A DNA stretch of 64,000 nt from Balneola sp. (GTDB lineage Bacteria > Bacteroidota > Rhodothermia > Balneolales > Balneolaceae), in the NCBI GenBank assembly GCA_965230095.1, contig OZ245946.1, positions 517,210 through 581,209 on the forward strand. The letters run 5' to 3'. A program made the position numbers and the translations under genes. Below are positions 1 through 64,000 of the stretch, one piece after another (within the stretch, counting starts at the first letter, position 1; each line of letters begins with the position of its first letter). The notes below the pieces were generated by a model, which was not told where the DNA came from, ran no database searches, and saw nothing but the letters and a program-made list of their open reading frames with translations.

Positions 1-240
1 GATGAGTTTAGAATAAGAGATTCCGTTTAGTCTTGCAGCAGCATTGATTCGAACGATCCATAATCTACGGAATGTACGCTTACGGTTTTTGCGATCACGG
101 TATTGGTACTGAAGACCTTTTTCAACCGCATTTTTCGCAATCGTATATACATTCTTTCGTTTGCCCCAGTAACCTTTCGCTTGAGAAATAATCTTTCTGC
201 GACGGCGACGGGAAGCCACTAAGTTTGATGAACGTGGCAT
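1..240 (-). CDS. rplT: 50S ribosomal protein L20 (runs off the window edge)
   Basis: Manual translation from ATG at 240: [70 protein letters not shown]; follows rpmI. Confidence 0.97.
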
Positions 241-258
241 TTTGTCTAGATTTTAGGA

Positions 259-459
259 TTAAAATTTATAAGGGATAAGCTCTTTTACTTTTGGAGCATC
301 TGCATCTGTAACGATAGCGGATTCGCCGAGCTGTCTCTTAGTTTTACTGCTTTTCTTAGTAAGAATGTGACGCTTGAAAGCTTTTTTGCGTTTAATTCTA
401 CCGGAACCGGTAACTTTAAAGCGCTTTTTAGCCCCACTGTTACTTTTCATTTTTGGCAT
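259..459 (-). CDS. rpmI: 50S ribosomal protein L35
   Basis: [36 protein letters not shown]; position between infC and rplT. Confidence 0.98.
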
Positions 460-496
460 TGTGTGTATACCTGCTTTGTGAAAATTATAAAGACTT

Positions 497-504
497 CAAA
501 GATA
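497..504 (-). promoter_or_regulatory. Bacteroidetes-type -7 promoter element (TATCTTTG) upstream of rpmI
   Basis: Minus strand reads TATCTTTG (TAnnTTTG consensus) about 38 nt before the rpmI ATG. Confidence 0.6.
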
Positions 505-541
505 GGTAGAAATAGCGGTCTTATCAACGTGTTTGAAAGCT

Positions 542-1075
542 TTATTTTGGAGCGATCATCATGATCATTCTGCGACCTTCCATATTAGGTTTAGTCTCTA
601 CTTTTGATACATCTTCCAGGCTTTTTGCAAGTTGAAGAAGAAGTAATTCTCCTTTTTCAGTATAAAGCATATCTCGGCCACGAAACTGAACGGTAGCTTT
701 TACTTTATCGCCGCCTTCTAAAAATTCCCGGGCATGTCGGGTTTTAAATTCAAGATCGTGATCGTCAGTATTAGGTCTGAAACGAAGCTCTTTTACATTT
801 ACCGTATGTTGCTTTTTCTTAGCTTCTTTTTCTTTTTTCTTTTTTTCATACATGTACTTGCCGTAATCAATAATCTTACAAACCGGAGGGTTTGCATCAG
901 GGGCAATCTCAACCAAGTCAAGGTTAAATTGTTCGGCAATCTGTAGTGCTCTATCAGATGTAGTGATTTCGTGTCCGCCATCAGGTTTAATTACCCGTAC
1001 TTGAGCGGCTCGTATATCTTCATTAATTCTTGTTTTGTCAGCAGGTTCTGGTCTGCCAAATGATCTTCTTGCGAT
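542..1075 (-). CDS. infC: Translation initiation factor IF-3, non-canonical ATC start
   Basis: Track ORF 542..916 extends in frame to ATC at 1075 (IARRSFGRPEPADKTRINEDIRAAQVRVI...), preceded by AGAGGA plus a 5-nt spacer; no in-frame ATG; C-terminal KELRFRPNTDDHD motif. Confidence 0.93.
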   Translation of the reverse strand: MARRSFGRPEPADKTRINEDIRAAQVRVIKPDGGHEITTSDRALQIAEQFNLDLVEIAPDANPPVCKIIDYGKYMYEKKKKEKEAKKKQHTVNVKELRFRPNTDDHDLEFKTRHAREFLEGGDKVKATVQFRGRDMLYTEKGELLLLQLAKSLEDVSKVETKPNMEGRRMIMMIAPK

Positions 1076-1095
1076 ATTTATCCTCTTATGTTTTG

Positions 1096-3039
1096 TTAAT
1101 CTTCAGGTAGTAATTTCTTTTCAATCTCGTTTTCAACAGTTGAAAGAAAATCAGAAAAATTGAAAGTTCCAATATCTCCTTTACGATGTCTACGAACAGA
1201 AACCGTGCCAGCTTCCTGTTCTTTGGCGCCAACAATCAACATATACGGCACTTTGTCAGTTTCTGCGTCTCTGATCTTTCCGCCAATTTGTTCACTTCTG
1301 TCATCAAGAGTTACCCGAACTCCGATCTTCTTAAAAGCTTTAACGCATTTTTCCGCATAATCATTCTGATCATCTGATATCGGAAGTACGCGAACTTGTT
1401 CCGGAGAAAGCCAGAGCGGGAAGTTTCCTGCAAAATGCTCTATCAAAATACTGGTGAACCTTTCCATGGAGCCAAAAGGAGCTCTGTGAATAATCACAGG
1501 TCGGTGCTTTTCGTTATCTGATCCTATATAAGTAAGATCAAATCGTTCCGGCATCACATAATCCACCTGTACGGTTCCCAATTGCCACTTTCTGCCAATT
1601 GCATCTCGTATTATGAAGTCTATCTTAGGGCCATAAAAACTAGCTTCTCCGGGAGCAATGGTGTAATCGAGATCCATTTCGTCAGCTACTTCTTTGATCT
1701 CTTTTTGTGCACGTTCCCAAAGTTCAATATCACCACCGTATTTTTCCTCATTATCATCACGATAGGAGAGGCGGATGTCTACCGGCATTCCGAAGGTATC
1801 AAATACAAAATTTGTAAGATCTATGGTGTGTTTTATTTCCTGTTTCAATTGCTCCTGCATACAATAAATATGAGCATCATCCTGAGTAAAACCACGAACT
1901 CTTGAAAGTCCGCTTAATTCACCGGATTGTTCGTAGCGATAAACAGTTCCGAATTCTGCCAATCGCAAAGGGAGATCACGATAACTTCTCATCTCATTTG
2001 AATAGATTCTGTGATGATGAGGACAGTTCATAGGTTTCAGCATGTATTCTTCATCATCAACCTGAATAGGATCGTACTGTGAGTCGGAATAGTAGGGGTA
2101 GTGTCCTGAAGTTTTATACAACTCAATATTTCCGATATGAGGAGTGATTACTTCTTTATATCCCCGCTCAAATTGTTCATCTCTTAAAAAAGATTCCAGT
2201 GTTCTTCTGAGGCGTGCACCTTTAGGTAACCAGATCGGAAGTCCGCTTCCCACCATTTTATCGATCATATAAATACCAAGTTCTTTACCCAGCTTTCTGT
2301 GATCTCTTTTTTTGGCTTCTTCCACCATCTCAAGATGCTCTGTCAGCATTTTCTGCTTAGGGAAAGAAATACCATAGATACGTGTTAGTTGCTTACTGTT
2401 ATTATCGCCACGCCAGTATGCGCCTGCTAAACTTGTAAGCTTGATTGCTTTTACAACTCCTGTGTTTGGAACATGAGGCCCCCGGCAAAGATCGGTAAAA
2501 TTACCCTGAGTATAGAAAGTGATAGACCCGTCTTCTAATCCTTCGATCAGATCTACCTTATACTCATTTCCGTTTTCTTTATAAAAAGTAAGAGCGTCTG
2601 CTTTTGAAATATCTTTACGTTCAAAGCTGTTTTTATTTCTGGCAACTTCAAGAAACTTCTGTTCAATTTTACCGAGATCGTCCTGAGAAATATTTTTTTC
2701 TCCAAAATCTATGTCGTAATAAAATCCGTTTTCTATAGGAGGGCCGATTCCGAACTTTGCTTCCGGATATAGTTCCTGAACTGCTTCTGCAAGAATATGA
2801 GCAGATGAATGCCAGAAAGTATATTTACCGTCCTCACTATCCCATGTGTTTATCGCAATGGCCGCATCTTTATATATTGGTCGATCAAGGTCAGTGATGT
2901 CCCCATCAACTGTAATACTTAGTGCAACTCTGGCTAATCCTGATGAAATTGATTCCGCAACCTCACGCCCTGTTGTTCCCTTTATATATTCTCGTTTGGA
3001 ACCGTCGGGCAAGGTGATAGTAATTTTTTGTTCTGACAT
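1096..3039 (-). CDS. thrS: Threonine--tRNA ligase
   Basis: TGS N-terminus, HSSAH, DLCRGPH, KPMNCP, YRYEQSG, RVRGFTQDDAH, FYGPKID motifs. Confidence 0.99.
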   Translation of the reverse strand: MSEQKITITLPDGSKREYIKGTTGREVAESISSGLARVALSITVDGDITDLDRPIYKDAAIAINTWDSEDGKYTFWHSSAHILAEAVQELYPEAKFGIGPPIENGFYYDIDFGEKNISQDDLGKIEQKFLEVARNKNSFERKDISKADALTFYKENGNEYKVDLIEGLEDGSITFYTQGNFTDLCRGPHVPNTGVVKAIKLTSLAGAYWRGDNNSKQLTRIYGISFPKQKMLTEHLEMVEEAKKRDHRKLGKELGIYMIDKMVGSGLPIWLPKGARLRRTLESFLRDEQFERGYKEVITPHIGNIELYKTSGHYPYYSDSQYDPIQVDDEEYMLKPMNCPHHHRIYSNEMRSYRDLPLRLAEFGTVYRYEQSGELSGLSRVRGFTQDDAHIYCMQEQLKQEIKHTIDLTNFVFDTFGMPVDIRLSYRDDNEEKYGGDIELWERAQKEIKEVADEMDLDYTIAPGEASFYGPKIDFIIRDAIGRKWQLGTVQVDYVMPERFDLTYIGSDNEKHRPVIIHRAPFGSMERFTSILIEHFAGNFPLWLSPEQVRVLPISDDQNDYAEKCVKAFKKIGVRVTLDDRSEQIGGKIRDAETDKVPYMLIVGAKEQEAGTVSVRRHRKGDIGTFNFSDFLSTVENEIEKKLLPED

Positions 3040-3075
3040 TAATTAGTTAATTGAAAAAATGCTTTTATGATGCCC

Positions 3076-3083
3076 CAAAGATA
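3076..3083 (-). promoter_or_regulatory. Bacteroidetes-type -7 promoter element upstream of thrS
   Basis: Minus strand TATCTTTG about 37 nt before the thrS ATG. Confidence 0.6.
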
Positions 3084-3196
3084 GGAATAATAATTTTTGG
3101 TACACACTTAATTTAAGGTTAAAAAAGTTTTGTTGGATAAAGTAAACTATAAGATGCATATTCTCGCTGCAAAATAGAAGGACATCTGAGACAAAT

Positions 3197-5269
3197 ATGA
3201 CATTTTTCGATTCGCAACTAATGTTTGTGTGCGATCAACTTAATTTGAAGATATTGGATGCTAATGAGGCAGTAATATCCAAACTTCAATATTCTAAGAA
3301 AGAACTGATAGGTAGATCATTAGCTACTTTAGGAAAAAATATTGATCTCAGCAGGGAAGAATTTTTAAAACTTGGATTGCCATTTATAGAAACCTGGAAA
3401 ATTTTTTCTAAAACAAAAGAAGAGTTTTTCGTTCAGTTTTCTTCTCATCTGATTAACTATAAAGGTACTCCATCTAAAATCGTAGTTGCCCACGATGTAA
3501 CGGAGATCTTTCAAAAGAAGAGTTCTTCAAGAAATGCTCTTTCGTTACCTATAGGATTTCAGGATTTTCCGCTTGCAGAGATTGAATGGGACCTGAGTCA
3601 TAAAATTTTGAGATGGTCAAAAAGAGCAGAATTATTATTTGGTTATTCACATTCTGATGTTAACAAAAACCCCTTTTTACTTGAAGATCTGATTGAAGAT
3701 TCAGATTTGGTTAAAGTAAAAGAAGCAAATAAAAATGCATTAGAGGATCGTAGCCCTACAAAAATAATCAGTGTTAGATCGGAAACAAAGGCAGGAGAAT
3801 TTATAGAGTGTGAATGGTATAATTCATATTTATTCGATAGCAATGGAAATATTACTTCCATCTATTCTGTAATTAAAGATGTTACAGAAGAAAAACATGC
3901 CCGTAAAAAATCAAAGCAATTAATGACCAGTTTTATGGATCTCTATAATTCCATAACAGATGCAATTTATTTGCTCAATCCTCTTGGGATTATAATAGAT
4001 GTCAATGATGGATTAAGCAGAACCTTTGGTTACAAAAAGGAAGAAGTTATAGGTCAGCAAATTAAATTTCTGTCAGCTTCAGGAAAATACTCTGAAGATA
4101 GGATAAACAGCTATTTAAAAAGAGCCAGTGAGGGAGAGTCTATTAGTTATGAAGGGTGGGGAGAAAAAAAGAATGGTGAAGTCTTTCCTACAGAAGTATT
4201 GATGAATTCGGGATCTTATTTAGATGAGGATGTGATTATTGTTGTTGAGAGGGATGTGTCAGAAAGATTGCTTTCTCATCAGGAATTGAAGCACCGGGAA
4301 AGTATGTTCAGTAATTTGTTTCATTCAAGTCCGATTGGTATTGCGCAACTTGATCATCACAGAGAAATTGTGAATGTAAATCAGAGTTTTGAAGAAATAT
4401 TCGGTTATTCTGAGAAAGAAGTAAGAGGACTGGAGCTGGATAAATTAATTGTACCTGATGAAGAATACACTGATGCACTTGAACTCTCAAACAGTGAAAT
4501 TGCTAAGGTATATAGTGGAAAAAGAAGAACAAAATCAGGTGATAATATAGACGTAATAGTTTGTGCGGTTCCCGTAATTGTGGATAAGCGCCTTATTTCT
4601 ACATACGGTATTTATGTAGATATCACAGAGCGTAAAAGAGCTGAAGAAAAGCTGAAATCGAATTTAAGAGAAAAAGAAGTACTACTTGCGGAGATCCATC
4701 ACAGAGTAAAAAATAATCTGGCTGTAATTACAGGATTGCTGGAGCTTCAGGCTTTGAACTCAGAAAATGAAGACGCTCATAAAGTGCTCAAAGACAGTCA
4801 AATGAGAGTTAATTCAATTGCATTAGTGCATGAACTATTATATCAAAGTGATGACTTTTCTCAGGTGGATATCCCCAATTATCTGAAAGATCTTACTCGA
4901 ATAATTTCAAATTCATTGGAAAGAAGGGCAATTCCTGTTCAGATTGAATTTGACCTGGATCAGATTGAATTAGAAATTACACAGGCTATTCCATGCGGAT
5001 TAATTTTAAATGAAGCACTCACAAATAGCTATAAACACGCATTTAAAGAACAAAAAGAGGGAAAAATTTATATTTCTTTTAAGAATTCTGAAAGTGACAT
5101 TGTATACAGAATTAGTGATGACGGGGTTGGTTTGCCTGAAAACAATGAAGAAGATGAACAATCGCTTGGAATGACCTTAGTAAAAACTTTGGGAAAACAA
5201 TTGAATGCGGAAACGAATATTTACTCTGATAACGGTGCTAATTTCGAATTCAGATTCAGAAAAAAATAA
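3197..5269 (+). CDS. Cytoplasmic multi-PAS sensor histidine kinase (HisKA_2/HWE-like)
   Basis: Several PAS/PAC repeats; H-box EIHHRVKNNL; LILNEALTNSYKHAF, DDGVG and LGMTLV ATPase boxes; no adjacent response regulator. Confidence 0.9.
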   Translation: MTFFDSQLMFVCDQLNLKILDANEAVISKLQYSKKELIGRSLATLGKNIDLSREEFLKLGLPFIETWKIFSKTKEEFFVQFSSHLINYKGTPSKIVVAHDVTEIFQKKSSSRNALSLPIGFQDFPLAEIEWDLSHKILRWSKRAELLFGYSHSDVNKNPFLLEDLIEDSDLVKVKEANKNALEDRSPTKIISVRSETKAGEFIECEWYNSYLFDSNGNITSIYSVIKDVTEEKHARKKSKQLMTSFMDLYNSITDAIYLLNPLGIIIDVNDGLSRTFGYKKEEVIGQQIKFLSASGKYSEDRINSYLKRASEGESISYEGWGEKKNGEVFPTEVLMNSGSYLDEDVIIVVERDVSERLLSHQELKHRESMFSNLFHSSPIGIAQLDHHREIVNVNQSFEEIFGYSEKEVRGLELDKLIVPDEEYTDALELSNSEIAKVYSGKRRTKSGDNIDVIVCAVPVIVDKRLISTYGIYVDITERKRAEEKLKSNLREKEVLLAEIHHRVKNNLAVITGLLELQALNSENEDAHKVLKDSQMRVNSIALVHELLYQSDDFSQVDIPNYLKDLTRIISNSLERRAIPVQIEFDLDQIELEITQAIPCGLILNEALTNSYKHAFKEQKEGKIYISFKNSESDIVYRISDDGVGLPENNEEDEQSLGMTLVKTLGKQLNAETNIYSDNGANFEFRFRKK

Positions 5270-5343
5270 GTGTAACAAAACAGTTTTACTTTAATTCAGT
5301 TTTAGTTTTCTTTCGATGTCAATTTTAATCCAAAGATTACAAA

Positions 5344-6897
5344 GTGAATACAGAGGCTGCTAAACAAAAAAAATCCTTTTTTAATCGTTTTTTAGATGGT
5401 ATTGAATATGCAGGTAATAAACTTCCTGATCCTGCTATTTTATTTCTTGTACTAATGCTTTTTGTGTGGGTGCTATCACTCATTCTTTCTCCTTTTGATT
5501 TTGCAGAAATTGACCCCAGAACCGGAGAGAGTCTGGAAGTAATAAATTTATTAACAGGTTCACAGCTCGCCGCTTTTCTGGCAAGTATGGTTAATACGTT
5601 TGTAACTTTTGCTCCTCTGGGCATAGTATTGGTTGCGATGCTTGGTGTAGGAGTGGCTGAACATTCAGGGTATATAAATACCGCTATTAAATATGTTCTG
5701 AGTTTTACTCCAAAAATGATGTTAACCCCGGTTTTAATCTTAGTTGCTATAGTAAGTCATACGGCTACAGATGCAGGTTATGTGCTGGTAATTCCACTCG
5801 GTGGTGTTATTTTTTATGCCGCAGGCAGGCATCCTGTAGCAGGTATTGCAGCCGCTTTTGCCGGTGTTTCCGGTGGATTCAGTGCCAATTTTATTCCATC
5901 CGGTATAGACCCTCTACTACAAAGTTTTACGCAATCATCAGCTCAAATCATTAACCCTGAAATACTTATCAATCCATTAAACAATTGGTTTTTTACAAGT
6001 GCATCCAGTGTCTTAATTGTTCTGATCGGATGGTATATCACAGATAAGATTGTAGAACCACGCCTTCAAAAAGTAGAACTTGATGATGATATAGATCTGG
6101 AAGGAGCTGATGAATTGGGAAATATTTCTGATAACGAAAAAAAATCTTTTTGGGTTGCCACAAGTGTAATGGTAATCGGTCTGATTGGTTTATTCCTGTG
6201 GGTTTATCCGGAAAGCTCCTCTATGAGAGCTCCTGATGGAGAAATTACTGATTTTAAAGCCCCACTTATGCAATCAATTGTTCCGCTGATCTTTCTTTTG
6301 TTCTGGGTTCCCGGAATTGTGTATGGGTATCTGTCAGGAGGTTACTCTAAAACGAAAGATATCATTGACGGGATGAGTAAGTCGATGGGAGACATGGCTT
6401 ATTATGTTGTAATGGCCTTTTTCTGTGCTCTGTTTATTGACGCTTTCGCTAAGTCAAATATAGGTGTTCTAATAGCATTAAAAGGTGCCGGTTATCTTCA
6501 GGCGCTTGACTTACCGGGTCAGGTAACCATTGTTGGAATCATTTTTCTTACTGCTTTTGTGAATCTTATGGTTGGTTCTGCTTCTGCTAAGTGGGCACTC
6601 ATTAGCCCGATATTTGTTCCAATGTTAATGGGACTTGGAATCTCACCTGATCTGACCCAAGCAGCGTACAGAGTAGGTGATTCTGTTTCTAATATCATTA
6701 CACCATTGATGCCCTATTTCCCACTGGTAGTGGTTTTTTGCCAGCGTTATGTTAAGAAAACCGGAATAGGTACATTAGTATCTGTAATGCTTCCATATTC
6801 CATCGTATTCCTGATTTCCTGGACTATCTTCTTACTGATCTACTGGTACTTAGGGATTCCGTTAGGCCTTCAGGCTTCTTATGAGTATGTGATGTAG
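5344..6897 (+). CDS. AbgT family transporter
   Basis: GNKLPDPAILF, GVSGGFSAN, YRVGDSVSNIITPLMPYF motifs; polytopic membrane protein; GTG start. Confidence 0.92.
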   Translation: MNTEAAKQKKSFFNRFLDGIEYAGNKLPDPAILFLVLMLFVWVLSLILSPFDFAEIDPRTGESLEVINLLTGSQLAAFLASMVNTFVTFAPLGIVLVAMLGVGVAEHSGYINTAIKYVLSFTPKMMLTPVLILVAIVSHTATDAGYVLVIPLGGVIFYAAGRHPVAGIAAAFAGVSGGFSANFIPSGIDPLLQSFTQSSAQIINPEILINPLNNWFFTSASSVLIVLIGWYITDKIVEPRLQKVELDDDIDLEGADELGNISDNEKKSFWVATSVMVIGLIGLFLWVYPESSSMRAPDGEITDFKAPLMQSIVPLIFLLFWVPGIVYGYLSGGYSKTKDIIDGMSKSMGDMAYYVVMAFFCALFIDAFAKSNIGVLIALKGAGYLQALDLPGQVTIVGIIFLTAFVNLMVGSASAKWALISPIFVPMLMGLGISPDLTQAAYRVGDSVSNIITPLMPYFPLVVVFCQRYVKKTGIGTLVSVMLPYSIVFLISWTIFLLIYWYLGIPLGLQASYEYVM

Positions 6898-7136
6898 GTT
6901 TATAGAATAAAGGATACTTTGAGAGGAGGTTCTGATTAAATGATTACTTCTGAATGAGACTGTGTTTTATTGAAGAAAGAAGTGTTTATTTGTTACAACT
7001 CCATTAATCGTAATTAACAGTTCTTTATTCCTACTCTGTTTTTAAAAAATGGGGTGGAGACTATTTCCAAAGTCAGCCCGAAAGATGGTAAACTAAAAAT
7101 CAAACGTTTTACCTTTATTTAAGGCGTTTTTTAGTT

Positions 7137-8522
7137 TCAATCTTTCTTCCACGGTCCGGTTATAGCAAGGGTTAATCCATCGTGCTGAATGTTCATAAAT
7201 AAAGTGCTTCCATCAGGACTAAAAGTTGCGCCTGCCAATTCAGACTTACTTACTGCATTTCTTCCAATTTTATAAACTTCACCATCGGGTTTTATACCAA
7301 GTAAAAAATTGTCACCCGCACCGTCCTCACAAACTATTAAATCACCCCATGGTGCTACGGTTAAATTATCTGCGTGTTCTATGATATTTCCATCATTAGG
7401 TTCAACAAAAAGTTCAAGCGTTCCGGGATTGGCTTTTTCTTTTTCATTGGCTTCAAATTTACTGGGTTTATATTTCCAAACCTGACCTTTCTTAGTTCGC
7501 CCGCCATTTGTACAAGCAAAATAAACGGCATTATTCCCATACCACATGCCTTCCCCACGAGCGAAACGCGTGGCACCTGCTTCAAATCCTCTGAACCTTA
7601 GATCATCTTCATCTATATTTTCAAGATTAATCCATTCAACATCTAACAATTTATTGGGTTTAACGGTTTGTTCTTCCCAATTTCTTGAGTCTAAGCTTGG
7701 CTGTCCTAAGACCATCAAAGCTTGAAGAATCCCTCCGGAATGTAAGTTAGTATGTTCATTCGGTATAAATCTATACAACAATCCCTCAGAATCATCTTCT
7801 GTCAGATATATCACGTTACTATTCGGATCTACCGCAACTGCTTCATGGTTAAATCTTCCCATAGCTTTTATTGGTTTAGCCTCAAAAAGCTTTGTCTCAA
7901 CGGATGCGGGAACTTCAAAAACATATCCATGATCTTTTTGATACCTGAGATCATCGGCTCTGGTTACAATCTCTTCGCATGTAAGCCATGAGTTCCAAGG
8001 AGTTGGTCCACCCGCACAATTTCTCAAAGTTCCGGCTAAACTTAAATACTCATTTTCTACTTTTTTAGTTTTTGTATTATAAACTATTGTAGTGGTACCA
8101 CCTTGAGCCGGATTGTTATCACGACCAGTATCATATACTTTTTGTAGTTCTATTTTCTTAGTTAGTTCATAATCTTTTCCGAAAGCGCTACCTAAACCAT
8201 CGGCTGCAGGATTCATTTCATGATTCCGGATAAGAATCGTTAAATCATTATCGCCTTTAAATGTAGCCATTCCGTCAGGAGCTCCGGGAACATAAAATCC
8301 ATCATTCATTTTGTTGCCAACTCTGGAAATAATTTTGTAAGAAAAATCTTTTGGCAGATCAAAAATTCCGTTTTTATCAGGAATAAGTGGCCCGAAATGT
8401 TCAGAAGCTTGGGAAATTTTAATTTGACCACCTTCAAGTGCATTAGTGAGAATTTGAAAACCTGAAAACCCTAAACTAAATGCTCCGGCAAACTTGATGA
8501 ATTCTTTTCTGGAAATAGACAT
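7137..8522 (-). CDS. phoX: PhoX-family (DUF839) alkaline phosphatase with Tat-like signal
   Basis: SRKEFI signal; PDGM, NHE, NCAGGPTPWNSWLTCEE, MGRFNHEAVA, RGEG, DNLT, CEDG, ELAG motifs. Confidence 0.88.
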   Translation of the reverse strand: MSISRKEFIKFAGAFSLGFSGFQILTNALEGGQIKISQASEHFGPLIPDKNGIFDLPKDFSYKIISRVGNKMNDGFYVPGAPDGMATFKGDNDLTILIRNHEMNPAADGLGSAFGKDYELTKKIELQKVYDTGRDNNPAQGGTTTIVYNTKTKKVENEYLSLAGTLRNCAGGPTPWNSWLTCEEIVTRADDLRYQKDHGYVFEVPASVETKLFEAKPIKAMGRFNHEAVAVDPNSNVIYLTEDDSEGLLYRFIPNEHTNLHSGGILQALMVLGQPSLDSRNWEEQTVKPNKLLDVEWINLENIDEDDLRFRGFEAGATRFARGEGMWYGNNAVYFACTNGGRTKKGQVWKYKPSKFEANEKEKANPGTLELFVEPNDGNIIEHADNLTVAPWGDLIVCEDGAGDNFLLGIKPDGEVYKIGRNAVSKSELAGATFSPDGSTLFMNIQHDGLTLAITGPWKKD

Positions 8523-8611
8523 ATTTTATATTGAATTAAATTTTCCTCTAAATATTGATTTTGAAGCTGAGAAAAGTTAACTGAGTATTAAAAAAAGATG
8601 AGGATAAATAG

Positions 8612-8686
8612 TGCGTCCTGACGGATTCGAACCATCGGCCCTCTGCAATGTCAATGCAACGCTCTAACCAACTGAGCTAAGGACGC
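8612..8686 (-). tRNA. tRNA-Val(GAC), CCA not encoded
   Basis: GCGTCCTTAGCTCAGTTGGTTAGAGCGTTGCATT-GAC-ATTGCAGAGGGCCGATGGTTCGAATCCGTCAGGACGCA: acceptor, D, anticodon and TTCGAAT arms all present. Confidence 0.96.
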
Positions 8687-8741
8687 TTTTTAAGTTCTCA
8701 AATATAACGAGATTTATGCTTTAGGTAAAAGTTAGTTTTCG

Positions 8742-8749
8742 TATCTTTG
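8742..8749 (+). promoter_or_regulatory. Bacteroidetes-type -7 promoter element upstream of nusB
   Basis: TATCTTTG 26 nt before the nusB ATG. Confidence 0.6.
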
Positions 8750-8774
8750 GGGCTCACAAAATTTGTTATTTGGC

Positions 8775-9236
8775 ATGATCAACCGCAGACACGTTCGGGA
8801 AACTGTACTTCAGGCACTTTACGCACTCAAACAGAGTGGCGATACTGTTCAATATATATCCGATTCTGTTATTAAAGACGCACTTGGAACTGAAAAGGAA
8901 GCAAGACGTTTTGCAGAAAAGTTATTTTTCAGAACTCTGGAAAATGAATCTGAATTGGATGAAGTGATCATCAAGCATATCAAAAACTGGGAAATTCAAA
9001 GATTGGCATTAATCGATCGGCTGATCTTAAAAATGGCTTTATGTGAATTTCTCTATTTCGAAGAAATCCCTACCAAGGTAACTATTAACGAAGCTATTGA
9101 AATTGCTAAGAAATTCTCTACTGGAAAATCGGGACGATTTGTAAATGGGATATTAGATGCATCATTAGAAGATCTGTCTGAATTGGGTAGAATAAATAAA
9201 AAGGGCAGAGGTCTAATCGATCATACTGTCAAATAA
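8775..9236 (+). CDS. nusB: Transcription antitermination factor NusB
   Basis: MINRRHVRETVLQALY, IDRLILKMA, KVTINEAIEIAKKF, FVNGILD; ATG at 8775 preferred over TTG at 8763. Confidence 0.96.
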   Translation: MINRRHVRETVLQALYALKQSGDTVQYISDSVIKDALGTEKEARRFAEKLFFRTLENESELDEVIIKHIKNWEIQRLALIDRLILKMALCEFLYFEEIPTKVTINEAIEIAKKFSTGKSGRFVNGILDASLEDLSELGRINKKGRGLIDHTVK

Positions 9237-9273
9237 CTTTTTGATCAAGATCTAACTTACACTAATTAATAAT

Positions 9274-10368
9274 ATGAGTTTAAAATGTGGTATAGTTGGT
9301 TTACCAAATGTTGGAAAATCGACGCTTTTCAATGCACTAAGTAATGCAGGAGCAGAATCAGCTAACTTTCCTTTTTGTACAATTGATCCAAATGTGGGGT
9401 TGGTACCTGTACCGGATGACAGATTAACTAAATTGGCTAATCTTGCCAGTTCTGCAAATGTGATTCCTACCACTATCGAGTTTGTTGATATTGCCGGTTT
9501 AGTAAAAGGAGCTTCTGAAGGAAAAGGAAAAGGGAACGCATTTTTATCTCATATCAGAGAAGTAGATCTTATTATTCATGTTGTGAGATGTTTTGATGAT
9601 GATGATATTATTCATGTTGAAGGGGGGATTGACCCGGAAAGAGACATCACTATTATTGAAGATGAACTTATTCTCAAAGATCTTGAAAGCATTGAGAAAA
9701 GAGTAGAGAATCTTAAGAAGCAATCCAAAAGTGGCGACAAAGCCATGAAAGCCCAGCTTGAAGTGGCTGAACGACTTCGCGAACATTTGGAAAATGGCAG
9801 TTCGGCTCGTTTATTTGAAGTAACTCCTGAAGAAAAGGCGGCATATAATGATCTTATGCTACTATCCGGTAAACAGGTGTTATACGCATGCAATGTATCA
9901 GAAACAGACCTTGATGCCGGCAATGAGCATGTAGAGACAGTAAAGTCAGTTGCTGCTAAACATGATGATGAAATAGTGATGTTCTGTGCTAAAATTGAAG
10001 CTGAAATCGCAGAATTAGATCCTGAGGAAAAAGAACTGTTCCTCGAAGAACTCGGATTACAAAGCGCAGGATTAGATCGTTTAATAAACTCAGCTTATAA
10101 AGAGCTTGGATTAATTACTTATTTTACTGTAGGACCAAAAGAAGCTCGTGCATGGACTATCAAAAAAGGGACAAAAGCTCCACAGGCTGCCGGAGTTATT
10201 CATACAGATTTTGAACGCGGTTTTATCAGGGCTGAAACAATTTCATATGCTGATTACGAAAAATATGAAACGGAGAAAGCAGCAAAAGAAGCAGGCCGGA
10301 TGAGGCAGGAAGGAAAAGAATATGTAGTAGATGATGGAGATGTAATGTTATTTAGATTTAATGTTTAA
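9274..10368 (+). CDS. ychF: Redox-regulated ATPase YchF
   Basis: GIVGLPNVGKST, NFPFCTIDPN, DIAGLVKGAS, GVIHTDFERGFIRAE. Confidence 0.98.
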   Translation: MSLKCGIVGLPNVGKSTLFNALSNAGAESANFPFCTIDPNVGLVPVPDDRLTKLANLASSANVIPTTIEFVDIAGLVKGASEGKGKGNAFLSHIREVDLIIHVVRCFDDDDIIHVEGGIDPERDITIIEDELILKDLESIEKRVENLKKQSKSGDKAMKAQLEVAERLREHLENGSSARLFEVTPEEKAAYNDLMLLSGKQVLYACNVSETDLDAGNEHVETVKSVAAKHDDEIVMFCAKIEAEIAELDPEEKELFLEELGLQSAGLDRLINSAYKELGLITYFTVGPKEARAWTIKKGTKAPQAAGVIHTDFERGFIRAETISYADYEKYETEKAAKEAGRMRQEGKEYVVDDGDVMLFRFNV

Positions 10369-10414
10369 ATACAGGAATAAGCTTTATTTTTATTTCTAAA
10401 CATATGGTCATTTA

Positions 10415-11431
10415 ATGAAAACAAGAGTTCATTACATATTATTTATAGTTTTATTTGTTGCTTGTGAAACAACAAAAGACGACACAACTATTACCGATTT
10501 TGGACGGGTGTTTGTATCAAGTAATACACAATCCAAAATTGGGATTTTTGACTTTTCAGATATAAATAACAAAACTACTGTTGAATATATCACAACCAGT
10601 GATGATGCTGAAGGTATATATTATGACAATAATAGAGATATTGTTTACCAGGCAGACAGAGAGAATAACAGGCTGAACGCCTACTCTAGATTATCTACTA
10701 ATGCACCTGGTTCTGGAATATTACCTAGTGCTATAAGTACTTCAGATTTTACAAATCCTAGAGGACTAACTTCAGACGATAACATTGCCCTGGTGGTTCA
10801 GGCTGGAACGGAAGAAAACGGACAGCAAAATGGTTTATTTATGTACGATATAAGTGCTGCTGAAATTACTTTGAGAAATCAGTTTTCTACAAGCTTTCCA
10901 CTATGGGATATTCAATTGGTAGGCAATACTTTATATGCTGCTCAGGATGAATCAGACAGTTTAGCTATTTTTAATAATTTTTTTGGACGTACTGACGGGG
11001 CAATAATCCCGGATTTTAAAATAAAACTGGATAATGTAGAACATATTCAGGGACTATTTTATAATCTGGAAAATGATTTAATGATAATTACAGATGTTGG
11101 TGATGTTTCGTCTGGTATTGGGGATGGGCAGATCGTTCTAATTGAAGATTTTAATCTTAAAACCTCAGCCGCGCTTCAGGAAGTTGAAAAAACCATTCCA
11201 AGTGGGGAAATGATATTCATTAAAGGAGCTAATACTCAATTACAAAACCCGGTGGATGTAATCTATCATAGTGCTGCTAATCGTATTATAGTGGCAGAAC
11301 GCTCTACAAATGGTGGAATGTTTTTTTCTTTTGAGTATCCGGTTCAAACGGATGATATTAATGAATTCAATTCGGCACCGCTATATTCTATTGAGTATAA
11401 TGGAATTTCGAATCTTTATATAGATCAGTAA
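10415..11431 (+). CDS. Lipoprotein, probable beta-propeller (paralog 1)
   Basis: Lipobox FVAC; repeated blade-like motifs; clear paralog of the next gene. Confidence 0.75.
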   Translation: MKTRVHYILFIVLFVACETTKDDTTITDFGRVFVSSNTQSKIGIFDFSDINNKTTVEYITTSDDAEGIYYDNNRDIVYQADRENNRLNAYSRLSTNAPGSGILPSAISTSDFTNPRGLTSDDNIALVVQAGTEENGQQNGLFMYDISAAEITLRNQFSTSFPLWDIQLVGNTLYAAQDESDSLAIFNNFFGRTDGAIIPDFKIKLDNVEHIQGLFYNLENDLMIITDVGDVSSGIGDGQIVLIEDFNLKTSAALQEVEKTIPSGEMIFIKGANTQLQNPVDVIYHSAANRIIVAERSTNGGMFFSFEYPVQTDDINEFNSAPLYSIEYNGISNLYIDQ

Positions 11432-11521
11432 CAACGTAAATAAATAAATCTGTTTCTATAGTTACTTCGTATTAATTTGTGATTAAGAAAAACTAATAAT
11501 AAGGAAAACAAAAAGGCAGTT

Positions 11522-12526
11522 ATGAAAAAAACAAAAATCTCATCACTATTAATTTTTTTATTTGGGATAGTATTCATCTCGTGTGGTAGTAGCAATGACG
11601 ACGACGATATTACCACAGAATTCGGAGCAGTTTTTGTTTCAAGTAACACAACTCCGGTAGTTGGTATATATGATTTCTCTTCTACAACAGTAAGTTCAAT
11701 TCAGTTTGGGTTAAGTTCTGCTGATTCAGACGGAATCATTTACAGCTCTGTTTCTGATGAATTATATATTGCATCCAGAACTAATAACAGAGTGGAAGTA
11801 TACACTGACCTTACGAAAACTGAAGCGTCTCTAAATATAGAGCTGGCTTTTAGCAGTAGTCAGGATTTTGCCAATGCACGTAAATTAGCCGCTTCAGGGA
11901 GCAAAGTTGTTGTTTCACAGGATGCGTCCGATGCCAATAACCAAACGAATGCATATTATGTCTACGAAGTAGGAGATAACTCAGCTACACTGGTAAACAC
12001 CTATACAGCTGATATCAACCTTTGGGATATTCAATTTTCAGGAAATGCATTATATGCTATTCAGGATAATTCAGATACTCTTGTTGTATATAATAATTTT
12101 TTGAGCAATTCAGATGGGTTAGTTTCTCCTGATACGAAAGTTCAAATAGAAGGAATTGTAAGAACTCATGCATTACATTATAATGCTTCAAGCGACATTA
12201 TGTTTTTAAGTGATATTGGTGATGCGGGAAGTTCAACAGACGGAGCTATTCATGTAATTTCAGATTTTAGTTCTAAATTTGCAACAGCCGGAAATAATGG
12301 TACTATATCTACCTCTGATCAAATAGTAATTGAAGGGAGTAATACACAGCTAGGAAATCCTGTTGGAATTGCTTATAACAGTGAGACTCAAAAAATCTAT
12401 GTAGCAGAAAGAGCTGTGGACGGAGGAAAACTTCTTGAATTCGATTTACCATCTTCAAATGGGAATGCCTCGCCTACTTATTCACAAAACTTTGCAGGAG
12501 CAGCAGCTGTTTACTTTGCTAATTAA
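11522..12526 (+). CDS. Lipoprotein, probable beta-propeller (paralog 2)
   Basis: Lipobox FISC; shares FVSSNT, LWDIQ, DVG/DIG, NTQL-NPV and VAER motifs with 10415..11431. Confidence 0.75.
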   Translation: MKKTKISSLLIFLFGIVFISCGSSNDDDDITTEFGAVFVSSNTTPVVGIYDFSSTTVSSIQFGLSSADSDGIIYSSVSDELYIASRTNNRVEVYTDLTKTEASLNIELAFSSSQDFANARKLAASGSKVVVSQDASDANNQTNAYYVYEVGDNSATLVNTYTADINLWDIQFSGNALYAIQDNSDTLVVYNNFLSNSDGLVSPDTKVQIEGIVRTHALHYNASSDIMFLSDIGDAGSSTDGAIHVISDFSSKFATAGNNGTISTSDQIVIEGSNTQLGNPVGIAYNSETQKIYVAERAVDGGKLLEFDLPSSNGNASPTYSQNFAGAAAVYFAN

Positions 12527-12555
12527 TTAACAGAACTAAGCTTTAAAAAATGAGT

Positions 12556-12581
12556 AAAGGATGCTTTTGGCATCCTTTTTT
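12556..12581. terminator. Bidirectional intrinsic terminator
   Basis: AAAGGATGC-TTTTG-GCATCCTTT followed by T run, between convergent genes. Confidence 0.8.
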
Positions 12582-12583
12582 AT

Positions 12584-13795
12584 TTAAAAGAAGGAAGATA
12601 ATTGTATTCTGAAAGCATATTCGGATAGATCAAAATCTCCCTGATCTGAAAAAGAAGCTTTTAGTAATAAATTAGGGGCAAATTTATAACCAAAAACAGC
12701 TGATAAACGCGATACATTTTCGTCCCATTTTATCGATTCATTTGTTTCAGGGTCATCTGCATCAATAAACAACAGATGTTCTGCTCTTAAAGCAATGTAA
12801 CTTCCGGTAAATCCGGGCGGTTCATACTTAAAATCTATATTTCCTGATATATTGCTAAGATTATAGTTGCAAAGCCTGCCGCCACAATTTGTGTTGAACT
12901 GGTTTGAGATAAAACCTGTTGTTTTCCAATTTGAGTAAATAGCTTCTCCAATTATTTCGAAATATGTAAAAGCTACTTTGACATCAGTACCAAGCAACAG
13001 TTGATAAAATTTCTGAAAGCTTTCATCTGAACGAACTGAATTATTGAGAGGATCTCCTTGCATAAAATTCCCGAAACTAAAGGAAAAACCTTGCTCCCAA
13101 GTCACAAAGGGTCTGTAGAATAACCTGGATGTAAATGCTAAATTTGGAAGGGAAGAGCGATCCCGAATCGTGATAGGAGTACCATTCGTAAGTGCTGCAT
13201 CAATGAATAACTTATCTTTACTAAGCTCAATCTGGGTGCCAATTCCTGTTACATAGCCTGCGAAATAGATCGAAGGTAACCCAACATCTCCTTCTTCATA
13301 TTCTGCATTAGTATTATTACCTGCTTCCGGCCAATAACCTCTTATATCAGAAATATTTGTGAAATAGCTATATCCCAAAGGATGTTGAACAAAAACCCGG
13401 TCAGTAGATAGCTGTCGTTTTGTGTAAAAACCAAAAGGGGAGATAAATCTTCCGGCTTTTATGATATAGGAATTTTCGGGGTTGTCCCAGGTTATACTGG
13501 CAAGAGAAATTCGTGGTGAATTTAGCTTCCCACTACCCCATGTGTCTAGTTGAATTCTGCTTTCAAAGAAAATTACATCACTTATTGGAGCAAAAAGAAA
13601 TGCATTCAGCTGTGTTACTGAGAGATTTGGCGCTTCAAATTCCCGGGGGATACCATTTGTAATAAATCGGGACTGTTCACCGCCTGCTGATAATTCCAGA
13701 TCTACCGATCCATTCAATTGTAATTGAGAATAGGCAGATTGTGAAATAAAGAAAAAGCAAAAAAGTAAGCTTATCAGAAGTTTTGGTATTTTCAT
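12584..13795 (-). CDS. Outer-membrane beta-barrel protein (paralog A)
   Basis: Sec signal, amphipathic strands, KAGRFISPFG motif, C-terminal Phe (SSFF). Confidence 0.75.
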   Translation of the reverse strand: MKIPKLLISLLFCFFFISQSAYSQLQLNGSVDLELSAGGEQSRFITNGIPREFEAPNLSVTQLNAFLFAPISDVIFFESRIQLDTWGSGKLNSPRISLASITWDNPENSYIIKAGRFISPFGFYTKRQLSTDRVFVQHPLGYSYFTNISDIRGYWPEAGNNTNAEYEEGDVGLPSIYFAGYVTGIGTQIELSKDKLFIDAALTNGTPITIRDRSSLPNLAFTSRLFYRPFVTWEQGFSFSFGNFMQGDPLNNSVRSDESFQKFYQLLLGTDVKVAFTYFEIIGEAIYSNWKTTGFISNQFNTNCGGRLCNYNLSNISGNIDFKYEPPGFTGSYIALRAEHLLFIDADDPETNESIKWDENVSRLSAVFGYKFAPNLLLKASFSDQGDFDLSEYAFRIQLSSFF

Positions 13796-13804
13796 GGTAA
13801 ATAT

Positions 13805-14377
13805 TTATTCATTGTTTAAGCTTGTGAATATGGCTGAATTTACAGCTGGATTCCTCCCTAAAGCCTCTTTAAGCGAAACAAAATGTGCAACTTCTATTGG
13901 GAATATACTTCCCATTATAAGTTTTGCATTAGGGCCCTGAAGGTCTCGAATGGAACTGGTGAAATATGAATTTGCAGCTTCCATTTCTAACTGCATAGCA
14001 AGTAAAATAGCCTCTTCTTCAGAACTAACATCATTAATTCTTTGATCAGGCCCAAAATCATTAACAGATACAGAATCACCATCAGCTTGTATGAGAATAT
14101 CATTGAAGAGCTGTAAATGCTCAATATGATGATTTTTATAGTCTCTTGCTCTACTGACAAGCGTTTGATTAGTTATAATTCCTGATTCTGCTGCTGCATT
14201 ATAGGTTTGAATTGCTATAGCTTCTCGTTCAGCTGCTTGATTAATAACCAGATTGTCTCCGGTTAGTTCTGTTTCAGAATTACTTCCTACTCCTGCTCCT
14301 GTACTACAACCAATTAAAGTAGCACCTGAAGTTAAGCCTAGTATGGGTAGTGATCTTAAGAATGATTTTCTATTCAT
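13805..14377 (-). CDS. Ferritin-like di-iron lipoprotein with Tat-type signal
   Basis: MNRKSFL...LIGC; four-helix ligand pattern EREA / HIEH / EMEA / EVAH. Confidence 0.75.
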   Translation of the reverse strand: MNRKSFLRSLPILGLTSGATLIGCSTGAGVGSNSETELTGDNLVINQAAEREAIAIQTYNAAAESGIITNQTLVSRARDYKNHHIEHLQLFNDILIQADGDSVSVNDFGPDQRINDVSSEEEAILLAMQLEMEAANSYFTSSIRDLQGPNAKLIMGSIFPIEVAHFVSLKEALGRNPAVNSAIFTSLNNE

Positions 14378-14419
14378 ATGTGATCCTCTTTTAATTCTCT
14401 CTTAAATAGTTTCTAATTA

Positions 14420-15631
14420 CTAGAAAAATGCTGAAACGGTACTTCTGAATGTATAAAACGAAGAATCAAAAGGGGTTTGTTCGCTTAATGTAATTTTAAG
14501 TTCTACGTTTCTGCCTAGTTTATGCCCAAAAGCAGCTGAAACTCTTCCAATATCCTTATCCCACTCATTGTTTAAGTAAATACTTTCACCTTTACCATTC
14601 CCTATAAAATTGAGGTAATCTAGTCTTAAAGCAAGATAACTTCCGGGCACTGAAGTAGGTTCAAATCTAAAATCAATATTGGTACCTAAGTTGGAAAAGT
14701 TTTCTTCCTGAAAAATGTTGGAAGCCCCAACCGTTTGAAAACTTTCATCTCCAAAAACTGGAACATACCAGTAAGAATAGATAGCTTCTGCGGTTATTTG
14801 CCAATACCCAAGTCCATATTTAATATCAGTACCAATAATACTCTGACGATACCTTTCTAATGGATTAAACGGCCTGAATGCATTATTAACACTACCTTCT
14901 CTCATAAAGCTGCCATAAGCTGCAGTAAACCCTACATCCCATTTAATGTCAGGTTTTATAGTGAATCGAGCTAGAAATGCTGCATTTGCAAGGTTTGTAT
15001 AATTTTTATCAGAGGCAGGAGCTACAGAAGTGATGCCTAATTTTAAATTTGTTTTGTCTTCTGTAATATCCCATTCAAAAAGTCCTCCTGTTGCATAACC
15101 TCCAAAATAAATAGATGTAAGGCCTACATCATTTGAGGTGTAAGATCCACCTTCTCCAGCCAGCGGCCAATATCCCCGTTGATCAGATATATTTACAAAA
15201 TAGGAGTAGGAAAGAGGGAGATCATGAAAGTTACGATCAAGTAATAAAGTTTTATTTGAATAAAAACCTACAGGGCTAATAAACCTACCTGCTTTTATTG
15301 AATAGTCATTTTTGGGATCTGCCCAGGTAATATTTGCGAGTGTGAAATAGGGGTCTTTAAGCTCGCCTGTTCCCCAAGTGTCTGTTTGTAATCTTGCTTC
15401 AAAGAAAAAAGTGTCATTTATAGGAGCAAAGATAAAAAGATTAACCTGAGGAATTCTAAAGTGAGCATATCTGTATTCACTTTCGATACTATTTTTTACA
15501 AAACTAGAACTCTCACCGCCGACTCTCGCCCCAAAATCAATAGATCCATTGAATTGAATTTGAGACAGAGCTGTATCTGTAAACAAAATTAATAAACCAA
15601 AAAAAGACAGTATTGAGATTTTTTTAATCAT
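14420..15631 (-). CDS. Outer-membrane beta-barrel protein (paralog B)
   Basis: Sec signal, KAGRFISPVG motif, C-terminal Phe (SAFF); same length (403 aa) as paralog A. Confidence 0.75.
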   Translation of the reverse strand: MIKKISILSFFGLLILFTDTALSQIQFNGSIDFGARVGGESSSFVKNSIESEYRYAHFRIPQVNLFIFAPINDTFFFEARLQTDTWGTGELKDPYFTLANITWADPKNDYSIKAGRFISPVGFYSNKTLLLDRNFHDLPLSYSYFVNISDQRGYWPLAGEGGSYTSNDVGLTSIYFGGYATGGLFEWDITEDKTNLKLGITSVAPASDKNYTNLANAAFLARFTIKPDIKWDVGFTAAYGSFMREGSVNNAFRPFNPLERYRQSIIGTDIKYGLGYWQITAEAIYSYWYVPVFGDESFQTVGASNIFQEENFSNLGTNIDFRFEPTSVPGSYLALRLDYLNFIGNGKGESIYLNNEWDKDIGRVSAAFGHKLGRNVELKITLSEQTPFDSSFYTFRSTVSAFF

Positions 15632-17315
15632 AAAGTACTTCAGAGACTATAACACTTCCTTTAAATCCTTTTAGTTCCTGTGCTCCAACCTCTCTGAAAC
15701 TCAGATCTTCAACTTCGTGGCTATATTGACTGATTAATTCTTTTGGTATTAAGATTTGAGCGTCTTTTGCTGAAGAGCATAATCGTGCACACAGGTTTAC
15801 TTCGGAACCAATTACAGTATAATCCATACGTTCTTTAGCTCCCATATTTCCCAGAATCACTTTTCCGAAATTGATGCCTATGCCAATGCCATCAAAAAAC
15901 TCATTGAGTTCATTATCCGATTTAAAATCTTTTTGAATTTCAATGGCCGAATTAATGGCTTCTTTAAGTGAATCAGTACCGGCAAACAATGCGATCAAAG
16001 AATCACCTACATATTTATCAATTGACCCATTATGCAAAAGTACAGTGTCAGCTTGTTTACCTAAAGTTTTATTAAGCTTTTCCAGGAATTCTTCAGGGGT
16101 AGATGTTGAAATCTTAGAGGTAGAGCCTCTGATATCTGTGAACAATATTGCAAGTTCCTGAAAAGAAGCTTTTTCATCTAAATCAACAGTTTGTTTTTCC
16201 TGGATCATCTTTAAAGTATGATCACCCACGTATTTTGTAAGTGCAAAACGTTCACGTAAACCCTGAAGCATTTCATTAAACGTTTTTGTGAGAATCCCTA
16301 CTTCGTCTCGGGATTTTGATTGTACCTCAACATCCAAATCACCTTCTCTTACTCTAAGCATGGCTTTTGTAAGTCTTTGTATAGGTCCTGAAAAAGCACC
16401 GGCAATGATGAAGGCAATGGGTACAATTACCAGAAAGCTGGAAGCAGCAATTAATAAAATATTTTTCTGGATAGTACCAAGTATCTCAAATTGTACATCT
16501 ACAGGAACATAAGCTATATAATAAGCTCTTTCTTCGGTTCCCAACGGACTTATAAATGCAAGTACTTCTTTATCATTTAAGCTAGTTCTGAACGGTGTGC
16601 TTATCACTAAATTTGAAGTAAGTGAGTCAATTAATCCCATCTTTGATTTCACAAACTGGCTGTAAACAGACATGTTCTCATTAACATTAGAATAAGCAAT
16701 GGGTGTTTCTTCCAAAAACATGATTACATCAAGGGGGGTATTCTGTTTAAGTAAGCGTGCTTCCGAATCCTGAAATTTAGTACCCAAAGTTGTTGTTCCG
16801 ATTATAGAATTTCCGGCATAAATCGGAATAGTTACAATCTGAAAAAGCTCACCTTCAACAGCCCATAATCTTGGCCATTCTATATTTAAAGGTGGCTCAA
16901 TTCCATTTAAAGCGTCCTGAATACTCCTTCTTGATGAAATGTCAGTTCCTGCTCTTTCTTCATTATTAAGCCATGCAAGTACACTTCCTTCATCATTTGT
17001 AACTACAAAAAGATCCGTTTTAATGAAAAGAGAAAATTCGTTTACAGTAAAATTTACAGATGCAGGATCATTCAATTCCACATTAGCTTTGTATGTAGAG
17101 TTTTCACTGATTAAGTAGGAAGATTCGACCAATCGATCATACTGAAGTGTTTGCTGCTGCTTGAAAAATCCCTGCAACTGGCTGAAGTCAAGAACAATAT
17201 CTTCATTCAGCGTCTTTGAAAATGTATTGTTTACAGCAGTTAATACCGTAACCAAAACGATCAGAGTTAGTCCAATCAGAAGGATAATTAATTTGGTGCT
17301 TATTCTTAAACTCAA
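15624..17315 (-). CDS. Membrane class III adenylate/guanylate cyclase with periplasmic sensor and HAMP domain
   Basis: Two TM helices, HAMP (PIQRLTKAM...DEVGILTKTFNEM), LFTDIRGST, IDKYVGD, DYTVIGSEVNLCARL; Lys/Asp specificity residues suggest ATP. Confidence 0.9.
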   Translation of the reverse strand: MSLRISTKLIILLIGLTLIVLVTVLTAVNNTFSKTLNEDIVLDFSQLQGFFKQQQTLQYDRLVESSYLISENSTYKANVELNDPASVNFTVNEFSLFIKTDLFVVTNDEGSVLAWLNNEERAGTDISSRRSIQDALNGIEPPLNIEWPRLWAVEGELFQIVTIPIYAGNSIIGTTTLGTKFQDSEARLLKQNTPLDVIMFLEETPIAYSNVNENMSVYSQFVKSKMGLIDSLTSNLVISTPFRTSLNDKEVLAFISPLGTEERAYYIAYVPVDVQFEILGTIQKNILLIAASSFLVIVPIAFIIAGAFSGPIQRLTKAMLRVREGDLDVEVQSKSRDEVGILTKTFNEMLQGLRERFALTKYVGDHTLKMIQEKQTVDLDEKASFQELAILFTDIRGSTSKISTSTPEEFLEKLNKTLGKQADTVLLHNGSIDKYVGDSLIALFAGTDSLKEAINSAIEIQKDFKSDNELNEFFDGIGIGINFGKVILGNMGAKERMDYTVIGSEVNLCARLCSSAKDAQILIPKELISQYSHEVEDLSFREVGAQELKGFKGSVIVSEVLYD

Positions 17316-17317
17316 GA

Positions 17318-18076
17318 TCAGTTAGCTAAATTAAAATTTGTCTCTGTAGTATTATCGGACTGTAATGATACTGTTCTGGATATGATATCAAAAGATGGGT
17401 TATATACTCTGATCTCATAATCGCCTTCAGGAAGGTCAGATAGTTCGTATGTCCCGTCCTCATTTAGTCGTGTGAAATAAGGAGTATCTAGACTAAGTAT
17501 AGTCGCTTTCATTTGTGAATGAACATCACAAAATAATGTAATAGGACCTATTCCGGTAACTTTCCACTTAGGCGCTTCAATTTGTTTAGAAAAAATATCT
17601 CCCGGTTGGCGCCTTCCAATATTAAATTTAGATCCGGGTGTAAGGGAAAATACATTATGAAAGAAGGGGTCATCATTTACAAATTGTACAACTGTACCCA
17701 CTGTTACAGGAGTTACATTAGGTAGGAAAGTGGCATCTTTTTGTTCAATAATAACCGGTTCACCACTCATATCATCCGTGATGGAATAAGAAAGAGGATG
17801 AGCACTTACAATTGTATTTTTAAACTTAGAACCTTCTTCTGAATTCGAGTTAACAGAAGAGGATGACCCAGAGTTTCCTCTGCTTCTATAACTTGAGCCA
17901 CGAAATTGTCTTCTGGTTGTAGATTGCTCAGGAACAGTAACAGTTCCCATTATGGTTCCGGAGATAGTATCAACGGAGTAAGTAAAAGAAAAATCGGGTG
18001 AAATCTCATCAGCACTTTTAAATGAAAAAGCTGATACAAATAAAGCCACCGAAAAACCTAAAATATATTTTCTCAT
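17318..18076 (-). CDS. Secreted cupredoxin-like protein with carboxypeptidase-regulatory-like domain
   Basis: Signal peptide; N-x-D-P-x-x-H-N-V-F-S and F-C-D-V-H-S-Q-M give a His/Cys/His/Met type-1 copper set; C-terminal DGTYELSDLPEGDYEIRVY. Confidence 0.8.
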   Translation of the reverse strand: MRKYILGFSVALFVSAFSFKSADEISPDFSFTYSVDTISGTIMGTVTVPEQSTTRRQFRGSSYRSRGNSGSSSSVNSNSEEGSKFKNTIVSAHPLSYSITDDMSGEPVIIEQKDATFLPNVTPVTVGTVVQFVNDDPFFHNVFSLTPGSKFNIGRRQPGDIFSKQIEAPKWKVTGIGPITLFCDVHSQMKATILSLDTPYFTRLNEDGTYELSDLPEGDYEIRVYNPSFDIISRTVSLQSDNTTETNFNLAN

Positions 18077-18146
18077 TTTTTATCTCTGAATACGTAAGCA
18101 ACTTAATACAAGATTGGAAGGAATATAGTAAAACAGGACAGTTTTT

Positions 18147-18707
18147 CTAAAGTCCCTGCAAACTGATTTTGGTAGTGTCGTCAGGAACTAAATAAGGATT
18201 TACCGTATCATAAACTACCCAAGCATCTCTGAAAAACCTTTTAACCAGCTTAGAAAATGATAGAGCCCGATCTCTGGAATGGAAATCACCTACATGAACT
18301 CTGTAATAAGGAGTTTTGAAAAAAGTATAGGTTTCAGCCTGGTAACCTGTAATCGTAGTATCAGACCAAGCTCTGAAACGCGAAGCAATTGTGTCGGCTT
18401 CAAATACATTCTGCCCAGAGTAAACCTGAATTCGGTATCCTTTAGTTAGGTCCACTTCCACTTCCTTCTCTTTTTTAATTTCGGAGTAGATATTTGGAAT
18501 TTCATTATTATTTGAAGAATAAGTGTCCGATAAACTGCTTATTAAAACAGCTTCGCTATCAGATATTGCAGGGTCTTCATTTACTGATTCTTTATTTTCC
18601 GAATCATTATAAACTGTATCTGAAGTAGTTGAATGAGATGATGTACATGCTCCGAAAAATCCGGATAACAGGAAAATAACTAACGGTATTTTTGTAAATG
18701 ATTTCAT
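18147..18707 (-). CDS. SPOR-domain lipoprotein
   Basis: Start moved to ATG 18707 (TAATG overlap with upstream stop); lipobox FGAC; GYRIQVY and PYYRVHVGDF...FRDAWVV. Confidence 0.8.
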   Translation of the reverse strand: MKSFTKIPLVIFLLSGFFGACTSSHSTTSDTVYNDSENKESVNEDPAISDSEAVLISSLSDTYSSNNNEIPNIYSEIKKEKEVEVDLTKGYRIQVYSGQNVFEADTIASRFRAWSDTTITGYQAETYTFFKTPYYRVHVGDFHSRDRALSFSKLVKRFFRDAWVVYDTVNPYLVPDDTTKISLQGL

Positions 18708-19573
18708 TAAAAACCAACGGGATGCCATGTAGTTTTGGTCTCCTGAAAATCAATAACAAAATACGGGCTTGCAGAATTTTCCTCATACCAGTCAGTAATA
18801 TCTTTTCTTACCACTCTTTTTATATTGTTTGAAGATAATTCATCAATTGTAACTTTCGTTTCTTTATCCAGCTGATCAGTATATAAAATGGAATTAACAT
18901 CCATATGAGAACTAAAATGTTCTACCAGTTCTAACCTTTTACCGGTAAGAATATTCACAACTCCACCTGGCACATCAGAAGAATTTAAAACCTCTGCAAA
19001 ACTAATTGATGGAAGGGGATATTGCTCCGAAGCGTGTACTACACAGGTATTGCCACCGGCTATGATCGGAGCAATTACTGACACTAAACCCAGTAAAGGA
19101 CTGTTTTCTGGTGCGAGTACAGAAACAACTCCTGTTGGTTCCAGAATACTGAAATTAAAATGAGCACTTGCTACCGGATTTACAGAACCAAATACCTGTT
19201 GGTATTTGTCAGTCCATCCGGCGTAATAAATTAACCGGTCTATGGACGCATTTATATCGGCATTTGCTTCTTCTTTTGTAAAACCGATTTGTCCCAGTTC
19301 CTTCACAAACTGATCTCTTCGGTTTTCCATCATTTCACCGATTCTGTAAAGAATCTGCCCTTTGTTGTATGATGTTCTTGAACTCCATCCCTTAAAAGCA
19401 GCACGAGCAGCTAAAACGGCATCTCTGAAATCTTTTCGGGTACAACGACATGCGTTAGCCAGAAAATCTCCTTCACTATCAAAAACTTTATAATAGTGAC
19501 CGGATTCACTACGCGGGAACGAGCCACCAACGTAGGTTTTGTATGTTTTTTGCACTTCTATTCTTTCACTCAT
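18707..19573 (-). CDS. Short aldehyde dehydrogenase-family protein lacking the catalytic domain
   Basis: ALDH N-terminal NAD-binding fold (EPTGVVSVLAP, GVVNILTG) but only 288 aa; no ELGGK or catalytic Cys motif. Confidence 0.8.
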   Translation of the reverse strand: MSERIEVQKTYKTYVGGSFPRSESGHYYKVFDSEGDFLANACRCTRKDFRDAVLAARAAFKGWSSRTSYNKGQILYRIGEMMENRRDQFVKELGQIGFTKEEANADINASIDRLIYYAGWTDKYQQVFGSVNPVASAHFNFSILEPTGVVSVLAPENSPLLGLVSVIAPIIAGGNTCVVHASEQYPLPSISFAEVLNSSDVPGGVVNILTGKRLELVEHFSSHMDVNSILYTDQLDKETKVTIDELSSNNIKRVVRKDITDWYEENSASPYFVIDFQETKTTWHPVGF

Positions 19574-19582
19574 AATAATTCC

Positions 19583-21100
19583 TTATTTCAAATTCAGATA
19601 AGCAGACAATCCATGTAATCCGCCTTCACGACCAACCCCACTTTCTTTATAACCTCCAAAAGGAGAGGTAGGATCAAATTTATTGTAGGTATTAGCCCAG
19701 ACCACGCCTGATCTCAGTTCACTTCCGACTTTAAATATCTTTGAACCTTTATCTGTCCAGACACCACCGGCTAAACCAAAAGGGGTATTATTTGCTTTTT
19801 CAATAGCTTCATCAGCGGTACGGAATGATTGAACAGTGAGAACAGGACCAAAAATTTCTTCCTGAACCACTCGGTTTGATTGGGAAACATTGGTAAATAA
19901 AGTAGGGCGGATATAATATCCGTTTTCAGGAACAGAACATTTACTTTGATAAACCTGGGCTCCTTCTTCCACACCTAATTCAAGATAGCTGTTTACTCTT
20001 TCAAACTGTTCTTTGGAATTGATAGCACCGATATCAGTATTTTTATCAAGTGGATCGCCAACAATCAAGGTTTCCAATCTGTCTTTTAATTTCGCAATCA
20101 CTTTATCAGCTATGTTTTCCTGAACCAGCAATCTAGAACCTGCACAACAAACATGTCCCTGATTGAAATAGATGGCATTTATAATACCTTCCACAGCCTG
20201 ATCAATTGGTGCATCTTCAAATAAAATTAAAGCGCCTTTACCACCAAGTTCCAATGTGTATTTTTTGTCGGTTCCTGCAAGTGATTTTTGAATGATCTTA
20301 CCAACATTGGTAGAGCCCGTAAACGCAATCTTATCAATATCTTTATGATTAACGATCTCTGCACCGGTCTGTCCTGCACCGGTTACTATATTTACCACTC
20401 CGTCAGGTAAGCCAGCATCTTTAACCAGTTCGGCAAACATCATAGCAGTTAGTGAAGTGGTTTCAGCAGGTTTAAGAACCACTGTATTTCCACAGGCAAG
20501 GGCAGGGGCAATTTTCCACGCTAACATCAGTAAAGGAAAATTCCATGGAATGATCTGTCCACAAACTCCCAAAGGCTCCGGTTTTTTTCCGGGGAACGCA
20601 TATTCCAGTTTATCAGCCCACCCTGCATAGTAGAAGAAATAAGCAGCGGCTAGTGGAATATCCACATCTCTGGATTCACGAATTGGTTTTCCCCCATCAA
20701 TTGATTCAGCTATTGCAAACTCTCTGGCTCGTTCTTGCAGCATTCTTGCTATTCTGTAGATGTATTTTCCACGAGAACTCGGGTTCAAGTCTGACCACTC
20801 CCCTTTAAACGCTTTCCGGGCAGCTTTAACGGCTTTATCAACATCTTTCTGAGTGGCTTCAGCAAATTGAGTGATTTCTTCTTTGCTGGAAGGATTAACA
20901 CTTTTGAAATATCGATCTTTGGATGGTTTTACGAACTTTCCTCCGATAAAGAGCTCATATTTGTCTTTTATCTCAAGATTAGCAGAACTTTCAGGAGCTT
21001 CTGAATACTCCCACAATGAAGCAAAGTCTAATTTTGAATTAGGAGATGTTGGTTTGTAAGTGGTCTCTTTTGTTTTTGTTTCAGACATAATAGACTTCAA
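19583..21100 (-). CDS. NAD-dependent aldehyde dehydrogenase
   Basis: IIPWNFPL, KPAE, FTGST, LELGGK, GHVCCAG (catalytic Cys), EEIFGPV, PFGGYKESG. Confidence 0.95.
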   Translation of the reverse strand: MKSIMSETKTKETTYKPTSPNSKLDFASLWEYSEAPESSANLEIKDKYELFIGGKFVKPSKDRYFKSVNPSSKEEITQFAEATQKDVDKAVKAARKAFKGEWSDLNPSSRGKYIYRIARMLQERAREFAIAESIDGGKPIRESRDVDIPLAAAYFFYYAGWADKLEYAFPGKKPEPLGVCGQIIPWNFPLLMLAWKIAPALACGNTVVLKPAETTSLTAMMFAELVKDAGLPDGVVNIVTGAGQTGAEIVNHKDIDKIAFTGSTNVGKIIQKSLAGTDKKYTLELGGKGALILFEDAPIDQAVEGIINAIYFNQGHVCCAGSRLLVQENIADKVIAKLKDRLETLIVGDPLDKNTDIGAINSKEQFERVNSYLELGVEEGAQVYQSKCSVPENGYYIRPTLFTNVSQSNRVVQEEIFGPVLTVQSFRTADEAIEKANNTPFGLAGGVWTDKGSKIFKVGSELRSGVVWANTYNKFDPTSPFGGYKESGVGREGGLHGLSAYLNLK

Positions 21101-21102
21101 AG

Positions 21103-22002
21103 TTAATCAATGGAAAAGTAATCGGGACCCTGATAGTGCCCTGTTTGTTGTTTTACAATTTGCATAAGCAAATCATTAGCGAGAGAACTTGCTCCAAATC
21201 TGAAATACTCATTATTCAGCCAGGCTGCACCCAAAGTTTCTTTCACCAATACAAGATATTGAATAGCTTGCTTAGCAGTTCTGATTCCTCCTGCAGGTTT
21301 CATTCCCACCATTTTATCAGTTTTGTAATAAAAATCTCTGATCGCTTCTAACATCACCAAGGTAACAGGTTGAGTTGCAGCCGGAGATATTTTTCCGGTG
21401 GAAGTTTTAATAAAATCAGCACCGGCCTCCATTGCTATATCACTAGCTAATCTTACATTTTCATACGTGTGAAGTTCCCCGGTTTCCAAAATTACTTTTA
21501 AATGAGCGTCGCCGCATGCTTCTTTGATGGCAGCAATTTCATCAAAAACGAAATTATATTCACCTTCCAAAAAGGCACCACGGGTTATAACCATGTCCAC
21601 TTCATCTGCACCTTCTTCAACGGCGTATTTAGTATCTTTGATCCGGATTGGCAGGGGAGCCATTCCACTTGGAAAAGCGCTGGCAACGCTGGCTACATTT
21701 ATTTTTGTGCCTCGCAGACTTTCTTTAGCAATTCGTACCATATTTGGATATACACAAACTGCAGCAACACTAGGAATATCAGGTAATGAAGGATGAGGAC
21801 TTTTAGCCTTTTGGCATAATTGCCTTACTTTCCCTTCAGAATCTTTACCCTCCAGAGTAGTTAAATCAACCATGCTGAGTGCCAGTTTTAAAGCCTGCAC
21901 TTTCGATTCCTTTTTAATACTGCGTTTATTAAGTCTTCCAACACGTTCCTCCACCGCGACACGGTCTATAGGAACGACTTCAAATTTTTCTTTCAAAATC
22001 AT
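21103..22002 (-). CDS. deoC: Deoxyribose-phosphate aldolase
   Basis: DLTTLEG, AVCVYP, ADEVDMV, LKVILETGEL, DFIKTSTGK, GMKPAGGIR, RFGASSL. Confidence 0.96.
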   Translation of the reverse strand: MILKEKFEVVPIDRVAVEERVGRLNKRSIKKESKVQALKLALSMVDLTTLEGKDSEGKVRQLCQKAKSPHPSLPDIPSVAAVCVYPNMVRIAKESLRGTKINVASVASAFPSGMAPLPIRIKDTKYAVEEGADEVDMVITRGAFLEGEYNFVFDEIAAIKEACGDAHLKVILETGELHTYENVRLASDIAMEAGADFIKTSTGKISPAATQPVTLVMLEAIRDFYYKTDKMVGMKPAGGIRTAKQAIQYLVLVKETLGAAWLNNEYFRFGASSLANDLLMQIVKQQTGHYQGPDYFSID

Positions 22003-22192
22003 ATAATTTATTTAACGGAATATAAGATTTTATAACAGGAATTAAATTCAAGAATTTGAAATATAAGTTCGCGGTTTGAAGAACTTTAAACATTTCCTGA
22101 ATTAAGAAAATTGCTCGATTCATATTTATTCCGTTAATTCGTTGCGTTACACGGAATAGTGTAAATGCTATTAAATTTAAAAAGGAGATAAA

Positions 22193-22594
22193 ATGGAAGA
22201 TGTTATGATTAACTGGTTAGCAGTGGGTGCTGCTACGCTGGTAGGGTTTGCGATAGGATTTGTTTGGTATGGACCTCTTTTTGGCAAAATCTGGATGAAA
22301 GAAGCAGGTTTATCTGAAGAAGATGTTGAAAATGGCAATATGGCAAAAATATTTGGATTGACAGCAGTATTTCAGTTCATAATGGCTTATTGTTTGGCTA
22401 TGTTTTTTGGAAACGAAGTTAACGCTGCATCCGGAGCTATGTATGGTTTTCTCACCGGATTTGCATGGGTAGCACTGGCAATGGGAGTTTCCGGATTGTA
22501 CGAACAAAAGTCATTCAAATATATGCTCATAAATGGTGGGTTCTGGACTGTAGTATTTACACTTATGGGATTAATCATCGGAGCCTGGAGGTAA
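22193..22594 (+). CDS. DUF1761-family membrane protein
   Basis: INWLAV...GFVWYGPLFGKIW; four TM segments; strong AAGGAG SD. Confidence 0.8.
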   Translation: MEDVMINWLAVGAATLVGFAIGFVWYGPLFGKIWMKEAGLSEEDVENGNMAKIFGLTAVFQFIMAYCLAMFFGNEVNAASGAMYGFLTGFAWVALAMGVSGLYEQKSFKYMLINGGFWTVVFTLMGLIIGAWR

Positions 22595-22598
22595 AGAT

Positions 22599-23588
22599 AT
22601 CAAAACATATTTATTTGTTTTAATCTTAGGAGCAAGCCTGTTGGCTTGCTCTTCTAATATTCAAAAAGAGAAAGAATTACCTGTAGTAAATACAGAGTTA
22701 ACTGAGCCAGATTCAGCAGATTTTAAAATAGCCTATAATGTGGTTTACGATCTGGATGTGGATAATTACGAGATCTTTGTAATGAATGCAGACGGATCTG
22801 AACAGCGAAATATTTCTAACAACCCGGGAGTGGACTGGGTATATTATGCTTATAGAGATCGTCTTTATTTTATTTCTGACAGAGATTCCACTTCCAGAAA
22901 ATACTTTCTCTATGAGATGAAATGGGATGGAACAGAAATCAGGAGGATAACTGACTTTCTGGTTCATGATTCCTGGATGAGTTCCCGGAAAGAGGGGACT
23001 GAATTTGTAATATCGATCAATGAAAACGATAATTTTGAATCCAGAGATCTTTACATAATTAATATAGAAGGAGAGATTATCACGAAGTTAACAGATGATA
23101 AATTCCAAAATACTGATGCCCATTTTTCTCCGGATGGAACTCAAATTGTATTTCGGTCAAATCGTTCAGAACAGGATGAATTGTATATCATAAATGATGA
23201 TGGAACAGAATTAAGGCAACTTACAAATTACCCCAAAGATGATGAATCCGCTCTTGATTGGGAGTATCATGCCGGACCACCTCAATGGATTGATTCTACA
23301 AAGATCAGCTATATCTCTAAACAAAATTATAACTATAGTATTTTTTCGATCTCCCCTGAAGGAACTGACATAAAACAATTAACACCTGATACTACTTCAA
23401 ATGGATATCATTCAAATGAAGGTTGGCATTCATGGTCAAAAGATGGAAAATACATAGCGTTTAATGCCACTAATATGATTGGTAATTTTGACATCTATAT
23501 TATGAAATCTGATATATCAGAGCTAAAGAGGTTAACTCGGACGCAATGGTATGATCAGGCTCCGGTTTTTGTATATCCTGAAGATTAA
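22599..23588 (+). CDS. TolB-like/PD40 beta-propeller lipoprotein; predicted start is ATC at 22599
   Basis: FSPDGTQIVFRSNR, SWSKDGKYIAF repeats; frame extends upstream of the track's TTG to give IKTYLFVLILGASLLA-C, with GGAGG 7 nt before ATC. Confidence 0.8.
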   Translation: MKTYLFVLILGASLLACSSNIQKEKELPVVNTELTEPDSADFKIAYNVVYDLDVDNYEIFVMNADGSEQRNISNNPGVDWVYYAYRDRLYFISDRDSTSRKYFLYEMKWDGTEIRRITDFLVHDSWMSSRKEGTEFVISINENDNFESRDLYIINIEGEIITKLTDDKFQNTDAHFSPDGTQIVFRSNRSEQDELYIINDDGTELRQLTNYPKDDESALDWEYHAGPPQWIDSTKISYISKQNYNYSIFSISPEGTDIKQLTPDTTSNGYHSNEGWHSWSKDGKYIAFNATNMIGNFDIYIMKSDISELKRLTRTQWYDQAPVFVYPED

Positions 23589-24196
23589 AGATCAAGATCC
23601 AGGTTTACATATTCGGTATGCTCCTTTTTAAAATAAGGAAGCAAAATTGCTGAAATTAAAACCAGGCATCCAATACCAAACATTATCCAGGCAACAGTCA
23701 TATAATGATTTAAAATATTCATATCAGATAGAATATTAAGAAAGTCATGAGAGGATTTTGGTAAATTTCCGATTAAAGGAAGATCCTGAGTGTAAGCATC
23801 TGCACTGTAAGCGGCACTATCAAGCCAGGCGAAACCCAGCCAGTATAACGATAGCTGAGCTGCAATTATCTGCCGGTTTCGCCAGCTAACAATGAATAGT
23901 GCAAAGGGAATCAGCATCTGTAAGAGGGTTCCTCCCAATACTGTCAGAAATCTCCATCCGAATAATCCAAATATGGTATGCCCGGCTTCATGTATGATCA
24001 GTGTCAGGTTATCCATCACAAAATAAATAATCGAAAACCCGAAAACGTGCTTATAGCTTACAGCTAGCAAGATGTTGTATTCGATAGTCATGTAAAATTG
24101 TTTAACTATAAACCAGCTCCAGAAAATTAAAATTATGGAAAACCAATACGTTTTAAGAAAGGGGAGAGCTTTTTCTTTTAACGTGTTCATATTCAT
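23585..24196 (-). CDS. Membrane protein with HExxH motif (peptidase M50B-like)
   Basis: IHEAGH within hydrophobic segments, LGGT, later HD motif. Confidence 0.6.
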   Translation of the reverse strand: MNMNTLKEKALPFLKTYWFSIILIFWSWFIVKQFYMTIEYNILLAVSYKHVFGFSIIYFVMDNLTLIIHEAGHTIFGLFGWRFLTVLGGTLLQMLIPFALFIVSWRNRQIIAAQLSLYWLGFAWLDSAAYSADAYTQDLPLIGNLPKSSHDFLNILSDMNILNHYMTVAWIMFGIGCLVLISAILLPYFKKEHTEYVNLDLDL

Positions 24197-24197
24197 T

Positions 24198-25211
24198 TCA
24201 TAGAAGTTGATCGAATTTCTTTTTTCCTTTCAAAAAGTAATACCGGATTATTGAAATTGGAAACTTTCCTGATAACGATTTTATATTTGGACTGGAATTA
24301 GCCTTTCTCTTCTTTTGAACTTTAGTCCAGTTCAGAAAGAAATGAAAGTGTGCTTTCGCTATGGCTACAAACTCTTTAGGCTTTCCACCTAATAGTGATT
24401 TATAAGCTGCGATTACATCCAGAAGCAATCTTATTGGAAATCTGAGGATCAAATCCGAAGCGGAATAATTCTTCCAGATCATAAACAGATTATTCCGGAA
24501 ATTATAGTACACTTTTCGTGGAGAACCCATTGCTAACGATCCTCCACCTAAATGATATACCTTACTTTTGTAAGTATACATTACTTTTTGATCAGACCGC
24601 TTAACTCTCCAGCACAGATCAATTTCTTCCATATGAAATTCAAAATCTTCATCGAAGCCGCCCAGTTCCTCAAAAAGGTCTTTCTTGATCGCCAAAGCCG
24701 CGCCACTTGCCCAGAAGATTTCTGAGATCTCATCATATTGACCTTCATCTTTTTCAACCGTTTCAAAAATTCTTCCTCTGCAAAAAGGGTATCCGTATTT
24801 ATCTATAAATCCGCCGGCAGCACCCGCATATTCAAAGAATTCTGGTTCTTTATACGATAACAATTTAGGTTGAACAGCCCCGATATTTTTGTCAGACTCA
24901 AAACATTCATTAATTCCATGAAGCCATTCAGGGGTAACTTTTACATCATTATTCAGGAACAAAAGTATTTCTTTGGAGGCGGTTGTCACGGCTTTGTTGT
25001 TTCCTCCGCAATACCCGTAATTGTCATCAAAAGTGGAGATTAAAACCTGAGGGAAATTTTCTCTGACCCATTCAACGGTTTCATCTTCAGAGGCATTATC
25101 TGCTAGTATGATCTCGAAGTCAGGATAATCCGTAGCACAAACCGAAGGAAGAAAAGATTTCAGGTGATGAAGTCCGTTCCAGGTGACGATAATTATACTA
25201 AAGCCTTTCAA
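24198..25211 (-). CDS. Glycosyltransferase family 2
   Basis: IIIVTWNG, LADNASED, NYGYCGGNN, LNND, EEIDLCWR, VYHLGGGS. Confidence 0.92.
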   Translation of the reverse strand: MKGFSIIIVTWNGLHHLKSFLPSVCATDYPDFEIILADNASEDETVEWVRENFPQVLISTFDDNYGYCGGNNKAVTTASKEILLFLNNDVKVTPEWLHGINECFESDKNIGAVQPKLLSYKEPEFFEYAGAAGGFIDKYGYPFCRGRIFETVEKDEGQYDEISEIFWASGAALAIKKDLFEELGGFDEDFEFHMEEIDLCWRVKRSDQKVMYTYKSKVYHLGGGSLAMGSPRKVYYNFRNNLFMIWKNYSASDLILRFPIRLLLDVIAAYKSLLGGKPKEFVAIAKAHFHFFLNWTKVQKKRKANSSPNIKSLSGKFPISIIRYYFLKGKKKFDQLL

Positions 25212-25315
25212 AGAATGAAGTTTGTTTAGAAAGTGTTGGGTTTATGTAGGAGAATTTAAGAAAAAGTGTTTTCTTTGATTCCATTGTTTTTGAATAAAGA
25301 TGATACCAAAAAAGA

Positions 25316-25819
25316 ATGATGAAAATCGGGCTTATTTCGGATACACATAATTATCTGGATCCGCAAACACTGGATTATTTTGAGGGTTGTGATGAGATCT
25401 GGCATGCAGGCGATTTCGGGACTATTAAAATAGCTGATCAGCTTAAAGAAGTAGCACCACTGGTTGGTGTTTACGGAAATATTGATGGTCAGGATATTCG
25501 TGCTGAATATCCGCTGCACCAGCGATTTGATTGTGAAGGTGTGGATGTTTGGATGACACATATCGGTGGAATCCCCGGTCGGTATTGCATTCCAATTCGC
25601 GAAGAAATGGAAAATCACACTCCGGAACTTTTTATCTGCGGACATTCGCATATTCTTAAGGTCGCCCGGGATCAGCAAATGGATAAAATGTTATACATGA
25701 ATCCGGGTGCTGCCGGCAGACATGGATTTCAGACAGAACGAACTATTATGCGTTTTACCATTCATTCAGGAAAGATAGAAAATGTAGAAGTGATTAATTT
25801 AGGTTCAAGAGTAGGATAG
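25316..25819 (+). CDS. YfcE/MJ0936-family metallophosphoesterase
   Basis: ISDTH, HAGDFG, VYGNID, GHSH, NPGAAG. Confidence 0.9.
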   Translation: MMKIGLISDTHNYLDPQTLDYFEGCDEIWHAGDFGTIKIADQLKEVAPLVGVYGNIDGQDIRAEYPLHQRFDCEGVDVWMTHIGGIPGRYCIPIREEMENHTPELFICGHSHILKVARDQQMDKMLYMNPGAAGRHGFQTERTIMRFTIHSGKIENVEVINLGSRVG

Positions 25820-25962
25820 GGTTCTCTTTTTTAGCAGTCACAACTCAGAAAACCGGATTAATGTGCAACGAATACTTTTTTAAATCGTAATCAGCTTTCA
25901 GTATTCTTGCCAAGAATTTTAAACAAAACGAAAATTGTATTTATGTCAAAACCGGTTAGCCT

Positions 25963-27168
25963 GTGATTCGATTCCTTTCTGTATTTCTTGTCAGCGTTAT
26001 CACTGTTATCAACTTTCAGGCTTGCACCGATATAAAATCAGAGCCTAAAATTGTTTTACCTGATCAGGATGAATGGGTGATCGATGATTCCACTGCATTG
26101 TATCTGGATAAATTCAGTACTGATTTTGAAGAAGGCTTAAACAGCCAAAGAATCCCCGGCGGAGCTGTAGTTATCATAAAAGATGGCAGAGTTCTTCTTG
26201 AGAAAGGCTTTGGTGTTAAAGAAGCCGCAAAAACTGACGAAGTAGATAAACATACTGTATTCAGGCTGGGAAGCGTGTCTAAAGGCTTTGCTTCGGTTTT
26301 AACGGGTGTATTAGTGGACGAAGGACTGGTGAGCTGGGATCATCCTGTTTCCGGTTATCTGGAAAGTTTTAAACTAAATGATCCTGAGCAAACAGAAAGG
26401 GTTCAGATCAGGCACTTATTATCACATACTTCAGGGTTGCCCCGACACGCATACACGAATTTAGTAGAAGACGGGCTTTCTTTAGATCGAATCATCCCGA
26501 GATTAGAACAGGTTCCTTTGATTGCGAAAGAAGGAGAACAGCTGGCCTACCAAAATGCTGCATATTCTGTGATCGAAAAAGTTCTTGAAGAGCAAACTGA
26601 GCTAAATTTTGACACACTTCTTCTACAGAAATTGTTTGAGCCATTGGGGATGAACAATTCTTCAACTAGCTTTGACAGCATCAGATATACTGCAAATAAA
26701 GCATTTCCTCATGTATGGTATTCCCGCGCTAGAGGAAGAGTTCCGGTAAAAATTTCCGAAAAATATTACAATGCAATTTCATCAGGTGGAATTAATGCAT
26801 CTGCTTCAGATATGGGGCAATGGTTGCGTCTGTTGACCGGTTATTATCCGCAAATTATTTCCGAAGAAACTCTTGCCGAGATCTTTAAACCAATTGCTAC
26901 CATTAATAATAAAAGATTCAGTCGCTACTGGGAAGGAGTGAATGAATCGCATTACGGGATGGGATGGAGAGTACTGGATAACGATGGACAAAAAATTGTG
27001 TATCACGGTGGTTATGTAAACGGATATCGAAGTGAAATTGCCTTTGCTCCTGAAGAAAGAGTAGGAATCTGCATTCTTATTAACGCAAATTCGAGTTATC
27101 CACTACAAGTGATCCCGGGTTTATTTGACTACTTTGGAACCGATTCTTTAGCTGTTGTTTCTGAATAA
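25963..27168 (+). CDS. Serine hydrolase, beta-lactamase/AmpC-like fold, exported
   Basis: SVSK (SxxK), YQN, LLSHTSGL, HGG motifs. Confidence 0.85.
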   Translation: MIRFLSVFLVSVITVINFQACTDIKSEPKIVLPDQDEWVIDDSTALYLDKFSTDFEEGLNSQRIPGGAVVIIKDGRVLLEKGFGVKEAAKTDEVDKHTVFRLGSVSKGFASVLTGVLVDEGLVSWDHPVSGYLESFKLNDPEQTERVQIRHLLSHTSGLPRHAYTNLVEDGLSLDRIIPRLEQVPLIAKEGEQLAYQNAAYSVIEKVLEEQTELNFDTLLLQKLFEPLGMNNSSTSFDSIRYTANKAFPHVWYSRARGRVPVKISEKYYNAISSGGINASASDMGQWLRLLTGYYPQIISEETLAEIFKPIATINNKRFSRYWEGVNESHYGMGWRVLDNDGQKIVYHGGYVNGYRSEIAFAPEERVGICILINANSSYPLQVIPGLFDYFGTDSLAVVSE

Positions 27169-27271
27169 TTTTGAAGCGAGGGAATAAAAAGCGGTTAATG
27201 TGTTTTATTCTGAATAACTAATTCAGTAAGTACCGGAGCCAATGCTTTTACTTCTTTTCTATGCCAAGGAA

Positions 27272-28456
27272 TTATTTTCTTTTGGCTTTCTCACGTCGTT
27301 CCAATTCTTCACTCAGCATTAGGTACTCACGGGAAGCGTCATTGGTAATTGAAGTATTTTCATGTGCTCTGCGAACCAAATAGGGAAAAGTATTTTCAAC
27401 AGAGCCGTACGGCAAATACTTCATACTTCTGACACCTTGCGTAGCTAAATTGAAAGTAAGGTTATCACTCATTCCGTAAAGCTGACAAAATGAGATATTA
27501 GGGTGATTTTCTACTTTATGTTCCTTTATTAGCTCAAGTAACATGATGCAACTCTCCCGATTGTGTGTGGCACAGCAAAAAGCCATATTGTCGCGCTCCT
27601 GAAAAGTATAAAGTATTGCTTCATTGTATGCATCATCCGTATCTCCTTTGGTAGGATACACCGGATCTTCGAGACCAAGTTCTTCAGCACGTTTAGATTC
27701 TTTGTCCATATAGGCGCCCCTTACTATTTTTGCTCCTAAAACCAACCCGTTGTTCTTTAACTCATTATGGTGGGATAGAAGTCGACTTCTAGAGCTTTTT
27801 AAATACATCTGGTACGTATTATAAAGAACAGGAGCATCCGTGTTATACTTTTTCATCATATCCATAACCATAAGATCCAAAGCCGGTTGAATCCAACTTT
27901 CCTCAGCATCTACAAAAATGCTGGTTCCGTTTTCATAGGCTGTTTTACAGATCAGATCAAATCGGGCATTTGCTCGTTCCCAATCAATGGCTTCCTGAAG
28001 AGTTTTAGCTGATGAAGATTGACTATACTTTTCCAGAAGCTCAAAATCTGCAATAGCTGTAATTTTCATGCTGATAAGTGGGATGGAAGCATGTCTGCCG
28101 GCAAAACGAATAGCTTTTAAAAATTCCTGAGTTACCGCCTCATATTCTTCTTCTGTATCTTTGGCTTCAGCTCCATAATCCAGAACAGTTTCAACACCAA
28201 ATTCTGAAAGATTTTCAACTACAGAAATACAATCTCTAAGATCTTTTCCTCCACAAAAAACTTTATAAAAAGTATTGTAAACTACCTGGTCTGCAAATGG
28301 AATTTTCCATTCCACAGCAAACATTCCCATATGGCTTAAACTTAAAACAAGATCCGGATACTGGTGCATTATCCCGTAAATCCACTTAGCCAGTTTAAGA
28401 TCCTTAGTGGATTTGTATTTAAAAGCAATTTTAGTATTTGTGAGTAGTTCTTGCAT
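27272..28456 (-). CDS. Monofunctional proline dehydrogenase
   Basis: VDAEESWIQ, YQMYL, KIVRGAYM, ATHN, QLYGMSD, KYLPYG, YLVRRAHEN. Confidence 0.92.
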   Translation of the reverse strand: MQELLTNTKIAFKYKSTKDLKLAKWIYGIMHQYPDLVLSLSHMGMFAVEWKIPFADQVVYNTFYKVFCGGKDLRDCISVVENLSEFGVETVLDYGAEAKDTEEEYEAVTQEFLKAIRFAGRHASIPLISMKITAIADFELLEKYSQSSSAKTLQEAIDWERANARFDLICKTAYENGTSIFVDAEESWIQPALDLMVMDMMKKYNTDAPVLYNTYQMYLKSSRSRLLSHHNELKNNGLVLGAKIVRGAYMDKESKRAEELGLEDPVYPTKGDTDDAYNEAILYTFQERDNMAFCCATHNRESCIMLLELIKEHKVENHPNISFCQLYGMSDNLTFNLATQGVRSMKYLPYGSVENTFPYLVRRAHENTSITNDASREYLMLSEELERREKAKRK

Positions 28457-28521
28457 GAATTATAAATGGATGGAAGCGCTTTTTGAGCGTGTCAATGATA
28501 ACAAAAAAATAATCCAATCCA

Positions 28522-29118
28522 TTACTTCTGTCCCAGAAAAAATGTGTACTTCCATAATCCAAAATAAACGCTTTTAGTTTCCTGATGTCTGACTTTAAAA
28601 TACTTTTCAATTTGGGTAAATAAAGATCCCGAAATATTCACATGATTAAGTTTCATCCAACGTTCAAAAAATGGAAGTGGAGTACTGTGAAAGTCTACAA
28701 TTGCAACGACTCCTGATTGATTTAAAGAGTTTTGAATTAGGTCTACATACTCATTTAAATCACCAAACATGGAGAGAACGTAAGAACATAGAATGAGATC
28801 ATATGTTTCGGATTCAGATCTTAATGAAGCTATATCCGCATTAATTAGTTTGATACCTTTTGATTGCTGAATTTTCACAGAGGCTTTTTTTAGCATTTCT
28901 TCAGAGCTGTCAATTCCGGTGATGTGAGCTTCAGGAAATGACTCGGCAAGTTTGCAAAGGTGTTTTCCTGTACCACAACCTACATCTAGTATTTTTTGTG
29001 GATTTAAACTGTTTGGAATTAACTCCAGAATACGATTTCGACCGAAGAGAATTCCCCATCTTGTCAGGTCATAGATCTTTGAGTGAAATTTGTAATATGA
29101 GTTTACGGAATCAAACAT
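28522..29118 (-). CDS. btaB: BtaB-like SAM-dependent methyltransferase (betaine lipid synthesis)
   Basis: YYKFHSKIYDLTRWGILFGR, ILDVGCGTG, SYVLSM, VDFH; directly after btaA; start placed at ATG 29118 (track start 29154). Confidence 0.75.
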   Translation of the reverse strand: MFDSVNSYYKFHSKIYDLTRWGILFGRNRILELIPNSLNPQKILDVGCGTGKHLCKLAESFPEAHITGIDSSEEMLKKASVKIQQSKGIKLINADIASLRSESETYDLILCSYVLSMFGDLNEYVDLIQNSLNQSGVVAIVDFHSTPLPFFERWMKLNHVNISGSLFTQIEKYFKVRHQETKSVYFGLWKYTFFLGQK

Positions 29119-30238
29119 TGATTTTAAGAAGATAGGTAGAAGGGTAGGTTCCAACCCGGTCGTTTTGCAGCAGGTAATTTTGGTCTACAGGGAGATTATG
29201 AATTCTTTGTACAACAAAATCCGGAAGAAAATCTAAGGTTCTATGAACAGATCTGAACAAAACCTTAGCATTTGGTTTTGCAGATTCAAAAATGGCCAAC
29301 CATTCTTTTTCTAATTCATCCGTACCATTTCCAATTAACCAGTCCTGATGATCTAAGAGTACGAAATGGGAATACTTCTTGCCCGAATCATTCAAAAAGT
29401 TGGTAACGGTAGCTGTTGAATGTGATAACTTATCAAGTTGAGAGCCAATTAATTCAAAGTGTTTTTCTTTCAGGTAGCCGGGACAACAGTTGTTGGAATA
29501 TTTTCCTTCCAGATAGAGTCTCCAGAAATAATTGTCATGAACGCCATTATTTACAAATAGATTATATAGAGTTTTCTTCATGTATTTATTCAAATCACCC
29601 ATTCCTGAACTTTGAGTTTCCGGAATACCTGCTAATCCCAACACCAGATCCGATTTCCAAAAATATTTACTGATACCTTTCCATAAAGAGGGTTCAATTT
29701 CATTCTCAAAGATATTCTTTCTGGTTTCAAGAACTTGTTCATAAATAATATTGTTGACTGAAGACCTCATTCCTTTAATGTTGATGAGCCAATTGAGAAT
29801 ATGTGCAAACTTTCCGGTTAAACCCTGAGAATAAAAACCTTTTTCAGGAGAGAACCAGTTTTTTCTTACCCTCCAATATTCAATAGAACTATTCCTTAAA
29901 TATGGCTCCAAGTCTTTAAAAACAGAATGGTATTTTTTATAAGAACCTGTTAGAAAAAGATGTTTTAAGTAACCGTAATCCCCGTGTCTGAATAGGGCAC
30001 TTTTCAAATCTAATAAAGAATTTTGGTAAGGATTGATATCCACACAATCAACTGAATCTGGAGTGTCCAAAAGATAATCGAACGCATTATCACCGGCACT
30101 CGTTATCATAAATACATTACTTGATGAGTCTATATTAAGTAAAAATCTATCAATCTTGGGATCTTCCCAGCAGGTATTGTATATAAGAAAGTGAGATGTC
30201 AGGTATTTAAACCAAAGATTTGCTACTGTATTTTTCAT
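29111..30238 (-). CDS. btaA: BtaA-like SAM:diacylglycerol 3-amino-3-carboxypropyl transferase (DUF3419)
   Basis: LIYNTCWEDP, ITSAGDN, VDINPYQ, NYFWRLYL, LLDHQDW, VLFRS, DRVGTY. Confidence 0.85.
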   Translation of the reverse strand: MKNTVANLWFKYLTSHFLIYNTCWEDPKIDRFLLNIDSSSNVFMITSAGDNAFDYLLDTPDSVDCVDINPYQNSLLDLKSALFRHGDYGYLKHLFLTGSYKKYHSVFKDLEPYLRNSSIEYWRVRKNWFSPEKGFYSQGLTGKFAHILNWLINIKGMRSSVNNIIYEQVLETRKNIFENEIEPSLWKGISKYFWKSDLVLGLAGIPETQSSGMGDLNKYMKKTLYNLFVNNGVHDNYFWRLYLEGKYSNNCCPGYLKEKHFELIGSQLDKLSHSTATVTNFLNDSGKKYSHFVLLDHQDWLIGNGTDELEKEWLAIFESAKPNAKVLFRSVHRTLDFLPDFVVQRIHNLPVDQNYLLQNDRVGTYPSTYLLKINV

Positions 30239-30335
30239 TAATCAAACTTAGCATAATTTTTAGGAATCTTCAGAGTATTGATCCTACCAATTTGCTGTCA
30301 AATTTGTATTTTTAAAATTATAAATAAGGATAACT

Positions 30336-30596
30336 ATGAGTACATCAGAAAGAAAAAAAAGAATTGAAGAAGGGTTAGAAAAAGCCGGCGATATTCTTGA
30401 ACAAAAAGCTATTGAAAATTACGATAAGGCTTTAGACAGACTTCAGTATGAAAAAGACCGCCTGGAAAGAGAACTAAGACATGAATACAGAAATGCTCGT
30501 CGCTATGTGAGAGCGAATCCTGAGCAGGGCTTGGGCGTGGCTTTTGTAGCCGGACTCTTCTTAGGTGTATTACTTACCAGAGGCGGAAAAGACTAA
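30336..30596 (+). CDS. ElaB/YqjD/DUF883-like tail-anchored protein
   Basis: Charged helix followed by YVRANPEQGLGVAFVAGLFLGVLL. Confidence 0.65.
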   Translation: MSTSERKKRIEEGLEKAGDILEQKAIENYDKALDRLQYEKDRLERELRHEYRNARRYVRANPEQGLGVAFVAGLFLGVLLTRGGKD

Positions 30597-30608
30597 TTAA
30601 CATTACGA

Positions 30609-31725
30609 ATGGGAATAAATAAAGATCATTTAAATGAACTCTATGAGCGCGTGGATTCGCTCAGGAGGTATCTTTGACTACGACAAAAGAAAAGTCCGCA
30701 TAATAGAACTTACCGAGAAAACTCAGGATCCAGAGTTTTGGAATGATCCAACTTCTGCTCAGGCAGTTATGAAGCAGATGGATAATGAAAAGAGTCTGGT
30801 TAAATCATGGGATAATCTGAGTGATCTTCGTGACAGTATAAACGTGTTTCTTGAATTTGAAGAAATGGGTGAAGATGTTGAAGACGAAATCGATGCAGAA
30901 TATGCTAGGCTAGAAAAAAAGCTTGAAGCTCTCGAGTTACGCAATATGCTCAATGGTCCCGATGATCAAAGAGATGCGGTGGTAACTTTCAATCCGGGAG
31001 CAGGAGGAACTGAAAGTCAGGACTGGGCACAGATGTTGTACAGAATGTATGTTCGCTGGGCTGAAAAAAATGATTTCAAAGTTTTCAATATAGACTATCA
31101 GGATGGAGATGTAGCCGGATTAAAGTCCGCGACTATTGAAGTACAGGGAACCAACGCGTACGGTTTTCTAAAAGCGGAAAGCGGAGTTCATCGTTTGGTT
31201 AGAGTTTCTCCATTCGATAGTAATGCAAGAAGACATACATCTTTTTGTTCTGTATTTGTCTCGCCTTTGATCGATGATTCCATTGAAGTGAACATCAATG
31301 AAAGTGAAGTAGAGCTTCAGCGTTTTCATTCAAGCGGGGCAGGTGGGCAAAATGTGAACAAAGTTGAAACCGGAGTGCGTTTGATCTGGGAAGGAGAACT
31401 TTCAGATGGCAGGACCGAAAAAGTTGTAGCAGAATGTCAACAGGAGCGCTCTCAGCTTCAGAACAGAGAAAAAGCGATGGTCTTGCTGAAATCAAGAATT
31501 TATGAGCTTGAAAAGGAAATTCAGGAAGAAGAAAAAGCCAGACTTGAGGGTTCCAAAGGAAAGAATGAGTGGGGTTCGCAGATCCGAAGTTATGTATTTG
31601 ACGATCAGCGGGTAAAAGATCACAGAACCAATCATGAAACTTCCAATGTAAACGGAGTTATGGATGGAGATCTGGACGAATTTATTAAAGCGTATCTGCT
31701 AACCATTTCAACGCAGCCCCAATAA
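30609..31725 (+). CDS. prfB: Peptide chain release factor 2, programmed +1 frameshift after codon 22
   Basis: ATG 30609 MGINKDHLNELYERVDSLRRYL then CTT-TGA-C shift into DYDKRK...; SPF and GGQ motifs. Confidence 0.97.
30663..30678 (+). promoter_or_regulatory. RF2 autoregulatory frameshift site
   Basis: AGGAGG-TAT-CTT-TGA-C, the canonical arrangement. Confidence 0.95.
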
Positions 31726-31727
31726 AC

Positions 31728-32336
31728 ATGATCAGGGTAGGAGTAACCGGAGGAATTGGTTCAGGTAAAACTACTCTGTGCAAAGAATGGGAAAGATTAG
31801 GCGCTTTCGTGGTTTACGCAGATGATCTGGCTAAGAAACTTATGGTTGAGGATGAGAAACTCATAAAGAATATAAAATCTGTTTTTGGTGATGAGGCTTA
31901 TCTGGAAGACGGTAGCCTCAATCGAGATTACCTGGCTCAGGAAGCTTTTGAAAAAGGAAGAGTTACAGAACTTAATCGTCTGGTTCACCCTGCACTTTGG
32001 GATAAAGTAGAAGAAATAGCCAATCAGAAAGAGGAAGAAGGAGTAAATATATTTGTTAAAGAAGCGGCAATTCTCTTACAGCATGGCAGACCTGAAGATC
32101 TCGATTATGTTGTATTGATTGAAGCTGATAAGCAACAAAGAACGAAGCGTGTTGTAGAGAGAGATAATTCTGATAAAGAAAAAGTAGAAGGTCGGATTTC
32201 AGCACAACAGGATTTTTCTACGCTTAAAGATGTAGCAGACTTTGTAGTCATAAACAATGAAGGAGTTACCGAATTAAAGGAAAAGGCGGGTGAGCTTTTA
32301 AATGAGATTAGGAAATTTTATAAAGAAATTGACTAA
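31728..32336 (+). CDS. coaE: Dephospho-CoA kinase
   Basis: GVTGGIGSGKTT, YADDLAK, LNRLVHP, EAAILL. Confidence 0.95.
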   Translation: MIRVGVTGGIGSGKTTLCKEWERLGAFVVYADDLAKKLMVEDEKLIKNIKSVFGDEAYLEDGSLNRDYLAQEAFEKGRVTELNRLVHPALWDKVEEIANQKEEEGVNIFVKEAAILLQHGRPEDLDYVVLIEADKQQRTKRVVERDNSDKEKVEGRISAQQDFSTLKDVADFVVINNEGVTELKEKAGELLNEIRKFYKEID

Positions 32337-32387
32337 AAAACATTCATATATTACAGAAAAGCGCTTCCAAATAATTATTAGGGATAT

Positions 32388-33434
32388 ATGACTACACAAA
32401 AAGAAGAACGGCTGGTTACACTTGAAGAATTCATTATTCAGGCACAGAACAGGTTTCCGGGTGCAACAGGTGAGCTTTCACAATTATTGAGAGATATCAG
32501 TCTTGCTGCTAAAATTATTTCCAGAGAGGTGAATAAGGCTGGAATCACTAACATCTTAGGGTATGATGGTTCTACGAATATTCATGGCGAATCTGTAAAA
32601 AAATTGGATTTATTTGCGGATAGTCAGCTTATTTCAGCTCTTGAACGTTCCGGAATAACCTGCATGGTAATTTCAGAAGAAAATGACGGAATTGTTAAGT
32701 TGAGCAGCTCTGGAGGCAAATACATTGTTTATATGGATCCGTTAGATGGTTCTTCAAATATTGATGTAAATGTATCGATCGGGAGTATTTTTTCTATTTA
32801 CATGCGTGAACCTCGTTTTGATCAATCGTTGCGAGAGGAGGATGCTCTACAACCCGGAACAAAACAAGTTGCTGCCGGATATGTATTATATGGTTCTTCT
32901 ACCACTCTGGCTTATACCACAGGTTTAAATGTAAGTTTATTTACTCTTGATCCGAGTTTGGGAGAGTTTATGCTTAGTGACCGTAAAGTTCAGATTCCTG
33001 ATCATGGCAAAATTTACAGTATTAACGAAGGAAGTTATAACTCCTGGGATTTAGGACTTAAGAAATACATCAAATATTGTCAGGAGGATGATGCAGAATC
33101 CGGAAGGCCTTATTCCGCACGTTACATTGGTTCTATGGTAGCTGATCTTCACAGGACATTGATCAAAGGTGGGATTTTCATTTACCCTCACAGCAAAAAA
33201 TATCCGAATGGTAAACTCCGGCTTATGTATGAGTGTAATCCTTTGAGCTTTATTATTGAACAGGCTGGTGGAATGGCAACTGATGGAAATCAAAGAATAA
33301 TGGAAATCGAACCAACTGCAATTCATCAGCAAACCCCAATCTATATTGGCTCAAAAGAGAATGTATCTCATGTAATGGATTTTTTACATGAGTTTGCCGA
33401 TAAAGAAGAACCCGCCTTGAATAACGAATATTAA
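32388..33434 (+). CDS. fbp: Fructose-1,6-bisphosphatase class I
   Basis: DPLDGSSNIDVNVSIG, YSINEG, RYIGSMVADLHRTL, KLRLMYECNP. Confidence 0.96.
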   Translation: MTTQKEERLVTLEEFIIQAQNRFPGATGELSQLLRDISLAAKIISREVNKAGITNILGYDGSTNIHGESVKKLDLFADSQLISALERSGITCMVISEENDGIVKLSSSGGKYIVYMDPLDGSSNIDVNVSIGSIFSIYMREPRFDQSLREEDALQPGTKQVAAGYVLYGSSTTLAYTTGLNVSLFTLDPSLGEFMLSDRKVQIPDHGKIYSINEGSYNSWDLGLKKYIKYCQEDDAESGRPYSARYIGSMVADLHRTLIKGGIFIYPHSKKYPNGKLRLMYECNPLSFIIEQAGGMATDGNQRIMEIEPTAIHQQTPIYIGSKENVSHVMDFLHEFADKEEPALNNEY

Positions 33435-33477
33435 ATAACGAATAATGAATAACGAATTCTGGATTCGTTATTCATTA
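33420..33477. repeat. Heptamer tandem repeat ending in a 15-bp hairpin (probable bidirectional terminator)
   Basis: AATAACG AATATTA AATAACG AATAATG AATAACG; TAATGAATAACGAAT (33443-57) / ATTCGTTATTCATTA (33463-77). Confidence 0.8.
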
Positions 33478-33496
33478 CTGATGTTTCAATATTTAG

Positions 33497-35143
33497 CTAG
33501 TCCCAACTACCGTACATTGCATTTGGCAGAATAAGAATGTCCTTTGCCTGACGACTTAAGAATAGTTTCATATCCACATTTTCCTGAGTTGTTCGGGTAA
33601 AGTCTTTGATGTTATCTCCAACCTGCATCATAATTTCTAGATTTCGATTCCAATTGGTTTTTGCCGACGAATAATTTTCCCAACAATCGGTCGCAGTTCC
33701 GTTTGAAATCTGATTTCTGCGGAGGTCTTTATCATTTAAAAATTCATTTCCATCTACAGAATTTACATCTTCTTCATTTCTTCCAAGAATGCAGGTATTT
33801 ATTCTTTCAATAGGAAAGCCTAAAGATCTCAGATTATTCCATGTATAATCGTCTAATGATCTGTTTCTATTAGTGATTAATGCAATTTGTCCACCAGATT
33901 TTAAAACTTCAGTAACAAATTGTTTAGAACCGGGTATTTCTGTTGCAGCTTCTTCTTTTACCCATTCAGCCCAACTTTCAGAAGTATATCCAAGTCCGAG
34001 TTTATCTCTTCGTCTGTTATATTCACTGTTATCAAGGAGTGTTTCATCCACATCCATGATGACCACCCAGGGATCTGAATTTTCAGCTAGGCTTTTAAGG
34101 TTTTTTTGTGCTTCCTGATACAGGAACGAAGTAATTAATCCATATTCAGCACTATTCTGAGTCCAGAGTACTGCAGAGCTAACAGGAAAGGAAGGGGCGA
34201 AGTTAAGATCAACAGAAATCGGGCAATGGTCACTCAGCATGTCGTCTTCGGTCATTGTTTCAGGAGTTTTGCCAAAATAAAATACATTTTCACTTGCCGG
34301 AGAATAATATTTCAAGCTGTTTGGTCCTGCCAGAATATGATCGATCGGATCGGGATATCTCGGATGGCATCCTCTGATTCCTTCCATACTGCTCTTTATG
34401 CTGATTTTATTCCCGTCCATATCTTCAAGGTCTTTCCAAAAGCGATTTTCAGGAGTTGTAATTCTATGATTAAAATCGCCAAGAATAACGAATGCTTTTT
34501 TTTCTTTTACTTTACTTTCTACCCATTTATCAAGCACAGGAACCTGTTGTTCAAAGGTTTCACAGGCGTCTCGGTCAGAAGTGGAATAATCATTCACAAA
34601 GCAACCGCTTTTCATGTGCACATTCATAACTTCGATAGGCTCAGGAGTTCCTGTTAATCGAATTACCAAACCATATCTGAGTCCGGGGTTGTTGAGGGCT
34701 AATTCTTTAAAACTATCTATCTTTTCAAATTCAATTCCCTTTTTAACAGCAAAAGCCACGCGCTGTTGGGTTGAAGGTCTTCCGCTTCCTCTGCATTCAT
34801 AAGAACCGCTTGAGGGACGATCAGAGAGAACTATTTCCCACTCATTTTCCGGAAAGACACGTGCAACCGCATTTACTGATTCCACTTCCTGAAGGGCTAC
34901 AATATCAGCATCCATAGTAGCTGCAAAATTCCGAAGTTTTTCGTAATCCTGATCCGATCTTGCTACACAACCTTCTTCGTTGTTTTCAGCCAAGTGTTCA
35001 ATGTTCCAGGCCACAAACCGATAGTTAGATTTGTTCACATCTTGTGATAAGGCGATATCTGAGGCTGTTGCTAGAAGGAACAGAATCAGAAAACTAATTT
35101 TTAGTGATTTTAAGTAAATAATCATATCAAAAAGAAAATTCAT
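33497..35143 (-). CDS. Exported fusion: endonuclease/exonuclease/phosphatase domain + HAD class IIIB acid phosphatase/5'-nucleotidase (e(P4)-like)
   Basis: WNIEH, ALQEV, VHMKSG, GDFN, IDHI, SDHCP; then DVDETLLDNS, ITNR, GDNIKDF, LPNAMYGSW. Confidence 0.85.
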   Translation of the reverse strand: MNFLFDMIIYLKSLKISFLILFLLATASDIALSQDVNKSNYRFVAWNIEHLAENNEEGCVARSDQDYEKLRNFAATMDADIVALQEVESVNAVARVFPENEWEIVLSDRPSSGSYECRGSGRPSTQQRVAFAVKKGIEFEKIDSFKELALNNPGLRYGLVIRLTGTPEPIEVMNVHMKSGCFVNDYSTSDRDACETFEQQVPVLDKWVESKVKEKKAFVILGDFNHRITTPENRFWKDLEDMDGNKISIKSSMEGIRGCHPRYPDPIDHILAGPNSLKYYSPASENVFYFGKTPETMTEDDMLSDHCPISVDLNFAPSFPVSSAVLWTQNSAEYGLITSFLYQEAQKNLKSLAENSDPWVVIMDVDETLLDNSEYNRRRDKLGLGYTSESWAEWVKEEAATEIPGSKQFVTEVLKSGGQIALITNRNRSLDDYTWNNLRSLGFPIERINTCILGRNEEDVNSVDGNEFLNDKDLRRNQISNGTATDCWENYSSAKTNWNRNLEIMMQVGDNIKDFTRTTQENVDMKLFLSRQAKDILILPNAMYGSWD

Positions 35144-35178
35144 TGAGTGATAAAGGATGAGATAGGTATAAAAATGCT

Positions 35179-35652
35179 TTAAAACCGTACCTTCATTCCT
35201 TCTTTAATATCATTAGAAATACTATATCCTGCATTTGTTTCGATCACGTATTTCGCAGGTTTTTCTGATGGTAAAGTTTTTGAAGAAAACGGAGTTGTAC
35301 TTTTATAAATATTCACGATCACACTGTCAGCATTCACGTACATAATGTCTAGCGAAAGCGGGGTGTTCATCATATAGAAGCTTTGAGGTTCTTCAGTATC
35401 AAAGTAAAAAACCATTCCGGCATCTGCAGGCATTGAATGTACATCCATCAAACCTTGATTTCGTTCGCTTGGATCATCCGCTTTTACAAATCTTAGAGTA
35501 GAAACCTCATTCCCATTGTTATCTAAGAAAGAAAGTGTATTTGTGTATTCAAGAACACGTCCTTTGTTTTCAGGTTTTTTCTTTTTTTCAGGCTCTCCAC
35601 ATGCATTCAGTAACATAATGGAGAGGGTTATCAGAATTATTTTATTTAACAT
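35179..35652 (-). CDS. DUF192-family lipoprotein
   Basis: Start moved to MLNKII (35652), lipobox LNAC; ERNQGLM, FYMMNTPLSLDI, YVIETNAG. Confidence 0.88.
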   Translation of the reverse strand: MLNKIILITLSIMLLNACGEPEKKKKPENKGRVLEYTNTLSFLDNNGNEVSTLRFVKADDPSERNQGLMDVHSMPADAGMVFYFDTEEPQSFYMMNTPLSLDIMYVNADSVIVNIYKSTTPFSSKTLPSEKPAKYVIETNAGYSISNDIKEGMKVRF

Positions 35653-38443
35653 TGAAATTTGTGGTATGGATTGATCTTCCAACTTCGTACTCGATAGTGT
35701 ATTCACCTTTTTGAAGGTAAGTTTTATTGCCATCTTTGTCTGTATTAATTACCAGATTCCATTCAAAAACATTGAATCCATAATCGGAATCTACTTTTGT
35801 TGAATATACTTTATCACCTTCTTTATTTTTTAAGGTAATTTCTACAGATGCTCCGTTTTTGTTCGAAACAAAGTACATAAGATCCATACTTGGATTAAAA
35901 GGTTCTCTGTATGGAGCAAACTGAGAACCCCATCTGCTGGAATAGCGAATATCCTCTGGTGAAAATCCGGTTATCTTCTCATCTATTCTTTCAGAAAGCT
36001 GTTGAAGTGGCTTAACATCCATCACCCAAATACTGCGTCCATGAGTACCAATGACCAGCTCTAATTCTCTGGGATGAACAACCATATCATAACTGGCTAC
36101 ATTTGGCAGTTGGTTTAAATAATGCCATACATTCCCATCATCAAAACTGATGTAAGAACCATGATCTAAACCTGCATAAAGAATCGAAGGGACTACAGGA
36201 TCTTGAACTATAACATTGGCTACTTCATTAGGAAGGTTTCCTTTTACAGATTTCCAAGTCTTACCAAAATCTGTTGTTTTGTAAAGGTAGGTATCGAAAT
36301 CATCGAATCTGTAACCGTTCAGTGAAACATATGCCGTTCCCTTATCATGAACAGAAGCATGAACTTCACTTACCCACAGATCTTTAGGAATGATACCGGT
36401 TACATTGGTCCAACTGGCTCCGCCATCTCTTGTGAGTTGAATGTTACCGTCGTCTGTACCAACCCAGATTTGATTGAAATCTAAGGGAGACTCTGCAATA
36501 GTAGTGATGGTAGAGTAGGGGACGTTACCATTCGGATGATCATTAGTGAGATCAGGACTGATTGCCGTCCATGATTCGCCACGATCTAAAGACCTACTTA
36601 GTTTTTGAGATCCAAAGTAAACTACATCAGGGTTATGATGGCTTAAGTTAACCGGAGTATTCCAATTATAACGATAACGAGGTTCACCTACATCATGACG
36701 TGGTGTAATTCCTGTGGTTGTCTCTTTTTCTCTGTCTAATCTAAAATAATTTCCGTATTGGAAACCTACATAAACGATATTTGCATTATTCGGATTAGCA
36801 AAAACATGCATCCCATCTCCACCAAACAATCTTTCCCAAGGTCTGTTTCTGTTTGGTGTGGAAGTAGAAGGACCAACAAAAGTACCGTTATCTTGTAATC
36901 CCCCATAAATATTATAAGGTTTTTCCATATCTACACTAACGGTATAAAATTGCCCCACGGCTTCAGAATTGTGATGAATGAAATTTTCTCCACCATCATG
37001 ACTTTCATACAATCCTCCATCGTTACCTAAAAGTAAATGTTCAGAATCATTCGGATCTATCCAAAGAGCTTGTTGATCCGCATGAACCGGATCGTTAGCT
37101 GCTTTTCGTGTCCATGTTTTCCCGCCGTCGGTAGATTTTATGAAAGGAACCCCTAATGCATAGATCGTATTCTCATCATTTGGGTCGACTCTGATTTCTC
37201 CAAAATAATATCCGTAAGTATTATACACACCGGGAATTTCGTAGTCGTGAGTTATTTTCCAGCTTTCACCACCGTCATCAGAACGGTACACTTCCAAACC
37301 TTTAATACTTGTATCAAAAAGTGCGGCATTGGCATCTCCAAGGAATTCACCAAGGGCGGCCGGTTTATACTTTTCATTTTCTACGTCTGCTTTAACACTC
37401 TTTGCTGTATACTTTTCCGGAAATCTGTTTCTTCGGAGGAAGCTTTCAAGTTTTTTGTTATCGAGCTTCATAAAATCTTTTACTGACATTTTCACAAATG
37501 AAGTTTGAGTTAATGCATCGCTGTCATTTTCTCTTTCTTCTTTCAATTCAAACTGATTATCAACAATAGCATAAATAACATCAGGGTTACTTTGGCTTAT
37601 ATCTAATCCAATTCTTCCAACAAAACTGCCCTGTGGAAGTCCGTTTACAGATTTGCTCCATGATTCACCACCATCAATAGATTTGTAGACCGCAGATCCG
37701 TTTCCGCCTTCTTTAAAATTCCATGCTTTACGATCTTTCTCCCAGGTTGCAGCCCAAAGTACATTCGGATTAGTTGGATGAATTACCAGATCGATTACTC
37801 CTGTGCTGTCATTTACGAAAAGCGTTTTGTTCCAATTCTTACCACCATCAGTGGTTTTATAGACACCACGTTCGCTATTAGTTGAATACAATGCGCCTGC
37901 TGAACCAACCCATGCGATATTTTCATCTGTGGGATGAGTTATAATTCTTCCTATATGTTGTGTGTTTCTTAAACCTGAATATTCCCAGGTTTCTCCGGCG
38001 TCTATACTTTTAAAAATACCTGCACCGGCATAACTGGAACGACTGCTGTTATTTTCTCCGGTTCCAACCCACAGGATATCCGGGTTGGAAGATGAAATAG
38101 CAATATCTCCGATTCCTAAAGCATCTTCATGATCAAAGATAGGTTCCATTGTATTACCACTGTTGGTCGTTTTATAAACACCACCTGAAGCATAACCCAC
38201 ATAAAATATTCTGCTGTTATCGGGATGAACGGCAATATCAGAAACCCGACCACTCATAACCACAGGACCTACATTACGGAGCGGATAGTTTTTAAATGCT
38301 GATGATTTTCGGAGTTTATCGCGCTGTTCAATAGAACTGTTCAATTCAGCTTCTGTTGATGACTCAACATATTGAGCATTAGAATGATCTGAGATAAAAA
38401 GTGCAATAAGTAAAACAAGAAAGGAAGCAAGAATCTTTTTCAT
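35642..38443 (-). CDS. Large exported BNR/Asp-box (VPS10-like) beta-propeller glycosyl hydrolase-like protein
   Basis: Many S/T-x-D-x-G-x-T/S-W Asp boxes; GPVVMSGRVSD; YGGLQDNG; RYNWNTP. Confidence 0.85.
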   Translation of the reverse strand: MKKILASFLVLLIALFISDHSNAQYVESSTEAELNSSIEQRDKLRKSSAFKNYPLRNVGPVVMSGRVSDIAVHPDNSRIFYVGYASGGVYKTTNSGNTMEPIFDHEDALGIGDIAISSSNPDILWVGTGENNSSRSSYAGAGIFKSIDAGETWEYSGLRNTQHIGRIITHPTDENIAWVGSAGALYSTNSERGVYKTTDGGKNWNKTLFVNDSTGVIDLVIHPTNPNVLWAATWEKDRKAWNFKEGGNGSAVYKSIDGGESWSKSVNGLPQGSFVGRIGLDISQSNPDVIYAIVDNQFELKEERENDSDALTQTSFVKMSVKDFMKLDNKKLESFLRRNRFPEKYTAKSVKADVENEKYKPAALGEFLGDANAALFDTSIKGLEVYRSDDGGESWKITHDYEIPGVYNTYGYYFGEIRVDPNDENTIYALGVPFIKSTDGGKTWTRKAANDPVHADQQALWIDPNDSEHLLLGNDGGLYESHDGGENFIHHNSEAVGQFYTVSVDMEKPYNIYGGLQDNGTFVGPSTSTPNRNRPWERLFGGDGMHVFANPNNANIVYVGFQYGNYFRLDREKETTTGITPRHDVGEPRYRYNWNTPVNLSHHNPDVVYFGSQKLSRSLDRGESWTAISPDLTNDHPNGNVPYSTITTIAESPLDFNQIWVGTDDGNIQLTRDGGASWTNVTGIIPKDLWVSEVHASVHDKGTAYVSLNGYRFDDFDTYLYKTTDFGKTWKSVKGNLPNEVANVIVQDPVVPSILYAGLDHGSYISFDDGNVWHYLNQLPNVASYDMVVHPRELELVIGTHGRSIWVMDVKPLQQLSERIDEKITGFSPEDIRYSSRWGSQFAPYREPFNPSMDLMYFVSNKNGASVEITLKNKEGDKVYSTKVDSDYGFNVFEWNLVINTDKDGNKTYLQKGEYTIEYEVGRSIHTTNFNVK

Positions 38444-38849
38444 AATTGTAGTTAGTTTGAAATGTGAAGGATGATATAAAATGATGAGTAAAGATTTGGA
38501 AAAAAGTTATTAATCAATGCTTTGTTTATTTTGAATAATATTTTGCGAGCATCAAATTTGAAATAAGGATAGAAGTCAGAGACTTCTGTTTATTGTTACT
38601 TTTAAGTCACCGCTTTGCTCAAGACTTAAAAGATCAATGGGGGAGGTAAGGAACGAGAAATATAATGCAGAATAAAAAGAGTGCAGGAGTGAGATTAAAG
38701 GTATAACTGTATTTCTAAACAAACCAAAGATATATGAAGTCTTGAGCGTTAGCGGAGGCTTCAGAGCAGGAATGAACTTACCAAAAGAACTAACCGGGGA
38801 ATATTCTGTTGGTTTAAAAGAAAGAATCACACATCTTAAACCAGCAGAG

Positions 38850-38879
38850 CCTTCAGGCTCGGCAATATGGAAGTGAAAT
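38850..38879 (+). repeat. Direct repeat A, copy 1 (contains GCAGAGCC-TTCA-GGCTCGGC palindrome)
   Basis: CCTTCAGGCTCGGCAATATGGAAGTGAAAT; 26/30 identical to 39393..39422. Confidence 0.75.
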
Positions 38880-38951
38880 AGTTACTACAAGTGTAAGCAG
38901 AGTTTCCTTGGGCGTTCCGCACTGGAGCTACAGAACGAGAAGAAATGATCA

Positions 38952-39392
38952 ATGATGCAATTAAAAGAAATTAAAATCATTCTTGTTTTTACATTTTTAA
39001 CACTCTCTTGTAGTAATAGAATACAAGTTGGTAGTGAAACCCTAATACTTACTGATATAGTTAGGAGTGAAATAACATTTAATGAAAAAAATAAGGAGGA
39101 AGTATATAAGCTTTTAAATCATGAGAATCTTTTGGATGATAAAGATCGTTGGTTTTACATAGATAGAAAGCTTTATGCAGAACGTAGAGAGATATTACTG
39201 GATTCAAGTTGGATGAATTCAAACAGAGATGATATCACAATCATTTGGTTTAGTAGAAATGATTCAAACAGAAAATTATTTGAAGAGTACATAAAAGATA
39301 AAGATATACATTACTATAGAATAGGTTGGGAAATTGCTATTACATATGATGAGAGAAACGAAAAAATCTTATTAATCGAGTATGAGTTCTAA
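38952..39392 (+). CDS. Hypothetical lipoprotein (cargo between direct repeats)
   Basis: Lipobox LTLSC; very AT-rich; stop codon abuts repeat copy 2. Confidence 0.7.
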   Translation: MMQLKEIKIILVFTFLTLSCSNRIQVGSETLILTDIVRSEITFNEKNKEEVYKLLNHENLLDDKDRWFYIDRKLYAERREILLDSSWMNSNRDDITIIWFSRNDSNRKLFEEYIKDKDIHYYRIGWEIAITYDERNEKILLIEYEF

Positions 39393-39422
39393 CCTTCAGG
39401 CTCGGCGGTAAGGACGTGAAAT
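39393..39422 (+). repeat. Direct repeat A, copy 2
   Basis: CCTTCAGGCTCGGCGGTAAGGACGTGAAAT. Confidence 0.75.
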
Positions 39423-39535
39423 TTTATATAAGACTATGGAATACATTTCATTTTTAAAGAATATTCTTTCCTTCAAAACAAACCCTATATCAATCTTTGA
39501 AAGATTCCATAATTAAAGCTATATTTAGAATCTAG

Positions 39536-39566
39536 GTGAGCGTCGTGAAGGCACTCGCTTTTTTTT
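39536..39566 (+). terminator. Terminator-like hairpin in the rimP leader
   Basis: GTGAGCGTC-GTGAA-GGCACTCGC followed by T8, ending 19 nt before the rimP ATG. Confidence 0.6.
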
Positions 39567-39584
39567 GTCCTTATTTCCCGGATC

Positions 39585-40046
39585 ATGCAACTTGATACCA
39601 TACAAAAAATTAAAGATTTAGCGGCTCCTTTAGTAGAGTCTAAGGATCTCTTTGTCGTTGATATAGAACATAAAACCGGTAGTGGTTTGAATGAAGTATG
39701 GCTCTATTTAGACGCACAAGATCGCGGAGTTAATCTGGATGAATGTGCAGATATCAGCAAAGAATTAGGTTTTTTGATAGAAGCACACGAGTTATTTGAA
39801 AAGAAATATCGACTAAATGTTTCGTCACCGGGACTTAGCAGACCACTTTCTGATGTGCGTCAGTACAAAAAGAATCAGGGTCGTAAAGCTAAGGTCAAAT
39901 TCAAGAAAGAAGATGAATATGATAAAACTGAAGGAACCATAGTTGGTGTGGATGAAAACGGAATTATGCTAGAAGACCAAAACGGGAAATCTGTTAAGGT
40001 TTTATTCGACGATATAAAGGAAGCAAAGATCGTCCCAAATATTTAA
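39585..40046 (+). CDS. rimP: Ribosome maturation factor RimP
   Basis: VNLDECADISKEL, YRLNVSSPGLSRPL; first gene of the rimP-nusA-infB operon. Confidence 0.96.
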   Translation: MQLDTIQKIKDLAAPLVESKDLFVVDIEHKTGSGLNEVWLYLDAQDRGVNLDECADISKELGFLIEAHELFEKKYRLNVSSPGLSRPLSDVRQYKKNQGRKAKVKFKKEDEYDKTEGTIVGVDENGIMLEDQNGKSVKVLFDDIKEAKIVPNI

Positions 40047-40066
40047 TACATACTTAAGCAACGCTG

Positions 40067-41323
40067 ATGCAGAACGACTTATCAAAACAAATTATCTCCT
40101 CATTTGCAGAAATCGCAAAAGAAAAAGGAATTGATCGCGATCTATTGCTGTCAATATTAGAGGATGTGTTCCGCACAATGATTCGTAAAACGTACGAAAC
40201 TGATGACGCATTCTCAGTGATTTTGAATGCAGACAGAGGAGAGCTGCAGATATTACACATTCAGGAAGTGGTTCCTAAAGAAGAACTTACCGATGAAGTT
40301 GCTGAAATTACCTTGGAAGATGCTAAAAAGATCGATCCGGATATTGAGCTGTATGATGAGCTTGCTCAGGAAGTTCAGATCGTAGACTTTGGTCGTAGAG
40401 CAGTAATGATGGCTCGCCAACAACTGGCACAACGAATTCGTGAGATCGAAAAAGACAATATTTACGATGATTACACGGATCGAGTAGGTGAAATTATTTT
40501 AGGTGATGTGTATCAGGTTCGCCAGAACAAAGATATTTTAGTAAATCATAACGGTGTGGAATTAATGCTTCCAAAAAATGAGCAGATTTACAAAGACCGT
40601 TACAGAAAAGGTGATACCATCCGTGCAGTAGTGACCGGCGTTCACATGCGAAATGGTAACCCTACAGTTATTATCTCCAGAACTTCTGAGTTATTTTTGG
40701 AAAGACTATTTGAAAATGAAATTCCTGAAGTATTTGACGGAATCATAGATTTAGTGAAAATTGCACGCTCTCCTGGTGATCGTTCAAAAGTAGCGGTTAT
40801 TTCACATGATGAAAGAGTTGATCCTGTAGGAGCTTGTGTTGGAATGAAGGGAATTAGAATTCATGCCATTGTACGTGAGCTTCAGAATGAAAATATTGAT
40901 GTAATTAATTACACTGCTGATAAACATGAGTTTATCAAAAGAGCACTACAGCCTGCTGAAGTTCTTAAAGTAGAACTGGATGAAGAAGGTAAGAACGCAA
41001 GTGTATTGGTTCCTGCTGACGAAGTATCAAAAGCGATTGGTAAAGGTGGGGTTAACATCCGTCTGGCATCAAAATTGGCAGAATGCGAAATTGATGTATA
41101 TCGTGAGGTTGAGGAAGAAGATGATATTGATTTAGCAGAATTTGAGGAAGATTTTGGTAAAGAAGCGATTGAAGCTTTACATGAAATTGGCTGTGATACT
41201 GCACGTGCTGTACTTGAATTGAATGCAGATGAGTTAGTTAGCAGAACAAAAGAAGTTATAGATGAAGAACTCGCTAATAAGATCATGGATATGATCAGAT
41301 ATGAGTTCGAAGACGAAGGTTAA
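40067..41323 (+). CDS. nusA: Transcription factor NusA
   Basis: FGRRAVMMARQ, S1 and KH domains, ARSPGDRSKVAV, DPVGACVG, AIGKGGVN. Confidence 0.98.
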   Translation: MQNDLSKQIISSFAEIAKEKGIDRDLLLSILEDVFRTMIRKTYETDDAFSVILNADRGELQILHIQEVVPKEELTDEVAEITLEDAKKIDPDIELYDELAQEVQIVDFGRRAVMMARQQLAQRIREIEKDNIYDDYTDRVGEIILGDVYQVRQNKDILVNHNGVELMLPKNEQIYKDRYRKGDTIRAVVTGVHMRNGNPTVIISRTSELFLERLFENEIPEVFDGIIDLVKIARSPGDRSKVAVISHDERVDPVGACVGMKGIRIHAIVRELQNENIDVINYTADKHEFIKRALQPAEVLKVELDEEGKNASVLVPADEVSKAIGKGGVNIRLASKLAECEIDVYREVEEEDDIDLAEFEEDFGKEAIEALHEIGCDTARAVLELNADELVSRTKEVIDEELANKIMDMIRYEFEDEG

Positions 41324-41382
41324 TTTGCAGGGAATAACATCCGCTTTGTAATTTAACTTTCAATAGACACAAAAAATCATAT

Positions 41383-44178
41383 ATGTCCATAAATAGACCA
41401 AAACCATTATTTAAAGTTGCTTCAGAGTTTAATGTAACAACACAAACCATTGTTGATGCATTAAGTGAAGATTTTGAAGTTGCTAACCGACCAAATTTCA
41501 AAATAACGCCGGAAATGTATTCGGTTTTGGAAGGGATCTATGGCGAAGATAAAGCTAAGAGCCAGGATCATGAACGATCTCGTGAAGAGTACGAAAATCG
41601 TCGCAGTTCTATAATGGATCAAAGAAATGAAAGTGTAACTCTTGATTCGCTTGAACCAATTGATGAGTCACTGGGTTTAGAACCAGAAGACGAACCTCCA
41701 ACAGAGGAAAAAGAAGAAGAACTTCCTCTGGAGCCGGTTGAAGAAGAACCTGAAGGTCAGGAAACAGAAGAGGAAGAACAGGCTGAACTGGAAGAACCGG
41801 TTGCCGAGGAAGAAAGCGAAGAAACATCAGCTGAATCAGAAGATGCTAAAGAAGCTGAAGTAAAAGAGGAGCAAAGCGAACCTGAATCTGCATCTGAAAA
41901 AGAAGAAAAAACAGAAGAACAGAACGAATCTGATGATGAAGAATCTGTAGAAAACGAAAGTGAAGACGCTCATGAAGATCAGGATGAAGTTGAGGATGAG
42001 GATGATGAGGAAGACGATGAGCCTGAAGAGAAGGAAACCATCAAAGGTAAAGCAGATAAACTAAAAGGGACAAAAGTATTAGGCAAAACATCCTTCACTA
42101 ATGACTTAACAGGCGCTACCAAAAAACGGAAGAAAAGAAAGCGAAGAAAAGACAGAAATGATTCCAAGCAATCTACTTCTAAGAAAGATGACGACAAGAA
42201 ATCAGCAAAAAATAAAACGCGTAAAAAACCGAAAGGAAAATCCAATACCAAAACTGAGGTAGATGAGATCGATGTGGATCGCATGATGCGCGAGACCATG
42301 CAGAAGATCCAGGGTAATTCCAATGTGGGTAGTAAGCGTGGAAAAAGAAGACGCCAACGTAAAGAAGAAAGAGAGGAAGAACTGCAACAACAGCAGGAAA
42401 TGGAAGAAATGGAAGCTGGTGTAATTGAAGTCACCGAATTCATTACAGCCAATGATCTTGCTGAAGAACTGGAAGTTGGTGTAAACGATATTATTTCTGC
42501 ATGCATGAGTATTGGGTTGATGATAACCATCAATCAAAGATTGGATGCAGGTACCATTGAATTAGTTTCCGAAGAGTTTGGGAAAGAAGTTAAGTTCATT
42601 GACGCTGAGGAAATGGACGAAGAACTTGAAATCGAGGAAGACAATCCTGAAGATCTGGAAGATCGGGCTCCGATTATTACCGTAATGGGACACGTAGACC
42701 ACGGTAAAACCTCTTTGCTCGATTATATTCGTGAAGAAAGAGTAGCTGAAGGCGAGGCCGGTGGCATTACTCAGCATGTTGGTGCTTATTCGGTAATGCA
42801 TAGCGGAAAGCAAATTACATTCCTTGATACTCCGGGTCACGAAGCATTTACAGCAATGCGTTCCCGTGGTGCTCAGGCAACAGATATTGTAATTCTTGTA
42901 GTTGCTGCGGATGATTCCGTGATGCCTCAAACCATAGAGGCCATAAATCACGCAAAAGCAGCAGGTGTACCGATGGTGGTCGCTATTAATAAGATCGATA
43001 AACCTGGCTCTACACCTGATAAAATCAAACAGCAGTTATCAGAACATGAGGTAATTGTTGAAGACTGGGGTGGACAAACTCAATTTGCACTTGTTTCTGC
43101 AAAAACTGGTCAGGGAATTGATGAGTTATTAGAAAAAGTACTTATCGAAGCTGAACTACAGGAACTGAAAGCTAATCCTGATCGTAGAGCAAACGGTGTG
43201 GTACTTGAAGCCCGTTTAGATAAAGGAAAAGGTATTATCGCGAATGTTCTTGTACAAGGTGGTACACTAAAAGTTGGAGATCCATTTGTTGCAGGACCTT
43301 GTTTTGGTAGAGTTCGTGCAATGGAAAACGACCGTGGCGAAAGAATTAAAGAAGCAGGACCGGCAACTCCAGTTCAGTTAATGGGATTTGATGAAATGCC
43401 ACAGGCTGGAGATTCTTTAGTAGTTGCTGAGGATGAGAAAACAGCTAAAGATGTGGCTAGTCAGCGTAATCAAATTCGTCGTGAGCAGGCAATGAGAAAA
43501 ACCAAGCATATGACACTTGATGACCTTTCAAGAAGATTGGCACTCGGAGAAGTATCTGAGTTGAATATCATCATTAAAGCCGATGTGGATGGTTCTATTG
43601 AGGCTCTTTCAGGTTCATTGCAGAAAATCAGTAATGACGAAGTCGCTGTTAATATCATCCATACCGGTGCGGGAGCAATTTCTGAATCTGATGTATTATT
43701 AGCATCAGCTTCTGATGCTATTATTATCGGTTTCCAGGTACGACCTACTCAACAGGCTCGTAAACTTGCTGAAACCGAAGAAATTGATATCAGATTGTTC
43801 TCTGTTATTTACGATGCCGTTGATGAAGTTAAAGATGCTCTTGAAGGTCTACTATCTCCGGAATTGAAAGAAAAGATTCTAGGTAATGTTGAAGTTCGTG
43901 AGATCTTCAAAGTTTCTAAAGTTGGTACTATTGCCGGTTGTTATGTACTGGATGGTAAAATTGACCGAAATAATCCAGTTCGTATTATCCGTGAAGGCGT
44001 TGTTATTTATGATGGCGCTATTGGGGCCTTGAAACGTTTCAAAGATGATGTTAAAGAAGTAGCTGCCGGATACGAGTGTGGTATCAGCATTCAGAATTAC
44101 AACGATATTAAAGTTGGTGATAATTTTGAGAGCTACAAGATCACCGAAGAAAAACGTACGCTGGAAGACGCAAATTAA
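41383..44178 (+). CDS. infB: Translation initiation factor IF-2
   Basis: GHVDHGKT, GGITQH, DTPGHEAF, NKID; long acidic N-terminal region. Confidence 0.99.
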   Translation: MSINRPKPLFKVASEFNVTTQTIVDALSEDFEVANRPNFKITPEMYSVLEGIYGEDKAKSQDHERSREEYENRRSSIMDQRNESVTLDSLEPIDESLGLEPEDEPPTEEKEEELPLEPVEEEPEGQETEEEEQAELEEPVAEEESEETSAESEDAKEAEVKEEQSEPESASEKEEKTEEQNESDDEESVENESEDAHEDQDEVEDEDDEEDDEPEEKETIKGKADKLKGTKVLGKTSFTNDLTGATKKRKKRKRRKDRNDSKQSTSKKDDDKKSAKNKTRKKPKGKSNTKTEVDEIDVDRMMRETMQKIQGNSNVGSKRGKRRRQRKEEREEELQQQQEMEEMEAGVIEVTEFITANDLAEELEVGVNDIISACMSIGLMITINQRLDAGTIELVSEEFGKEVKFIDAEEMDEELEIEEDNPEDLEDRAPIITVMGHVDHGKTSLLDYIREERVAEGEAGGITQHVGAYSVMHSGKQITFLDTPGHEAFTAMRSRGAQATDIVILVVAADDSVMPQTIEAINHAKAAGVPMVVAINKIDKPGSTPDKIKQQLSEHEVIVEDWGGQTQFALVSAKTGQGIDELLEKVLIEAELQELKANPDRRANGVVLEARLDKGKGIIANVLVQGGTLKVGDPFVAGPCFGRVRAMENDRGERIKEAGPATPVQLMGFDEMPQAGDSLVVAEDEKTAKDVASQRNQIRREQAMRKTKHMTLDDLSRRLALGEVSELNIIIKADVDGSIEALSGSLQKISNDEVAVNIIHTGAGAISESDVLLASASDAIIIGFQVRPTQQARKLAETEEIDIRLFSVIYDAVDEVKDALEGLLSPELKEKILGNVEVREIFKVSKVGTIAGCYVLDGKIDRNNPVRIIREGVVIYDGAIGALKRFKDDVKEVAAGYECGISIQNYNDIKVGDNFESYKITEEKRTLEDAN

Positions 44179-44195
44179 GTAAAGAAGAGGTTTAA

Positions 44196-44573
44196 ATGAG
44201 TATTAGAACAGAACGCTTAGGCGGTGTTCTAAAACGTGATTTAGGTGAAATTCTTCAACGAGAATACCAACCTGTGGGGACGTTTATCACCGTTACAAAA
44301 GTATTGATGACAGACGACCTTTCTATAGCCAGAGTGTATCTGAGCGTATTTGCTCCGGGTAGAGATGAAAAAGCAATTTATCAGCATCTGGATGAACATA
44401 TAGATGACATCAGGCATACTTTAGCCGGTAAGATCAGGCATCAGGTACGTAAAATTCCTGAATTGCACTTTTACGTAGATGATACCGCTGAGTACGTGAA
44501 TAAAATCGAAAAACTCTTCGATAAAGTAGATCAGCAACCAAAAGCACCCACCGAAGACGACGAAGAGAGTTAA
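44196..44573 (+). CDS. rbfA: Ribosome-binding factor A
   Basis: DLSIARVYLS, VRKIPELHFYVD. Confidence 0.96.
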   Translation: MSIRTERLGGVLKRDLGEILQREYQPVGTFITVTKVLMTDDLSIARVYLSVFAPGRDEKAIYQHLDEHIDDIRHTLAGKIRHQVRKIPELHFYVDDTAEYVNKIEKLFDKVDQQPKAPTEDDEES

Positions 44574-44574
44574 A

Positions 44575-45312
44575 ATGGCGAAAGCCCTGCCTCTGGGAGA
44601 GATTCCTGTATTTGACGATGATAACCTGCCAAGTCCGGATTTTGATTTTGGGACAGCATCAATTCTGCTTATAAATAAACCACAAACATGGACCAGTTTT
44701 GATGTGGTCAGATATGTTCGCCGAAGATTGCGGACAAAAAAGGTGGGTCATGCAGGTACACTGGATCCAATGGCAACCGGTTTATTGATTTTATGTTCCG
44801 GAAGGGCAACAAAATCTATTTCTCAGCTTCAGGAAATGTCTAAAACTTATATTGGTGAAATCACTTTTGGCGGATCAACTCCTACCTATGACGCTGATTC
44901 AGAGGTTGATGAAACTGCACCAACCGAGCATATTACCATAGATAAAATAGAGAAAGTGCTTGAAGAGCATTTCAATGGAGAAATCTCTCAGGTTCCTCCC
45001 GTGTATTCCGCATTAAAAGTTGGAGGTAAGCGATCTTATGAATTAGCCAGAAGAGGAAAGGCAGTAGCATTAGCTGCCAGACAAGTTACAATTCATTCTC
45101 ATCAAATTATCAGTTTCAAAAGCAATAAACTGTTGATCAGCATAAATTGTAGTAAGGGAACCTATATCAGATCTATTGCACATGATCTTGGAAAATTATT
45201 AAACTCATTGGCACATTTATCGGGTTTAGAAAGAACTGCAATTGGTGAGTTTACATCAAAGAAAGCGTTATCTCCCCATAAAATAGATGAATTGTTAAAT
45301 GCAAAATACTGA
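44575..45312 (+). CDS. truB: tRNA pseudouridine(55) synthase
   Basis: INKPQTWTSFDVV, KVGHAGTLDPMATG, CSKGTYIRS. Confidence 0.97.
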   Translation: MAKALPLGEIPVFDDDNLPSPDFDFGTASILLINKPQTWTSFDVVRYVRRRLRTKKVGHAGTLDPMATGLLILCSGRATKSISQLQEMSKTYIGEITFGGSTPTYDADSEVDETAPTEHITIDKIEKVLEEHFNGEISQVPPVYSALKVGGKRSYELARRGKAVALAARQVTIHSHQIISFKSNKLLISINCSKGTYIRSIAHDLGKLLNSLAHLSGLERTAIGEFTSKKALSPHKIDELLNAKY

Positions 45313-46240
45313 ACTAATATTTCTTAACGATATTGAACGAGTTGAAAACTCGGTTGTAACAGTTGGTACTTTTGATGGGGTACATTTAGGACATAAAGCT
45401 CTGATCGAAACAGTAGTCAAAAAGGCAAAAGAAAGAGATGCACGAAGCGTAGTCATTTCTTTTGATCCTCATCCAAGAGATATAATTAATCCCGGAAGTG
45501 CAGGGATTAAACAACTTACTACGATTCAGGAACGGCGGGAAATACTGGAAGAAATTGGTATCGATGTTCTGTTGATCATTCCTTTTACAAGAGATTTTTC
45601 ATTGTTGAGTTCTGAAGAGTTTGTGAAAAAGATCGTTTTTGAAAGGGTGGGAGTGAGTGAATTTGTTATTGGTTATGATCACCACTTTGGTAAAGATCGT
45701 ACCGGAACTATTGAAACCGTTGAGAATCTTGGAAAGGAATTGGGTTTTGATGCTTTTGTAGTTTCAAAAAGAGAAATGGGTACAGTTACGGTAAGTAGTA
45801 CTACCATTAGAAGAGAACTTTCAGAAGAAGGAAATGTAGAGCAGGCAGCAAAGCTTTTAGGGCGTAAATACTTGCTCAATGGAATTGTAATTCACGGTGA
45901 TAAAAGAGGGAGAAAGATTGGGTTTCCCACCGCTAATTTGAAAGCTGAACATCCAAATAAAGTAATTCCAAAAAATGGTGTTTATGCTGTGAGGGCAAGA
46001 GTTGGTGGGAATTGGTATGGTGGGATGATGAACATTGGACACAGACCTACTTTTGATAAAATTGAGTTGAGATTGGAAGTTAATATCTTTGAATTCGATG
46101 AAGATATTTATGGGCAAACTATTCAGGTTCGCTTCCATAAGAGATTAAGAGATGAAGTAAAGTTTAATGGAGTTGAGGAATTAGTTGAGCAACTGGGCAT
46201 GGATAAAGAATCAGCTTTAAAAGCTTTAAACGAAAAGTAG
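45299..46240 (+). CDS. ribF: Bifunctional riboflavin kinase/FAD synthetase
   Basis: GTFDGVHLGH, GYDHHFG, VSSTTIR, GRKIGFPTAN, NIGHRPTF. Confidence 0.97.
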   Translation: MQNTELIFLNDIERVENSVVTVGTFDGVHLGHKALIETVVKKAKERDARSVVISFDPHPRDIINPGSAGIKQLTTIQERREILEEIGIDVLLIIPFTRDFSLLSSEEFVKKIVFERVGVSEFVIGYDHHFGKDRTGTIETVENLGKELGFDAFVVSKREMGTVTVSSTTIRRELSEEGNVEQAAKLLGRKYLLNGIVIHGDKRGRKIGFPTANLKAEHPNKVIPKNGVYAVRARVGGNWYGGMMNIGHRPTFDKIELRLEVNIFEFDEDIYGQTIQVRFHKRLRDEVKFNGVEELVEQLGMDKESALKALNEK

Positions 46241-46330
46241 TAAATAAATCTGATTATCAACTTTTAACAGCACCAGAACTCGTTTGTAAGTAAATAGGGA
46301 TGTATTCAACCATGAACCAAACCTGAGATC

Positions 46331-46852
46331 ATGAAATTACTTACTACTTTACTATTTTTATGCTTTTCAACAATGGCTTATTCACAAGTAATTGATATGA
46401 GTGAGCTGATTGCCGATATGGAAAGAAACAAGGTAATGTCTCTTGCTTATGTTGATGCTATGCCTGCCGAAAAATTTAACTATCAGCCAAATGAAGATGT
46501 TCGAACCTATGCACAGCAGTTCTTACATATTTCACAAGGACTAATTGGTTTGTCAGCAAACGGAACAGGAGCAGAACCTATATTTAAAGGCGAAAACCTG
46601 GAAGCAACTGAGGCATATCAAACAAAAGCTGAAGTAAAAAGAATAGTCTCAGCAAGCTATGATTTTGCTATTAAAAGCATGAAAGAAATGGATATGTCAG
46701 AGCTCAATGAAGTGGTTCAACGGGGACAATTTAATGTAACCAGACTCGGCTGGATCAATAAAGCAATGGAACACAATACCCATCACAAAGGCCAATGTGC
46801 GGTGTATTTAAGAATGAATGGGATTACCCCACCTCAGTTTCAATTGTTCTAG
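46331..46852 (+). CDS. Exported DinB-family protein
   Basis: Signal peptide; AMPAEKFNYQP, QFLHI, HNTHHKGQCAVYLRMNGITPP. Confidence 0.85.
   Translation: MKLLTTLLFLCFSTMAYSQVIDMSELIADMERNKVMSLAYVDAMPAEKFNYQPNEDVRTYAQQFLHISQGLIGLSANGTGAEPIFKGENLEATEAYQTKAEVKRIVSASYDFAIKSMKEMDMSELNEVVQRGQFNVTRLGWINKAMEHNTHHKGQCAVYLRMNGITPPQFQLF
46656..46852 (+). repeat. Direct repeat B, copy 1 (3' 197 bp of the DinB-family gene)
   Basis: Matches 49418..49614; 151-bp perfect core 46695..46845 = 49457..49607. Confidence 0.95.
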
Positions 46853-46970
46853 GTTTTGTTATCGATAATTGTCGATCTTATTACTGTTAATTTTGATTTT
46901 AAAGCTAATTAAATTTGTAAAACCTGTTCTAATTATTTAATCTCCTGAGGAAAAATAAAGGGGTAATAAA

Positions 46971-49355
46971 ATGAGTGATTTTTGTAGATTAATATCTGTT
47001 CTGGATGATGCTGTTTTAACAAATACTTGTGGGGCTATACCCGGAGCAGATATCAGTAAAAGTGGTAATTATATATATGTATCTAGCAAGTATGAAAGTG
47101 GAGCAGATTACATACAGGTTTTTCCTATTGATATAGCTTCTCACTCTATAATTCATCAAACATCTGCACAACTAGAAGTTAATCACGAAGCGCATTCTGT
47201 TGCTGCTTCAAAAAATAATGATTCCTTGTTTTTTGTCTCGGGAACAGGCTCTGTGAAATGTTATCAATTTAATAAGGTTGGAAAAAAAGTAGATGAAGTT
47301 AATTCGCAACCAATAAAAGGCCCTATTTCAAAAGTAAAAACGTATTTGACTGTAGCTCATGAAGTTGTTTATGTACTCTGTTCTTGGTCAATGAACCCTA
47401 CTACGCTGGGAGGCAATCCAGCAACATTAAATACTTATTATATAGGAGTAGACGGAAAGCTTTCTCAAATTGGAAGTATTTCCGTTCCTATCGCAAATAG
47501 CACTAGTTTTGATGTTTCTGATGATGGGTATATCTATATAGGTGGTACTTCTGTTCATAATGGTCAGGCTGTACTTCTTGCCTACCAATTTAATACAAAT
47601 TCAGGGATTGTATCTGGGGACACCGTTGCTCAAACTTCGCCTGGTGCTTTGTTCGGTCATAATGTAAGTTCGATTGCAGTCAGTCCGGTCGATTATTCTA
47701 TTGTTCTTTCAACGAAAAATGTTAGTAATAATCAATTTATTTATCGTTTCAGGTTCAATAAAAGTTCTGAACAACTTGAACAAATTGGGGATAAATATGA
47801 TCCGAAATCGCCTGTTATAAATGGATTAGCTTTTTTGCCTTCGAATGAAAGTAATGATCAAAACGTATTGTACGGCACATACAGTAATGCTTTTTGTTGT
47901 TTTACGATACCTGTTAATCAGGGTATCACTGGAATTACTACATTTGAAGCTGTCAACCAACCAGATGAAATTATCATTCGGGAAGGAAAAGCGATAACAG
48001 TTTGTTATTCAGACCCAAATTTTCATGGCTGTTTTGGATTTTATGAATTGTTGAATTTTACAAATCCGGTATTATCTGTTACTGACACACCGTTTGGATT
48101 TAGTTTTTCTATAGACTTTGAGAAACTTGGTCATAGCTGGTCGGGAATAATTAAAATATTGAATTCCGACAATCAGCTTTTTGATTCTATAAGCATGTCA
48201 GAAGTTGGTACTTATTATGACTATAACCTGGTAAATCCAGGAGAAGCATTTACTGGTTCGGCAATAATAGAAGTAACTAATACTTCTACAGGTAATACTC
48301 TTACAAGCAAGCCAGTTTCTATAAGTTATTCGCCATTAGCTATTCAATTAAGTTTATCTGCTGGAATTGATGATTTAGAAGCCAATGCAACTATAAATGG
48401 TACACTTCCTACGGGTTCGGCAGTTGGCTTCTTTGTTCAATTTGAAGGTGACCAAAGAACGTTCAAAAATATAGTTGCGCCAACTATAAAAAATAACCAA
48501 ACTAGCTGGGCATTTAGTCAGAGTGGGCTAAACAGTCGTTTTGGGAATGACAGATCGGGAATGATTACGGTATATGCTTTAATCAGAAGTTCAGGAAAAT
48601 ACAATCAACCGGATTCTCCTGAAAACGCCAAGGGACAACTTGTTTCAGTATCCAAAGGGTATAGTTACAGTTCCCCAATCGCTCGTTTCGATATTTTTGA
48701 AAATGATAATGTCAATCCACCAACTTTCTTTTTTAACATTTATGTTAGCGATGCATTCAATTCATTTGCTTCAAAAAATGCAAAGAACGAAGTGGAATTT
48801 ACATTAGAATACTGGGGAGATAATCCTCAGCAGATTAGTACACTCGAATTACCTACTGTTCTGAATTCTAAGCCAAATACAAATGATTATGTAGGGGCTC
48901 CAACAATACCGGAAACCAAACTTCCGCTCACGGCAAGGTCCGGGAGGCTTAAATACACCAATAATGGAATTACTATTTACAGTACAAATGAAATTAATTA
49001 TTTAGCACCATTTACACTTAGTTATGCTTTTGTTCAGGCAAACAACCCAACCATTCAAATTATGGCAGATCCTAGGATTCATTTCAACAAATATAAAACC
49101 AATGATAACTTCCAGTTTCAGTTGTATTACTGGAACGATGGGGCTTCCAGAAACGAAAACAAAAAGCTGACGGTAGTTACTAATGGATCAGTCTTTAGGC
49201 GGGAATATGTAGTTAATAACAATGAACTTCCCTTATCTAGAGAGCCATTCAGGGCTGGTAATACTTACTGGATTCAAGCAGCATACATAAACAATACTGT
49301 ATCACCAGCTCAAACAATTTATGGAAAGGCACAGCAAATGATTGTACCTCTTTAA
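46971..49355 (+). CDS. 794-aa hypothetical protein, probable beta-propeller plus about four beta-sandwich domains
   Basis: Long intact ORF, Ser/Asn/Thr-rich beta composition, no N-terminal signal peptide; fold is inferred. Confidence 0.7.
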   Translation: MSDFCRLISVLDDAVLTNTCGAIPGADISKSGNYIYVSSKYESGADYIQVFPIDIASHSIIHQTSAQLEVNHEAHSVAASKNNDSLFFVSGTGSVKCYQFNKVGKKVDEVNSQPIKGPISKVKTYLTVAHEVVYVLCSWSMNPTTLGGNPATLNTYYIGVDGKLSQIGSISVPIANSTSFDVSDDGYIYIGGTSVHNGQAVLLAYQFNTNSGIVSGDTVAQTSPGALFGHNVSSIAVSPVDYSIVLSTKNVSNNQFIYRFRFNKSSEQLEQIGDKYDPKSPVINGLAFLPSNESNDQNVLYGTYSNAFCCFTIPVNQGITGITTFEAVNQPDEIIIREGKAITVCYSDPNFHGCFGFYELLNFTNPVLSVTDTPFGFSFSIDFEKLGHSWSGIIKILNSDNQLFDSISMSEVGTYYDYNLVNPGEAFTGSAIIEVTNTSTGNTLTSKPVSISYSPLAIQLSLSAGIDDLEANATINGTLPTGSAVGFFVQFEGDQRTFKNIVAPTIKNNQTSWAFSQSGLNSRFGNDRSGMITVYALIRSSGKYNQPDSPENAKGQLVSVSKGYSYSSPIARFDIFENDNVNPPTFFFNIYVSDAFNSFASKNAKNEVEFTLEYWGDNPQQISTLELPTVLNSKPNTNDYVGAPTIPETKLPLTARSGRLKYTNNGITIYSTNEINYLAPFTLSYAFVQANNPTIQIMADPRIHFNKYKTNDNFQFQLYYWNDGASRNENKKLTVVTNGSVFRREYVVNNNELPLSREPFRAGNTYWIQAAYINNTVSPAQTIYGKAQQMIVPL

Positions 49356-49417
49356 GGTAATTATTGATACTAAAAAATAGCTACTTATAATAGAATATGA
49401 TGCAATTTTAGTGAAAT

Positions 49418-49614
49418 GCTATTACTTTGCACTTAAAAGCATGAAAGAAATGGATGTGTCAGAGCTCAATGAAGTGGTTCAACGGGGACAATTTAATGTA
49501 ACCAGACTCGGCTGGATCAATAAAGCAATGGAACACAATACCCATCACAAAGGCCAATGTGCGGTGTATTTAAGAATGAATGGGATTACCCCACCTCAGT
49601 TTCAATTATTTTAG
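49418..49614 (+). pseudogene. Duplicated 3' fragment of the DinB-family gene (direct repeat B, copy 2)
   Basis: Encodes the same C-terminal ~62 aa and stop; no matching 5' half. Confidence 0.92.
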
Positions 49615-49748
49615 CTTGTGGAAACAGATATTGTCATTCGAGATTTAATGATCCTGTACTTAAATAAAACTCAATAACCTTGATTGAAACCATTGTTTAG
49701 AGATATATTTTAATTACAAGAAACATTGTTGCTTATCATTAAAAAGCT

Positions 49749-49756
49749 TATCTTTG
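49749..49756 (+). promoter_or_regulatory. Bacteroidetes-type -7 promoter element upstream of rpsO
   Basis: TATCTTTG about 40 nt before the ATG. Confidence 0.6.
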
Positions 49757-49796
49757 GAATCTATATTAAAACGAGTTTAAGAATAACTGAATTGTA

Positions 49797-50066
49797 ATGA
49801 GCATTACTGCAGAAGAAAAAAAAGATATTTTCAAAAAACACGGCGGGGAAGAAGCCAATACCGGTACAACTGAAGGGCAAATTGCCCTTTTTACGCACCG
49901 TATCAATCATCTTACTGAGCATCTGAAAACGAATCAGAAAGACCACGCTTCTCGTCGCGGATTATTGAAGTTAGTAGGTAAGCGTCGTCGTTTGCTTAAC
50001 TACCTGATGAAGAACGACATTCAAAAATACAGAGAGCTTATCAAAGAGCTTGGTATTAGAAAATAA
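49797..50066 (+). CDS. rpsO: 30S ribosomal protein S15
   Basis: [35 protein letters not shown]. Confidence 0.98.
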
Positions 50067-50069
50067 TTT

Positions 50070-50098
50070 AAAGGCTCCACCTATCTGGAGCCTTTTTC
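50070..50098 (+). terminator. Intrinsic terminator between rpsO and pnp
   Basis: AAAGGCTCCA-CCTATC-TGGAGCCTTT followed by T residues. Confidence 0.8.
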
Positions 50099-50188
50099 AA
50101 TTCTCCCACTTAATTATCTATTTGTGTAAAAGCCAATCTTTAAGGTTAGTGTGGGATAAAGCAATAAACAAAAGACAAAAAGAAATAA

Positions 50189-52312
50189 ATGAAAGAAGAT
50201 TTTAGAAGTATAGAATTTGCACCGGGAAAGGTGCTATCTGTAGAAACAGGACGAATAGCTAAACAAGCAGACGGTTCTGTTGTAGTTAAAATGGGCGATA
50301 CTATGGTACTTTGTACTGCAGTTAGCGCAAAAGAACCAAAGCCGGGTCAGGATTTTTTCCCGTTAACGGTTGATCATAAAGAAAGTTTTTCTGCTGCGGG
50401 ACGTTTTCCCGGCGGATTTATGAAAAGAGAAGGACGCTCTAACGAAAAAGAGATTCTTTCCAGCAGATTAATTGACAGAGTTTTAAGACCATTATTCCCA
50501 AAAGGGTATGTATGTGATACACAGGTTATTTCCAGCGTAATTTCATCTGATGATGAAAACGATGGTGATGTATTAGGAGCAGTTGGTGCTTCACTTGCTA
50601 TTCACTTATCAGATATTCCTTTTGCCGGACCTATGGCAGAAGTTAGAGTTGGTAGAGTGGATGATGAATTCATCATCAACCCAACAGTTACTGAATTAAA
50701 GGACAGCGATATCGATATGGTTGTTGGTGGTACTGATGATAGTATCCTGATGATTGAAGGTGAGATGCACGAAATCTCAGAAACAGAAATGTTGAACGCA
50801 ATCAAAGCTGCTCATGATGCAATTAAGAAGCTTTGTGATTTCCAGAACGAGCTACGTAACGAGTTAGGGAAAGAAAAAAGAGAATTTGTACCTGCTGAAG
50901 TTGATGAAAGCTTGGAGTCTAAAGTAAAAGATCTTGCTGAATCAGCAATTGCTGATATCGTAAATATCGGTCTTGGTAAAGAAGAGTACAATCAGAAGAT
51001 CAAAGAAGCTAAAGATGAAGCATTCGCAAAGCTTGAAGAAGAACTTGCTGACGATGAGGAAGCTTCTGATAAACTTTCTGATGCTAAGAAAATTCTGGGA
51101 AGCATTGAAAAAGAAGCTCTCAGAAATATGATCCTTGAAAAAGGTCGTAGAATTGATGGTCGAGCAACTGACGAGATCAGAGATATCTGGACTCAGGTTG
51201 GTTATATGCCAAGAACGCACGGTTCATCAATATTTACAAGAGGGGAAACTCAGGCATTGGTTTCTGCTACTTTAGGAACTCGCCGTGATGAGCAAAGTGT
51301 AGACACTTTATTTGATCAGGAAGCCAAGCAGTTTTATCTGCACTATAGTTTCCCTCCATATTCTGTTGGAGAAGCAGGATTTTTAAGAGGACCTGGAAGA
51401 AGAGAAATTGGTCACGGTCATTTAGCTGAGCGTTCTTTAAGAATGATGATGCCTACTTTCGAAGAATTCGGATATGTAATTCGTGTTATTTCTGATATTA
51501 CTGAATCAAACGGTTCGTCTTCAATGGCTTCTGTTTGTGGTGGTTCTATGGCACTTATGGATGCAGGTGTACCAATCAAGAAGCCGGTTGCAGGTATTGC
51601 AATGGGAATGATCGTTGGAAAAGATAACACTGCTATTCTTTCGGATATCCGTGGAGAAGAAGATTTCATGGGCGACATGGACTTCAAGACTGCAGGAACT
51701 TCAGACGGGATCACTGCTTGCCAGATGGACATGAAAGTTCAGGGAATCAGCTTTGAAACAATCGAAGAAGCTCTGGAACAAGCTCACAAAGGAAGAATGC
51801 ATATTCTTGGTGAAATGGCTAAGACTATTTCATCTCCGAAAGAAAGTATTTCTCAATATGCTCCTCAGTTCCTGAGAATGGAAATCGACGGCAGCGATAT
51901 TGGTGCTGTGATTGGACCTGGTGGAAAAGTGATTCAAACACTTCAGAAAGAAACCGGAACTGAAATTATCATTGAAGAAGATGATAATGGTAAAGGTCAG
52001 ATCACGATTTCAGCTAACGATCTTGATAAAGCTGAAGAAGCCAAGAAGAGAATTAAAATGATTGTTGGTCATCTTGAAGAAGGTGCTACCTACAAAGGTG
52101 TGGTTAAGTCGATCAAAGACTTTGGCGCTTTTGTAGAAATTGCTCCGGGAAGAGATGGTCTTCTTCATATTTCAGAAATCGATCACAAACGAGTTGAAAA
52201 AGTAGAAGACTACTTGTCACTTGGCGATGAGATCGAAGTTAAACTGCTTAAGATTGAGCATGGAAATAAACTTCGTTTATCAAAAAAAGCATTGATCGAA
52301 AAAGAAGATTAA
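50189..52312 (+). CDS. pnp: Polyribonucleotide nucleotidyltransferase
   Basis: DFFPLTVD, SRLIDRVLRPLF, RREIGHG, ESNGSSSMASVCG, KH and S1 domains. Confidence 0.99.
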   Translation: MKEDFRSIEFAPGKVLSVETGRIAKQADGSVVVKMGDTMVLCTAVSAKEPKPGQDFFPLTVDHKESFSAAGRFPGGFMKREGRSNEKEILSSRLIDRVLRPLFPKGYVCDTQVISSVISSDDENDGDVLGAVGASLAIHLSDIPFAGPMAEVRVGRVDDEFIINPTVTELKDSDIDMVVGGTDDSILMIEGEMHEISETEMLNAIKAAHDAIKKLCDFQNELRNELGKEKREFVPAEVDESLESKVKDLAESAIADIVNIGLGKEEYNQKIKEAKDEAFAKLEEELADDEEASDKLSDAKKILGSIEKEALRNMILEKGRRIDGRATDEIRDIWTQVGYMPRTHGSSIFTRGETQALVSATLGTRRDEQSVDTLFDQEAKQFYLHYSFPPYSVGEAGFLRGPGRREIGHGHLAERSLRMMMPTFEEFGYVIRVISDITESNGSSSMASVCGGSMALMDAGVPIKKPVAGIAMGMIVGKDNTAILSDIRGEEDFMGDMDFKTAGTSDGITACQMDMKVQGISFETIEEALEQAHKGRMHILGEMAKTISSPKESISQYAPQFLRMEIDGSDIGAVIGPGGKVIQTLQKETGTEIIIEEDDNGKGQITISANDLDKAEEAKKRIKMIVGHLEEGATYKGVVKSIKDFGAFVEIAPGRDGLLHISEIDHKRVEKVEDYLSLGDEIEVKLLKIEHGNKLRLSKKALIEKED

Positions 52313-52320
52313 ACGAACTA

Positions 52321-52377
52321 GTTGCGATGCTCTGCGTCGTAACTTACTTGCTCCAACGCAGAGCATTGGAGCAAGTA
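52321..52377. repeat. REP-like hairpin doublet with complementary loops
   Basis: GTTGCGA-TGCTCTGCG-TCGTAAC then TACTTGCTCCAA-CGCAGAGCA-TTGGAGCAAGTA. Confidence 0.7.
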
Positions 52378-52405
52378 TTGTTCTAATTTTTGGCAAATAA
52401 AAAGT

Positions 52406-52437
52406 GGCACCGTTCAGCAATGAGCCGTGCCTTTTTT
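52406..52437 (+). terminator. Intrinsic terminator downstream of pnp
   Basis: GGCACCGTTCA-GCAA-TGAGCCGTGCC followed by T6. Confidence 0.7.
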
Positions 52438-52485
52438 ATGTAGAATATTCAATAAACCAATACTGATTCTACCTTACAGGCTTTG

Positions 52486-52493
52486 TATATTTG
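52486..52493 (+). promoter_or_regulatory. Bacteroidetes-type -7 promoter element upstream of the M16 peptidase gene
   Basis: TATATTTG. Confidence 0.45.
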
Positions 52494-52515
52494 GTTTGTA
52501 TAATGACCTTTAGTT

Positions 52516-52602
52516 GTCATCCTGAGGATACTTGCGAAGGATCTTCACATAGATTTACGAGTATATAAATTTTTGAAGATTCTTCGCTACGCTCTGAATG
52601 AC
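52516..52602. repeat. REPIN/MITE-like palindromic element, copy 1
   Basis: GTCATCCTGAG...GCGAAGGATCTTCA [spacer] TGAAGATTCTTCGC...CTCTGAATGAC. Confidence 0.75.
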
Positions 52603-52629
52603 TTTTAATTAATAAGAACAACAACCTTA

Positions 52630-53880
52630 ATGGAAAACCTTAAAGAAATAGATTTTGTAACCAAGACCACGCTTCCTAATGGTCTTAGAATTGTAACGGA
52701 AAAAATAGAAAGTGTTAAAAGCATTTCTGTAGGAATTTGGGTTAAAACCGGATCCAGAAATGAAACTCCCAAACAAGCGGGTATCACGCACTTTCTGGAA
52801 CATATGTTGTTCAAAGGTACCGACAAGAGATCGGCGTACGATATAGCACTTAGTATGGAATCAGTGGGCGGATATCTGAATGCTTTTACTTCATCTGAAT
52901 ACACCTGTTACTTCGCACGTTGTGTGAATACTCAAATTGAAAGAGCTTTAGATGTACTTTCAGATATGGTCCTGAATCCAAGCTTTCCGGAAGAGGAAGT
53001 AGAAAAAGAGAAGAAAGTTGTTATCGAAGAGATGAAAATGTACAGAGATTCTCCGGATGATTATCTCTTTGAAGAGTATAATACCAGAATGTTTCAGGGA
53101 CATGAATTAGGTCGTCCTGTATTAGGATTGGAGGAAACTGTTTCATCATTTACCAGAGAAGATCTGTATGAGTACATGGAAGAAAGATACCGTGCAGGGA
53201 ATTTACTTATCTCCGTGGCCGGAAATGTTGAGCATGAAGACGTTGTAAAATTGGTTTCAAATTATTTGGGGGATCTTCCTGCTCTTGAAGTTGAAAATGA
53301 TGACCAGCCGTTAAACGAGTTTGACACATCTAAACTGGAACTCACAAAACCGATAGAACAAACTCATTACATTCTGGGAAGACGAGGATTGAACTTTGAT
53401 CATGAAGATAAGTATCTGCTTCTTTTAGCAAATACGATTTTAGGGGGAGGAATGAGTTCTCGTCTTCACCAAAATGTGAGGGAAAAATATGGATATTGTT
53501 ATTCCATTCAGACCTTTACTCAATCTTACACTGATTCCGGAATGTGGGGAGTTTATGTTGGAACCGATCAGGAGTATGTTGAACATGTACATGAATTGGT
53601 GGTTGCGGAACTTAATAAGATCAGCGAAGAATTAGTGCCGCAGAAAGAACTTGAAGAGGCTAAATCTCAGTTAAAAGGAAAACTATTGCTTTCTCAGGAA
53701 AATACCAGCAACAGAATGATGAGATTAGCAAAAAGTGAATTATATTTCGATCGCTTTGTAACACTGGATGAACTGGTTGAAAATATCGATACAGTTACAT
53801 CCGAGCAGATCTTAAAGTTTTCAAAAGAGTTCTTTGATCAAAACTATTTCATGGAAGCCGTTTTGACCCCTGAAGGGTAA
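52630..53880 (+). CDS. M16 family (pitrilysin-like) zinc peptidase
   Basis: GITHFLEHMLFKGT (HxxEH), LNAFTS, LGGGMSSRLHQNVREKYG. Confidence 0.94.
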   Translation: MENLKEIDFVTKTTLPNGLRIVTEKIESVKSISVGIWVKTGSRNETPKQAGITHFLEHMLFKGTDKRSAYDIALSMESVGGYLNAFTSSEYTCYFARCVNTQIERALDVLSDMVLNPSFPEEEVEKEKKVVIEEMKMYRDSPDDYLFEEYNTRMFQGHELGRPVLGLEETVSSFTREDLYEYMEERYRAGNLLISVAGNVEHEDVVKLVSNYLGDLPALEVENDDQPLNEFDTSKLELTKPIEQTHYILGRRGLNFDHEDKYLLLLANTILGGGMSSRLHQNVREKYGYCYSIQTFTQSYTDSGMWGVYVGTDQEYVEHVHELVVAELNKISEELVPQKELEEAKSQLKGKLLLSQENTSNRMMRLAKSELYFDRFVTLDELVENIDTVTSEQILKFSKEFFDQNYFMEAVLTPEG

Positions 53881-53893
53881 TGATAAATTATGG

Positions 53894-54021
53894 ATGATGA
53901 ATTTTGAATTTGGGTTTGTCACTTTGAGTGTAAATGAGAAGTCTAAAGATCATGTTGGTTTCGAGTTAATCTTTAGATGTCTCTCTACATTCGACATGAC
54001 AAAGCATTCAAAATTCATCAT
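53894..54021. repeat. Nested palindrome: heptamer-type 16-bp inverted repeat enclosing a REPIN-like element
   Basis: ATGATGAATTTTGAAT (53894-909) / ATTCAAAATTCATCAT (54006-21); inner TTTGTCA...TCTAAAGAT / ATCTTTAGA...TGACAAA (53915-54003). Confidence 0.75.
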
Positions 54022-54043
54022 TAAAAATTCAAAATTTTAGAAA

Positions 54044-55540
54044 ATGATCTACATCAACAAATTAAGTGAACACGTTGATAAGCAAGTAACTTTAAAAGGC
54101 TGGGTATATAATTACCGAAGCAGCGGAAGCCTTGTATTTATTGAAATGAGAGACGGAACCGGCCTAACTCAATGTGTGGTTGCCAAAGATGATGTTTCAG
54201 AATCAGATTGGGAAGCAGCTACGTCACTCCGACAGGAAAGCTCTCTCGAAATTACAGGAACTGTAAAAGCTGATGACAGAAGTATTGGCGGACATGAAAT
54301 ACATGTTTCTGAAGTAAACGTGGTACAGGTCGCGGAAGATTATCCGATCACACCAAAAGAACATGGTGTTGAGTTTTTAATGAACAATCGTCATTTGTGG
54401 TTACGTAGCCAGCGACAATGGGCGGCAATGCGTGTTCGAAATGAAATTATTTTTGCGATTCATACCTTCTTCCAAGAGCGAAATTTCGTGCAAATGGATT
54501 CCCCGATATTTACCAGTAACGCTGCTGAAGGGAGTACCACACTTTTTGAGACGGATTATTTTGAAGAAAAAGCTTATCTCGCTCAAACCGGTCAGTTGTA
54601 TGGAGAAGCAATGGCCATGGCTCACGGGTTGATCTATACATTCGGACCAACATTCCGTGCTGAGAAGTCTAAAACCCGACGACATCTTACCGAGTTCTGG
54701 ATGATAGAACCCGAAATGGCGTATTACGATCTTGATATGAATATGGATCTTGCAGAGGATATGATCCGGTTCATCACTGCTAAAGTGGTTGAAAAGAGAA
54801 AAAGTGAATTAGAAATTCTTGAAAGAGATATTTCTAAACTCGAGAAAGTAGCTGAAAATCCTTTCCAGAGAATTACCTATTCTGAAGCTGTTGAACAATT
54901 GAAGAGCAAAGAAACAGCTGATATGCTTGATCAGATGGTAGAAGATCGTAAGCAGGAAGAGAAAGACTTAAAAAAGGAGAGAGAAGAGATCAAAAAGGAA
55001 CACGGTTCTGCTAAAAAATGGAGAAAGAAGCAGATCGATCAGCGAGTGATCGAAATTGGTCAACGTTTAGATCAGATCGAAGAAGATTACAGAAACATTC
55101 CGCAGTGGAAAGAATCTGCTCAAAATTTTGAATGGGGCAATGATTTTGGCGGTAGCGACGAAACCGTGCTTATGCTTCAGCAAGAAGTTCCATTGATGGT
55201 TCACAGATGGCCGGCAGAGATCAAAGCATTCTATATGAAACGAGATCCTGAAGATGAACGACTGGTTCTTGGTGTGGATGTTCTTGCTCCGGAAGGTTAT
55301 GGCGAGATCATTGGTGGAAGTCAGCGTGAAGACGATCTGGAATTTTTAGAAAATCATATCGAAAAACACGACTTACCCATGGATGTATTCGGTTGGTATT
55401 TAGATCTGCGAAGATTCGGCTCTGTACCACACTCAGGCTTTGGTTTGGGACTTGAACGAACAGTTGCATGGTTATGTGGATTATCACACGTCAGAGAGAC
55501 GATTCCGTTTCCTAGGATGATGGGTCGCTTAAAACCGTAG
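54044..55540 (+). CDS. asnS: Asparagine--tRNA ligase with a charged internal insertion
   Basis: [68 protein letters not shown]. Confidence 0.97.
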
Positions 55541-55578
55541 GTTTTAAGAAATCTCAAAGTTCAAATAGCAAATTTCAA
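55523..55578 (+). repeat. Direct repeat C, copy 1 (last codons of asnS plus downstream heptamers)
   Basis: 51/56 identical to 56514..56569. Confidence 0.9.
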
Positions 55579-55639
55579 AAGAGTGATTCTCTTGTAGGTC
55601 TTATAAAACATTTAATATTCATTATGTAGAAAATATAAT

Positions 55640-56514
55640 ATGAGAAAGTTAATTCGGTGGTACATTCTTTTTTTTCTATTAATAAGTACTCAAAGTGTAT
55701 TAGGACAAAAGTATCAAGCAATTCTTGATTTAGAGGTTGGCAAAACATATAGCCTAAAAATTGAAGACAAACATTCTATAAATCTTGAGTATGAAGCTAA
55801 CTTAAATAAAAGTGATCTTATATTTAATTATGATTTACATTTTAAAGTTATCAATAATAAAGAAAACGAATACATAACTGAGGTACACTTTAGCAATTTT
55901 AGTTACAAAGAATCGAATACGCTATTTCAATCCTCTACTGATATTAAAAGTCCATTATTTGGTTTAGTTAATAAAAAGTTCACTGTGATTTTAAGCAAAT
56001 ACGGAGGTATCAATAATATAGAAGGACTACAACATATTGTTAATTCTCTAAATAGAACACAGTCTTTAAATGAAGATTGGTATGATGAATATTTGTCAGA
56101 TAGAATTCTTTTAGAAATACTTTTTTCTACATACCACCGTATCCAATAGCACCTGTAGCCAATGAAGTTCCTTGGTTACACCTTACCGGAATAGATGTTC
56201 AACTTGGATTTGTAAAATTAGAGTTAGAAGGAGTTCAAGAATATGATAATGACTCAGGTTATATCATTAGCAACAAAGGTAAGGCAATTGTACCAGATAG
56301 AATACTTTCTTTAGATACGAACAAGAGATTTTCCTATAATTCCATGACCATAGAGACAGATGGTTATTATCAACTTTCAAATTCTGGATGGCCTAAAAGT
56401 GGTAAAACAAACATTAAATCTATTTCCTCAATAGATTTGAAAATCACTGGAGAATCTGATAATACTGGGAGTTTTATATATTCAAGAAGTGTGGATTATT
56501 TGGAAAACTTTTAG
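55640..56514 (+). pseudogene. Frameshifted exported protein gene (DUF6263-like), about 291 aa if repaired
   Basis: ORF 55640..56149 with signal peptide; a second frame runs 129 stop-free codons from 56125 (FYIPPYPIAPVANEVPW...) to TAG 56514; the frames join at the T6 run 56121-56126. Confidence 0.7.
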
Positions 56515-56569
56515 GACGCTTAAAACAATAGGTTTTAAGAAATCTCAAATTTCAAACAGCAAATTTCAA
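56514..56569 (+). repeat. Direct repeat C, copy 2
   Basis: GGACGCTTAAAACAATAGGTTTTAAGAAATCTCAAATTTCAAACAGCAAATTTCAA; reads GRLKQ* versus asnS GRLKP*. Confidence 0.9.
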
Positions 56570-56643
56570 TTTTGGTCATCTCTGTAGATGTTAGATAATT
56601 CACTTACAAAAATTGACTTGTTTATAATTCTGACGATTTATAA

Positions 56644-56856
56644 AAAAGCTCCCAACTACACCGACCCTTAGAATTATTGGCGAGCCAAGAACGTAATGAA
56701 ATCGACGGCTCCGAAGGAGCAATCATTACACTCCGGCTGATTCGTGAATGTGTTCAATAAGAACGAAGACCTTTTGTAATGATTAGTCGATGTAATGGAG
56801 TTCGCGCCCATAATTCTTGTCGGGAGCTTTTGGTACTTTTGTCGGTACAAAAGTAC
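56644..56856 (+). other. Structured non-coding element, copy L (RNA or ssDNA)
   Basis: Nested stems, GCTCC-GAA-GGAGC hairpin, GAACGAAGACCTTT, terminal GTACTTTTGT-CGGT-ACAAAAGTAC hairpin. Confidence 0.8.
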
Positions 56857-56908
56857 ACAGAGCCAAGGAACTGAATTATATAAGAGGATTAACTTAGCAC
56901 AAGGGTAT

Positions 56909-57112
56909 CTACTTTTGTCTTGATACAAAAGTAGCAAAAGATCAAGCCGAAGTATTTAAGACGGGTTCACTGATCCTGCGCTGAATAATCCTAAAGGTCT
57001 TCGTTCGATCTGATACATTTCTACACTCTTCACCTGAAAGGATTATTCCTGCTTCGCAGACGCATCCGGATCACGCTCTCTTATCCGTCTTAAATACTAA
57101 GGGCAAATTTTT
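56909..57112 (-). other. Structured non-coding element, copy R (RNA or ssDNA)
   Basis: Same order of stems and motifs on the minus strand: 14-bp perfect stem, CTGC-GAA-GCAG, GAACGAAGACCTTT, CTACTTTTGT-ATCAAG-ACAAAAGTAG. Confidence 0.8.
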
Positions 57113-57159
57113 CAAGAACTATCTCTACAAAACTGTCATCGAATTAATTGACATCTACA

Positions 57160-57182
57160 ATCCCGAACTTGTTTCGGGATCT
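57160..57182. repeat. REP-like hairpin fragment
   Basis: ATCCCGAA-CTTGT-TTCGGGAT-CT. Confidence 0.5.
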
Positions 57183-57282
57183 TTGTGGGGAACCTTAGTT
57201 AAATACTTGATAAATATAATCAAAAAAGCCTATCCTTCTTTACTGCGCGTTCCATTCTTCTGATAAATGGTTTTAATAGAGT

Positions 57283-57705
57283 TTAATCTAGAATGTCTTT
57301 GATCTTAGTAATCTTAACATTTCGCTCAATAGAATAGGTTTTTTCATCGGCTTCGAGAAATTCATAGATTTGTAAACTCTGAGTATACAATTTTAAGCTT
57401 TGCTGATGGCATGCAGGTTCTTCGAAACATTGCTCCGCTAATTCGAACAAGATATCTGCGAAAATATTCAGATTTTCATTATTGAAGTTCTTTTCATCTA
57501 CAAAGTACTTTAAACCTTTCTGATCAAGAACTGTAGAAAATTCATTGATATCAAAATCCAGAAGTTCTTTGAGTTTTTCATTGGTATAGTTGAATATTTC
57601 AGTAGTAGATTCTGATTTTTTAAGTTTCAAAACTTGAACAAGAATTCTGCTCAGGACTTGGGTCATCTGTTGCACCTGCCGCATTATATAATCCTGATTG
57701 AACAT
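57283..57705 (-). CDS. DUF6483-like hypothetical protein
   Basis: MFNQDYIMRQVQQMTQVL N-terminus; helical, TPR-like C-terminus. Confidence 0.6.
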   Translation of the reverse strand: MFNQDYIMRQVQQMTQVLSRILVQVLKLKKSESTTEIFNYTNEKLKELLDFDINEFSTVLDQKGLKYFVDEKNFNNENLNIFADILFELAEQCFEEPACHQQSLKLYTQSLQIYEFLEADEKTYSIERNVKITKIKDILD

Positions 57706-57765
57706 ATGAATAATTAGGAATGATGAATATCGATTTTAAAGGTGTTTGTTATTTCGATGTAGCTA

Positions 57766-57836
57766 GTCATCCTGAGGATACCTCCGAAGGATCTGCAAAA
57801 TTTAAATATACTAAAAAGTAAATTTGAAGATTCTTC
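57766..57836. repeat. REPIN/MITE-like palindromic element, copy 2 (right end eroded)
   Basis: GTCATCCTGAGGATAC identical to 52516-52531; GAAGGATCT ... TTTGAAGATTCTTC. Confidence 0.75.
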
Positions 57837-57885
57837 ACTTTCGGCAACAGTTTTTGAGAAACTTAACTTCTAATAAAAAACTATT

Positions 57886-58281
57886 TTACTTGTTGATAAC
57901 AACAGAGCCTGAAATCATATCATGGAGAGCTCTTTTCTTTTGAGAAGCGGAAACTGTTAATAAAGAGAACCATCCCAACAAGAGTTTTGCTATATACCGA
58001 CCAAAAGCTAAGATAAAATTAATATTTTTATGTTCAGACTGGTTTTGTTTAACTCTCAATCCCAGAATGTAGTGACCAATTGTACCTCCGAAAAAAGAAA
58101 CAAAAATTGGATCATAAAGAAAGAAAATTGAAAGTAGAGTGAAAAGTCTTATTTGGGGTAAAGGGTTTTCGAAAAGGCTGAATAAATAAGCAAAGGTTCC
58201 CATCAGAAAAACCTGAAAACAGAGATCTAAGAAAAAAGCTTTAAATCTTTCAATTAAATAGGGGTAACTATATTCAATCAT
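57886..58281 (-). CDS. RDD family membrane protein
   Basis: ERFKAFFLD, GGTIGHYILGLRV, RALHDMISGSVVI. Confidence 0.85.
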   Translation of the reverse strand: MIEYSYPYLIERFKAFFLDLCFQVFLMGTFAYLFSLFENPLPQIRLFTLLSIFFLYDPIFVSFFGGTIGHYILGLRVKQNQSEHKNINFILAFGRYIAKLLLGWFSLLTVSASQKKRALHDMISGSVVINK

Positions 58282-58314
58282 GCTTTTTCAAGCTAAATAT
58301 TTCACATTCTATAT

Positions 58315-58677
58315 TTAAGAATCGGAATTTTCAAGAGCTTTATAATCACTAATCAACCAGGTTAGGAATACAGCAACTCCAAAACCAAGATAGAAATTTC
58401 GAGCCAGATCGCCTTCACGTCCGCCTACGTAGAAAGCAAATCCTATTAAAGCTATAGAAACTATAAGCTCAATCATTCCATGAATTTTGAGTGGAATAAT
58501 TTTTACCAGCCCAACCTCAAAATCAGTAAAAATGGTAAGAGTGAAATGGATTCCTGCTAGAATATACGTACAGCACGCAGTGAATTCAGGAAGCCCAAAA
58601 AGAGAGGGGGAAGCAACTAAAAAAAGTACTACTACATAATCGATGATTCCGTGTAGTTTTGAAGTCAGGATTTTCAT
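58315..58677 (-). CDS. SPW-repeat-like membrane protein
   Basis: HGIIDY...ASPSLFG, TIFTDFEVGLVKIIPLKIHGMIE. Confidence 0.6.
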   Translation of the reverse strand: MKILTSKLHGIIDYVVVLFLVASPSLFGLPEFTACCTYILAGIHFTLTIFTDFEVGLVKIIPLKIHGMIELIVSIALIGFAFYVGGREGDLARNFYLGFGVAVFLTWLISDYKALENSDS

Positions 58678-58740
58678 TATTGTACCGTTAATTAAAATTT
58701 GTACAATATAAATGAAATAAAGTCATTCTCAATAATTCAT

Positions 58741-58773
58741 AAAAAAAGCCCCATTCAAATTAATGAATGAGGC
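58741..58773 (-). terminator. Intrinsic terminator of the carbonic anhydrase gene
   Basis: Minus strand AGCCTCATTCA-TTAATT-TGAATGGGGCT followed by T run. Confidence 0.75.
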
Positions 58774-58795
58774 TAATAAGAATCCTAAGAAGGAT

Positions 58796-59530
58796 TTAGT
58801 TTTCAACAAAAGTTACTTTCCCGGTATCAAGATCATAGTAAGCTCCCACAACCATGATTTCGTTTTTGTCTACCATGCCTTTTAATACAGGGCTTTTCAC
58901 CTTCATTTCATTGATGGTATATTCAACATTTTTGTTAACTACTTCATCAACAAACTGAGCATTTTTTGATGTTCTGTCACTTGCATATCCTTCTATAGCG
59001 TCAATAGCCGGTTGCACACGACCTAACAGAACGTCTGCATTATCGCTTAAATCTGCTTTATCGATAGCTGCTTTTACAGCTCCGCAAGCCTCATGGCCCA
59101 ACACAACAACCAGTTTAGAGCCTGCAACAGCAGCACCATACTCGATGCTTCCTAAAATATCTGGATTGACTGTATTTCCTGCTACTCTGGCAACAAAAAT
59201 GTCTCCGACTCCTTTATCGAATACTTTTTCTACCGGTACACGGCTATCAATACATGAAAGTACAACTGCTTTTGGATATTGTGCAGATGTAGTTGCAACC
59301 ACCTGAGCCTGGTAATTGCGGGGAGTAAGATTATTTTCTGTAAAACGTTCATTTCCCTCTTTAAATGAAGCAAGAATTGCCTCAGGTGTTAAATTTTCCT
59401 GATCTTCAGCAGTGATTACATCACTCACCAAAGGTTCAGAGGTTTGAGGATTATCGCTTTTTTGAGTACAGCTTATAAATAAAGCCAGTAACGGAACAAA
59501 TAATAATGATGATGAATATTTTTTAAACAT
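58796..59530 (-). CDS. Beta-class carbonic anhydrase, lipoprotein
   Basis: Lipobox FISC; CIDSRV, RVAGN, GHEACGAV zinc ligands. Confidence 0.92.
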   Translation of the reverse strand: MFKKYSSSLLFVPLLALFISCTQKSDNPQTSEPLVSDVITAEDQENLTPEAILASFKEGNERFTENNLTPRNYQAQVVATTSAQYPKAVVLSCIDSRVPVEKVFDKGVGDIFVARVAGNTVNPDILGSIEYGAAVAGSKLVVVLGHEACGAVKAAIDKADLSDNADVLLGRVQPAIDAIEGYASDRTSKNAQFVDEVVNKNVEYTINEMKVKSPVLKGMVDKNEIMVVGAYYDLDTGKVTFVEN

Positions 59531-59650
59531 GATTTTAATATTAGTTTTTTTGGTTCCGAGAATTTAGGCTCTCATGTAAATGAGAATTAGCTCTCAATTC
59601 ACATGCAAAACCTAACTAGCGAGTATTATCATTCCCGATTTATCGTATAA

Positions 59651-59682
59651 AAACAAAAATTCATGGAGAAACCATGAATTTT
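59651..59682 (-). terminator. Probable terminator of the TIGR03643-family gene
   Basis: AAAATTCATGG / CCATGAATTTT 11-bp stem (59656-59682), T-rich tail on the minus strand. Confidence 0.6.
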
Positions 59683-59768
59683 ATTAAACTTGAAAGGATG
59701 TAAGTTCCTAATCGCAGGGACTTAAGAGGTGAGTAAATTCAATGTTAAAAAATTGTTAACAGGCTTTT

Positions 59769-60059
59769 TTAGTACTTCTTTTTCGCAATTTTATTACCGG
59801 TTATAGGGTTTTGTGCCGGCGAAACAAATCGTTTCACTTCGTCGCTTCTTAGTTTTCTGTGCTTAGTTTGTCTTCCAGAAACTCTTTTTCTCCAGAGCTC
59901 CCAGCTTTTACGTTTTAGTTGACTTCGCATCAACTTTATTACTTCATCTTCTGATAAACCAAACTGGTATTCTATAGCATCAAACGGAGTTCGGTCTTCC
60001 CAAGCCATTCCAATGATTCTGTCAATTTCATGTTGTTCCAGCTCTTCTATTTTTTTCAT
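59769..60059 (-). CDS. TIGR03643/DUF2805 family protein
   Basis: IDRIIGMAWEDRTPFDAIEYQFGLSEDEVIKLMR...WRKRVSGRQTKH. Confidence 0.88.
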   Translation of the reverse strand: MKKIEELEQHEIDRIIGMAWEDRTPFDAIEYQFGLSEDEVIKLMRSQLKRKSWELWRKRVSGRQTKHRKLRSDEVKRFVSPAQNPITGNKIAKKKY

Positions 60060-60091
60060 ACTGAAATAACACGATTATAAGAAGGAATCAT

Positions 60092-61483
60092 TCAGTTTTT
60101 TACGGATTTCAACAGTCTTTTTAATTCATGACTTGAATACCAGTTTCCTTTTGAAACTAATCCTGCAACAGATGTTGTATTACTAATATCAGCCAAAGGG
60201 TTTTCTGATAATATCAGTAAATCAGCAATTTTTCCTTCTTCAATACTTCCGTATTCATTTTCCAGGTCAAAGAACTTTGGACCGTTTATTACAGATGTGA
60301 TCAATGCTTCTTGTGGAGTGAGTCCGGCATTAACTAAAAGCTCTAATTCTTTATGTATGGATTGACCTGGATAAGTAAATGAGTTGAACGGACCTGAATC
60401 AGAGCCCGCCAGAATATTAATTCCGGAATCGTACATAGGTTTAACCATATTGCTGAAACTAGTGACCCAAAGTGATCTGGTTTGAGTATAATTTTCTCCG
60501 CCACGTTTGGCAGAATTTAACCGCCTTTGATAAGTTTTAGTAATCTCCGGAGAAATGTAATTGAGTAAAGAATCTTCAGAGTGATCTGTTATTAATAACT
60601 CAGCTAATGTTTTTCCGACATGAAGGGTGGGGGTAACATAAAATTCATTTTCCGCTAATTTTATGTACGCTTTCTTTGCCAGTTCTTCGTCATAGGTATT
60701 CATAAGTGGAGTTATCATACTGTAACCTGCCCCGGCCTCGGTTAAACTATCAGCCAATGGAGACCCTTCTTTCAGTGCATAATACAAATGCTCGGTACCA
60801 TCTAAACCCAATTCAACTGCTTTCATCAAATCTGCGGAAAGGGGCATATGTCCGGCAGTGCTTATATTTCGTTTTTCAGCTTCAGTAATAATATTATAAA
60901 AAGCTTCTTTACTGAGATTCCCATCATAGATCTTTACAAAATCAGCATTAATGGTCTCAATAGAATCGAGTGCTTCTATTGTTTCTTCTTTATTTGTTAC
61001 TGATATAGAACCTTCCCAGGCAGGACGTGAGCCATCCAGTTTTGGTCCCGGGGTAAAAATCTTTGGACCGTCAAGTTCACCTTTTTGGACTTGATCATTC
61101 CATTTGTGAATAGCAGGAGTTATGTCACCACCTCCATCACGGACGCTTGTAATTCCAAATGCAAGGAGTAATGGTAGGAGTTTTTGATTGGCTTGAATAA
61201 GTTCTTCTCCGCCACGAAAATGTATATGATTATCCCAGAGCCCCGGCATTACATACTTTCCATTTAAACTGATGATCTGTTCAGAATGATAATTCCCAAG
61301 ATCAGAAGCATAATCGGTTGCCAGAATTTTATCTCCGGAAATAGCTATTAATTGGTTTGTAATGATCTTTCCATTCTCTACATCAACAATTGAAACATCT
61401 GTAAGTATAAGGTCTGCTTGTTTTGTTTCGGAGCACGAATTTAAAATCAGTAGAGAGAATAACAGAGGAATGAGTTTTGACAC
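60092..61483 (-). CDS. Amidohydrolase-family lipoprotein
   Basis: MPGLWDNHIH, FVKIY, GH, GTEH, LAGSDSG, GSIEEGKIADL. Confidence 0.92.
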   Translation of the reverse strand: MSKLIPLLFSLLILNSCSETKQADLILTDVSIVDVENGKIITNQLIAISGDKILATDYASDLGNYHSEQIISLNGKYVMPGLWDNHIHFRGGEELIQANQKLLPLLLAFGITSVRDGGGDITPAIHKWNDQVQKGELDGPKIFTPGPKLDGSRPAWEGSISVTNKEETIEALDSIETINADFVKIYDGNLSKEAFYNIITEAEKRNISTAGHMPLSADLMKAVELGLDGTEHLYYALKEGSPLADSLTEAGAGYSMITPLMNTYDEELAKKAYIKLAENEFYVTPTLHVGKTLAELLITDHSEDSLLNYISPEITKTYQRRLNSAKRGGENYTQTRSLWVTSFSNMVKPMYDSGINILAGSDSGPFNSFTYPGQSIHKELELLVNAGLTPQEALITSVINGPKFFDLENEYGSIEEGKIADLLILSENPLADISNTTSVAGLVSKGNWYSSHELKRLLKSVKN

Positions 61484-61535
61484 TTTCAGAATTTTTTGAT
61501 TACAAAGGTTGTACTTAATGAATTGAAATGTACAA

Positions 61536-61562
61536 TAAATTTCGTGCTTTAGTGAATTAGTG
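61536..61562 (+). repeat. Direct repeat D, copy 1
   Basis: TAAATTTCGTGCTTTAGTGAATTAGTG, 27/27 identical to 63419..63445. Confidence 0.92.
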
Positions 61563-61659
61563 GCTTCTAAATATTACAGCCTAAAATCTAAAAGATTAAT
61601 TTAGTTTAGTATGACATAGACTGTCACCCTTAGATGATACACTAAAGAAAAAGTAGCAA

Positions 61660-62706
61660 ATGGAAAAAGGATCTGAGTTTTTAAAACTAATCGAAATAGT
61701 ACAACCTATTAATAGTATTGGTATAAAATTACACACGTTTATAAGAAATGAAATACCAAACGTAGAAGAAACAGAAAACATTGATAAAAAAAGGTGGTAT
61801 TCATTCAAAAAGGAAATTGAAGAGTACTTTAAATGGCGGCAAGAACATCAGATTAAATGGAGACTTATAAACTATGATGGTCAAGCTAAAGAATTTTATT
61901 GTATCCATATTGAAGAGGGAATCACTTTGTATTTTGAATCTTCTGAGGGAATCAAATTAATCTATGATTCTAAAAGCGATCAAAAATTAGTTGAACAGCT
62001 TAAGAATAAGATAAACAAACTAAAAAAGAAGCATTCGAGATTTACGATTGGTTTCGTTCAATCAGAAATGAGCACACTTCGTATAAGATTTCGAGAGTTT
62101 AAACCTTATGAAAATGATTTAACCAAGTTTTTAGGAAATGACTTCTTAGAATTTGAAGAACAATTAGTAAGCGATATCAATCAAAATAATCGAAGCGGAC
62201 TTTACTTGCTACATGGTAAACCGGGAACCGGAAAAACATCATTTATAAAAAGTGTTTTGAGTAAAGTCGAAAAACATGCAATATTCATAACACCTGCTTT
62301 GACTGAAAGTTTAACATCTCCCGAGTTGGTTGGGTTACTATTGGATCACCCTGAGTCCATTATTATTATTGAAGATGCTGAAACGGTGTTAATGAAACGA
62401 CAAGCCGATAATTCAAATGCGGTTTCAAATTTGCTCAATCTTACGGATGGCTTTCCTGCTGATTTTTTAAACTTAAATATAATCTGCACTTTTAATACCA
62501 ATATCGACAATATTGATCCTGCTTTACTTCGAAAAGGGCGGCTTTCAGGGATAAAAGAATTTCAAAAACTTAAACCGGATCAAGCTAATTCTTTAGCAAA
62601 AGAAATGGGATATACACTAAATACAAACTCACCAATGACATTAGCAGAAGTTTGTAATGTAACTGGTAAGAAATACCAAGTTACAACTAATGGAATTGGG
62701 TTTTAA
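61660..62706 (+). CDS. AAA+ ATPase (classical AAA clade) with uncharacterised N-terminal domain
   Basis: Walker A GKPGTGKT, Walker B IIIIED, sensor-1 TFN, DPALLRKGR arginine finger. Confidence 0.88.
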   Translation: MEKGSEFLKLIEIVQPINSIGIKLHTFIRNEIPNVEETENIDKKRWYSFKKEIEEYFKWRQEHQIKWRLINYDGQAKEFYCIHIEEGITLYFESSEGIKLIYDSKSDQKLVEQLKNKINKLKKKHSRFTIGFVQSEMSTLRIRFREFKPYENDLTKFLGNDFLEFEEQLVSDINQNNRSGLYLLHGKPGTGKTSFIKSVLSKVEKHAIFITPALTESLTSPELVGLLLDHPESIIIIEDAETVLMKRQADNSNAVSNLLNLTDGFPADFLNLNIICTFNTNIDNIDPALLRKGRLSGIKEFQKLKPDQANSLAKEMGYTLNTNSPMTLAEVCNVTGKKYQVTTNGIGF

Positions 62707-62716
62707 AAGGGAAATT

Positions 62717-63367
62717 ATGATTATTAAAAAAAATACTATTCGATCAAAAGAAGATGCACTGTTTGATGAATGGTCAGAGAAATATCCATCTTTCGTAAGG
62801 GATGGAGTTATATCAGAAAATGCCTATGAGAATTCGAAGCTTAAAATCTTGCTTATTCTAAAAGAAGTAAATGATAAAGGAGGCGGAGGGTGGGATTTGC
62901 GAAATTATGTTTCTGAGAAGCCTAGGGGTATGACTTGGAATATGGTTTCTTACTGGGTTAAAGGAATTTTAGATTTAGAAAAGTCATTCGATTGGAAATG
63001 CCTAAAGGAGACTAAGAAATCTGATAGAGCTGAATATTTACAATCTATTGCCGTCATGAATTTAAAAAAAACACCTGGTGGAGGTTCTTCTGATGAAAAA
63101 GAAATTAGAGAGTTTACTCAGGACGATCGTGAATATTTATCTAAACAATTCAATTTATATAATTCTGACATAGTGATTTGCTGTGGTACGGGGAAATTTG
63201 TTAAAGAAATTATAGAAGTGGACTGGAAAAAAACAACAAGAGGTATTAAATATGGAGAATTTGAGAATAATAAATACATATATAGTTTCTATCACCCACA
63301 GGCTAGATATCCAAATCATTTCAAATATTATATGCTAATTGATGCAATTAAAGAACTACAGCAATAG
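62717..63367 (+). CDS. Hypothetical protein, possibly uracil-DNA glycosylase-like fold
   Basis: ILLILKEVN, AVMNLKK, DIVICCGT, C-terminal YHPQ resemble UDG-superfamily motif spacing; fold is inferred; ATG 62717 preferred over track start 62690. Confidence 0.5.
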   Translation: MIIKKNTIRSKEDALFDEWSEKYPSFVRDGVISENAYENSKLKILLILKEVNDKGGGGWDLRNYVSEKPRGMTWNMVSYWVKGILDLEKSFDWKCLKETKKSDRAEYLQSIAVMNLKKTPGGGSSDEKEIREFTQDDREYLSKQFNLYNSDIVICCGTGKFVKEIIEVDWKKTTRGIKYGEFENNKYIYSFYHPQARYPNHFKYYMLIDAIKELQQ

Positions 63368-63418
63368 AACTACTATTCTTTCAACAGGTTTTTATAGCTC
63401 AAATAAATTTTAGCATGC

Positions 63419-63445
63419 TAAATTTCGTGCTTTAGTGAATTAGTG
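63419..63445 (+). repeat. Direct repeat D, copy 2
   Basis: Exact copy of 61536..61562. Confidence 0.92.
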
Positions 63446-63493
63446 CCAAAACACTATTTCATTAGCCGTCACATTCCTTATCTTCATCACCCG

Positions 63494-64000
63494 ATGGCAG
63501 CGAAAAAACGAAATAGCAATGACATCTATCAGACCTTGATCAAAGAGATCAATACTCCTGATATGAAACCGATCTATTATTTATTCGGTGATGAAGAGTT
63601 CTATTTAGATCAGTTGCTGGATAAATTTTCAAATGTCATCCAGCCCAATGAAAAGGATTTCAATTTTGACTTACTATATGGGCAAGATGTAAGTCCCGCA
63701 AAGGCGTTAGGTGCTGCTCGCAGTTTTCCGATGATGGCAGAGAAAAGAGTGCTCATCATTAAGAACTTCCTGCAGATCGGGAAGGGAGCAGGGAGTGAAG
63801 GATCCATTCAGGATTTTATTTCTTATATAGAAAATCCAAACCCGACGTGTTTACTGGTTCTGTTTGATACAGGAAAGCCTGCGGGGAACACTAACCTTGG
63901 AAAGGCACTATCAAAGAATAAAAATGTAGGCTACCATCAATTTGAAGCCCTGCCTGATTACTTGATTCCGGATTGGGTGATCAGCTGGACAAAATCTCAT
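63494..64000 (+). CDS. holA: DNA polymerase III subunit delta (runs off the window edge)
   Basis: Manual translation: MAAKKRNS...YYLFGDEEFYLDQ...FNFDLLYGQD...ARSFPMMAEKRVLIIK. Confidence 0.92.
   Translation, partial: MAAKKRNSNDIYQTLIKEINTPDMKPIYYLFGDEEFYLDQLLDKFSNVIQPNEKDFNFDLLYGQDVSPAKALGAARSFPMMAEKRVLIIKNFLQIGKGAGSEGSIQDFISYIENPNPTCLLVLFDTGKPAGNTNLGKALSKNKNVGYHQFEALPDYLIPDWVISWTKSH

Follow-up and report, generated by a model that had tools for sequence, protein, structure and literature searches.

Background

In the YfiBNR (TpbB) system of Pseudomonas aeruginosa, a periplasmic protein controls a second-messenger enzyme, as described in three papers (PMC2837407, PMC3375315, PMC4655355). For class IIIb (Lys/Thr) cyclases, the threonine residue is taken to predict regulation by bicarbonate (PMC3383692). 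The only characterised members of the family PF13668 (Ferritin_2) are RvFeMP-1 and D. radiodurans DRB0118, which are Zn/Mg metabolite phosphatases (PMC11616004). A literature search found no paper on a cassette that combines a cupredoxin, a sensor, and a barrel, in agreement with the first-pass annotation, which knew of no characterised system of such composition. The trio encoded by the marine Balneola sp. in the window (the whole stretch of DNA analysed, 64,000 nt) is probably an unstudied means of sensing the extracytoplasmic redox or metal state.

Gene organization

The ORF list of the window contains a minus-strand set of five tightly packed genes (12584-18076; Table 1). According to the ORF coordinates, the intergenic gaps from the cupredoxin gene to the barrel B gene are 2, -8, 42, and 9 nt, the start of the barrel A gene overlapping the stop of the cyclase gene by 8 nt. 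The TTG start codon of the cyclase gene is backed by the alignment of its orthologues. A GC-containing hairpin of 9-10 bp, with T runs on both strands, separates the barrel B gene from the convergent gene. Coordinates, gaps, and hairpin are hence all as first annotated, namely five co-oriented, packed genes closed by a bidirectional terminator. Upstream of the cupredoxin gene, the terminator scan found no terminator-like hairpin in the spacer, and promoter-like matches around it were no commoner than in shuffled sequences. This spacer is a possible candidate promoter region; the predicted operon may also reach upstream into the SPOR and aldehyde dehydrogenase genes in Balneolaceae.

Table 1. 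Features of the five-gene locus and its borders (positions in the window, except where residues are indicated)
Feature	Position	Strand	Details
Hairpin terminator, common to the convergent plus-strand gene	12556-12578	both	Terminator scan and sequence
Porin-like barrel B	12584-13795	-	ORF of 403 aa
Ferritin-like lipoprotein	13805-14377	-	ORF of 190 aa
Porin-like barrel A	14420-15631	-	ORF of 403 aa
Sensor adenylate cyclase	15624-17315	-	ORF of 563 aa, TTG start
Parts of the cyclase (residues)	TM1 ~8-29; periplasmic dCache_3-type domain ~30-285; TM2; HAMP 304-355; class IIIb cyclase 383-554		
Secreted cupredoxin	17318-18076	-	ORF of 252 aa
Spacer of 70 nt upstream of the cupredoxin gene	18077-18146	-	Sequence

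Conservation and modularity of the trio

The cupredoxin-sensor-barrel trio is kept in Balneolaceae, Calditrichota, Chlorobiota-related lineages, Salinibacteraceae, Gemmatimonadota, and Acidobacteriota, with unrelated flanking genes. Even the gene order, in which cupredoxin, cyclase, and barrel are often joined by the ferritin-like gene, is kept in Balneolaceae, Calditrichota, and Chlorobiota-related MAGs, the flanks being different. For the 59 loci that have a cupredoxin homologue and 3 kb or more of sequence on each side, a sensor homologue was found at most 5 kb from the cupredoxin gene in 50, a barrel in 30, and both in 27. With a recognisable barrel in only about half of the loci that combine cupredoxin and sensor, these counts suggest that the barrel may be accessory rather than core. 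The output of the partner sensors consists of HisKA/HATPase, a hybrid kinase with PAS and REC, an HD-GYP-type HD_5 domain, or a cyclase. Compared without HAMP, their periplasmic domains match that of the cyclase of the window over 267 columns (hhalign 99.6%, E 5.7e-25). The modular system proposed at first is thus recovered, the same sensor domain being joined to kinase, hybrid-kinase, or HD-GYP-type outputs elsewhere. Furthermore, sensor and barrel form a single ORF in some cases (three Gemmatimonadota loci; P0318, kinase; P0325, cyclase). The topology of these fusions is puzzling, but together with the spacings of 2 and -8 nt in the window they point to a tight coupling of the trio.

That the genes are unrelated neighbours with no common function is a reading that rests on the gene order of one window only. 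It is scarcely credible, as the same order occurs in several phyla with unrelated flanks, sensor-barrel fusions exist, and the ferritin-like gene adjoins the cupredoxin gene in 4/4 genomes in which both positions are known. The last observation indicates that this gene is part of the module as well. Co-occurrence in other genomes, which the first-pass annotation had proposed to check, therefore extends to several phyla and argues against chance neighbourhood.

Cupredoxin

The cupredoxin possesses a Sec-type signal peptide, and its ligands H140 and C183-x2-H186-x2-M189 are unchanged in an alignment of 40 homologues; in one other set of loci, retrieved via copper-site motif patterns, the conservation of the ligands is partly by construction. 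None of the Pfam cupredoxin models match this protein, Pfam matches being those to CarboxypepD_reg/PEGA at residues 197-251; the cupredoxin domain is embedded within the CarboxypepD_reg beta-sandwich. Its AlphaFold model (pLDDT 79.5; strand 40-47 of high confidence) has amicyanin, plastocyanin, pseudoazurin, and the cupredoxin domain of NirK as best Foldseek matches (E 3e-07 to 1e-05). Similarly, plastocyanin was matched in a PDB profile search (E 9e-04). The secreted protein with a His...Cys-x2-His-x2-Met signature was thus rightly recognised as a cupredoxin with a type-1 copper ligand set. In addition, distant relatives of the same architecture adjoin a di-haem peroxidase (CCP_MauG), a multicopper oxidase, and cytochrome oxidase subunits. 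Because of its fold, its invariant His/Cys/His/Met set, and the location of these relatives beside redox enzymes, the cupredoxin looks redox-active, as judged from sequence and model.

It shares the cupredoxin fold and periplasmic Sec export with amicyanin, plastocyanin, and pseudoazurin, and its ligand spacing is that of amicyanin. Unlike these type-1 copper electron carriers, it falls below the Pfam cupredoxin models, sits in a CarboxypepD_reg sandwich, has an Arg-rich linker, and is encoded with a sensor instead of a dehydrogenase or a photosystem. The Arg-rich, clade-specific motif of this linker (RxFRGxxYRxR, residues 56-66) is strictly conserved together with a low-confidence linker, and both are flanked by two folded parts. 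It could be imagined that this Arg/Ser-rich disordered linker docks on or threads the barrel and that damage to the outer membrane frees the cupredoxin to act on the sensor, so that the system would monitor outer-membrane integrity in the manner of RcsF. Indeed, the barrel gene always adjoins the sensor gene in the clade of the window, and sensor-barrel fusions are known. Such a role is nevertheless very unlikely, since the motif is absent from the Acidobacteriota and Gemmatimonadota versions and from a paralogous Balneolaceae triad, the cupredoxin has no lipid anchor, and the invariant copper site would be left without a role.

Sensor adenylate cyclase

The cyclase contains HAMP (3e-14) and Guanylate_cyc (2.3e-14) domains according to Pfam, and an outside domain of ~255 aa flanked by two hydrophobic segments, in which dCache_3 was detected in 10/16 orthologues (best E 3.2e-09). 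It was consequently confirmed as a class III cyclase with periplasmic sensor and HAMP. Residues D394, D438, K434, T500, N507, and R511 are invariant in the orthologue alignment; we take D394 and D438 to be the metal-binding residues, K434 and T500 the adenine-specifying residues of the IIIb type, and N507 and R511 the transition-state residues. With all six class III key residues invariant, the cyclase looks active. Since both the catalytic and the adenine-specifying residues are involved, the output of the cassette is most likely cAMP, as was predicted at first. The genome encodes five cNMP_binding proteins and can therefore read cAMP. HAMP-linked membrane class IIIb cyclases likewise have two transmembrane segments, HAMP, and the Asp/Asp, Lys/Thr, and Asn/Arg pairs. 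In contrast with those, the cyclase of the window has a large dCache_3 outside domain, common to kinases and HD-GYP enzymes, and is obligately linked to a cupredoxin and a barrel.

As a rule, small molecules are bound by dCache domains directly, which weighs against the proposed contact between cupredoxin and sensor. The dCache_3 domain may bind a small molecule alone, with barrel, cupredoxin, and ferritin-like protein taking up and oxidising that compound in the periplasm, so that the locus would encode a regulator and its regulated pathway, the genes lying together for joint expression and the proteins not being co-sensors. This fits the status of dCache domains as classical small-molecule receptors (Pfam descriptions and general knowledge), the strongly conserved inner loop in the porin fold, the cupredoxin relatives working next to redox enzymes, and the accessory genes that differ among lineages. 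It is rather unlikely, however, as the trio of most lineages comes without a recognisable catalytic oxidoreductase, the link spans four kinds of output and sensor-barrel fusions, which is unusual for regulator-target pairs, and the spacing of 2 nt between cupredoxin and sensor genes suggests joint production.

Outer-membrane barrels

Barrels A and B are 42% identical (E 2e-111), share KAGRFISP, and both terminate in Phe-Phe. The AlphaFold model of barrel A is porin-like (pLDDT 86, pTM 0.83), and Foldseek retrieved OmpF, OmpM1, Omp35, and OprP (E ~1e-12, target-normalised TM 0.62-0.70). Two paralogous barrels of equal length with a terminal Phe, as initially described, are hence present. Barrel A resembles these 16-stranded porins in fold, in the long internal loop that follows the first strands, and, as read from its ORF, in having a signal peptide and a C-terminal aromatic residue. 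It differs from them in its ~10% sequence identity and in the Pfam searches, which found no family, porin or other, for barrel A; a DUF3034 signal was not found in the barrel either. Unlike general porins, it carries the highly conserved motif GRF[IV]SPxGFY in a loop and has a dedicated linkage to a sensor, to which it is sometimes fused. The conserved residues of the barrel comprise no obvious metal ligands and no His, Met, or Cys.

The barrel family counts 1651 representatives, barrel A being the family-wide copy. In the tree, the barrel B clade, found in the genus Balneola only, is sister to the A clade (support 93/78), and in close relatives barrel B alone follows the cyclase. From this phylogeny, barrel B is a tandem duplicate of A that is confined to the genus Balneola. 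The tree shows a genus-level duplication and lends no support to distinct roles for the two barrels.

Ferritin-like lipoprotein

The match of the lipoprotein to Ferritin_2 (PF13668) is just above threshold (25.6 bits, cut-off 24.7), and weak PDB profile matches over helices 3-4 concern the rubrerythrin-like 2fzf and the encapsulated ferritin 5n5e. Lipobox Cys24 is invariant among the orthologues; the Tat-type motif reads R-K in the window and RRxF[LI]K in most orthologues outside the genus. The invariant residues E52, H84, H87, E131, E162, and H165 are candidate ligands of a binuclear metal site, forming a set E / HxxH / E / ExxH. Of the exported di-iron, four-helix Tat lipoprotein annotated at first, the Ferritin_2 domain, lipobox, and Tat-type signal stood, although the latter has the R-K variant, whereas the label di-iron is weakened, as helix 2 carries HxxH instead of the canonical ExxH. 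Like Ferritin_2 proteins, it has a four-helix ferritin-like domain in which every helix contributes to a candidate binuclear site. Its ligand set differs from that of RvFeMP-1 (Glu51, Glu90, His93, Glu132, Asp135, and Asp162; PMC11616004); moreover, unlike RvFeMP-1 and DRB0118, this protein of 190 aa combines a Tat-type signal with a lipid anchor and occurs only inside the cupredoxin-sensor-barrel module.

The gene was found in 6/71 Balneolaceae genomes. Neither the Acidobacteriota and Gemmatimonadota versions nor complete genomes of the same genus have it, and very close Balneola relatives without it keep the cupredoxin, the cyclase, and one barrel. By this distribution the gene is an optional addition to the module, not core, contrary to its initial placement as an integral part of the system.

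The third His gained in this metal site (HxxH, helix 2) could point to a copper-availability sensor, in which the cupredoxin reports its apo or copper-loaded state instead of a redox state, the barrel serves as copper entry, the metal is buffered or handed on by the His-rich ferritin-like protein, and cAMP tunes copper uptake or tolerance. The four invariant copper ligands and the lack of a redox enzyme in most module loci are in line with this. Yet copper is tightly held in type-1 sites, which are characteristic of electron carriers and not of metal sensors. The cupredoxin relatives beside oxidases and peroxidases, the barrel without conserved His, Met, or Cys, and the copper efflux and uptake genes, which are not linked at the loci examined, likewise make such a sensor improbable, to about the same degree as the regulator-pathway pair.

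Proposed mechanism and comparison with YfiBNR

The explanation that we favour, at about even odds, is a self-contained signalling cassette that spans the envelope, with the blue-copper protein as periplasmic partner of the sensor and cAMP as the output. The porin-like barrel in the outer membrane would either let the stimulus in or anchor the complex, and the Sec-exported blue-copper protein would act as a redox-active co-sensor of the dCache_3 domain of the inner-membrane transducer. The state of this partner, most likely Cu(I)/Cu(II), would be relayed via TM2 and HAMP to the class IIIb cyclase, acting as a homodimer and producing cAMP that would be read by the cNMP-binding proteins of the genome. 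The exported ferritin-like lipoprotein would be a lineage-specific add-on, probably coupling a small oxidant or metal to the cupredoxin, and barrel B a recent duplicate able to replace barrel A. What the data show are the genes present, their folds, the conserved metal-ligand and catalytic residues, the conserved trio, and its exchange of outputs. Physical contact between cupredoxin and sensor, the stimulus (redox, an oxidant, O2/NO, or copper/metal), and the direction of regulation are the elements that we infer.

YfiBNR and the proposed cassette both have three layers: a protein of the outer membrane, a soluble one in the periplasm, and, in the inner membrane, a sensor with periplasmic domain and HAMP that makes a nucleotide messenger. 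There is no homology, however, the YfiBNR domains not being found by Pfam in the cassette of the window. YfiB is an OmpA/Pal-like lipoprotein, whereas the barrel of the window is porin-like; YfiR, without a metal site, is not a cupredoxin, in contrast to the blue-copper protein; and the output of YfiBNR is c-di-GMP (GGDEF), whereas that of the Balneola cassette is predicted to be cAMP.

Organization and conservation of the gene set

The five minus-strand ORFs coincided exactly with the coordinates assigned in the first-pass annotation, and its spacings of 2, -8, 42 and 9 nt were reproduced from them. The bidirectional terminator that it had described was recovered too, as a hairpin (12556-12578) with T runs on both strands, located between the last gene, encoding barrel B, and a convergent gene. 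The source genome consists of a single 3.45-Mb contig, and the organism was placed as Balneola (Balneolaceae) through its relatives. Genome-wide, the cupredoxin gene and the ferritin-like gene were each present as a single copy, and barrels of the A/B family were found at this locus only.

Genes of the cupredoxin-cyclase-barrel locus in the window
Feature	Position	Strand	Description
Cupredoxin-like protein, gene 1	17318-18076	-	ORF, 252 aa
Cyclase, gene 2	15624-17315	-	ORF, 563 aa, TTG start
Barrel A, gene 3	14420-15631	-	ORF, 403 aa
Ferritin-like protein, gene 4	13805-14377	-	ORF, 190 aa
Barrel B, gene 5	12584-13795	-	ORF, 403 aa

That these genes should occur together in other genomes was borne out by a gene-neighbourhood analysis, as the order cupredoxin-cyclase-barrel recurred beyond the window with mostly different flanks. 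Three homologues of barrel A from unrelated assemblies all lay in units of cupredoxin, cyclase, barrel and ferritin-like genes, and the flanks of the window were present in one of them only. A barrel-profile scan of species-representative genomes returned 26 true loci, from Balneolaceae, Calditrichota and Chlorobiota-related MAGs. Cupredoxin, cyclase and barrel genes followed each other in the same order in all but two, and most loci had the ferritin-like gene as well. The two exceptions were a locus that begins at a contig end (L024) and one without a cyclase gene (L023). In the latter, from a Calditrichales MAG (L023:2038-4611), no cyclase gene separates those for the cupredoxin, the barrel and the ferritin-like protein, and the cupredoxin motifs have diverged (HDVFS and CDIHPGM); the copy may be decaying or the assembly faulty. 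A paralogous cupredoxin-cyclase-barrel triad, lacking the ferritin-like gene and the Arg-rich cupredoxin motif described below, was encountered at two further loci (L112:6022-9750, in genome G005, and L113:3156-6872). In three genomes of the same genus, some 15 kb separate it from the first triad; the window's genome does not have it.

Upstream of the set, the gene for an aldehyde dehydrogenase of full length (505 aa) is succeeded by those for a half-size Aldedh-like protein (288 aa) and a lipoprotein with a SPOR domain (18147-21100, minus strand), the start of the lipoprotein gene overlapping the half-size gene by 22 nt. This trio was syntenic with the cupredoxin gene set across Balneolaceae and nowhere else. 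The upstream DeoC, aldehyde dehydrogenase and SPOR genes were therefore rejected as general members of the unit, their synteny being confined to that family. The SPOR gene is separated from the cupredoxin gene by a 70-nt spacer without a terminator, and read-through from upstream into the gene set is possible in the genus Balneola. On the other side, two tandem paralogous lipoprotein genes (10415-11431 and 11522-12526, plus strand; products 36% identical, E 1e-73) converge on the terminator of the five-gene set. Their products gave only weak NHL/arylesterase matches and are probably beta-propeller lipoproteins.

The sensor cyclase and the exchange of its output domains

In the cyclase, two hydrophobic segments flank an outside domain of about 255 aa, which is followed by a HAMP domain and a class III cyclase domain (Guanylate_cyc, PF00211; 53.8 bits against a cut-off of 21.9; residues 383-554). 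Residues D394, D438, K434, T500, N507 and R511 were invariant among 16 orthologues; we take these to be the metal-binding Asp pair (D394/D438), the adenine-specifying Lys (K434), the Thr of subclass IIIb (T500) and the transition-state residues (N507/R511). Gene 2 thus apparently encodes a competent adenylate cyclase, as far as its residues tell, and five predicted cNMP-binding proteins in the window's genome could read the cAMP. The Thr of class IIIb cyclases is regarded as predicting regulation by bicarbonate (PMC3383692). The outside domain of the window's cyclase itself gave no dCache_3 (PF14827) match at E <= 0.1, and 10 of the 16 orthologues did match this family (best E 3.2e-09).

The first-pass annotation had further suggested looking for module swapping, and one outside-domain family was indeed found joined to cyclase, kinase, hybrid-kinase and HD_5 outputs. 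A cupredoxin-profile scan yielded 80 loci, including Acidobacteriota, Gemmatimonadota, Salinibacteraceae, Saprospiraceae, Latescibacterota and other groups; these loci were chosen by copper-site motif patterns, so that ligand conservation among them is not independent. At 59 loci, at least 3 kb of sequence was available on either side; among these, a homologous sensor lay within 5 kb in 50, a recognisable barrel in 30 and both in 27; the ferritin-like gene was found in nine and a cyclase output in 19. The non-cyclase sensors comprised histidine kinases, hybrid kinases with PAS and receiver domains, and an HD_5 (HD-GYP-type) enzyme, and the unit of a cultured Acidobacteriaceae strain contained an OmpR-type regulator. 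The partner kinases also matched dCache_3. When HAMP and output domains were removed, the cyclases and the other sensors, kinases included, aligned through their outside domains over 267 columns (hhalign probability 99.6%, E 5.7e-25), indicating that a single sensor-domain family is joined to the cupredoxin and to several outputs.

Sensor and barrel were even encoded in one ORF of about 1000 aa at three Gemmatimonadota loci (L060:7663-10659, L062:7595-10573 and L084:5466-8429) and in a kinase and a cyclase from the database (P0318 and P0325), with a signal-peptide-like hydrophobic stretch at the junction. These single ORFs argue for a functional link between both proteins, although it is puzzling how one chain could combine a domain in the cytoplasm with a barrel in the outer membrane.

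A predicted blue-copper protein

Type-1 copper proteins bind one copper and are marked by strong absorption near 600 nm and a small EPR hyperfine splitting. Gene 1 is predicted to encode such a cupredoxin on the basis of its modelled fold and its ligand set. Since curated families were of limited help, the folds of the cupredoxin and of the barrels were assigned with AlphaFold and Foldseek: no Pfam cupredoxin family matched gene 1 at E <= 0.1, the NCBIfam scan gave no cupredoxin model either, and its sequence profile retrieved only a weak plastocyanin match from the PDB (E 9e-04). The AlphaFold model (pLDDT 79.5) has the beta-sandwich fold of type-1 (blue) copper proteins, and Foldseek matched it to amicyanin, plastocyanin and pseudoazurin (probability 1.00, E 3e-07 to 1e-05) as well as to the cupredoxin domain of NirK. 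The His...Cys-x2-His-x2-Met set noticed at first reading held in an alignment of 40 homologues, in which H140, C183, H186 and M189 were invariant; CxxHxxM was present in all cupredoxin homologues checked (at least 79), a set partly chosen by the same motif. With copper ligands of this kind, the system might instead sense copper availability, which we consider rather unlikely.

Pfam recognised only a C-terminal CarboxypepD_reg/PEGA sandwich in this protein. Because Pfam matches the sandwich from its position 27 onwards, and because strand 40-47 was modelled at very high confidence, the cupredoxin domain appears, in the model, to be set inside the CarboxypepD_reg sandwich. A low-confidence linker between sandwich and cupredoxin domain carries a strictly conserved Arg-rich motif, RxFRGxxYRxR (residues 56-66; window 17879-17911), which was restricted to the clade whose sensor is a cyclase of the window's type and may be a docking peptide.

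More distant cupredoxin-plus-sandwich proteins of other Rhodothermia were found in different surroundings: the neighbours of one are a di-haem peroxidase, a multicopper oxidase and a cytochrome-c/propeller protein (L114:3326-10748), and the gene of another immediately precedes those for cytochrome oxidase subunits I and III (L115:5655-9006). Such oxidase and peroxidase neighbours fit an ancestry as electron carriers.

Duplicated porin-like barrels

The description of genes 3 and 5 as paralogous 403-aa barrels proved correct, A and B sharing 42% identity along their full length (E 2e-111). Neither belongs to a Pfam or NCBIfam family, and ten distant relatives gave only sub-threshold matches to OMP_b-brl, KdgM or SlpA_C. 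The AlphaFold model of barrel A (pLDDT 86) was matched by Foldseek to the general porins OmpF, Omp35, OmpM1 and OprP (E about 1e-12), and the features of 16-strand porins, namely a large beta-barrel, a signal peptide and a C-terminal aromatic residue, were all found, the sequence ending in Phe-Phe. The link to DUF3034 (PF11231) barrels that the first-pass annotation had drawn was not supported by sequence: this family matched neither barrel of the window (E <= 0.1) nor the ten distant relatives (E <= 1). A genome-wide search for DUF3034 in the window's genome was negative, a weak result given that 14 control genomes also had none. A barrel profile retrieved 1651 cluster representatives, 486 of which scored below 1e-30.

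In the barrel tree, the A clade extended across Balneolaceae and the B clade was restricted to the genus Balneola; both were sisters (support 93/78), and barrel B is therefore a tandem duplicate. Several Balneola genomes contained the cupredoxin, the cyclase and barrel B only, and in two of these the cyclases were 94-96% identical to that of the window. In these relatives without barrel A and the ferritin-like gene, sequences diverged past the cyclase stop, and no mechanism could be read from the deletion junction.

The ferritin-like lipoprotein

Gene 4 matched Ferritin_2 (PF13668) slightly above the cut-off (25.6 bits against 24.7), and 17 of 19 close homologues carried the same family in precomputed annotation. 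The candidate ligands E52, H84-x2-H87, E131 and E162-x2-H165 were invariant, with E52, E131 and E162-x2-H165 on helices 1, 3 and 4. The di-iron site noted at first reading was not borne out by the ligands, which depart from the canonical set E / ExxH / E / ExxH: in each of the 20 orthologues, helix 2 bears H84-x2-H87. Iron should not be assumed, since those members of PF13668 that have been characterised are all Zn/Mg metabolite phosphatases and use other ligands (PMC11616004). The family profile gave only weak PDB matches (best E 0.007), and hence no close solved model is available. The ferritin-like protein is a putative Tat lipoprotein. The lipobox Cys (Cys24, following L-I-G) was invariant and most orthologues outside the genus had RRxF[LI]K, whereas the window's protein and the other Balneola copies have RKxFL, with RK in place of the twin arginine.

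The ferritin-like gene was present in six of the 71 Balneolaceae genomes sampled and lay inside the module in all four for which the position of the cupredoxin was also known. Three genomes of the same genus, 99-100% complete, lacked it altogether. The gene is thus exclusive to the module yet dispensable, and with this distribution the protein was rejected as a core part. As proposed in the first-pass annotation, it may fill the place that a truncated haemoglobin would have in a similar proteobacterial cluster. Balneola offers a natural experiment, as closely related genomes differ in the presence of the ferritin-like accessory and in having a single pore or two, which permits direct comparison. 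With porins and a ferritin-like protein in the set, the cyclase might also be a regulator encoded beside the uptake and oxidation pathway that it controls, a doubtful reading in our judgement; a sensor of outer-membrane integrity resembling RcsF seems very improbable.

Proposed mechanism and comparison with known systems

The reading that we prefer, at about even odds, is that the cupredoxin is the periplasmic partner of the cyclase's dCache_3 domain and that its state controls the cyclase via HAMP. The barrel might let the stimulus in or anchor the complex, and the ferritin-like lipoprotein might signal the presence of an oxidant or a metal to the cupredoxin. A bolder reading, somewhat unlikely in our judgement, is that a blue-copper protein serves as a detachable redox probe of membrane receptors in many phyla. 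Its oxidation state would here be set by an exported ferritin-like metalloprotein reacting with O2, H2O2 or NO that enter via a dedicated porin, and would be sensed by the dCache_3 domain, giving rise to cAMP in this lineage and to phosphorylation or c-di-GMP turnover in others. To our knowledge, periplasmic redox and oxidant sensing is understood in few systems, none of which uses a blue-copper protein as sensing partner. If the bolder reading is true, the blue-copper redox probe would represent an unrecognised and widespread mechanism of extracytoplasmic redox sensing.

The cassette itself is widespread, with 1805 homologues from the cupredoxin search besides the cluster representatives of the barrel profile; one sensor domain is plugged into at least four output chemistries, and the whole is compact enough to be rebuilt in E. 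coli. If the cupredoxin is a co-sensor, it would add a new class of input to cAMP, two-component and c-di-GMP signalling and would provide a role for a large family of porin-like proteins that Pfam does not cover.

The view that no system of this composition has been characterised agrees with a literature search, which found no paper on the combination; queries on DUF3034, cupredoxin-dCache-outer membrane, cupredoxin-HAMP-adenylate cyclase, methylamine utilization protein-diguanylate cyclase and Balneola adenylate cyclase returned nothing on the system. By fold or sequence, the five proteins belong to the cupredoxins, the class IIIb cyclases, the porin-like barrels and the ferritin-like superfamily, with the exceptions indicated for each. 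The closest functional analogue is YfiBNR, in which a protein of the outer membrane and a regulator in the periplasm are likewise combined with an inner-membrane enzyme that contains HAMP and produces a second messenger. However, YfiBNR consists of a YfiR-type repressor, an OmpA/Pal-like YfiB lipoprotein and a GGDEF enzyme, none of which was found among the five proteins with Pfam and NCBIfam. The resemblance is therefore an analogy of layout and not membership, and what is new in the window is the ferritin-like accessory together with the duplicated pore.

Follow-up and report, generated by a model that had tools for sequence, protein, structure and literature searches.

How do small sets of genes enter a bacterial chromosome without the machinery of a mobile element? 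The process is poorly understood, and the question is raised by a stretch of 64,000 nt from Balneola sp. (contig OZ245946.1, positions 517,210 to 581,209; hereafter the window), in which a first-pass annotation had described four AT-rich cassettes (A to D), each bounded by its own direct repeat and free of mobility genes. All four repeat pairs exist. Among them, B, C and D are real insertion or deletion differences between genomes, bounded by repeats that are unique to each site, but A is a different case, that is, a variable cargo slot bounded by copies of a dispersed hairpin element. The window backbone consists of Balneola core genes (rimP-nusA-infB-rbfA-truB-ribF, rpsO-pnp, asnS and holA), and the region is probably to be regarded as a conserved core-gene backbone broken by small, strain- or species-specific islets of low GC content. 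The features are as follows.

38836..38945, + strand, hairpin-rich dispersed element, about 110 nt long, whose head (...CCAGCAGAG-CCTTCAGGCTCGGC) has about 12 copies in the genome
38850-38879, + strand, left repeat A, within that element copy
38952..39392, + strand, cargo A, 146-aa predicted lipoprotein, GC 29.8%
39393..39422, + strand, right repeat A, native, truncated version of the hairpin head; relatives conserve it upstream of rimP
46331..46852, + strand, dinB-family gene, whose last 197 nt plus about 20 nt past the stop form left repeat B
46656-46873, + strand, left repeat B, including the stop codon of the dinB-family gene
46971..49355, + strand, cargo B, 794-aa orphan ORF (orf794), in a cargo segment at 46874-49417 with GC 35.0%
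49418..49635, + strand, right repeat B, displaced 3' fragment of the native dinB-family gene, covering residues about 105-173 and running on into the native sequence upstream of rpsO
55523..55578, + strand, left repeat C, end of the asnS-like gene (5 codons and stop), terminator-like hairpin and about 35 nt
55640..56514, + strand, cargo C, secreted protein with a weak DUF6263 match, segment GC 28.6%
56514..56569, + strand, right repeat C, native-type copy, 53/56 to G012 and G017
61536..61564, + strand, left repeat D, 29 nt, between the divergent amidohydrolase gene and holA; the AAA gene follows 96 nt further on
61660..63367, + strand, cargo D, AAA ATPase gene (61660-62706) and overlapping gene for a 225-aa UDG-like protein (62690-63367), GC 31.4%
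63419..63447, + strand, right repeat D, matching the left one at 28/29, with the ATG of holA about 45 nt downstream

The two repeat copies match at 26 of 30 positions in A (38850-38879 and 39393-39422), at 205 of 218 in B, where about 151 nt form a perfect core, and at 51 of 56 in C, and those of D are identical over 27 nt (61536-61562 and 63419-63445) and match at 28 of 29 when extended. As had been claimed, the four repeats are unrelated to each other, with neither sequence kinship nor a common motif. Those of B, C and D (218, 56 and 29 nt, respectively) have two copies each and no further copy across the 3.45-Mb genome; by our own arithmetic, an exact 27-mer repeat within 5 kb is expected by chance about 1e-6 times in 3.45 Mb. 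Dispersal in high copy number, which the first-pass annotation had named as a ground for rejection, applies to A only (about 12 copies). An assembly artefact is ruled out, with the genome in one contig and A recurring in the conspecific L029, B in the metagenome contig L028 and C in the genome G013. Independent assemblies support A, B and C, and the D structure in this genome rests on one assembly.

Every ORF of the cargo lies on the + strand in A to D, as annotated. The description as AT-rich holds for A, C and D, whose GC contents are below the 5th percentile of the genome (37.9% overall), but the 35.0% of B is just mildly low. In both B and C, the duplicated stretch does take in the 3' end and stop codon of the preceding gene, namely the dinB-family gene in B and, in C, the gene of an asnS-like class II tRNA ligase that ends in GRLKP. 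The downstream repeat adjoins the stop codon of the cargo in A (TAA followed directly by CCTTC) and in C (TAG, overlapping it by one base). The labels of the cargo stand for the lipoprotein of A (by inspection, its signal ends in LTLSC), the 794-aa orphan of B, the frameshifted secreted protein of C and the AAA domain of D, which was confirmed; however, 'UDG-like', for the 225-aa gene of cargo D, is only a lead from protein-atlas neighbours. The asserted absence of integrase, transposase and RT is borne out, since Phage_integrase, Y1_Tnp, rve, DDE_Tnp_1, Resolvase and RVT_1 gave no match in the window. No tmRNA or tRNA target was found by ARAGORN, and no cargo other than the D genes had any match in PADLOC. 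The D matches (mad8, E=1e-5; Csx1/Csm6-like, E=4e-3) are too weak for a defence-system call.

At locus A, the first 14-28 nt of the repeat are a member of the dispersed hairpin family, and among the four repeats the hairpin is found in A only. The cargo is also present in L029, where it is interrupted, and the same slot upstream of rimP is filled by other cargo in G012, G017, G009 and G013. An array of three hairpin element copies occupies the slot in G012, and in G002 about 190 nt of non-coding DNA replace the cargo gene and a second, degenerate hairpin copy is kept. Since relatives (G012, G009 and G002) carry two or three copies at the slot with other or almost no cargo, repeat A is not a target duplication made by insertion, and the suggested empty sites with a single copy, as well as gene capture at such sites, do not extend to A. 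Rfam found no RNA family at this locus, either on the whole window at the gathering threshold or on 38440-39600 in E-value mode. With two or three short structured repeats in a row and a small gene after each, the locus in relatives resembles integron cassette arrays; however, no integron integrase lies beside the array, and the repeat is situated upstream of the gene in a leader-like dispersed element of about 110 nt. For the window as a whole, integron cassettes are made improbable by the lack of a tyrosine recombinase match and by the mutually unrelated repeats.

Then, what are B, C and D? Insertion with long target duplication is reportedly a subject of Nobusato et al. 2000 (Gene 259:99), and homology-facilitated illegitimate recombination of de Vries and Wackernagel 2002 and Prudhomme et al. 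2002. In published cases of the former, the duplications are long, variable and unique, often lie across start or stop sites and come without a mobility gene, and the inserts are smaller than 20 kb and often have a GC content below the genome average; related genomes with an empty site have the repeat once (Furuta, Abe and Kobayashi, 2010, NAR 38:2428, PMC2853133). The working criteria of that study are an insert absent from a relative with aligned flanks, a repeat that is single at the empty site, a duplication of more than 30 bp, no multi-copy repeat and no mobility gene (Furuta et al., 2010).

Relatives with aligned flanks and no insert, for which the first-pass annotation had asked, were found for every cassette (for A, G002, with its 190 nt). 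For B, the dinB-family gene is single and orf794 is missing in conspecific DNA (97-98% identical); in the conspecific L029 and the sequencing run X13, rpsO lies 183 nt past this single gene. For C, the asnS-end repeat is single and the cargo missing in three other species (G012, G017 and G009). For D, run X13 joins 61563 to 63447, omitting exactly 1883 nt, and in the conspecific L034 the stretch from the amidohydrolase gene to holA contains one 29-nt copy and no AAA/UDG-like pair. That is, the target stretch of B, C and D is single where the cargo is absent and double, flanking the cargo, where it is present, whereas A has its second copy even in G002. The duplications of B and C exceed 30 bp, that of D is just below, and the 30 nt of A, at 26/30, are no target duplication; B, C and D are neither multi-copy nor accompanied by a mobility gene, and A fails in copy number. 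B, C and D are probably insertions with long target duplication of the kind described above, with the 29 nt of D just under 30 bp. The insertion mode has been published already, so the pattern is not new, but it is still poorly understood.

Comparison with the empty-site target gives 189/218 for the left and 200/218 for the right copy of B, 50-52/56 and 53/56 for those of C, and 29/29 and 28/29 for those of D. In B, the right copy equals the empty-site sequence at its edges and in its downstream flank, whereas the left copy has a cassette-specific end and downstream flank. As for C, the bases that are diagnostic of the empty-site copies recur in the right copy, and the left copies, in the window as in G013, have cassette-linked variants in common. 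Judged by these alignments, the native copy is the right one in both B and C. Comparison of the B copies with G006 and G014 yielded no polarity. We infer the direction of the events, and an empty site could be a deletion between repeats instead of the state that preceded insertion.

Cargo B differs from L028 at 17 positions in 2565 nt (99.3% identical), although rpsO-pnp contigs from the metagenome runs of L028 are 8-10% different (about 91% identical). Likewise, cargo C (55538-56232) differs from G013 at 5 positions in about 695 nt (99.3% identical), although the adjoining asnS differs at 31 positions in 235 nt (87% identical). Both tracts of high identity stop in or at the repeats. These contrasts support recent movement of cargo B and C between lineages, and with the empty sites they leave gene capture by local homology or by a recombinase acting in trans, as first proposed, a fitting description of B, C and D.

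The repeats may also exchange sequence with each other. L028 lacks the perfect B core, and its right fragment retains the native allele, which supports gene conversion, with the right core of the window (49457-49563) probably converted to the left-copy allele. In addition, a tract of the dinB-family gene (46522-46747) differs from the conspecific genome by about 20%; it begins 134 nt to the left of repeat B in the window and is absent from L028, at least from 46736, where that contig starts. Because the dinB region is a mosaic of alleles, a one-ended illegitimate join, a single crossover with a circle and a site-specific crossover are indistinguishable there.

No relative of orf794 was found among 5.8e9 proteins, where the large protein search gave only orf794 itself, or in 22 other Balneola species, and the scan of genome contigs gave no match. 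The only match of cargo C in the large protein search was the truncated copy of the window itself, so that neither cargo could be traced to other genomic contexts. Cargo C is broken by a 1-nt deletion near 56114, and the intact copy in G013 encodes 291 aa. Cargo D was not found in the 22 other Balneola species either. A low-depth cargo C contig of 1022 nt in run X13, about the repeat spacing plus k-1 in length, was considered as a possible circle; this reading was dropped, since repeat-bounded unitigs explain it equally.

The genome-wide repeat scan called for by the first-pass annotation revealed about a dozen further low-GC islets between unique repeats of 30-240 nt. For two of them, the cargo is missing in 4 or 5 of 5 relatives, and the flank homology begins at the right repeat or no more than about 30 nt upstream of it. 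For another, at genome position 3128429, the surrounding region has no match in the five closest species.

On balance, we favour the reading of B, C and D as insertions with long target duplication that are gained by homology, spread by recombination and lost via the repeats. Incoming DNA with a copy of a conserved neighbour sequence would be anchored there by homologous recombination, and the other side would be joined by homology-facilitated illegitimate recombination, pushing the native copy downstream; alternatively, a circularised fragment may join by a single crossover. No dedicated enzyme of an element would be required. An islet may then pass from one Balneola lineage to another through recombination at or close to its repeats, exchange sequence between its two copies by gene conversion, as supported for B, and be lost precisely by recombination between them. 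Since the B, C and D repeats have no relationship to each other, local homology is more likely than a single site-specific enzyme. Against this model, the 29- and 56-nt repeats are short for RecA-dependent recombination alone, and 7 tyrosine recombinases and 9 HUH (Y1) proteins could act in trans.

The likeness to the published insertions extends to the small insert, the unique and variable direct repeats, the spanned stop or start, the lack of integrase and transposase and the low GC content. However, the published cases are restriction-modification genes, and the mode was tied to the DNA breakage by those enzymes (PMC2853133), whereas the cargo here consists of the 794-aa orphan of B, the secreted protein of C, which matches DUF6263 weakly, and the AAA and UDG-like genes of D, and three or more cases lie inside 17 kb of one genome. 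[quoted passage not shown] Similar to those 'orphan' fragments, B and C have a new complete 3' end and new genes with the old end displaced downstream, but toxin/immunity logic is lacking, there is one displaced fragment per site and the illegitimate junction is putative here.

Could the islets instead be decayed or non-autonomous integrative elements, similar to CIMEs or IMEX, with the repeats as attL and attR and the recombinase in trans? CIMEs are cis-mobilisable and derived from ICEs or IMEs, and such modules have att or dif sites in common with the autonomous element or the chromosomal dif. Recombinase-free cargo between repeated sites, movable in trans in principle, is indeed shared with CIMEs and XerCD-dependent modules (IMEX, pdif), and a duplicated gene 3' end including the stop codon is the classical signature of integrase-borne insertion. 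Hybrid copies, the left partly cassette-linked and the right distally native, as well as transfer tracts that stop inside the repeats, would also fit attL and attR, and the recombinase inventory found seven tyrosine and one serine recombinase elsewhere in the genome (Phage_integrase 7, Resolvase 1, Y1_Tnp 9, and none for rve, DDE_Tnp_1 and RVT_1). Nevertheless, we consider this origin unlikely, since the repeats are unique, mutually unrelated, direct copies of local target sequence. Unrelated repeats of 29-218 nt would require several enzymes, the more so with about a dozen further islets that each have a unique repeat; each repeat occurs at its own site only, leaving no autonomous element with the same att in the genome; and the cargo is just 0.5-2.5 kb, without a remnant of an integrase gene.

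The repeats might otherwise be pre-existing local duplicates or dispersed intergenic elements, between which cargo is swapped by double crossover in the flanking core genes (replacement islets, 'minimal mobile elements'). This is true for A, with its dispersed head and its relatives that keep 2-3 copies around other cargo or about 190 nt of non-coding DNA. Replacement is also seen in the ribF-rpsO, asnS-downstream and holA-upstream spacers, whose gene content varies by species. For B, C and D such an origin is nonetheless improbable, since genomes without the cargo have one copy, not two, and the second copy is a gene fragment without a function of its own.

Finally, it is highly improbable that HUH (Y1, IS200/RAYT-like) enzymes or replication-fork template switching create the long duplications during a specific insertion reaction, since IS200/IS605 transposition is not known to give a target duplication and no element-like or shared hairpins were seen by eye at the ends of the B, C and D cargo. 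In favour of this reading, nine Y1_Tnp genes stand against no match for rve or DDE_Tnp_1, and a Y1-fragment element of 533 nt has recently entered the conspecific genome, where 47 nt of target are doubled in the order X-insert-Y-X-Y. The homologue of that element in this genome has, next to the corresponding end, 39 nt copied from host sequence nearby; this copy, however, sits away from the insertion boundary. It is also very doubtful that Balneola has a host-encoded insertion route, by such enzymes or by fork template switching, that makes long target duplications and captures single genes beside conserved genes. If it did, the dozen or more islets would be products of one reaction, and its most recent traces would be the X-insert-Y-X-Y insertion and the host copy of 39 nt.

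The footprint of long duplication occurs here around ordinary-looking cargo and several times in one genome. Filled and empty alleles are present within one species, with near-identical cargo in other lineages, and several public algal or aquatic sequencing runs contain a natural strain set in which gain, loss and gene conversion would be measurable. The presence of this footprint around cargo other than restriction-modification genes, and its repetition in one genome, argue that the route belongs to host recombination rather than to the cargo.

The first-pass annotation had described four pairs of direct repeats in the window, each bounding one cargo segment (cassettes A to D). Each pair was found at its position in the source genome, a single 3.45-Mb contig of the genus Balneola, and the features are as follows (left copy / right copy, that is, upstream / downstream of the cargo).

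Repeat A: 38850 / 39393, 26/30 identical, around a 146-aa predicted lipoprotein gene
Repeat B: 46656-46873 / 49418-49635, 205/218 identical with a perfect core of ~151 nt, around the orphan orf794
Repeat C: 55523 / 56514, 51/56 identical, around a secreted protein gene
Repeat D: 61536 / 63419, 27/27 identical (28/29 when extended), around an AAA ATPase gene and a UDG-like gene
REP-like hairpin modules: 38564-38642, 38724-38766, 52516-52547, 57160-57199, 57766-57797

The repeats are surrounded by core genes, namely rimP-nusA-infB-rbfA-truB-ribF, a dinB-family gene, rpsO-pnp, an M16 peptidase gene, an asnS-like ligase gene, an amidohydrolase gene and holA. The cargo GC contents are 29.8, 35.0, 28.6 and 31.4% for A, B, C and D, respectively, compared with 37.9% for the genome; the cargo had been called AT-rich throughout, which holds for A, C and D (below the genome's 5th percentile), while B is only mildly low. 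Repeats B, C and D have no further copy anywhere in the genome, the repeats have no motif in common, and their neighbourhood lacks recombinase genes. The reported absence of integrase, transposase and reverse transcriptase from the window was confirmed for the families searched (integrase, Y1 transposase, rve, DDE_Tnp_1, resolvase and reverse transcriptase). Outside the window, the genome encodes seven tyrosine recombinases, nine Y1_Tnp genes and one serine recombinase.

Cassettes B, C and D are indels bounded by their repeats, and the empty sites with one repeat copy that the annotation had proposed to look for exist for all three. For D, the conspecific complete genome ERZ25071297 (loci L029 and L034; 97-98% identity to the window) has an amidohydrolase gene-holA gap of 127 nt containing a single 29-nt copy. 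In the sequencing run X13, from a close strain to which this complete genome corresponds (depth ~420), position 61563 is joined to 63447, and the stretch left out equals the repeat spacing (1883 nt) exactly. None of the 22 other Balneola species searched yielded the AAA gene. Repeat D is located ~45-75 nt ahead of the holA start codon (ATG), and therefore the insertion duplicated a portion of the sequence upstream of holA; the left copy, now 96 nt ahead of the AAA gene, might serve as its promoter. It should also be noted that 63456-63520, which covers the 5' end of holA and the sequence just ahead of it, shows 93% identity in species with 85-88% identity across coding regions. This stretch contains a long-range complementary pair (CTATTTC...GAAATAG) and has no Rfam match.

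For C, three other Balneola species (G012, G017 and G009) have one repeat copy directly 3' of asnS, while G013 is filled: it carries the two copies, and its 291-aa ORF is intact. Near-identical cargo is found in genomes with diverged backbones. The window and G013 differ at 31/235 positions in asnS, and at only 5/~695 in 55538-56232, the window's frameshift being one of the five; therefore, cargo C moved recently between species. The high-identity tract begins inside the left repeat and stops inside the right one. According to the diagnostic bases, the right copy is of native type, and the two filled genomes have cassette-linked variants in common in their left copies. In the conspecific L029, another gene, of 353 aa, occupies this site, and the repeat is missing. 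A MITE-like element of ~579 nt is located nearby (56581-57159), with terminal inverted repeats of ~20 nt and two internal inverted arms of ~200 nt; the genome has 5 or more full copies of it and 10 or more partial ones. It is precisely missing from this site in G017, and in G009 and G002 it is found in the interval from pnp to the M16 peptidase gene. The genome gave no match to either of the two DDE transposase families searched (rve, DDE_Tnp_1).

For B, L029 and X13 both have a single dinB-family gene followed 183 nt on by rpsO. In the window, the right copy corresponds to residues ~105-173, a 3' fragment with nothing of the gene left upstream of it. Its edges and downstream flank match the empty-site sequence; the final bases and downstream flank of the left copy are cassette-specific. 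The displaced fragment and the native repeat copy are on the same side of the cargo. The same filled layout occurs in L028, a Logan contig from another sample, with 17/2565 cargo differences. Since the right fragment of L028 retains the native allele, the window's perfect core results from gene conversion between the copies (patch 49457-49563) and not from a very recent duplication. In three metagenome runs (X11, X12 and X14), orf794 contigs differ by 0-1.2% and rpsO-pnp contigs by 8-10%. Neither 22 congeners nor a set of 5.8e9 proteins contained a homologue of orf794.

The ribF-rpsO spacer is a replacement hot spot: the five closest species have an unrelated 147-aa minus-strand gene, and the dinB-family gene occurs alone in G014 and alongside other genes in G006 and in JGI metagenome contigs. 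In the window, the dinB-family gene tract 46522-46747 is ~20% diverged from the conspecific genome and ribF just upstream differs by ~0.5%; the tract is a separate allelic import. In the MAG G006 (L022/L026), a complete minus-strand gene, by eye possibly DUF1697-like, and its diverged N-terminal fragment bracket the dinB-family gene, which is another duplicated-target arrangement.

Cassette A is of a different nature, and was misassigned among the four. Its repeat corresponds to a hairpin head (GAGCC-TTCA-GGCTC) that has ~12 occurrences in the genome, with partly compensatory variation, and belongs to a ~110-nt element whose other modules are likewise dispersed. Both repeats occur in relatives whatever the cargo; two of the refuting conditions set by the annotation itself, this one and that of dispersed repeats, therefore apply to A. 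The slot upstream of rimP contains three hairpin copies in series and two other lipoprotein genes in G012, two copies and a small membrane protein gene in G009, two copies ~190 nt apart with no gene between in G002, and a Y1 transposase-like gene in G013.

Several dispersed families of REP-like hairpin modules fill intergenic regions of this genome, whose nine Y1_Tnp genes are IS200/RAYT-like, and hairpins similar to those in the window come after Y1 gene fragments. A 533-nt 5'-truncated Y1_Tnp fragment with hairpins is inserted in the lipoprotein gene homologous to cargo A (L029:2373-2905). The resulting order is X-insert-Y-X-Y, with a 47-nt target present twice, and the insertion yields a 266-aa chimeric ORF. 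A homologous element (85% identical) at C1:3035107-3036227, outside the window, is an insertion compared with G002. Next to the same element end as in L029, off the insertion boundary, it carries 39 nt copied from a host-gene stretch that lies ~280 nt away.

We also scanned the whole genome. Local direct repeats occur at many sites, mostly as paralogues or tandem arrays, and ~12 unique pairs of 30-240 nt flank 0.4-3 kb of mostly low-GC DNA. Two of these further islets were compared with the five closest species. At 2395054 (54-nt repeat), only G002 has the cargo, together with a left-repeat copy (87% identical), and in the other four the right-flank homology begins at the right repeat or 27 nt before it. 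At 2524637 (117-nt repeat), the cargo is missing in 5/5 and homology starts no more than 10 nt from the right repeat.

These patterns suggest a homology-driven insertion route. A donor would already have the gene beside the same conserved sequence, where the incoming DNA would be anchored by homologous recombination; the other side would be joined illegitimately, or via a single crossover of a circularised fragment, duplicating the anchor. The islet could later spread by recombination and be lost through recombination between its repeats. Alternatively, a site-specific enzyme acting in trans may be responsible. The two look alike on sequence alone, given that alleles form a mosaic in the dinB region and that all relatives have kept the informative part of repeat C. 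Such insertions have precedents. By the working criteria for 'insertion with long target duplication' (Furuta 2010, PMC2853133), B and C belong to this class and D nearly so (29 nt versus >30 bp); repeats across start or stop sites and low-GC inserts were also noted there. The anchor-and-displace logic proposed for Rhs and T6SS loci (PMC5361080) fits as well. Unlike the published long-target-duplication cases, the cargo here is not restriction-modification, the events are dense, and filled and empty alleles coexist within one species. Repeat-flanked islets are a real and recurring feature, by a mode of insertion that is already known.

Follow-up and report, generated by a model that had tools for sequence, protein, structure and literature searches.

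A displaced dinB gene end beside a one-gene insert in Balneola sp.: probable integration by homologous recombination, followed by gene conversion

The window analyzed here is a 64,000-nt stretch of the genome of Balneola sp., in which the 3' third of an intact DinB-family gene is found a second time behind an insert of ~2.6 kb. How could DNA enter a protein-coding gene, leave that gene complete and strand a second copy of its end downstream? The preliminary description of the locus had proposed a recent insertion that restored the 3' end of the target gene, with an unusually long att-like overlap. "DinB family" refers here to a small, Bacillus-type DinB/YfiT-like protein (PF05163) and not to DNA polymerase IV. 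The intact gene scored 41.3 bits against PF05163 (cut-off 23) and the downstream fragment 31.3 bits. The orthologues of dinB in relatives are 71–94% identical and occupy the corresponding locus. The left flank of the variable ribF-rpsO interval is ribF, which is conserved and whose position is constant in all relatives examined, while the cargo around dinB in this interval differs in every species examined. The features are listed in Table 1. The RpsO protein is identical across many species.

Table 1. Features of the ribF-rpsO interval (positions are those of the window)
Feature	Position	Strand	Evidence
ribF (FAD synthetase/riboflavin kinase)	45299-46240	+	Pfam PF06574 + PF01687
DinB-family gene, intact, anchor, 173 aa	46331-46852	+	PF05163/PF12867
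Divergent allele tract "W" within dinB	46522-46801	+	Comparison with "N" allele of L025
Repeat copy A, 3' third of intact dinB through the TAG stop	46656-46852	+	
Stretch identical in A and B, 151 nt, containing the conversion tract	46695-46845	+	Marker tables
Extreme 3' end of copy A, insert-linked synonymous markers, putatively donor-derived	46822-46852	+	
Insert-specific spacer upstream of ORF794	46853-46970	+	
ORF794, cargo gene, 794 aa	46971-49355	+	
Insert tail, adjoining the resident dinB fragment at a non-homologous junction	49356-49417	+	
Repeat copy B, remnant, displaced resident dinB 3' end	49418-49614	+	
Resident dinB-rpsO spacer	49615-49796	+	181/182 identical to empty-site genome L025
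rpsO, conserved right flank, followed by pnp	49797-50066	+	Pfam PF00312

A repeat search paired 46656-46873 with 49418-49635 (218 nt, 93%, spacing of 2762 nt), and the repeat unit proper, 197 nt at 46656-46852, recurs at 49418-49614, in agreement with the preliminary description. Pairwise alignment likewise reproduced its count of three mismatches over the final 182 nt, which begin at 46671/49433 and run to the stop codons. One of them (46694, A/G) is non-synonymous (Met/Val), and the other two, near the stop (46846, G/A; 46849, C/T), are synonymous. The 15 nt preceding 46671/49433 match at 11 positions, and the same alignment detected no similarity between the copies further upstream. The homology stops precisely at the stop codon. 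At the other end, the left edge of copy B, which is annotated as part of a 67-aa ORF (49411-49614), adjoins unrelated insert sequence, and similarity sets in abruptly at 49418-49424 (GCTAT, then one mismatch). In the 3,453,984-nt single-contig genome the sequence is present in two copies only, A and B, and dinB is the sole homology that flanks the insert.

The insert itself (46853-49417; 2565 nt) carries a single gene, ORF794, which is the only coding-strand ORF of ≥60 aa within it; ORF calls and Pfam matches thus bear out the earlier observation of one large ORF between the copies, just upstream of rpsO-pnp. No integrase, transposase, tRNA, terminal inverted repeat or Rfam match was found in the insert, no recombinase was found in or beside it, and an Rfam scan of 45500-50500 returned no structured RNA. 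A promoter-like site lies within the insert tail (49364-49391). ORF794 had no significant match, and no recombinase or transposase domain, in the Pfam, PHROGs, PADLOC and NCBIfam profile libraries. It had no relative in the genomes of 40 relatives, and neither its upstream spacer nor the insert tail had a homologue in any fetched locus. A word search of 5.8 billion proteins yielded the near-identical P0002 as sole match, and a full HMMER scan of 1.84 billion representatives yielded one remote homologue, P0063; scans of metagenomes and species genomes with P0001 and P0063 returned nothing, and the searches made found no donor genome in which dinB is followed by ORF794. A single-sequence AlphaFold model was useless (pLDDT of 32), and a model built from three sequences gave a confident propeller for approximately residues 25–290 only, with which Foldseek matched only generic propellers of the WD40/lactonase type. 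ORF794 is described here as an orphan with a predicted N-terminal fold resembling a seven-bladed beta-propeller and a beta-rich remainder.

The locus reflects a genuine insertion and not an assembly error, because a conspecific empty site exists and a contig from a second sample carries both junctions. The empty site is found in L025, a conspecific 3.49-Mb contig ~98% identical to the window, in which ribF, dinB and rpsO follow one another uninterrupted with the matching 182-nt spacer and in which positions 10328-10522 align with both copy A and copy B. A single dinB directly before rpsO is found in two relatives, G014 and L025. The second carrier, L021 (sample SRR14610221), is a Logan contig of 2742 nt that corresponds to window positions 46730-49470 at 98.8% identity and covers the passage from the end of copy A into the insert as well as that from the insert into copy B. 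Its termini fall inside the repeats, without the end overlap expected of a circular molecule. Between the two carrier strains the insert differs by 17 substitutions and 1 indel in 2565 nt (~0.7%), and 10 of the 15 substitutions in ORF794 are at third codon positions, which hints at purifying selection on this gene.

Comparison with the empty site also revealed that the dinB of the window is a mosaic. Tract W differs from the N allele of L025 at 48 positions (17%), 37 of them third codon positions, while its flanks differ by <1%. Copies A and B are identical at all 151 positions of 46695-46845, and both carry the 16 W-type markers of 46695-46801. Outside this stretch copy B equals the empty-site allele, namely at 46663, 46669-70, 46694, 46846 and 46849 (copy A coordinates) and downstream; in its own coordinates it is of resident (N) type at 49425, 49431-49432, 49456, 49608 and 49611 and of W type at 49457-49563. 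Given that the W-type tract in B is bounded on both sides by resident-type markers, this is gene conversion: copy B is the resident allele except for a tract copied from the divergent allele in A. The tract is estimated at 107–151 nt, from 46695 to a right end between 46801 and 46845 (copy A coordinates). Judged from the same markers, the near-identity of A and B reflects this conversion tract and not a young age. Consistent with this reading, copy A of the window differs from copy A of L021 at 9 of 124 positions and copy B from copy B at 9 of 53, so that the repeat parts are 7–17% different between the strains and the insert only ~0.7%. The insertion proposed in the preliminary description stands, given the uninterrupted L025, and dinB is complete after it; that the insertion was recent does not, since two strains whose inserts are ~0.7% apart share it and the identity of the repeats is accounted for by conversion. 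The pattern matches concerted evolution by gene conversion, in which copies within a genome are more alike than their counterparts between strains and the tract is bounded by markers, and compared with the usual cases there is nothing unusual in it, the tract being short (107–151 nt) and shared by a functional gene and a pseudogene fragment.

The preliminary description had expected the mismatches to tell which copy came in with the insert, and the two near the stop did so: copy B and the spacer behind it match the resident sequence of L025, and the very end of copy A is linked to the insert. The markers 46846 G and 46849 C are present in both insert-bearing strains; 46822 A and 46831 G are confined to the L021 strain. 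The differences in the last 31 nt of copy A are all synonymous third-position changes, and its TTG TTC ending also occurs in contigs of sister species (L022, L026, and L027). Given these synonymous changes and their occurrence in sister species, the end of copy A is attributed to a diverged, functional donor allele rather than to junction damage or a target-site duplication; by these markers its last 7–31 nt are of donor type and travel with the insert. A pure target-site duplication was ruled out on the same grounds. The L021 strain has resident-type sequence in copy A at 46729-46801, and its copy B shows private changes in the left 23 nt. It should be noted that the two conspecific genomes compared (window and L025) differ by many short divergent tracts of recombination, and that both dinB alleles are ~80% identical to outgroups, a comparison that does not decide which of them is the import.

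We consider it probable that a diverged dinB end with its cargo was integrated by homology-driven, RecA-type recombination and that concerted evolution followed. The ancestral arrangement in the species would have been ribF-dinB-spacer-rpsO. DNA from a related lineage, in which a spacer and ORF794 lay behind the end of a diverged functional dinB, would have been integrated by the homologous-recombination machinery of the host, with dinB as the only homology and without a dedicated recombinase. Integration might have proceeded by a single (Campbell-type) crossover with a circularized fragment, or by homology-facilitated illegitimate recombination (HFIR), in which the non-homologous end would have been joined ~195 nt before the resident stop codon. 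Both routes would yield an intact, partly donor-derived dinB (A), the cargo and the stranded resident 3' end (B). Recombination between A and B would have followed later, and in the window strain between 107 and 151 nt of A would have overwritten B, giving the near-identity of the copies. The sequences show the empty site, the insert in two strains, copy B and its spacer as resident DNA, the donor-type end of A, the conversion tract and the lack of a recombinase; the entry route, the donor and whether a single crossover or HFIR took place are inferred. An end of homology at the stop codon is expected if the donor had other DNA downstream of dinB. A single simple event would not produce the mosaic observed, and extra conversions or allelic exchanges must be assumed.

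Signatures of both routes are present. An insert bracketed by a direct duplication of 197 nt, with one non-homologous junction, is the signature of a Campbell-type event. Such an event would also make the copies reciprocal donor/recipient chimaeras around one crossover point; the end of A is of donor type and the end of B of resident type, but the left part of B is mostly resident too, and later conversions blur the picture. One homologous anchor and an illegitimate joint with 0–10 nt of microhomology, the signature of HFIR, are found as well. Tract 46522-46801 may have arrived with the insert or separately. If it came with the insert, it replaced 134 nt of resident dinB (46522-46655), in keeping with the deletion that accompanies HFIR; if it came separately, the outcome amounts to a net duplication, at odds with such a deletion. 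A search for a Ku gene found none, which makes non-homologous end joining unlikely. A ComEC gene is present, which is weak evidence for competence.

Among known systems, integrants obtained with one-sided homology in an E. coli conjugation assay are a close parallel: 56 of 60 had a duplication of part of the homologous segment, and the duplications measured 109–950 bp in 14 sequenced clones, being attributed to a single crossover of a re-circularized fragment (PMC3240628). One-sided homology, the absence of a dedicated recombinase and a flanking direct duplication, here of 197 bp, are common to both. That assay used a laboratory plasmid and identical homology (PMC3240628), whereas the dinB locus is natural, its homology is diverged, its circular intermediate is only inferred and its two copies were originally a donor and a resident allele. 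HFIR is described for Acinetobacter, S. pneumoniae and P. stutzeri in two summaries, according to which it is RecA-dependent and can add genes without a homologue in the recipient; a single anchor and a non-homologous junction with little or no microhomology are shared with the dinB locus (PMC3240628, PMC2884548). Classical HFIR deletes the recipient DNA between anchor and junction, whereas the dinB locus keeps the resident 3' end, which would require an illegitimate joint upstream of the point where homology ends. HFIR has also been proposed as the explanation for displaced gene ends (PMC5361080). In the C-terminal displacement of rhs/CDI genes and among the displaced immunity genes of Vibrio cholerae T6SS clusters, a module enters via conserved upstream sequence and the earlier 3' end is pushed downstream and left as an orphan fragment, as here (PMC5361080). 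The displaced tips described there are variable toxin domains with immunity genes, the diversity of which is selected (PMC5361080). At the dinB locus, by contrast, old and new gene ends are homologous, the anchor is of a housekeeping type and the cargo is an unrelated orphan.

Other cassettes of the genome bear on the mechanism. A second locus of matching layout consists of a gene for a LytTR response regulator, a cargo gene of 208 aa and a 3' remnant of 237 nt that ends at the stop codon; its copies are 88% identical, with 22 of the 29 differences at third codon positions, and no comparators were found for it in other species. In all, several one-gene cassettes of this genome have locus-specific repeats of 27–237 nt on either side, which lie at or just behind the ends of dinB, the LytTR regulator gene, asnS and other genes. 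Locus-specific repeats of such different lengths fit homologous recombination better than a site-specific enzyme.

Phage 21 and e14 at icd provide the model for another explanation. These elements insert in the 3' part of a protein-coding gene, supply a slightly different, mostly synonymous replacement end and leave the old end as a pseudogene fragment; they bring their own integrase gene, and recombination takes place at a short fixed core. By analogy, the 2.76-kb unit could be, or could be left over from, a minimal site-specific integrative element that targets the dinB coding sequence, brings a replacement 3' end and relies on a recombinase in trans. The dinB locus resembles this type in its element-borne substitute 3' end (markers at 46822-46849), which restores dinB and includes the two insert-linked synonymous differences near the stop, in the empty sites of L025 and G014 and in the repeats that also flank other cassettes. 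It differs in having neither a recombinase gene in or next to the insert nor a fixed core. No short identical core conserved between the carriers was found, as the shared stretch of L021 lies elsewhere than 46695-46845, and the identical stretch of the window is a conversion tract whose ends vary with the strain. In addition, each of the other loci has flanking repeats of its own, 27–237 nt long, and the LytTR example is 12% diverged throughout, with no identical core longer than ~45 nt. We therefore regard a site-specific element as unlikely, and the att-like overlap of the preliminary description was abandoned in view of the missing recombinase, the end of the repeat at the stop codon and the variable repeats of the other cassettes.

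A tandem duplication of dinB, in which the second copy lost its 5' two-thirds through insertion of ORF794 or decay and L025 lost the duplicate by recombination, would leave a similar end structure. The direction of change is not provable from L025 alone, as a deletion between A and B would regenerate a clean single gene. However, this explanation calls for two or more events, the sequence upstream of 49418 showed no remnant of the 5' part of dinB, G014 as well as L025 has one dinB directly before rpsO, and a duplication of resident DNA would not yield a donor-type synonymous end of A followed by an unrelated spacer; we consider it very improbable. Repeats are able to mislead assemblers, but a mis-joining of the copies or of the insert is hardly conceivable here, given that the genome is a single 3.45-Mb contig with the locus in both of its two versions, that an independent contig from another sample spans both junctions and that the copies carry distinct flanking markers.

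Returning to homology-driven integration, the locus shows gene gain by recombination, a process ordinary in itself but displayed here with unusual clarity, and is not a new mobile element. A more far-reaching view, to which we give little weight, is that this genome, perhaps the genus, hosts recombinase-free cassettes whose homology hook is the 3' end of a conserved host gene. Such cassettes would leave as small circles through recombination of their flanking copies and enter other strains by RecA-mediated single crossover; if true, this view would explain the one-gene cassettes bracketed by locus-specific repeats of 27–237 nt. The dinB locus provides a clean natural example of how a gene without a homologue in the recipient genome can be gained through general recombination and a short stretch of a conserved neighbor, and the displaced gene end is a recognizable scar of such a gain. 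It also calls for caution, as near-identical flanking repeats do not equal a young insertion: gene conversion has reset the apparent age here. Given that such cassettes recur, a population survey in this marine genus could measure what share of the flexible gene pool arrives by this route.

The DinB-family gene of the window, which encodes a small Bacillus-type protein and not DNA polymerase IV, lies in the gene order infB, rbfA, truB, ribF, dinB, ORF794, DinB 3′ fragment, rpsO and pnp. A repeat search of the window identified a direct repeat (46656-46873 vs. 49418-49635, offset 2762 nt) whose coding parts are here called copy A (the 3′ third of intact dinB) and copy B (near rpsO). Pairwise alignment reproduced the coordinates and the three mismatches reported in the preliminary description, which are located between 46671/49433 and both stop codons (46694 A/G, 46846 G/A and 46849 C/T). 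Of the 15 nt before 46671/49433, 11 match, and similarity is absent farther upstream. Only these two copies were found in the 3,453,984-nt single-contig genome.

Features of the dinB locus and of similar cassettes (window positions unless marked C1, the contig of the window's own genome, G000)
Feature	Position	Strand	Remark
ribF	45299-46240		
DinB-family gene, 173 aa	46331-46852		Pfam PF05163
Copy A	46656-46852		
Insert-specific DNA	46853-49417		118-nt spacer, ORF794 and 62-nt tail
ORF794, 794 aa	46971-49355		
Copy B	49418-49614		
rpsO	49797-50066		
LytTR response-regulator gene	G000:C1:3129487-3130227	minus	
Bracketing repeats, examples	C1:11306/15032, 2363004/2364131, 2395055/2396760, 3035108/3036133, 3124222/3132139; window 61536-63445		

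The insert is absent from a conspecific genome (L025, part of a 3.49-Mb contig), which is ~98% identical to the window on either side of the locus. In L025, rpsO directly follows dinB, the dinB product (P0016) is 94% identical to the DinB of the window, and the 182-nt dinB-rpsO spacer is identical to window 49615-49796 at 181 positions. Both copies align to L025 10328-10522. The comparison with an insert-free relative, proposed earlier, identified the resident allele. The proposed insertion restoring the 3′ end of dinB is likewise supported by this empty site and by the complete dinB left in the window. In G014, a more distant species, dinB is also directly before rpsO. Among 5.8 billion proteins, the sole close relative of ORF794 is encoded by L021, a 2742-nt Logan contig of a different sample, which matches window 46730-49470 at 98.8% and thus crosses both junctions, from copy A to the insert and from the insert to copy B. 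The 2.6-kb segment is very probably a true insertion, not an artefact.

Copies A and B were aligned in one register with the L025 allele and with both of the partial copies in L021. The dinB of the window differs from that of L025 in a 280-nt divergent tract (46522-46801) with 48 differences (17%), 37 of which are at third codon positions; the remaining dinB and its flanks are <1% different. In copy A coordinates, copy B agrees with the resident allele (L025) at 46663, 46669-70, 46694, 46846, 46849 and all positions downstream, and with the divergent allele at 16 of 16 informative sites in 46695-46801. Given that copy B is resident-type outside this stretch and divergent inside it, copy B is the resident 3′ end, overwritten from copy A over a tract of no less than 107 and no more than 151 nt. 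The three mismatches mark the closest unconverted sites on the two sides of the tract and are not post-duplication mutations, and the pattern is that of a mosaic, not of a young duplication.

Between the window and L021, the insert proper shows 17 substitutions and a single indel over 2565 nt, and the compared parts of copies A and B differ at 9 of 124 and 9 of 53 positions, respectively; both partial copies of L021 are resident-type where the window carries the divergent allele. Copies within a genome are more alike than the same copy across strains, a case of concerted evolution. The insertion was previously described as recent, a view that does not hold, as the copies are alike through conversion and the insertion is older than the split of the two carrier strains.

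Divergence from L025 is patchy throughout window 39271-55524, mostly <1% with short blocks of 8–17% (e.g., 40300-40699, 41900-41999, 50800-50899, 51400-51999, 53800-53999, 54300-54599 and 55400-55499). Such short patches all along both conspecific genomes indicate that this species frequently exchanges DNA with diverged relatives, taking up short imports via homologous recombination.

In both carriers, copy A ends with TTG TTC TAG followed by insert sequence, and copy B and the empty site end with TTA TTT TAG followed by native spacer. Copy A of L021 has two additional differences, at 46822 and 46831, and all four differences at the end of copy A are synonymous and at third positions. The TTG TTC ending is also found in sister-species contigs (L022, L026 and L027). 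The end of copy A bears the marks of a dinB allele that is diverged yet functional. Because this synonymous end is shared with sister species, the insert brought at least the last 7–31 nt of another lineage's dinB, and the near-stop mismatches do identify the incoming copy, as had been anticipated (TTG TTC insert-linked, TTA TTT resident). The same synonymous, sister-species-type end argues against junction damage and against a target-site duplication of resident DNA. The A/B homology ends exactly at the stop codon, as expected if the donor had different DNA downstream of dinB, and the ribF-rpsO interval contains differing cargo around dinB in each species examined.

Across the genus, the ribF-rpsO interval stands out as a hot spot whose gene content varies (L019, L020, L023, L027 and L033-L041). 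In some variants dinB is the sole gene; in others it is flanked by DUF1697, CDP-alcohol phosphatidyltransferase and unknown genes, or by other unknown genes; or dinB is missing and an opposite-strand 147-aa gene is present.

ORF, profile, repeat and Rfam searches of the insert found no recombinase, transposase or tRNA, no convincing terminal inverted repeat and no Rfam match. Given the lack of a recombinase, the homology confined to a diverged gene end and the non-homologous junction 49417/49418, insertion at the dinB locus by the host's general recombination system, with the diverged dinB end as the only homology, is the best explanation. Two documented routes fit. A re-circularised incoming fragment could have entered through a single crossover. 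When integration through one-sided homology was assayed in E. coli, 56 of 60 integrants duplicated part of the homologous segment via this route (109–950 bp in 14 sequenced clones), and such integration was 10 times commoner than true homology-facilitated illegitimate recombination (HFIR) (PMC3240628); the partial duplication in these integrants resembles that at dinB. The second route would be HFIR itself, which was put forward to account for rhs and T6SS loci with displaced gene ends and orphan modules (PMC5361080) and, more generally, for small variable segments (PMC2884548). If tract 46522-46801 entered with the insert, classical HFIR would have involved a crossover near 46522 and an illegitimate joint at resident ~46656, with 134 nt replaced. 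Copy A of L021 is resident-type at 46729-46801, whereas private changes occur in the leftmost 23 nt of copy B of L021. Under either route, this mosaic would require one or more additional conversions or allelic exchanges. A genome search found no Ku gene; a ComEC gene is present, which weakly supports DNA uptake.

The att-like mechanism suggested previously was not substantiated. Mobilisation of a site-specific element in trans is improbable, as the unit has neither a recombinase nor a conserved core and the repeat lengths, which vary among cassettes, would be left unexplained. Still less probable is a tandem dinB duplication followed by decay, which needs a larger number of events and leaves the donor-type end of copy A unaccounted for. 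Mis-assembly of the two copies or of the insert position is contradicted by the independent contig L021 and can be practically dismissed.

Several observations show ORF794 to be a real gene. Between the window and L021, 10 of 15 substitutions in it are at third codon positions. An exhaustive HMMER scan found one remote homologue, P0063 (782 aa), which is 23–29% identical and collinear over the whole length; its gene lies in an unrelated context, on a metagenome contig of 57% GC. The three-sequence AlphaFold model of ORF794 is confident only for ~residues 25–290, which are predicted to form a beta-propeller matching generic WD40/lactonase-type propellers. The P0063 gene (L043:9580-11928) likewise lies in an accessory region. 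A copy of a SnoaL_4 gene 3′ end within an 86-nt repeat (1148-1233 and 9335-9420, 88% identical) precedes it, and an opposite-strand candidate tRNA gene, judged by eye, follows; the SnoaL_4 gene itself, 8 kb upstream, adjoins a Y2-transposase gene. The insert tail contains a near-consensus sigma-70-like match (49364-49391, TTGATA-16 nt-TATAAT, 11/12), a candidate promoter just upstream of the dinB remnant and directed towards rpsO; promoter-like matches across the whole scanned region are not more frequent than in shuffled sequence.

Self-comparison of the genome revealed about ten locus-specific two-copy direct repeats of 27–237 nt that bracket segments of 1–8 kb. The repeats of 27–61 nt are 90–100% identical and enclose one or a few genes. 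Bracketing repeats often begin shortly after an upstream gene's stop codon and belong to no dispersed repeat family. The LytTR locus outside the window (G000:C1:3128430-3130227, L045/L046) is arranged like the dinB locus, with a 208-aa cargo gene lying between the regulator gene and a 237-nt repeat of that gene's 3′ end. These copies are 88% identical, with 22 of 29 differences at third codon positions, and their similarity stops at a stop codon. No comparator of this locus was found in other species. The LytTR locus has the look that would be expected of the dinB locus before conversion. The asnS cassette and a 27-bp-repeat cassette in the window are further cases. The asnS cassette (window 55523-56569, ~1 kb) is bracketed by a 56-nt direct repeat (91% identical) that covers the final 15 nt of asnS, the stop codon and the next 38 nt; at this site, asnS ends differently in L025 and the gene found there is a different one, of 353 aa (L025:16461-17522).

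The dinB locus is a fresh instance of known processes: homology-driven capture of foreign DNA displaced the resident gene end, and gene conversion followed. With such cassettes recurring in this genome, a survey at the population level would be worthwhile.

Follow-up and report, generated by a model that had tools for sequence, protein, structure and literature searches.

The locus and its architecture

The window analyzed here is a stretch of 64 000 nt from the genome of a Balneola species (G000, a single 3.45-Mb contig). Among ordinary genes, namely those for an aminoacyl-tRNA synthetase, a DUF6263 remnant, DUF6483 and RDD proteins, it contains two similar structured segments, L on the plus strand (56644–56856) and R on the minus strand (57112–56909), which have the same architecture and are separated by a 52-nt gap. 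All the motifs listed in the first-pass annotation were located and re-read in place: CCCTTAG, the inner stems, the C(GAA)G hairpins and the 10-bp stems are present in both copies, the long stem is perfect in R and has one mismatch in L, the 14-mer is identical between the two (Table 1), and CTTTTG is followed by the TACTTTTGT..ACAAAAGTA hairpin. Each copy folds into a single closed multi-helix structure that is followed by a separate terminal hairpin, and the folding energies are well below those of dinucleotide shuffles (z = −4.9 for L and −6.1 for R, with none of 200 shuffles as good).

The first-pass annotation was right about this shared architecture and about the likeness of the two copies, but it drew the unit too short, by ~60 nt on each side (to 56583 and 57159), took L and R for two elements rather than the arms of one, and overlooked that this element is repeated many times in the genome. 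Together, L and R form one 577-bp composite, MITE-like, non-autonomous transposable element, with boundaries defined by BLAST alignments of the genomic copies (query 24–600 and query 1584–2160, both of which translate to window 56583–57159). The outer ends are inverted boxes of 19 nt that begin with TGTAGATGT and have the sequence TGTAGATGTYAGRTAATTC; the two boxes in the window are identical at 16 of the 19 positions. When the entire 577 nt are folded, the arms fold individually and only the boxes pair across the element, so that 26 of the 182 pairs cross the middle. The sole ORF is an 87-aa frame with a TTG start, located on the minus strand and spanning both arms. The element shows the typical features of a MITE, namely short non-coding sequence, terminal inverted repeats, a target duplication of fixed length, and many copies with polymorphic insertions; neither a cognate autonomous element nor a transposase sharing its ends was detected among the families, box pairs and insertion sequences searched.

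Table 1. Parts of the composite element and of its flanks, in window coordinates except for the last row
Feature	Position	Strand	Remarks
Left flank, head of the target REP (GGTCATCTC)	56574–56582	+	Last 5 nt, ATCTC (56578–56582), form the left target-site duplication; empty site GGTCATCCCGAAC.. in G003 and G017
Whole element, 577 bp: box, L module, spacer, R module, box	56583–57159	.	BLAST boundaries of genomic copies
Left terminal inverted box TGTAGATGTTAGATAATTC	56583–56601	+	Also found at the outer ends of most L and R copies
L leader, between box and fold	56602–56660	+	Sigma-70-like match TTCACT-18-TATAAT at 56599–56628; no TAnnTTTG
L module core	56661–56823	+	P0 CCGAC/GUCGG, CCCUUAG junction, 13-bp P1, P2, P3 hairpin with GAA triloop, 10-bp P4 capped by a variable loop
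Invariant unpaired 14-mer GAACGAAGACCTTT in L	56761–56774	+	
L tail: GAGCTTTTGG, then terminal hairpin TACTTTTGT-CGG-TACAAAAGTA	56824–56856	+	Sequence conserved across genera, hardly covaries (helix 8)
Spacer between the two tails, 52 nt	56857–56908	.	Conserved among composite copies
R terminal hairpin (56910–56933) and CTTTTG tail	56910–56943	-	
R module core	56946–57104	-	Helices as in L, stem sequences differ; includes the GCGAAGC hairpin
Invariant 14-mer in R	56993–57006	-	
R leader	57105–57140	-	
Right terminal inverted box (TGTAGATGTCAATTAATTC on the minus strand)	57141–57159	-	
Right target duplication ATCCC (57160–57164) and rest of the targeted CGTC-type REP hairpin ATCCCGAA-CTTG-TTCGGGAT	57160–57181	+	REP type as in PMC3733652
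Flank repeats of other composites in this genome	~712 kb; ~1444 kb; ~1467 kb; ~2363 kb		GAAAT; GGGAT; ATCCT; AGGAT, respectively

Copy number and distribution

The genome encompasses ~25 copies of the module. BLAST detects 11 L-type copies (81–94% identical) and 11 R-type copies (74–93%), in addition to diverged ones, and the tail-to-tail L/R pair, as seen in the window, occurs in 7 places. Within the genus, 20 of the 22 Balneola species carry the module, with 2 to >35 copies each (0 to >35 over all 22), and it is represented in 11 of the 40 sampled genera of the family Balneolaceae; no copies were found in 24 genomes from six sister families, which were searched with stricter filters. Terminal boxes are missing from the copies in other species and genera. 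The box-less module appears as singletons, as a tail-to-tail dimer and as head-to-head dimers, the outer ends of the latter being the tail hairpins, with no target duplication. The head-to-head dimers in G033, for example, end exactly at the hairpins, have ~10 nt between the units, are antisense to both flanking genes and are not flanked by target duplications. The arms of the composite, which are ~60% alike, are diverged L-type and R-type copies of a ~170-nt three-way-junction module that is specific to Balneolaceae and older than the MITE.

The terminal box also occurs alone. About 15 solo modules, each consisting of a box plus a ~40-nt leader (TGTAGATGTYAGRTAATTC-GTTGACAG..), are located directly upstream of a REP hairpin in place of the fold and are preceded by a REP-head-like TCATYY (G000 295394, 401648, 490115, 1444328, 1677875, 2152049, 2310367, 2981733 and 3300333; G013 L070:3093–3160). 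Their flanks were checked for target duplications and turned out to contain similar REP heads, not true duplications. A different derivative is seen in G015 (L063, 564–1700), where at least 6 units with a period of ~187 nt form a tandem array; each unit is chimeric, joining the 3′ third of the L-module to another repeat (AACTCCATCACCCCGCTTTCAGCGAAATGATGG), the latter also present at ~1263470 in G000.

Covariation and selection on the fold

The covariance model used throughout was built from L-type copies alone. As suggested in the first-pass annotation, this genome and its relatives were searched with a covariance model, and further copies were recovered: the L-only model retrieves every R-type copy at full length, with scores of 43–78 bits, as well as copies from other genera that have different stem sequences. 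The module has an overall size of ~200 nt and includes 8 helices. In the structural alignment of 21 genomic copies, 94.1% of the cells are paired, compared with 34–48% when the partners are slid, and changes on both sides are observed in 30 of the 54 base pairs. In the alignment of 72 copies from Balneola and other genera, the respective values are 93.9% and 31–47%, compensatory double changes are found in 46 of the 54 pairs, with three or four pair types at several positions. Pairing reaches 99.3% in helix P4, where 8 of the 10 positions covary. When RNAalifold was applied to a plain MAFFT alignment of L and R, it yielded only two hairpins because the sequence alignment misplaced the stems, a problem that the covariance-model alignment solved.

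Conservation of the sequence itself is seen in the 5′ junction CCUUAG and in the flanks of the P4 loop, CUCAGGCU and GAAcGAAGACCUUU. It is most pronounced in the tail, made up of GAGCUUUUGG and the hairpin UACUUUUGU..ACAAAAGUA, with hardly any covariation. Base pairing on one strand is under selection, and the loops and the tail are maintained in sequence. The initial proposal of a family of structured nucleic acids selected for base pairing is borne out by both the 21-copy and the 72-copy alignments, and so is the absence of a match in Rfam: at the gathering threshold over the entire window and at E ≤ 10 over the region, nothing relevant was found among 4227 families, the best local matches having E-values of 0.6–8, far under the gathering threshold.

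Among 35 L-type copies, the number of minor-allele cells per column is 0.81 for paired and 4.13 for unpaired positions, that is, the paired columns are about five times less variable, and singletons are mildly depleted in stems (0.29 vs 0.46 per column). The combination of mild depletion of singletons with a far lower variability of the paired columns indicates that selection is exerted chiefly on the lineages from which new copies arise, individual insertions being only weakly constrained. The divergence between the genomes of G000 and G013, in which orthologous copies were compared, is mosaic, ranging from 67 to 100% identity.

Two regions of G000 (1464893–1471573 and 709783–715217) compared with their counterparts in G013 (L099 and L105) consist of blocks with 99–100% identity beside blocks with 67–85%, and one of the near-identical blocks spans a whole composite element. 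Such mosaicism suggests that Balneola species recombine frequently with one another.

Mobility and target site

That the locus might be a non-autonomous mobile element was among the initial suggestions, and it is borne out by the inverted repeats at the ends, by target duplications of 5 bp, by an empty site and by the polymorphism of the insertions. The 5-bp flanks of the window copy are a target duplication with one mismatch. Matching 5-bp direct repeats surround 7 of 10 independent box-type composites, namely the window copy, the four others of this genome in Table 1 and those at loci L071 and L073; the two copies in other species have AGAAT and ATCCC repeats, and a single-arm copy has ACTCT. 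The flanks of the remaining three composites do not match, as recombination between copies would produce. In every case, the target is GTC|AYYYY, the junction of tag and stem in the CGTC-type REP hairpins defined previously (PMC3733652). The element thus inserts directly after the GTC tag of these hairpins, with a 5-bp staggered duplication.

Empty sites, sought in relatives, are present in two sister species, G003 and G017, where the REP hairpin is intact and contains a single ATCCC (GGTCATCCCGAAC..). When the respective regions (G003:C14 and G017:C2) are compared with window positions 55580–57159, the 3′ end of asnS runs straight into the sequence to the right of the element, so that both the upstream DUF6263 cassette and the MITE are missing. 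The closest relative examined, G013, carries 9 copies, of which only 2 have orthologues in G000, while the rest are at sites that in G000 are empty or hold something else; most copies, then, are not common to the two genomes. In draft assemblies, copies sit at contig ends and break the assemblies. For the box-less units, clean empty sites were sought and none was obtained, the orthologous spacers being replaced rather than simply empty.

The CGTC-type REP hairpins, which start with GTCATCC and end with GGATC, are abundant in the genome (for example, window 57160–57181 and G000 1677940 and 2215130). One intergenic site, G000 1201022, is a hot spot of repeat turnover: across G017, G012, G003, G009, G021, G013 and G006, five of these species have an L-type copy there, two others have a plain REP or no insert at all, and G000 has a diverged R-like singleton.

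Another repeat, a palindrome of 18–20 nt (CTGCCTGTCGGCAGACAG), has entered the P3 loops of several L and R arms as well as REP hairpin loops and the terminal box. It is found at G000 1467547 (in the R arm of another copy), 943972, 1584759, 2363174, 2363531, 2766689, 310229 and 1263541. The palindrome at 1467547 is missing from the orthologous arm in G013 (L099) although the surrounding DNA is 99–100% identical, and copies of it flank a RAYT-like gene (2365714–2366304). It looks like an active mini-REP that targets hairpin loops.

The search for a mobilizing enzyme

Among the profile families tested, rve, DDE_Tnp_1, Tn3, DDE_5 and DDE_Tnp_1_4 have no representatives in this genome; rve, Tn3, DDE_5 and DDE_Tnp_1_4 are also missing in the high-copy relatives, the search for DDE_Tnp_1 having covered this genome alone. 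Nor does the genome contain a dispersed multi-copy insertion sequence of at least 600 bp: at that size, its dispersed repeats consist of this MITE and a few duplicated genes or rRNAs. No pair of boxes 1–3 kb apart was found in two complete relatives, and the ORFs beside the solo boxes are ordinary genes that end at the box. A check of neighboring genes for a linked nuclease or transposase, as recommended initially, spoke against linkage: in low-copy genomes, the copies adjoin unrelated housekeeping genes.

Two further routes were considered and rejected. A TnpB omega RNA is at odds with the absence of PF07282 from G000 and from the sampled module-bearing genomes G012, G028, G029, G031 and G033, the only match, in G070, being sub-threshold (21.6 bits against a cut-off of 26.3 bits). 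Retroposition of a SINE-like kind was set aside for now given the absence of RVT_1 from G000.

The one transposase class found in the genome is Y1_Tnp, with 9 Y1 HUH genes, 2 IS200-like and 7 RAYT-like. In the sampled family, Y1 genes are present in 10 of 12 module-bearing genomes and 11 of 29 module-free ones (41 in total, with no correction for relatedness or genome size). The most serious rival explanation is a ‘giant REP', whereby the module would be the folded ssDNA substrate of a trans-acting Y1 HUH (IS200/RAYT-like) enzyme that recognizes the tail hairpin and the adjacent CTTTTG. The singletons and the head-to-head and tail-to-tail dimers would then be analogous to REP singlets and REPINs, and the boxed composite would be a secondary vehicle. 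Apart from the identity and the distribution of the Y1 genes, this explanation is favored by the layout of dimers and singletons, which resembles that of REP families (PMC3733652), by the C(GNA)G triloops of P3 and the lack of a promoter or terminator, by the tail hairpin that is conserved without covariation, as expected of a protein recognition site, by the G033 dimers that end exactly at the hairpins without target duplications, and by the insertion of the RAYT-associated 18–20-nt REP in the P3 loop, in the same manner as in REP loops.

The opposing evidence comes in part from the composites themselves: inverted ends and 5-bp duplications are not HUH products and point instead to staggered cleavage. 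Furthermore, when the flanks of the 9 Y1 genes were scanned, other REPs were found beside three of them, and the module or its hairpin beside none, so the candidacy of these genes as REPtrons of the module was dismissed. The genome G028 carries ~10–12 copies of the module without any Y1 match at E ≤ 1e-5, the solo units are evenly split with respect to replication (4 vs 4), and the known HUH substrates are simple hairpins, not 170-nt junctions. The suggestion of a HUH or ssDNA substrate made in the first-pass annotation accordingly has observations on both sides: nine Y1 HUH genes are present and GNA-type triloops fit DNA hairpins, but the element does not flank the Y1 genes, and the composite generates target duplications. 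On balance, a module that serves as substrate of a trans-acting Y1 enzyme is less likely than not, though nearly as likely as one acting as RNA. As a separate observation, two RAYT-like Y1 genes of G000 (313049–313594 and 1858820–1859368) have their own palindromes on both sides, which is the classic REPtron layout.

Folding strand, RNA or DNA, and transcription signals

In the helices, G-U/U-G pairs outnumber A-C/C-A combinations (25 vs 7), which argues that the written strand is the folding strand. The G-U pairs are rare (~2% of the cells), so that the helices are nearly purely Watson–Crick. The loops of P3 belong to the C(GNA)G type of triloop, with GCGAAGC among them, and such loops form very stable mini-hairpins in DNA. 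These features, together with the REP-like organization of dimers and singletons, favor ssDNA. In favor of RNA are the multi-helix junction with conserved internal loops, the co-orientation of solo units with the gene on their 5′ side and the lack of a replication-direction bias. The orientation bias itself is only suggestive: in this genome, 7 of the 8 solo units point the same way as the gene on their 5′ side, but in a larger, cruder sample from other genomes the bias is weak, at 17 of 27 (17 to 10). For replication, a hand count relative to the origin and terminus placed by GC skew found no strand bias among the solo units. The leading guess, amounting to a slight lean, is that the fold acts as RNA; action as single-stranded DNA is nearly as likely.

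Transcription signals specific to the module were not detected in the region. The host tRNA genes carry the Bacteroidota-type TAnnTTTG promoter motif, which is absent from both the L and the R leaders. There is a sigma-70-like match in L and none in R, and promoter-like matches in the region are not more common than in shuffles. No terminator-like site is present, and no U-tract follows the A/U-rich tail hairpin. With neither a promoter nor a terminator of its own, the module is unlikely to represent independent sRNA genes, and module RNA, if any, would be made by read-through. The first-pass suggestion of an unannotated ncRNA gene is weakened accordingly, both by the missing TAnnTTTG motif and by the missing U-tract. 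As a by-product, TAnnTTTG can be recognized as a −7 motif upstream of most tRNA genes in G000 (for example, window 8687–8760, minus strand), which should help promoter calls in this lineage.

The more specific version of that suggestion, in which L and R are two convergent sRNA genes with promoters in the leaders and the tail hairpin as terminator, the pair having spread by duplication, is very improbable. The TTCACT-18-TATAAT match in L, the compact fold, the conserved unpaired 14-mer that could be a seed and the excess of G-U pairs over A-C mismatches are compatible with it, but, besides the lack of the signals described above and the shuffle-level frequency of promoter-like matches, the leaders are not conserved in other genera, and the G033 units abut head-to-head with ~10 nt between them. 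Least probable of all is a functionless fold in a selfish repeat, with helices kept by template switching or quasi-palindrome correction and covariation as a by-product, for although the almost purely Watson–Crick helices and the mild depletion of stem singletons fit such an origin, the branched architecture, the lengths of the helices and the sequences of the unpaired loops persist from genus to genus despite the turnover of stem sequences, the excess of G-U over A-C implies a preferred strand, and templated repair does not explain conserved unpaired motifs.

A tentative scenario and its significance

The overall reading preferred here, tentatively and at somewhat less than even probability, is that the element is a composite MITE moved in trans, whose older module works in single-stranded form, with a lean toward RNA. 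In this scenario, an enzyme supplied in trans would recognize the terminal boxes and make 5-bp staggered cuts, thereby moving the composite, whereas the module itself would function single-stranded. Its RNA would be made by read-through from flanking genes, the arms being promoter-less, and the dimer would offer a sense copy for transcription that enters from either side. The module could act as a 3′-end or protein-binding module that contributes to protection, processing or insulation of the transcript; insertions would thereby become tolerable, and the element would persist.

A bolder proposition, rather unlikely in our estimate, is that the module with its invariant tail hairpin is a single-stranded substrate or a required cofactor of an unrecognized mobilizing enzyme, as ssDNA if this enzyme is of the HUH type, or as RNA otherwise. 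Should it be correct, this would be a giant REP or a case of fold-dependent transposition, spreading without a detectable DDE transposase, TnpB or reverse transcriptase.

The module defines a new and well-supported family of structured nucleic acids, with 54 base pairs, 46 of them covarying, and the mobility of this family is demonstrated. In selfish repeats, usually the ends alone are conserved, whereas here the ends vary and an internal fold of several helices, together with its loops, persists across genera. The fold must therefore have a role, be it in mobility or in the toleration of insertions. None of the tested transposase classes that could account for 5-bp duplications is present in the hosts, so the element offers a way to find either an unrecognized mobilizing enzyme or a new class of 3′-UTR RNA modules. 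Balneola is a poorly studied marine lineage, and there are also implications for annotation because these repeats break draft assemblies and render intergenic regions hypervariable.

Comparison with known repeat families

The bacterial MITEs, such as the Correia/NEMIS elements of Neisseria, resemble the composite in being small and non-coding, with terminal inverted repeats and a short target-site duplication, in having many intergenic copies with insertion polymorphism, and in the need for a transposase in trans (PMC3184786). In ordinary MITEs, the ends pair together and match a resident insertion sequence, whereas here each 260-nt arm has its own covarying three-way junction, the fold is older than the inverted ends, and neither a cognate insertion sequence nor a DDE transposase was found among the families searched.

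The REP/REPIN-RAYT systems and the CGTC-tagged REPs (PMC3116915, PMC2817692, PMC3733652) are similar in that they comprise a structured palindromic repeat that occurs as singletons and as dimers, often hetero-dimers, in a Y1-rich genome, and the module likewise forms singlets and inverted dimers of the REP type, both tail-to-tail and head-to-head. The CGTC-type REPs are themselves the insertion target of the present element. In contrast to the module, which is ~200 nt long, has several helices and is found beside no Y1 gene, REPs are simple hairpins of 20–40 nt with a tetranucleotide tag, typically located beside a RAYT gene; unlike them, the boxed form described here also produces 5-bp duplications.

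Structured segments of comparable size are also known from mobile elements of other kinds. The PATEs derived from IS200/IS605 and the omega RNAs of TnpB/IscB share with the module a structured segment of ~150–200 nt and a boundary hairpin, and IS200-like TnpA genes are present in the genome. The module differs in that TnpB is missing in this and the other sampled module-bearing genomes, in that it contains no variable guide segment and matches nothing in Rfam, and in that its boxed form ends in inverted repeats and duplicates its target. ERIC/IRU in enterobacteria and BOX in pneumococci are modular intergenic repeats of ~100–300 nt whose fold probably matters in RNA co-transcribed with adjacent genes and for which no transposase is known. 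They are comparable to the module in intergenic size, modular structure and the lack of a known transposase, but are unrelated in sequence and different in architecture, and in the present case the target duplication, the empty site and the covariation are demonstrated directly. Finally, Rfam holds lineage-restricted, multi-copy structured RNA motifs. The module is akin to these in its clade-specific, multi-copy, covarying fold of unknown function; it differs in that none of the 4227 families matches it and in that its mechanism of mobility is partly documented.

Altogether, the element has most in common with MITEs and with REP/REPIN-like or ERIC-like repeats, from which it is set apart by the size and complexity of its conserved fold. 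It is a new family of mobile structured repeats outside the Rfam families, a composite MITE that has an ancient covarying module as its arms.
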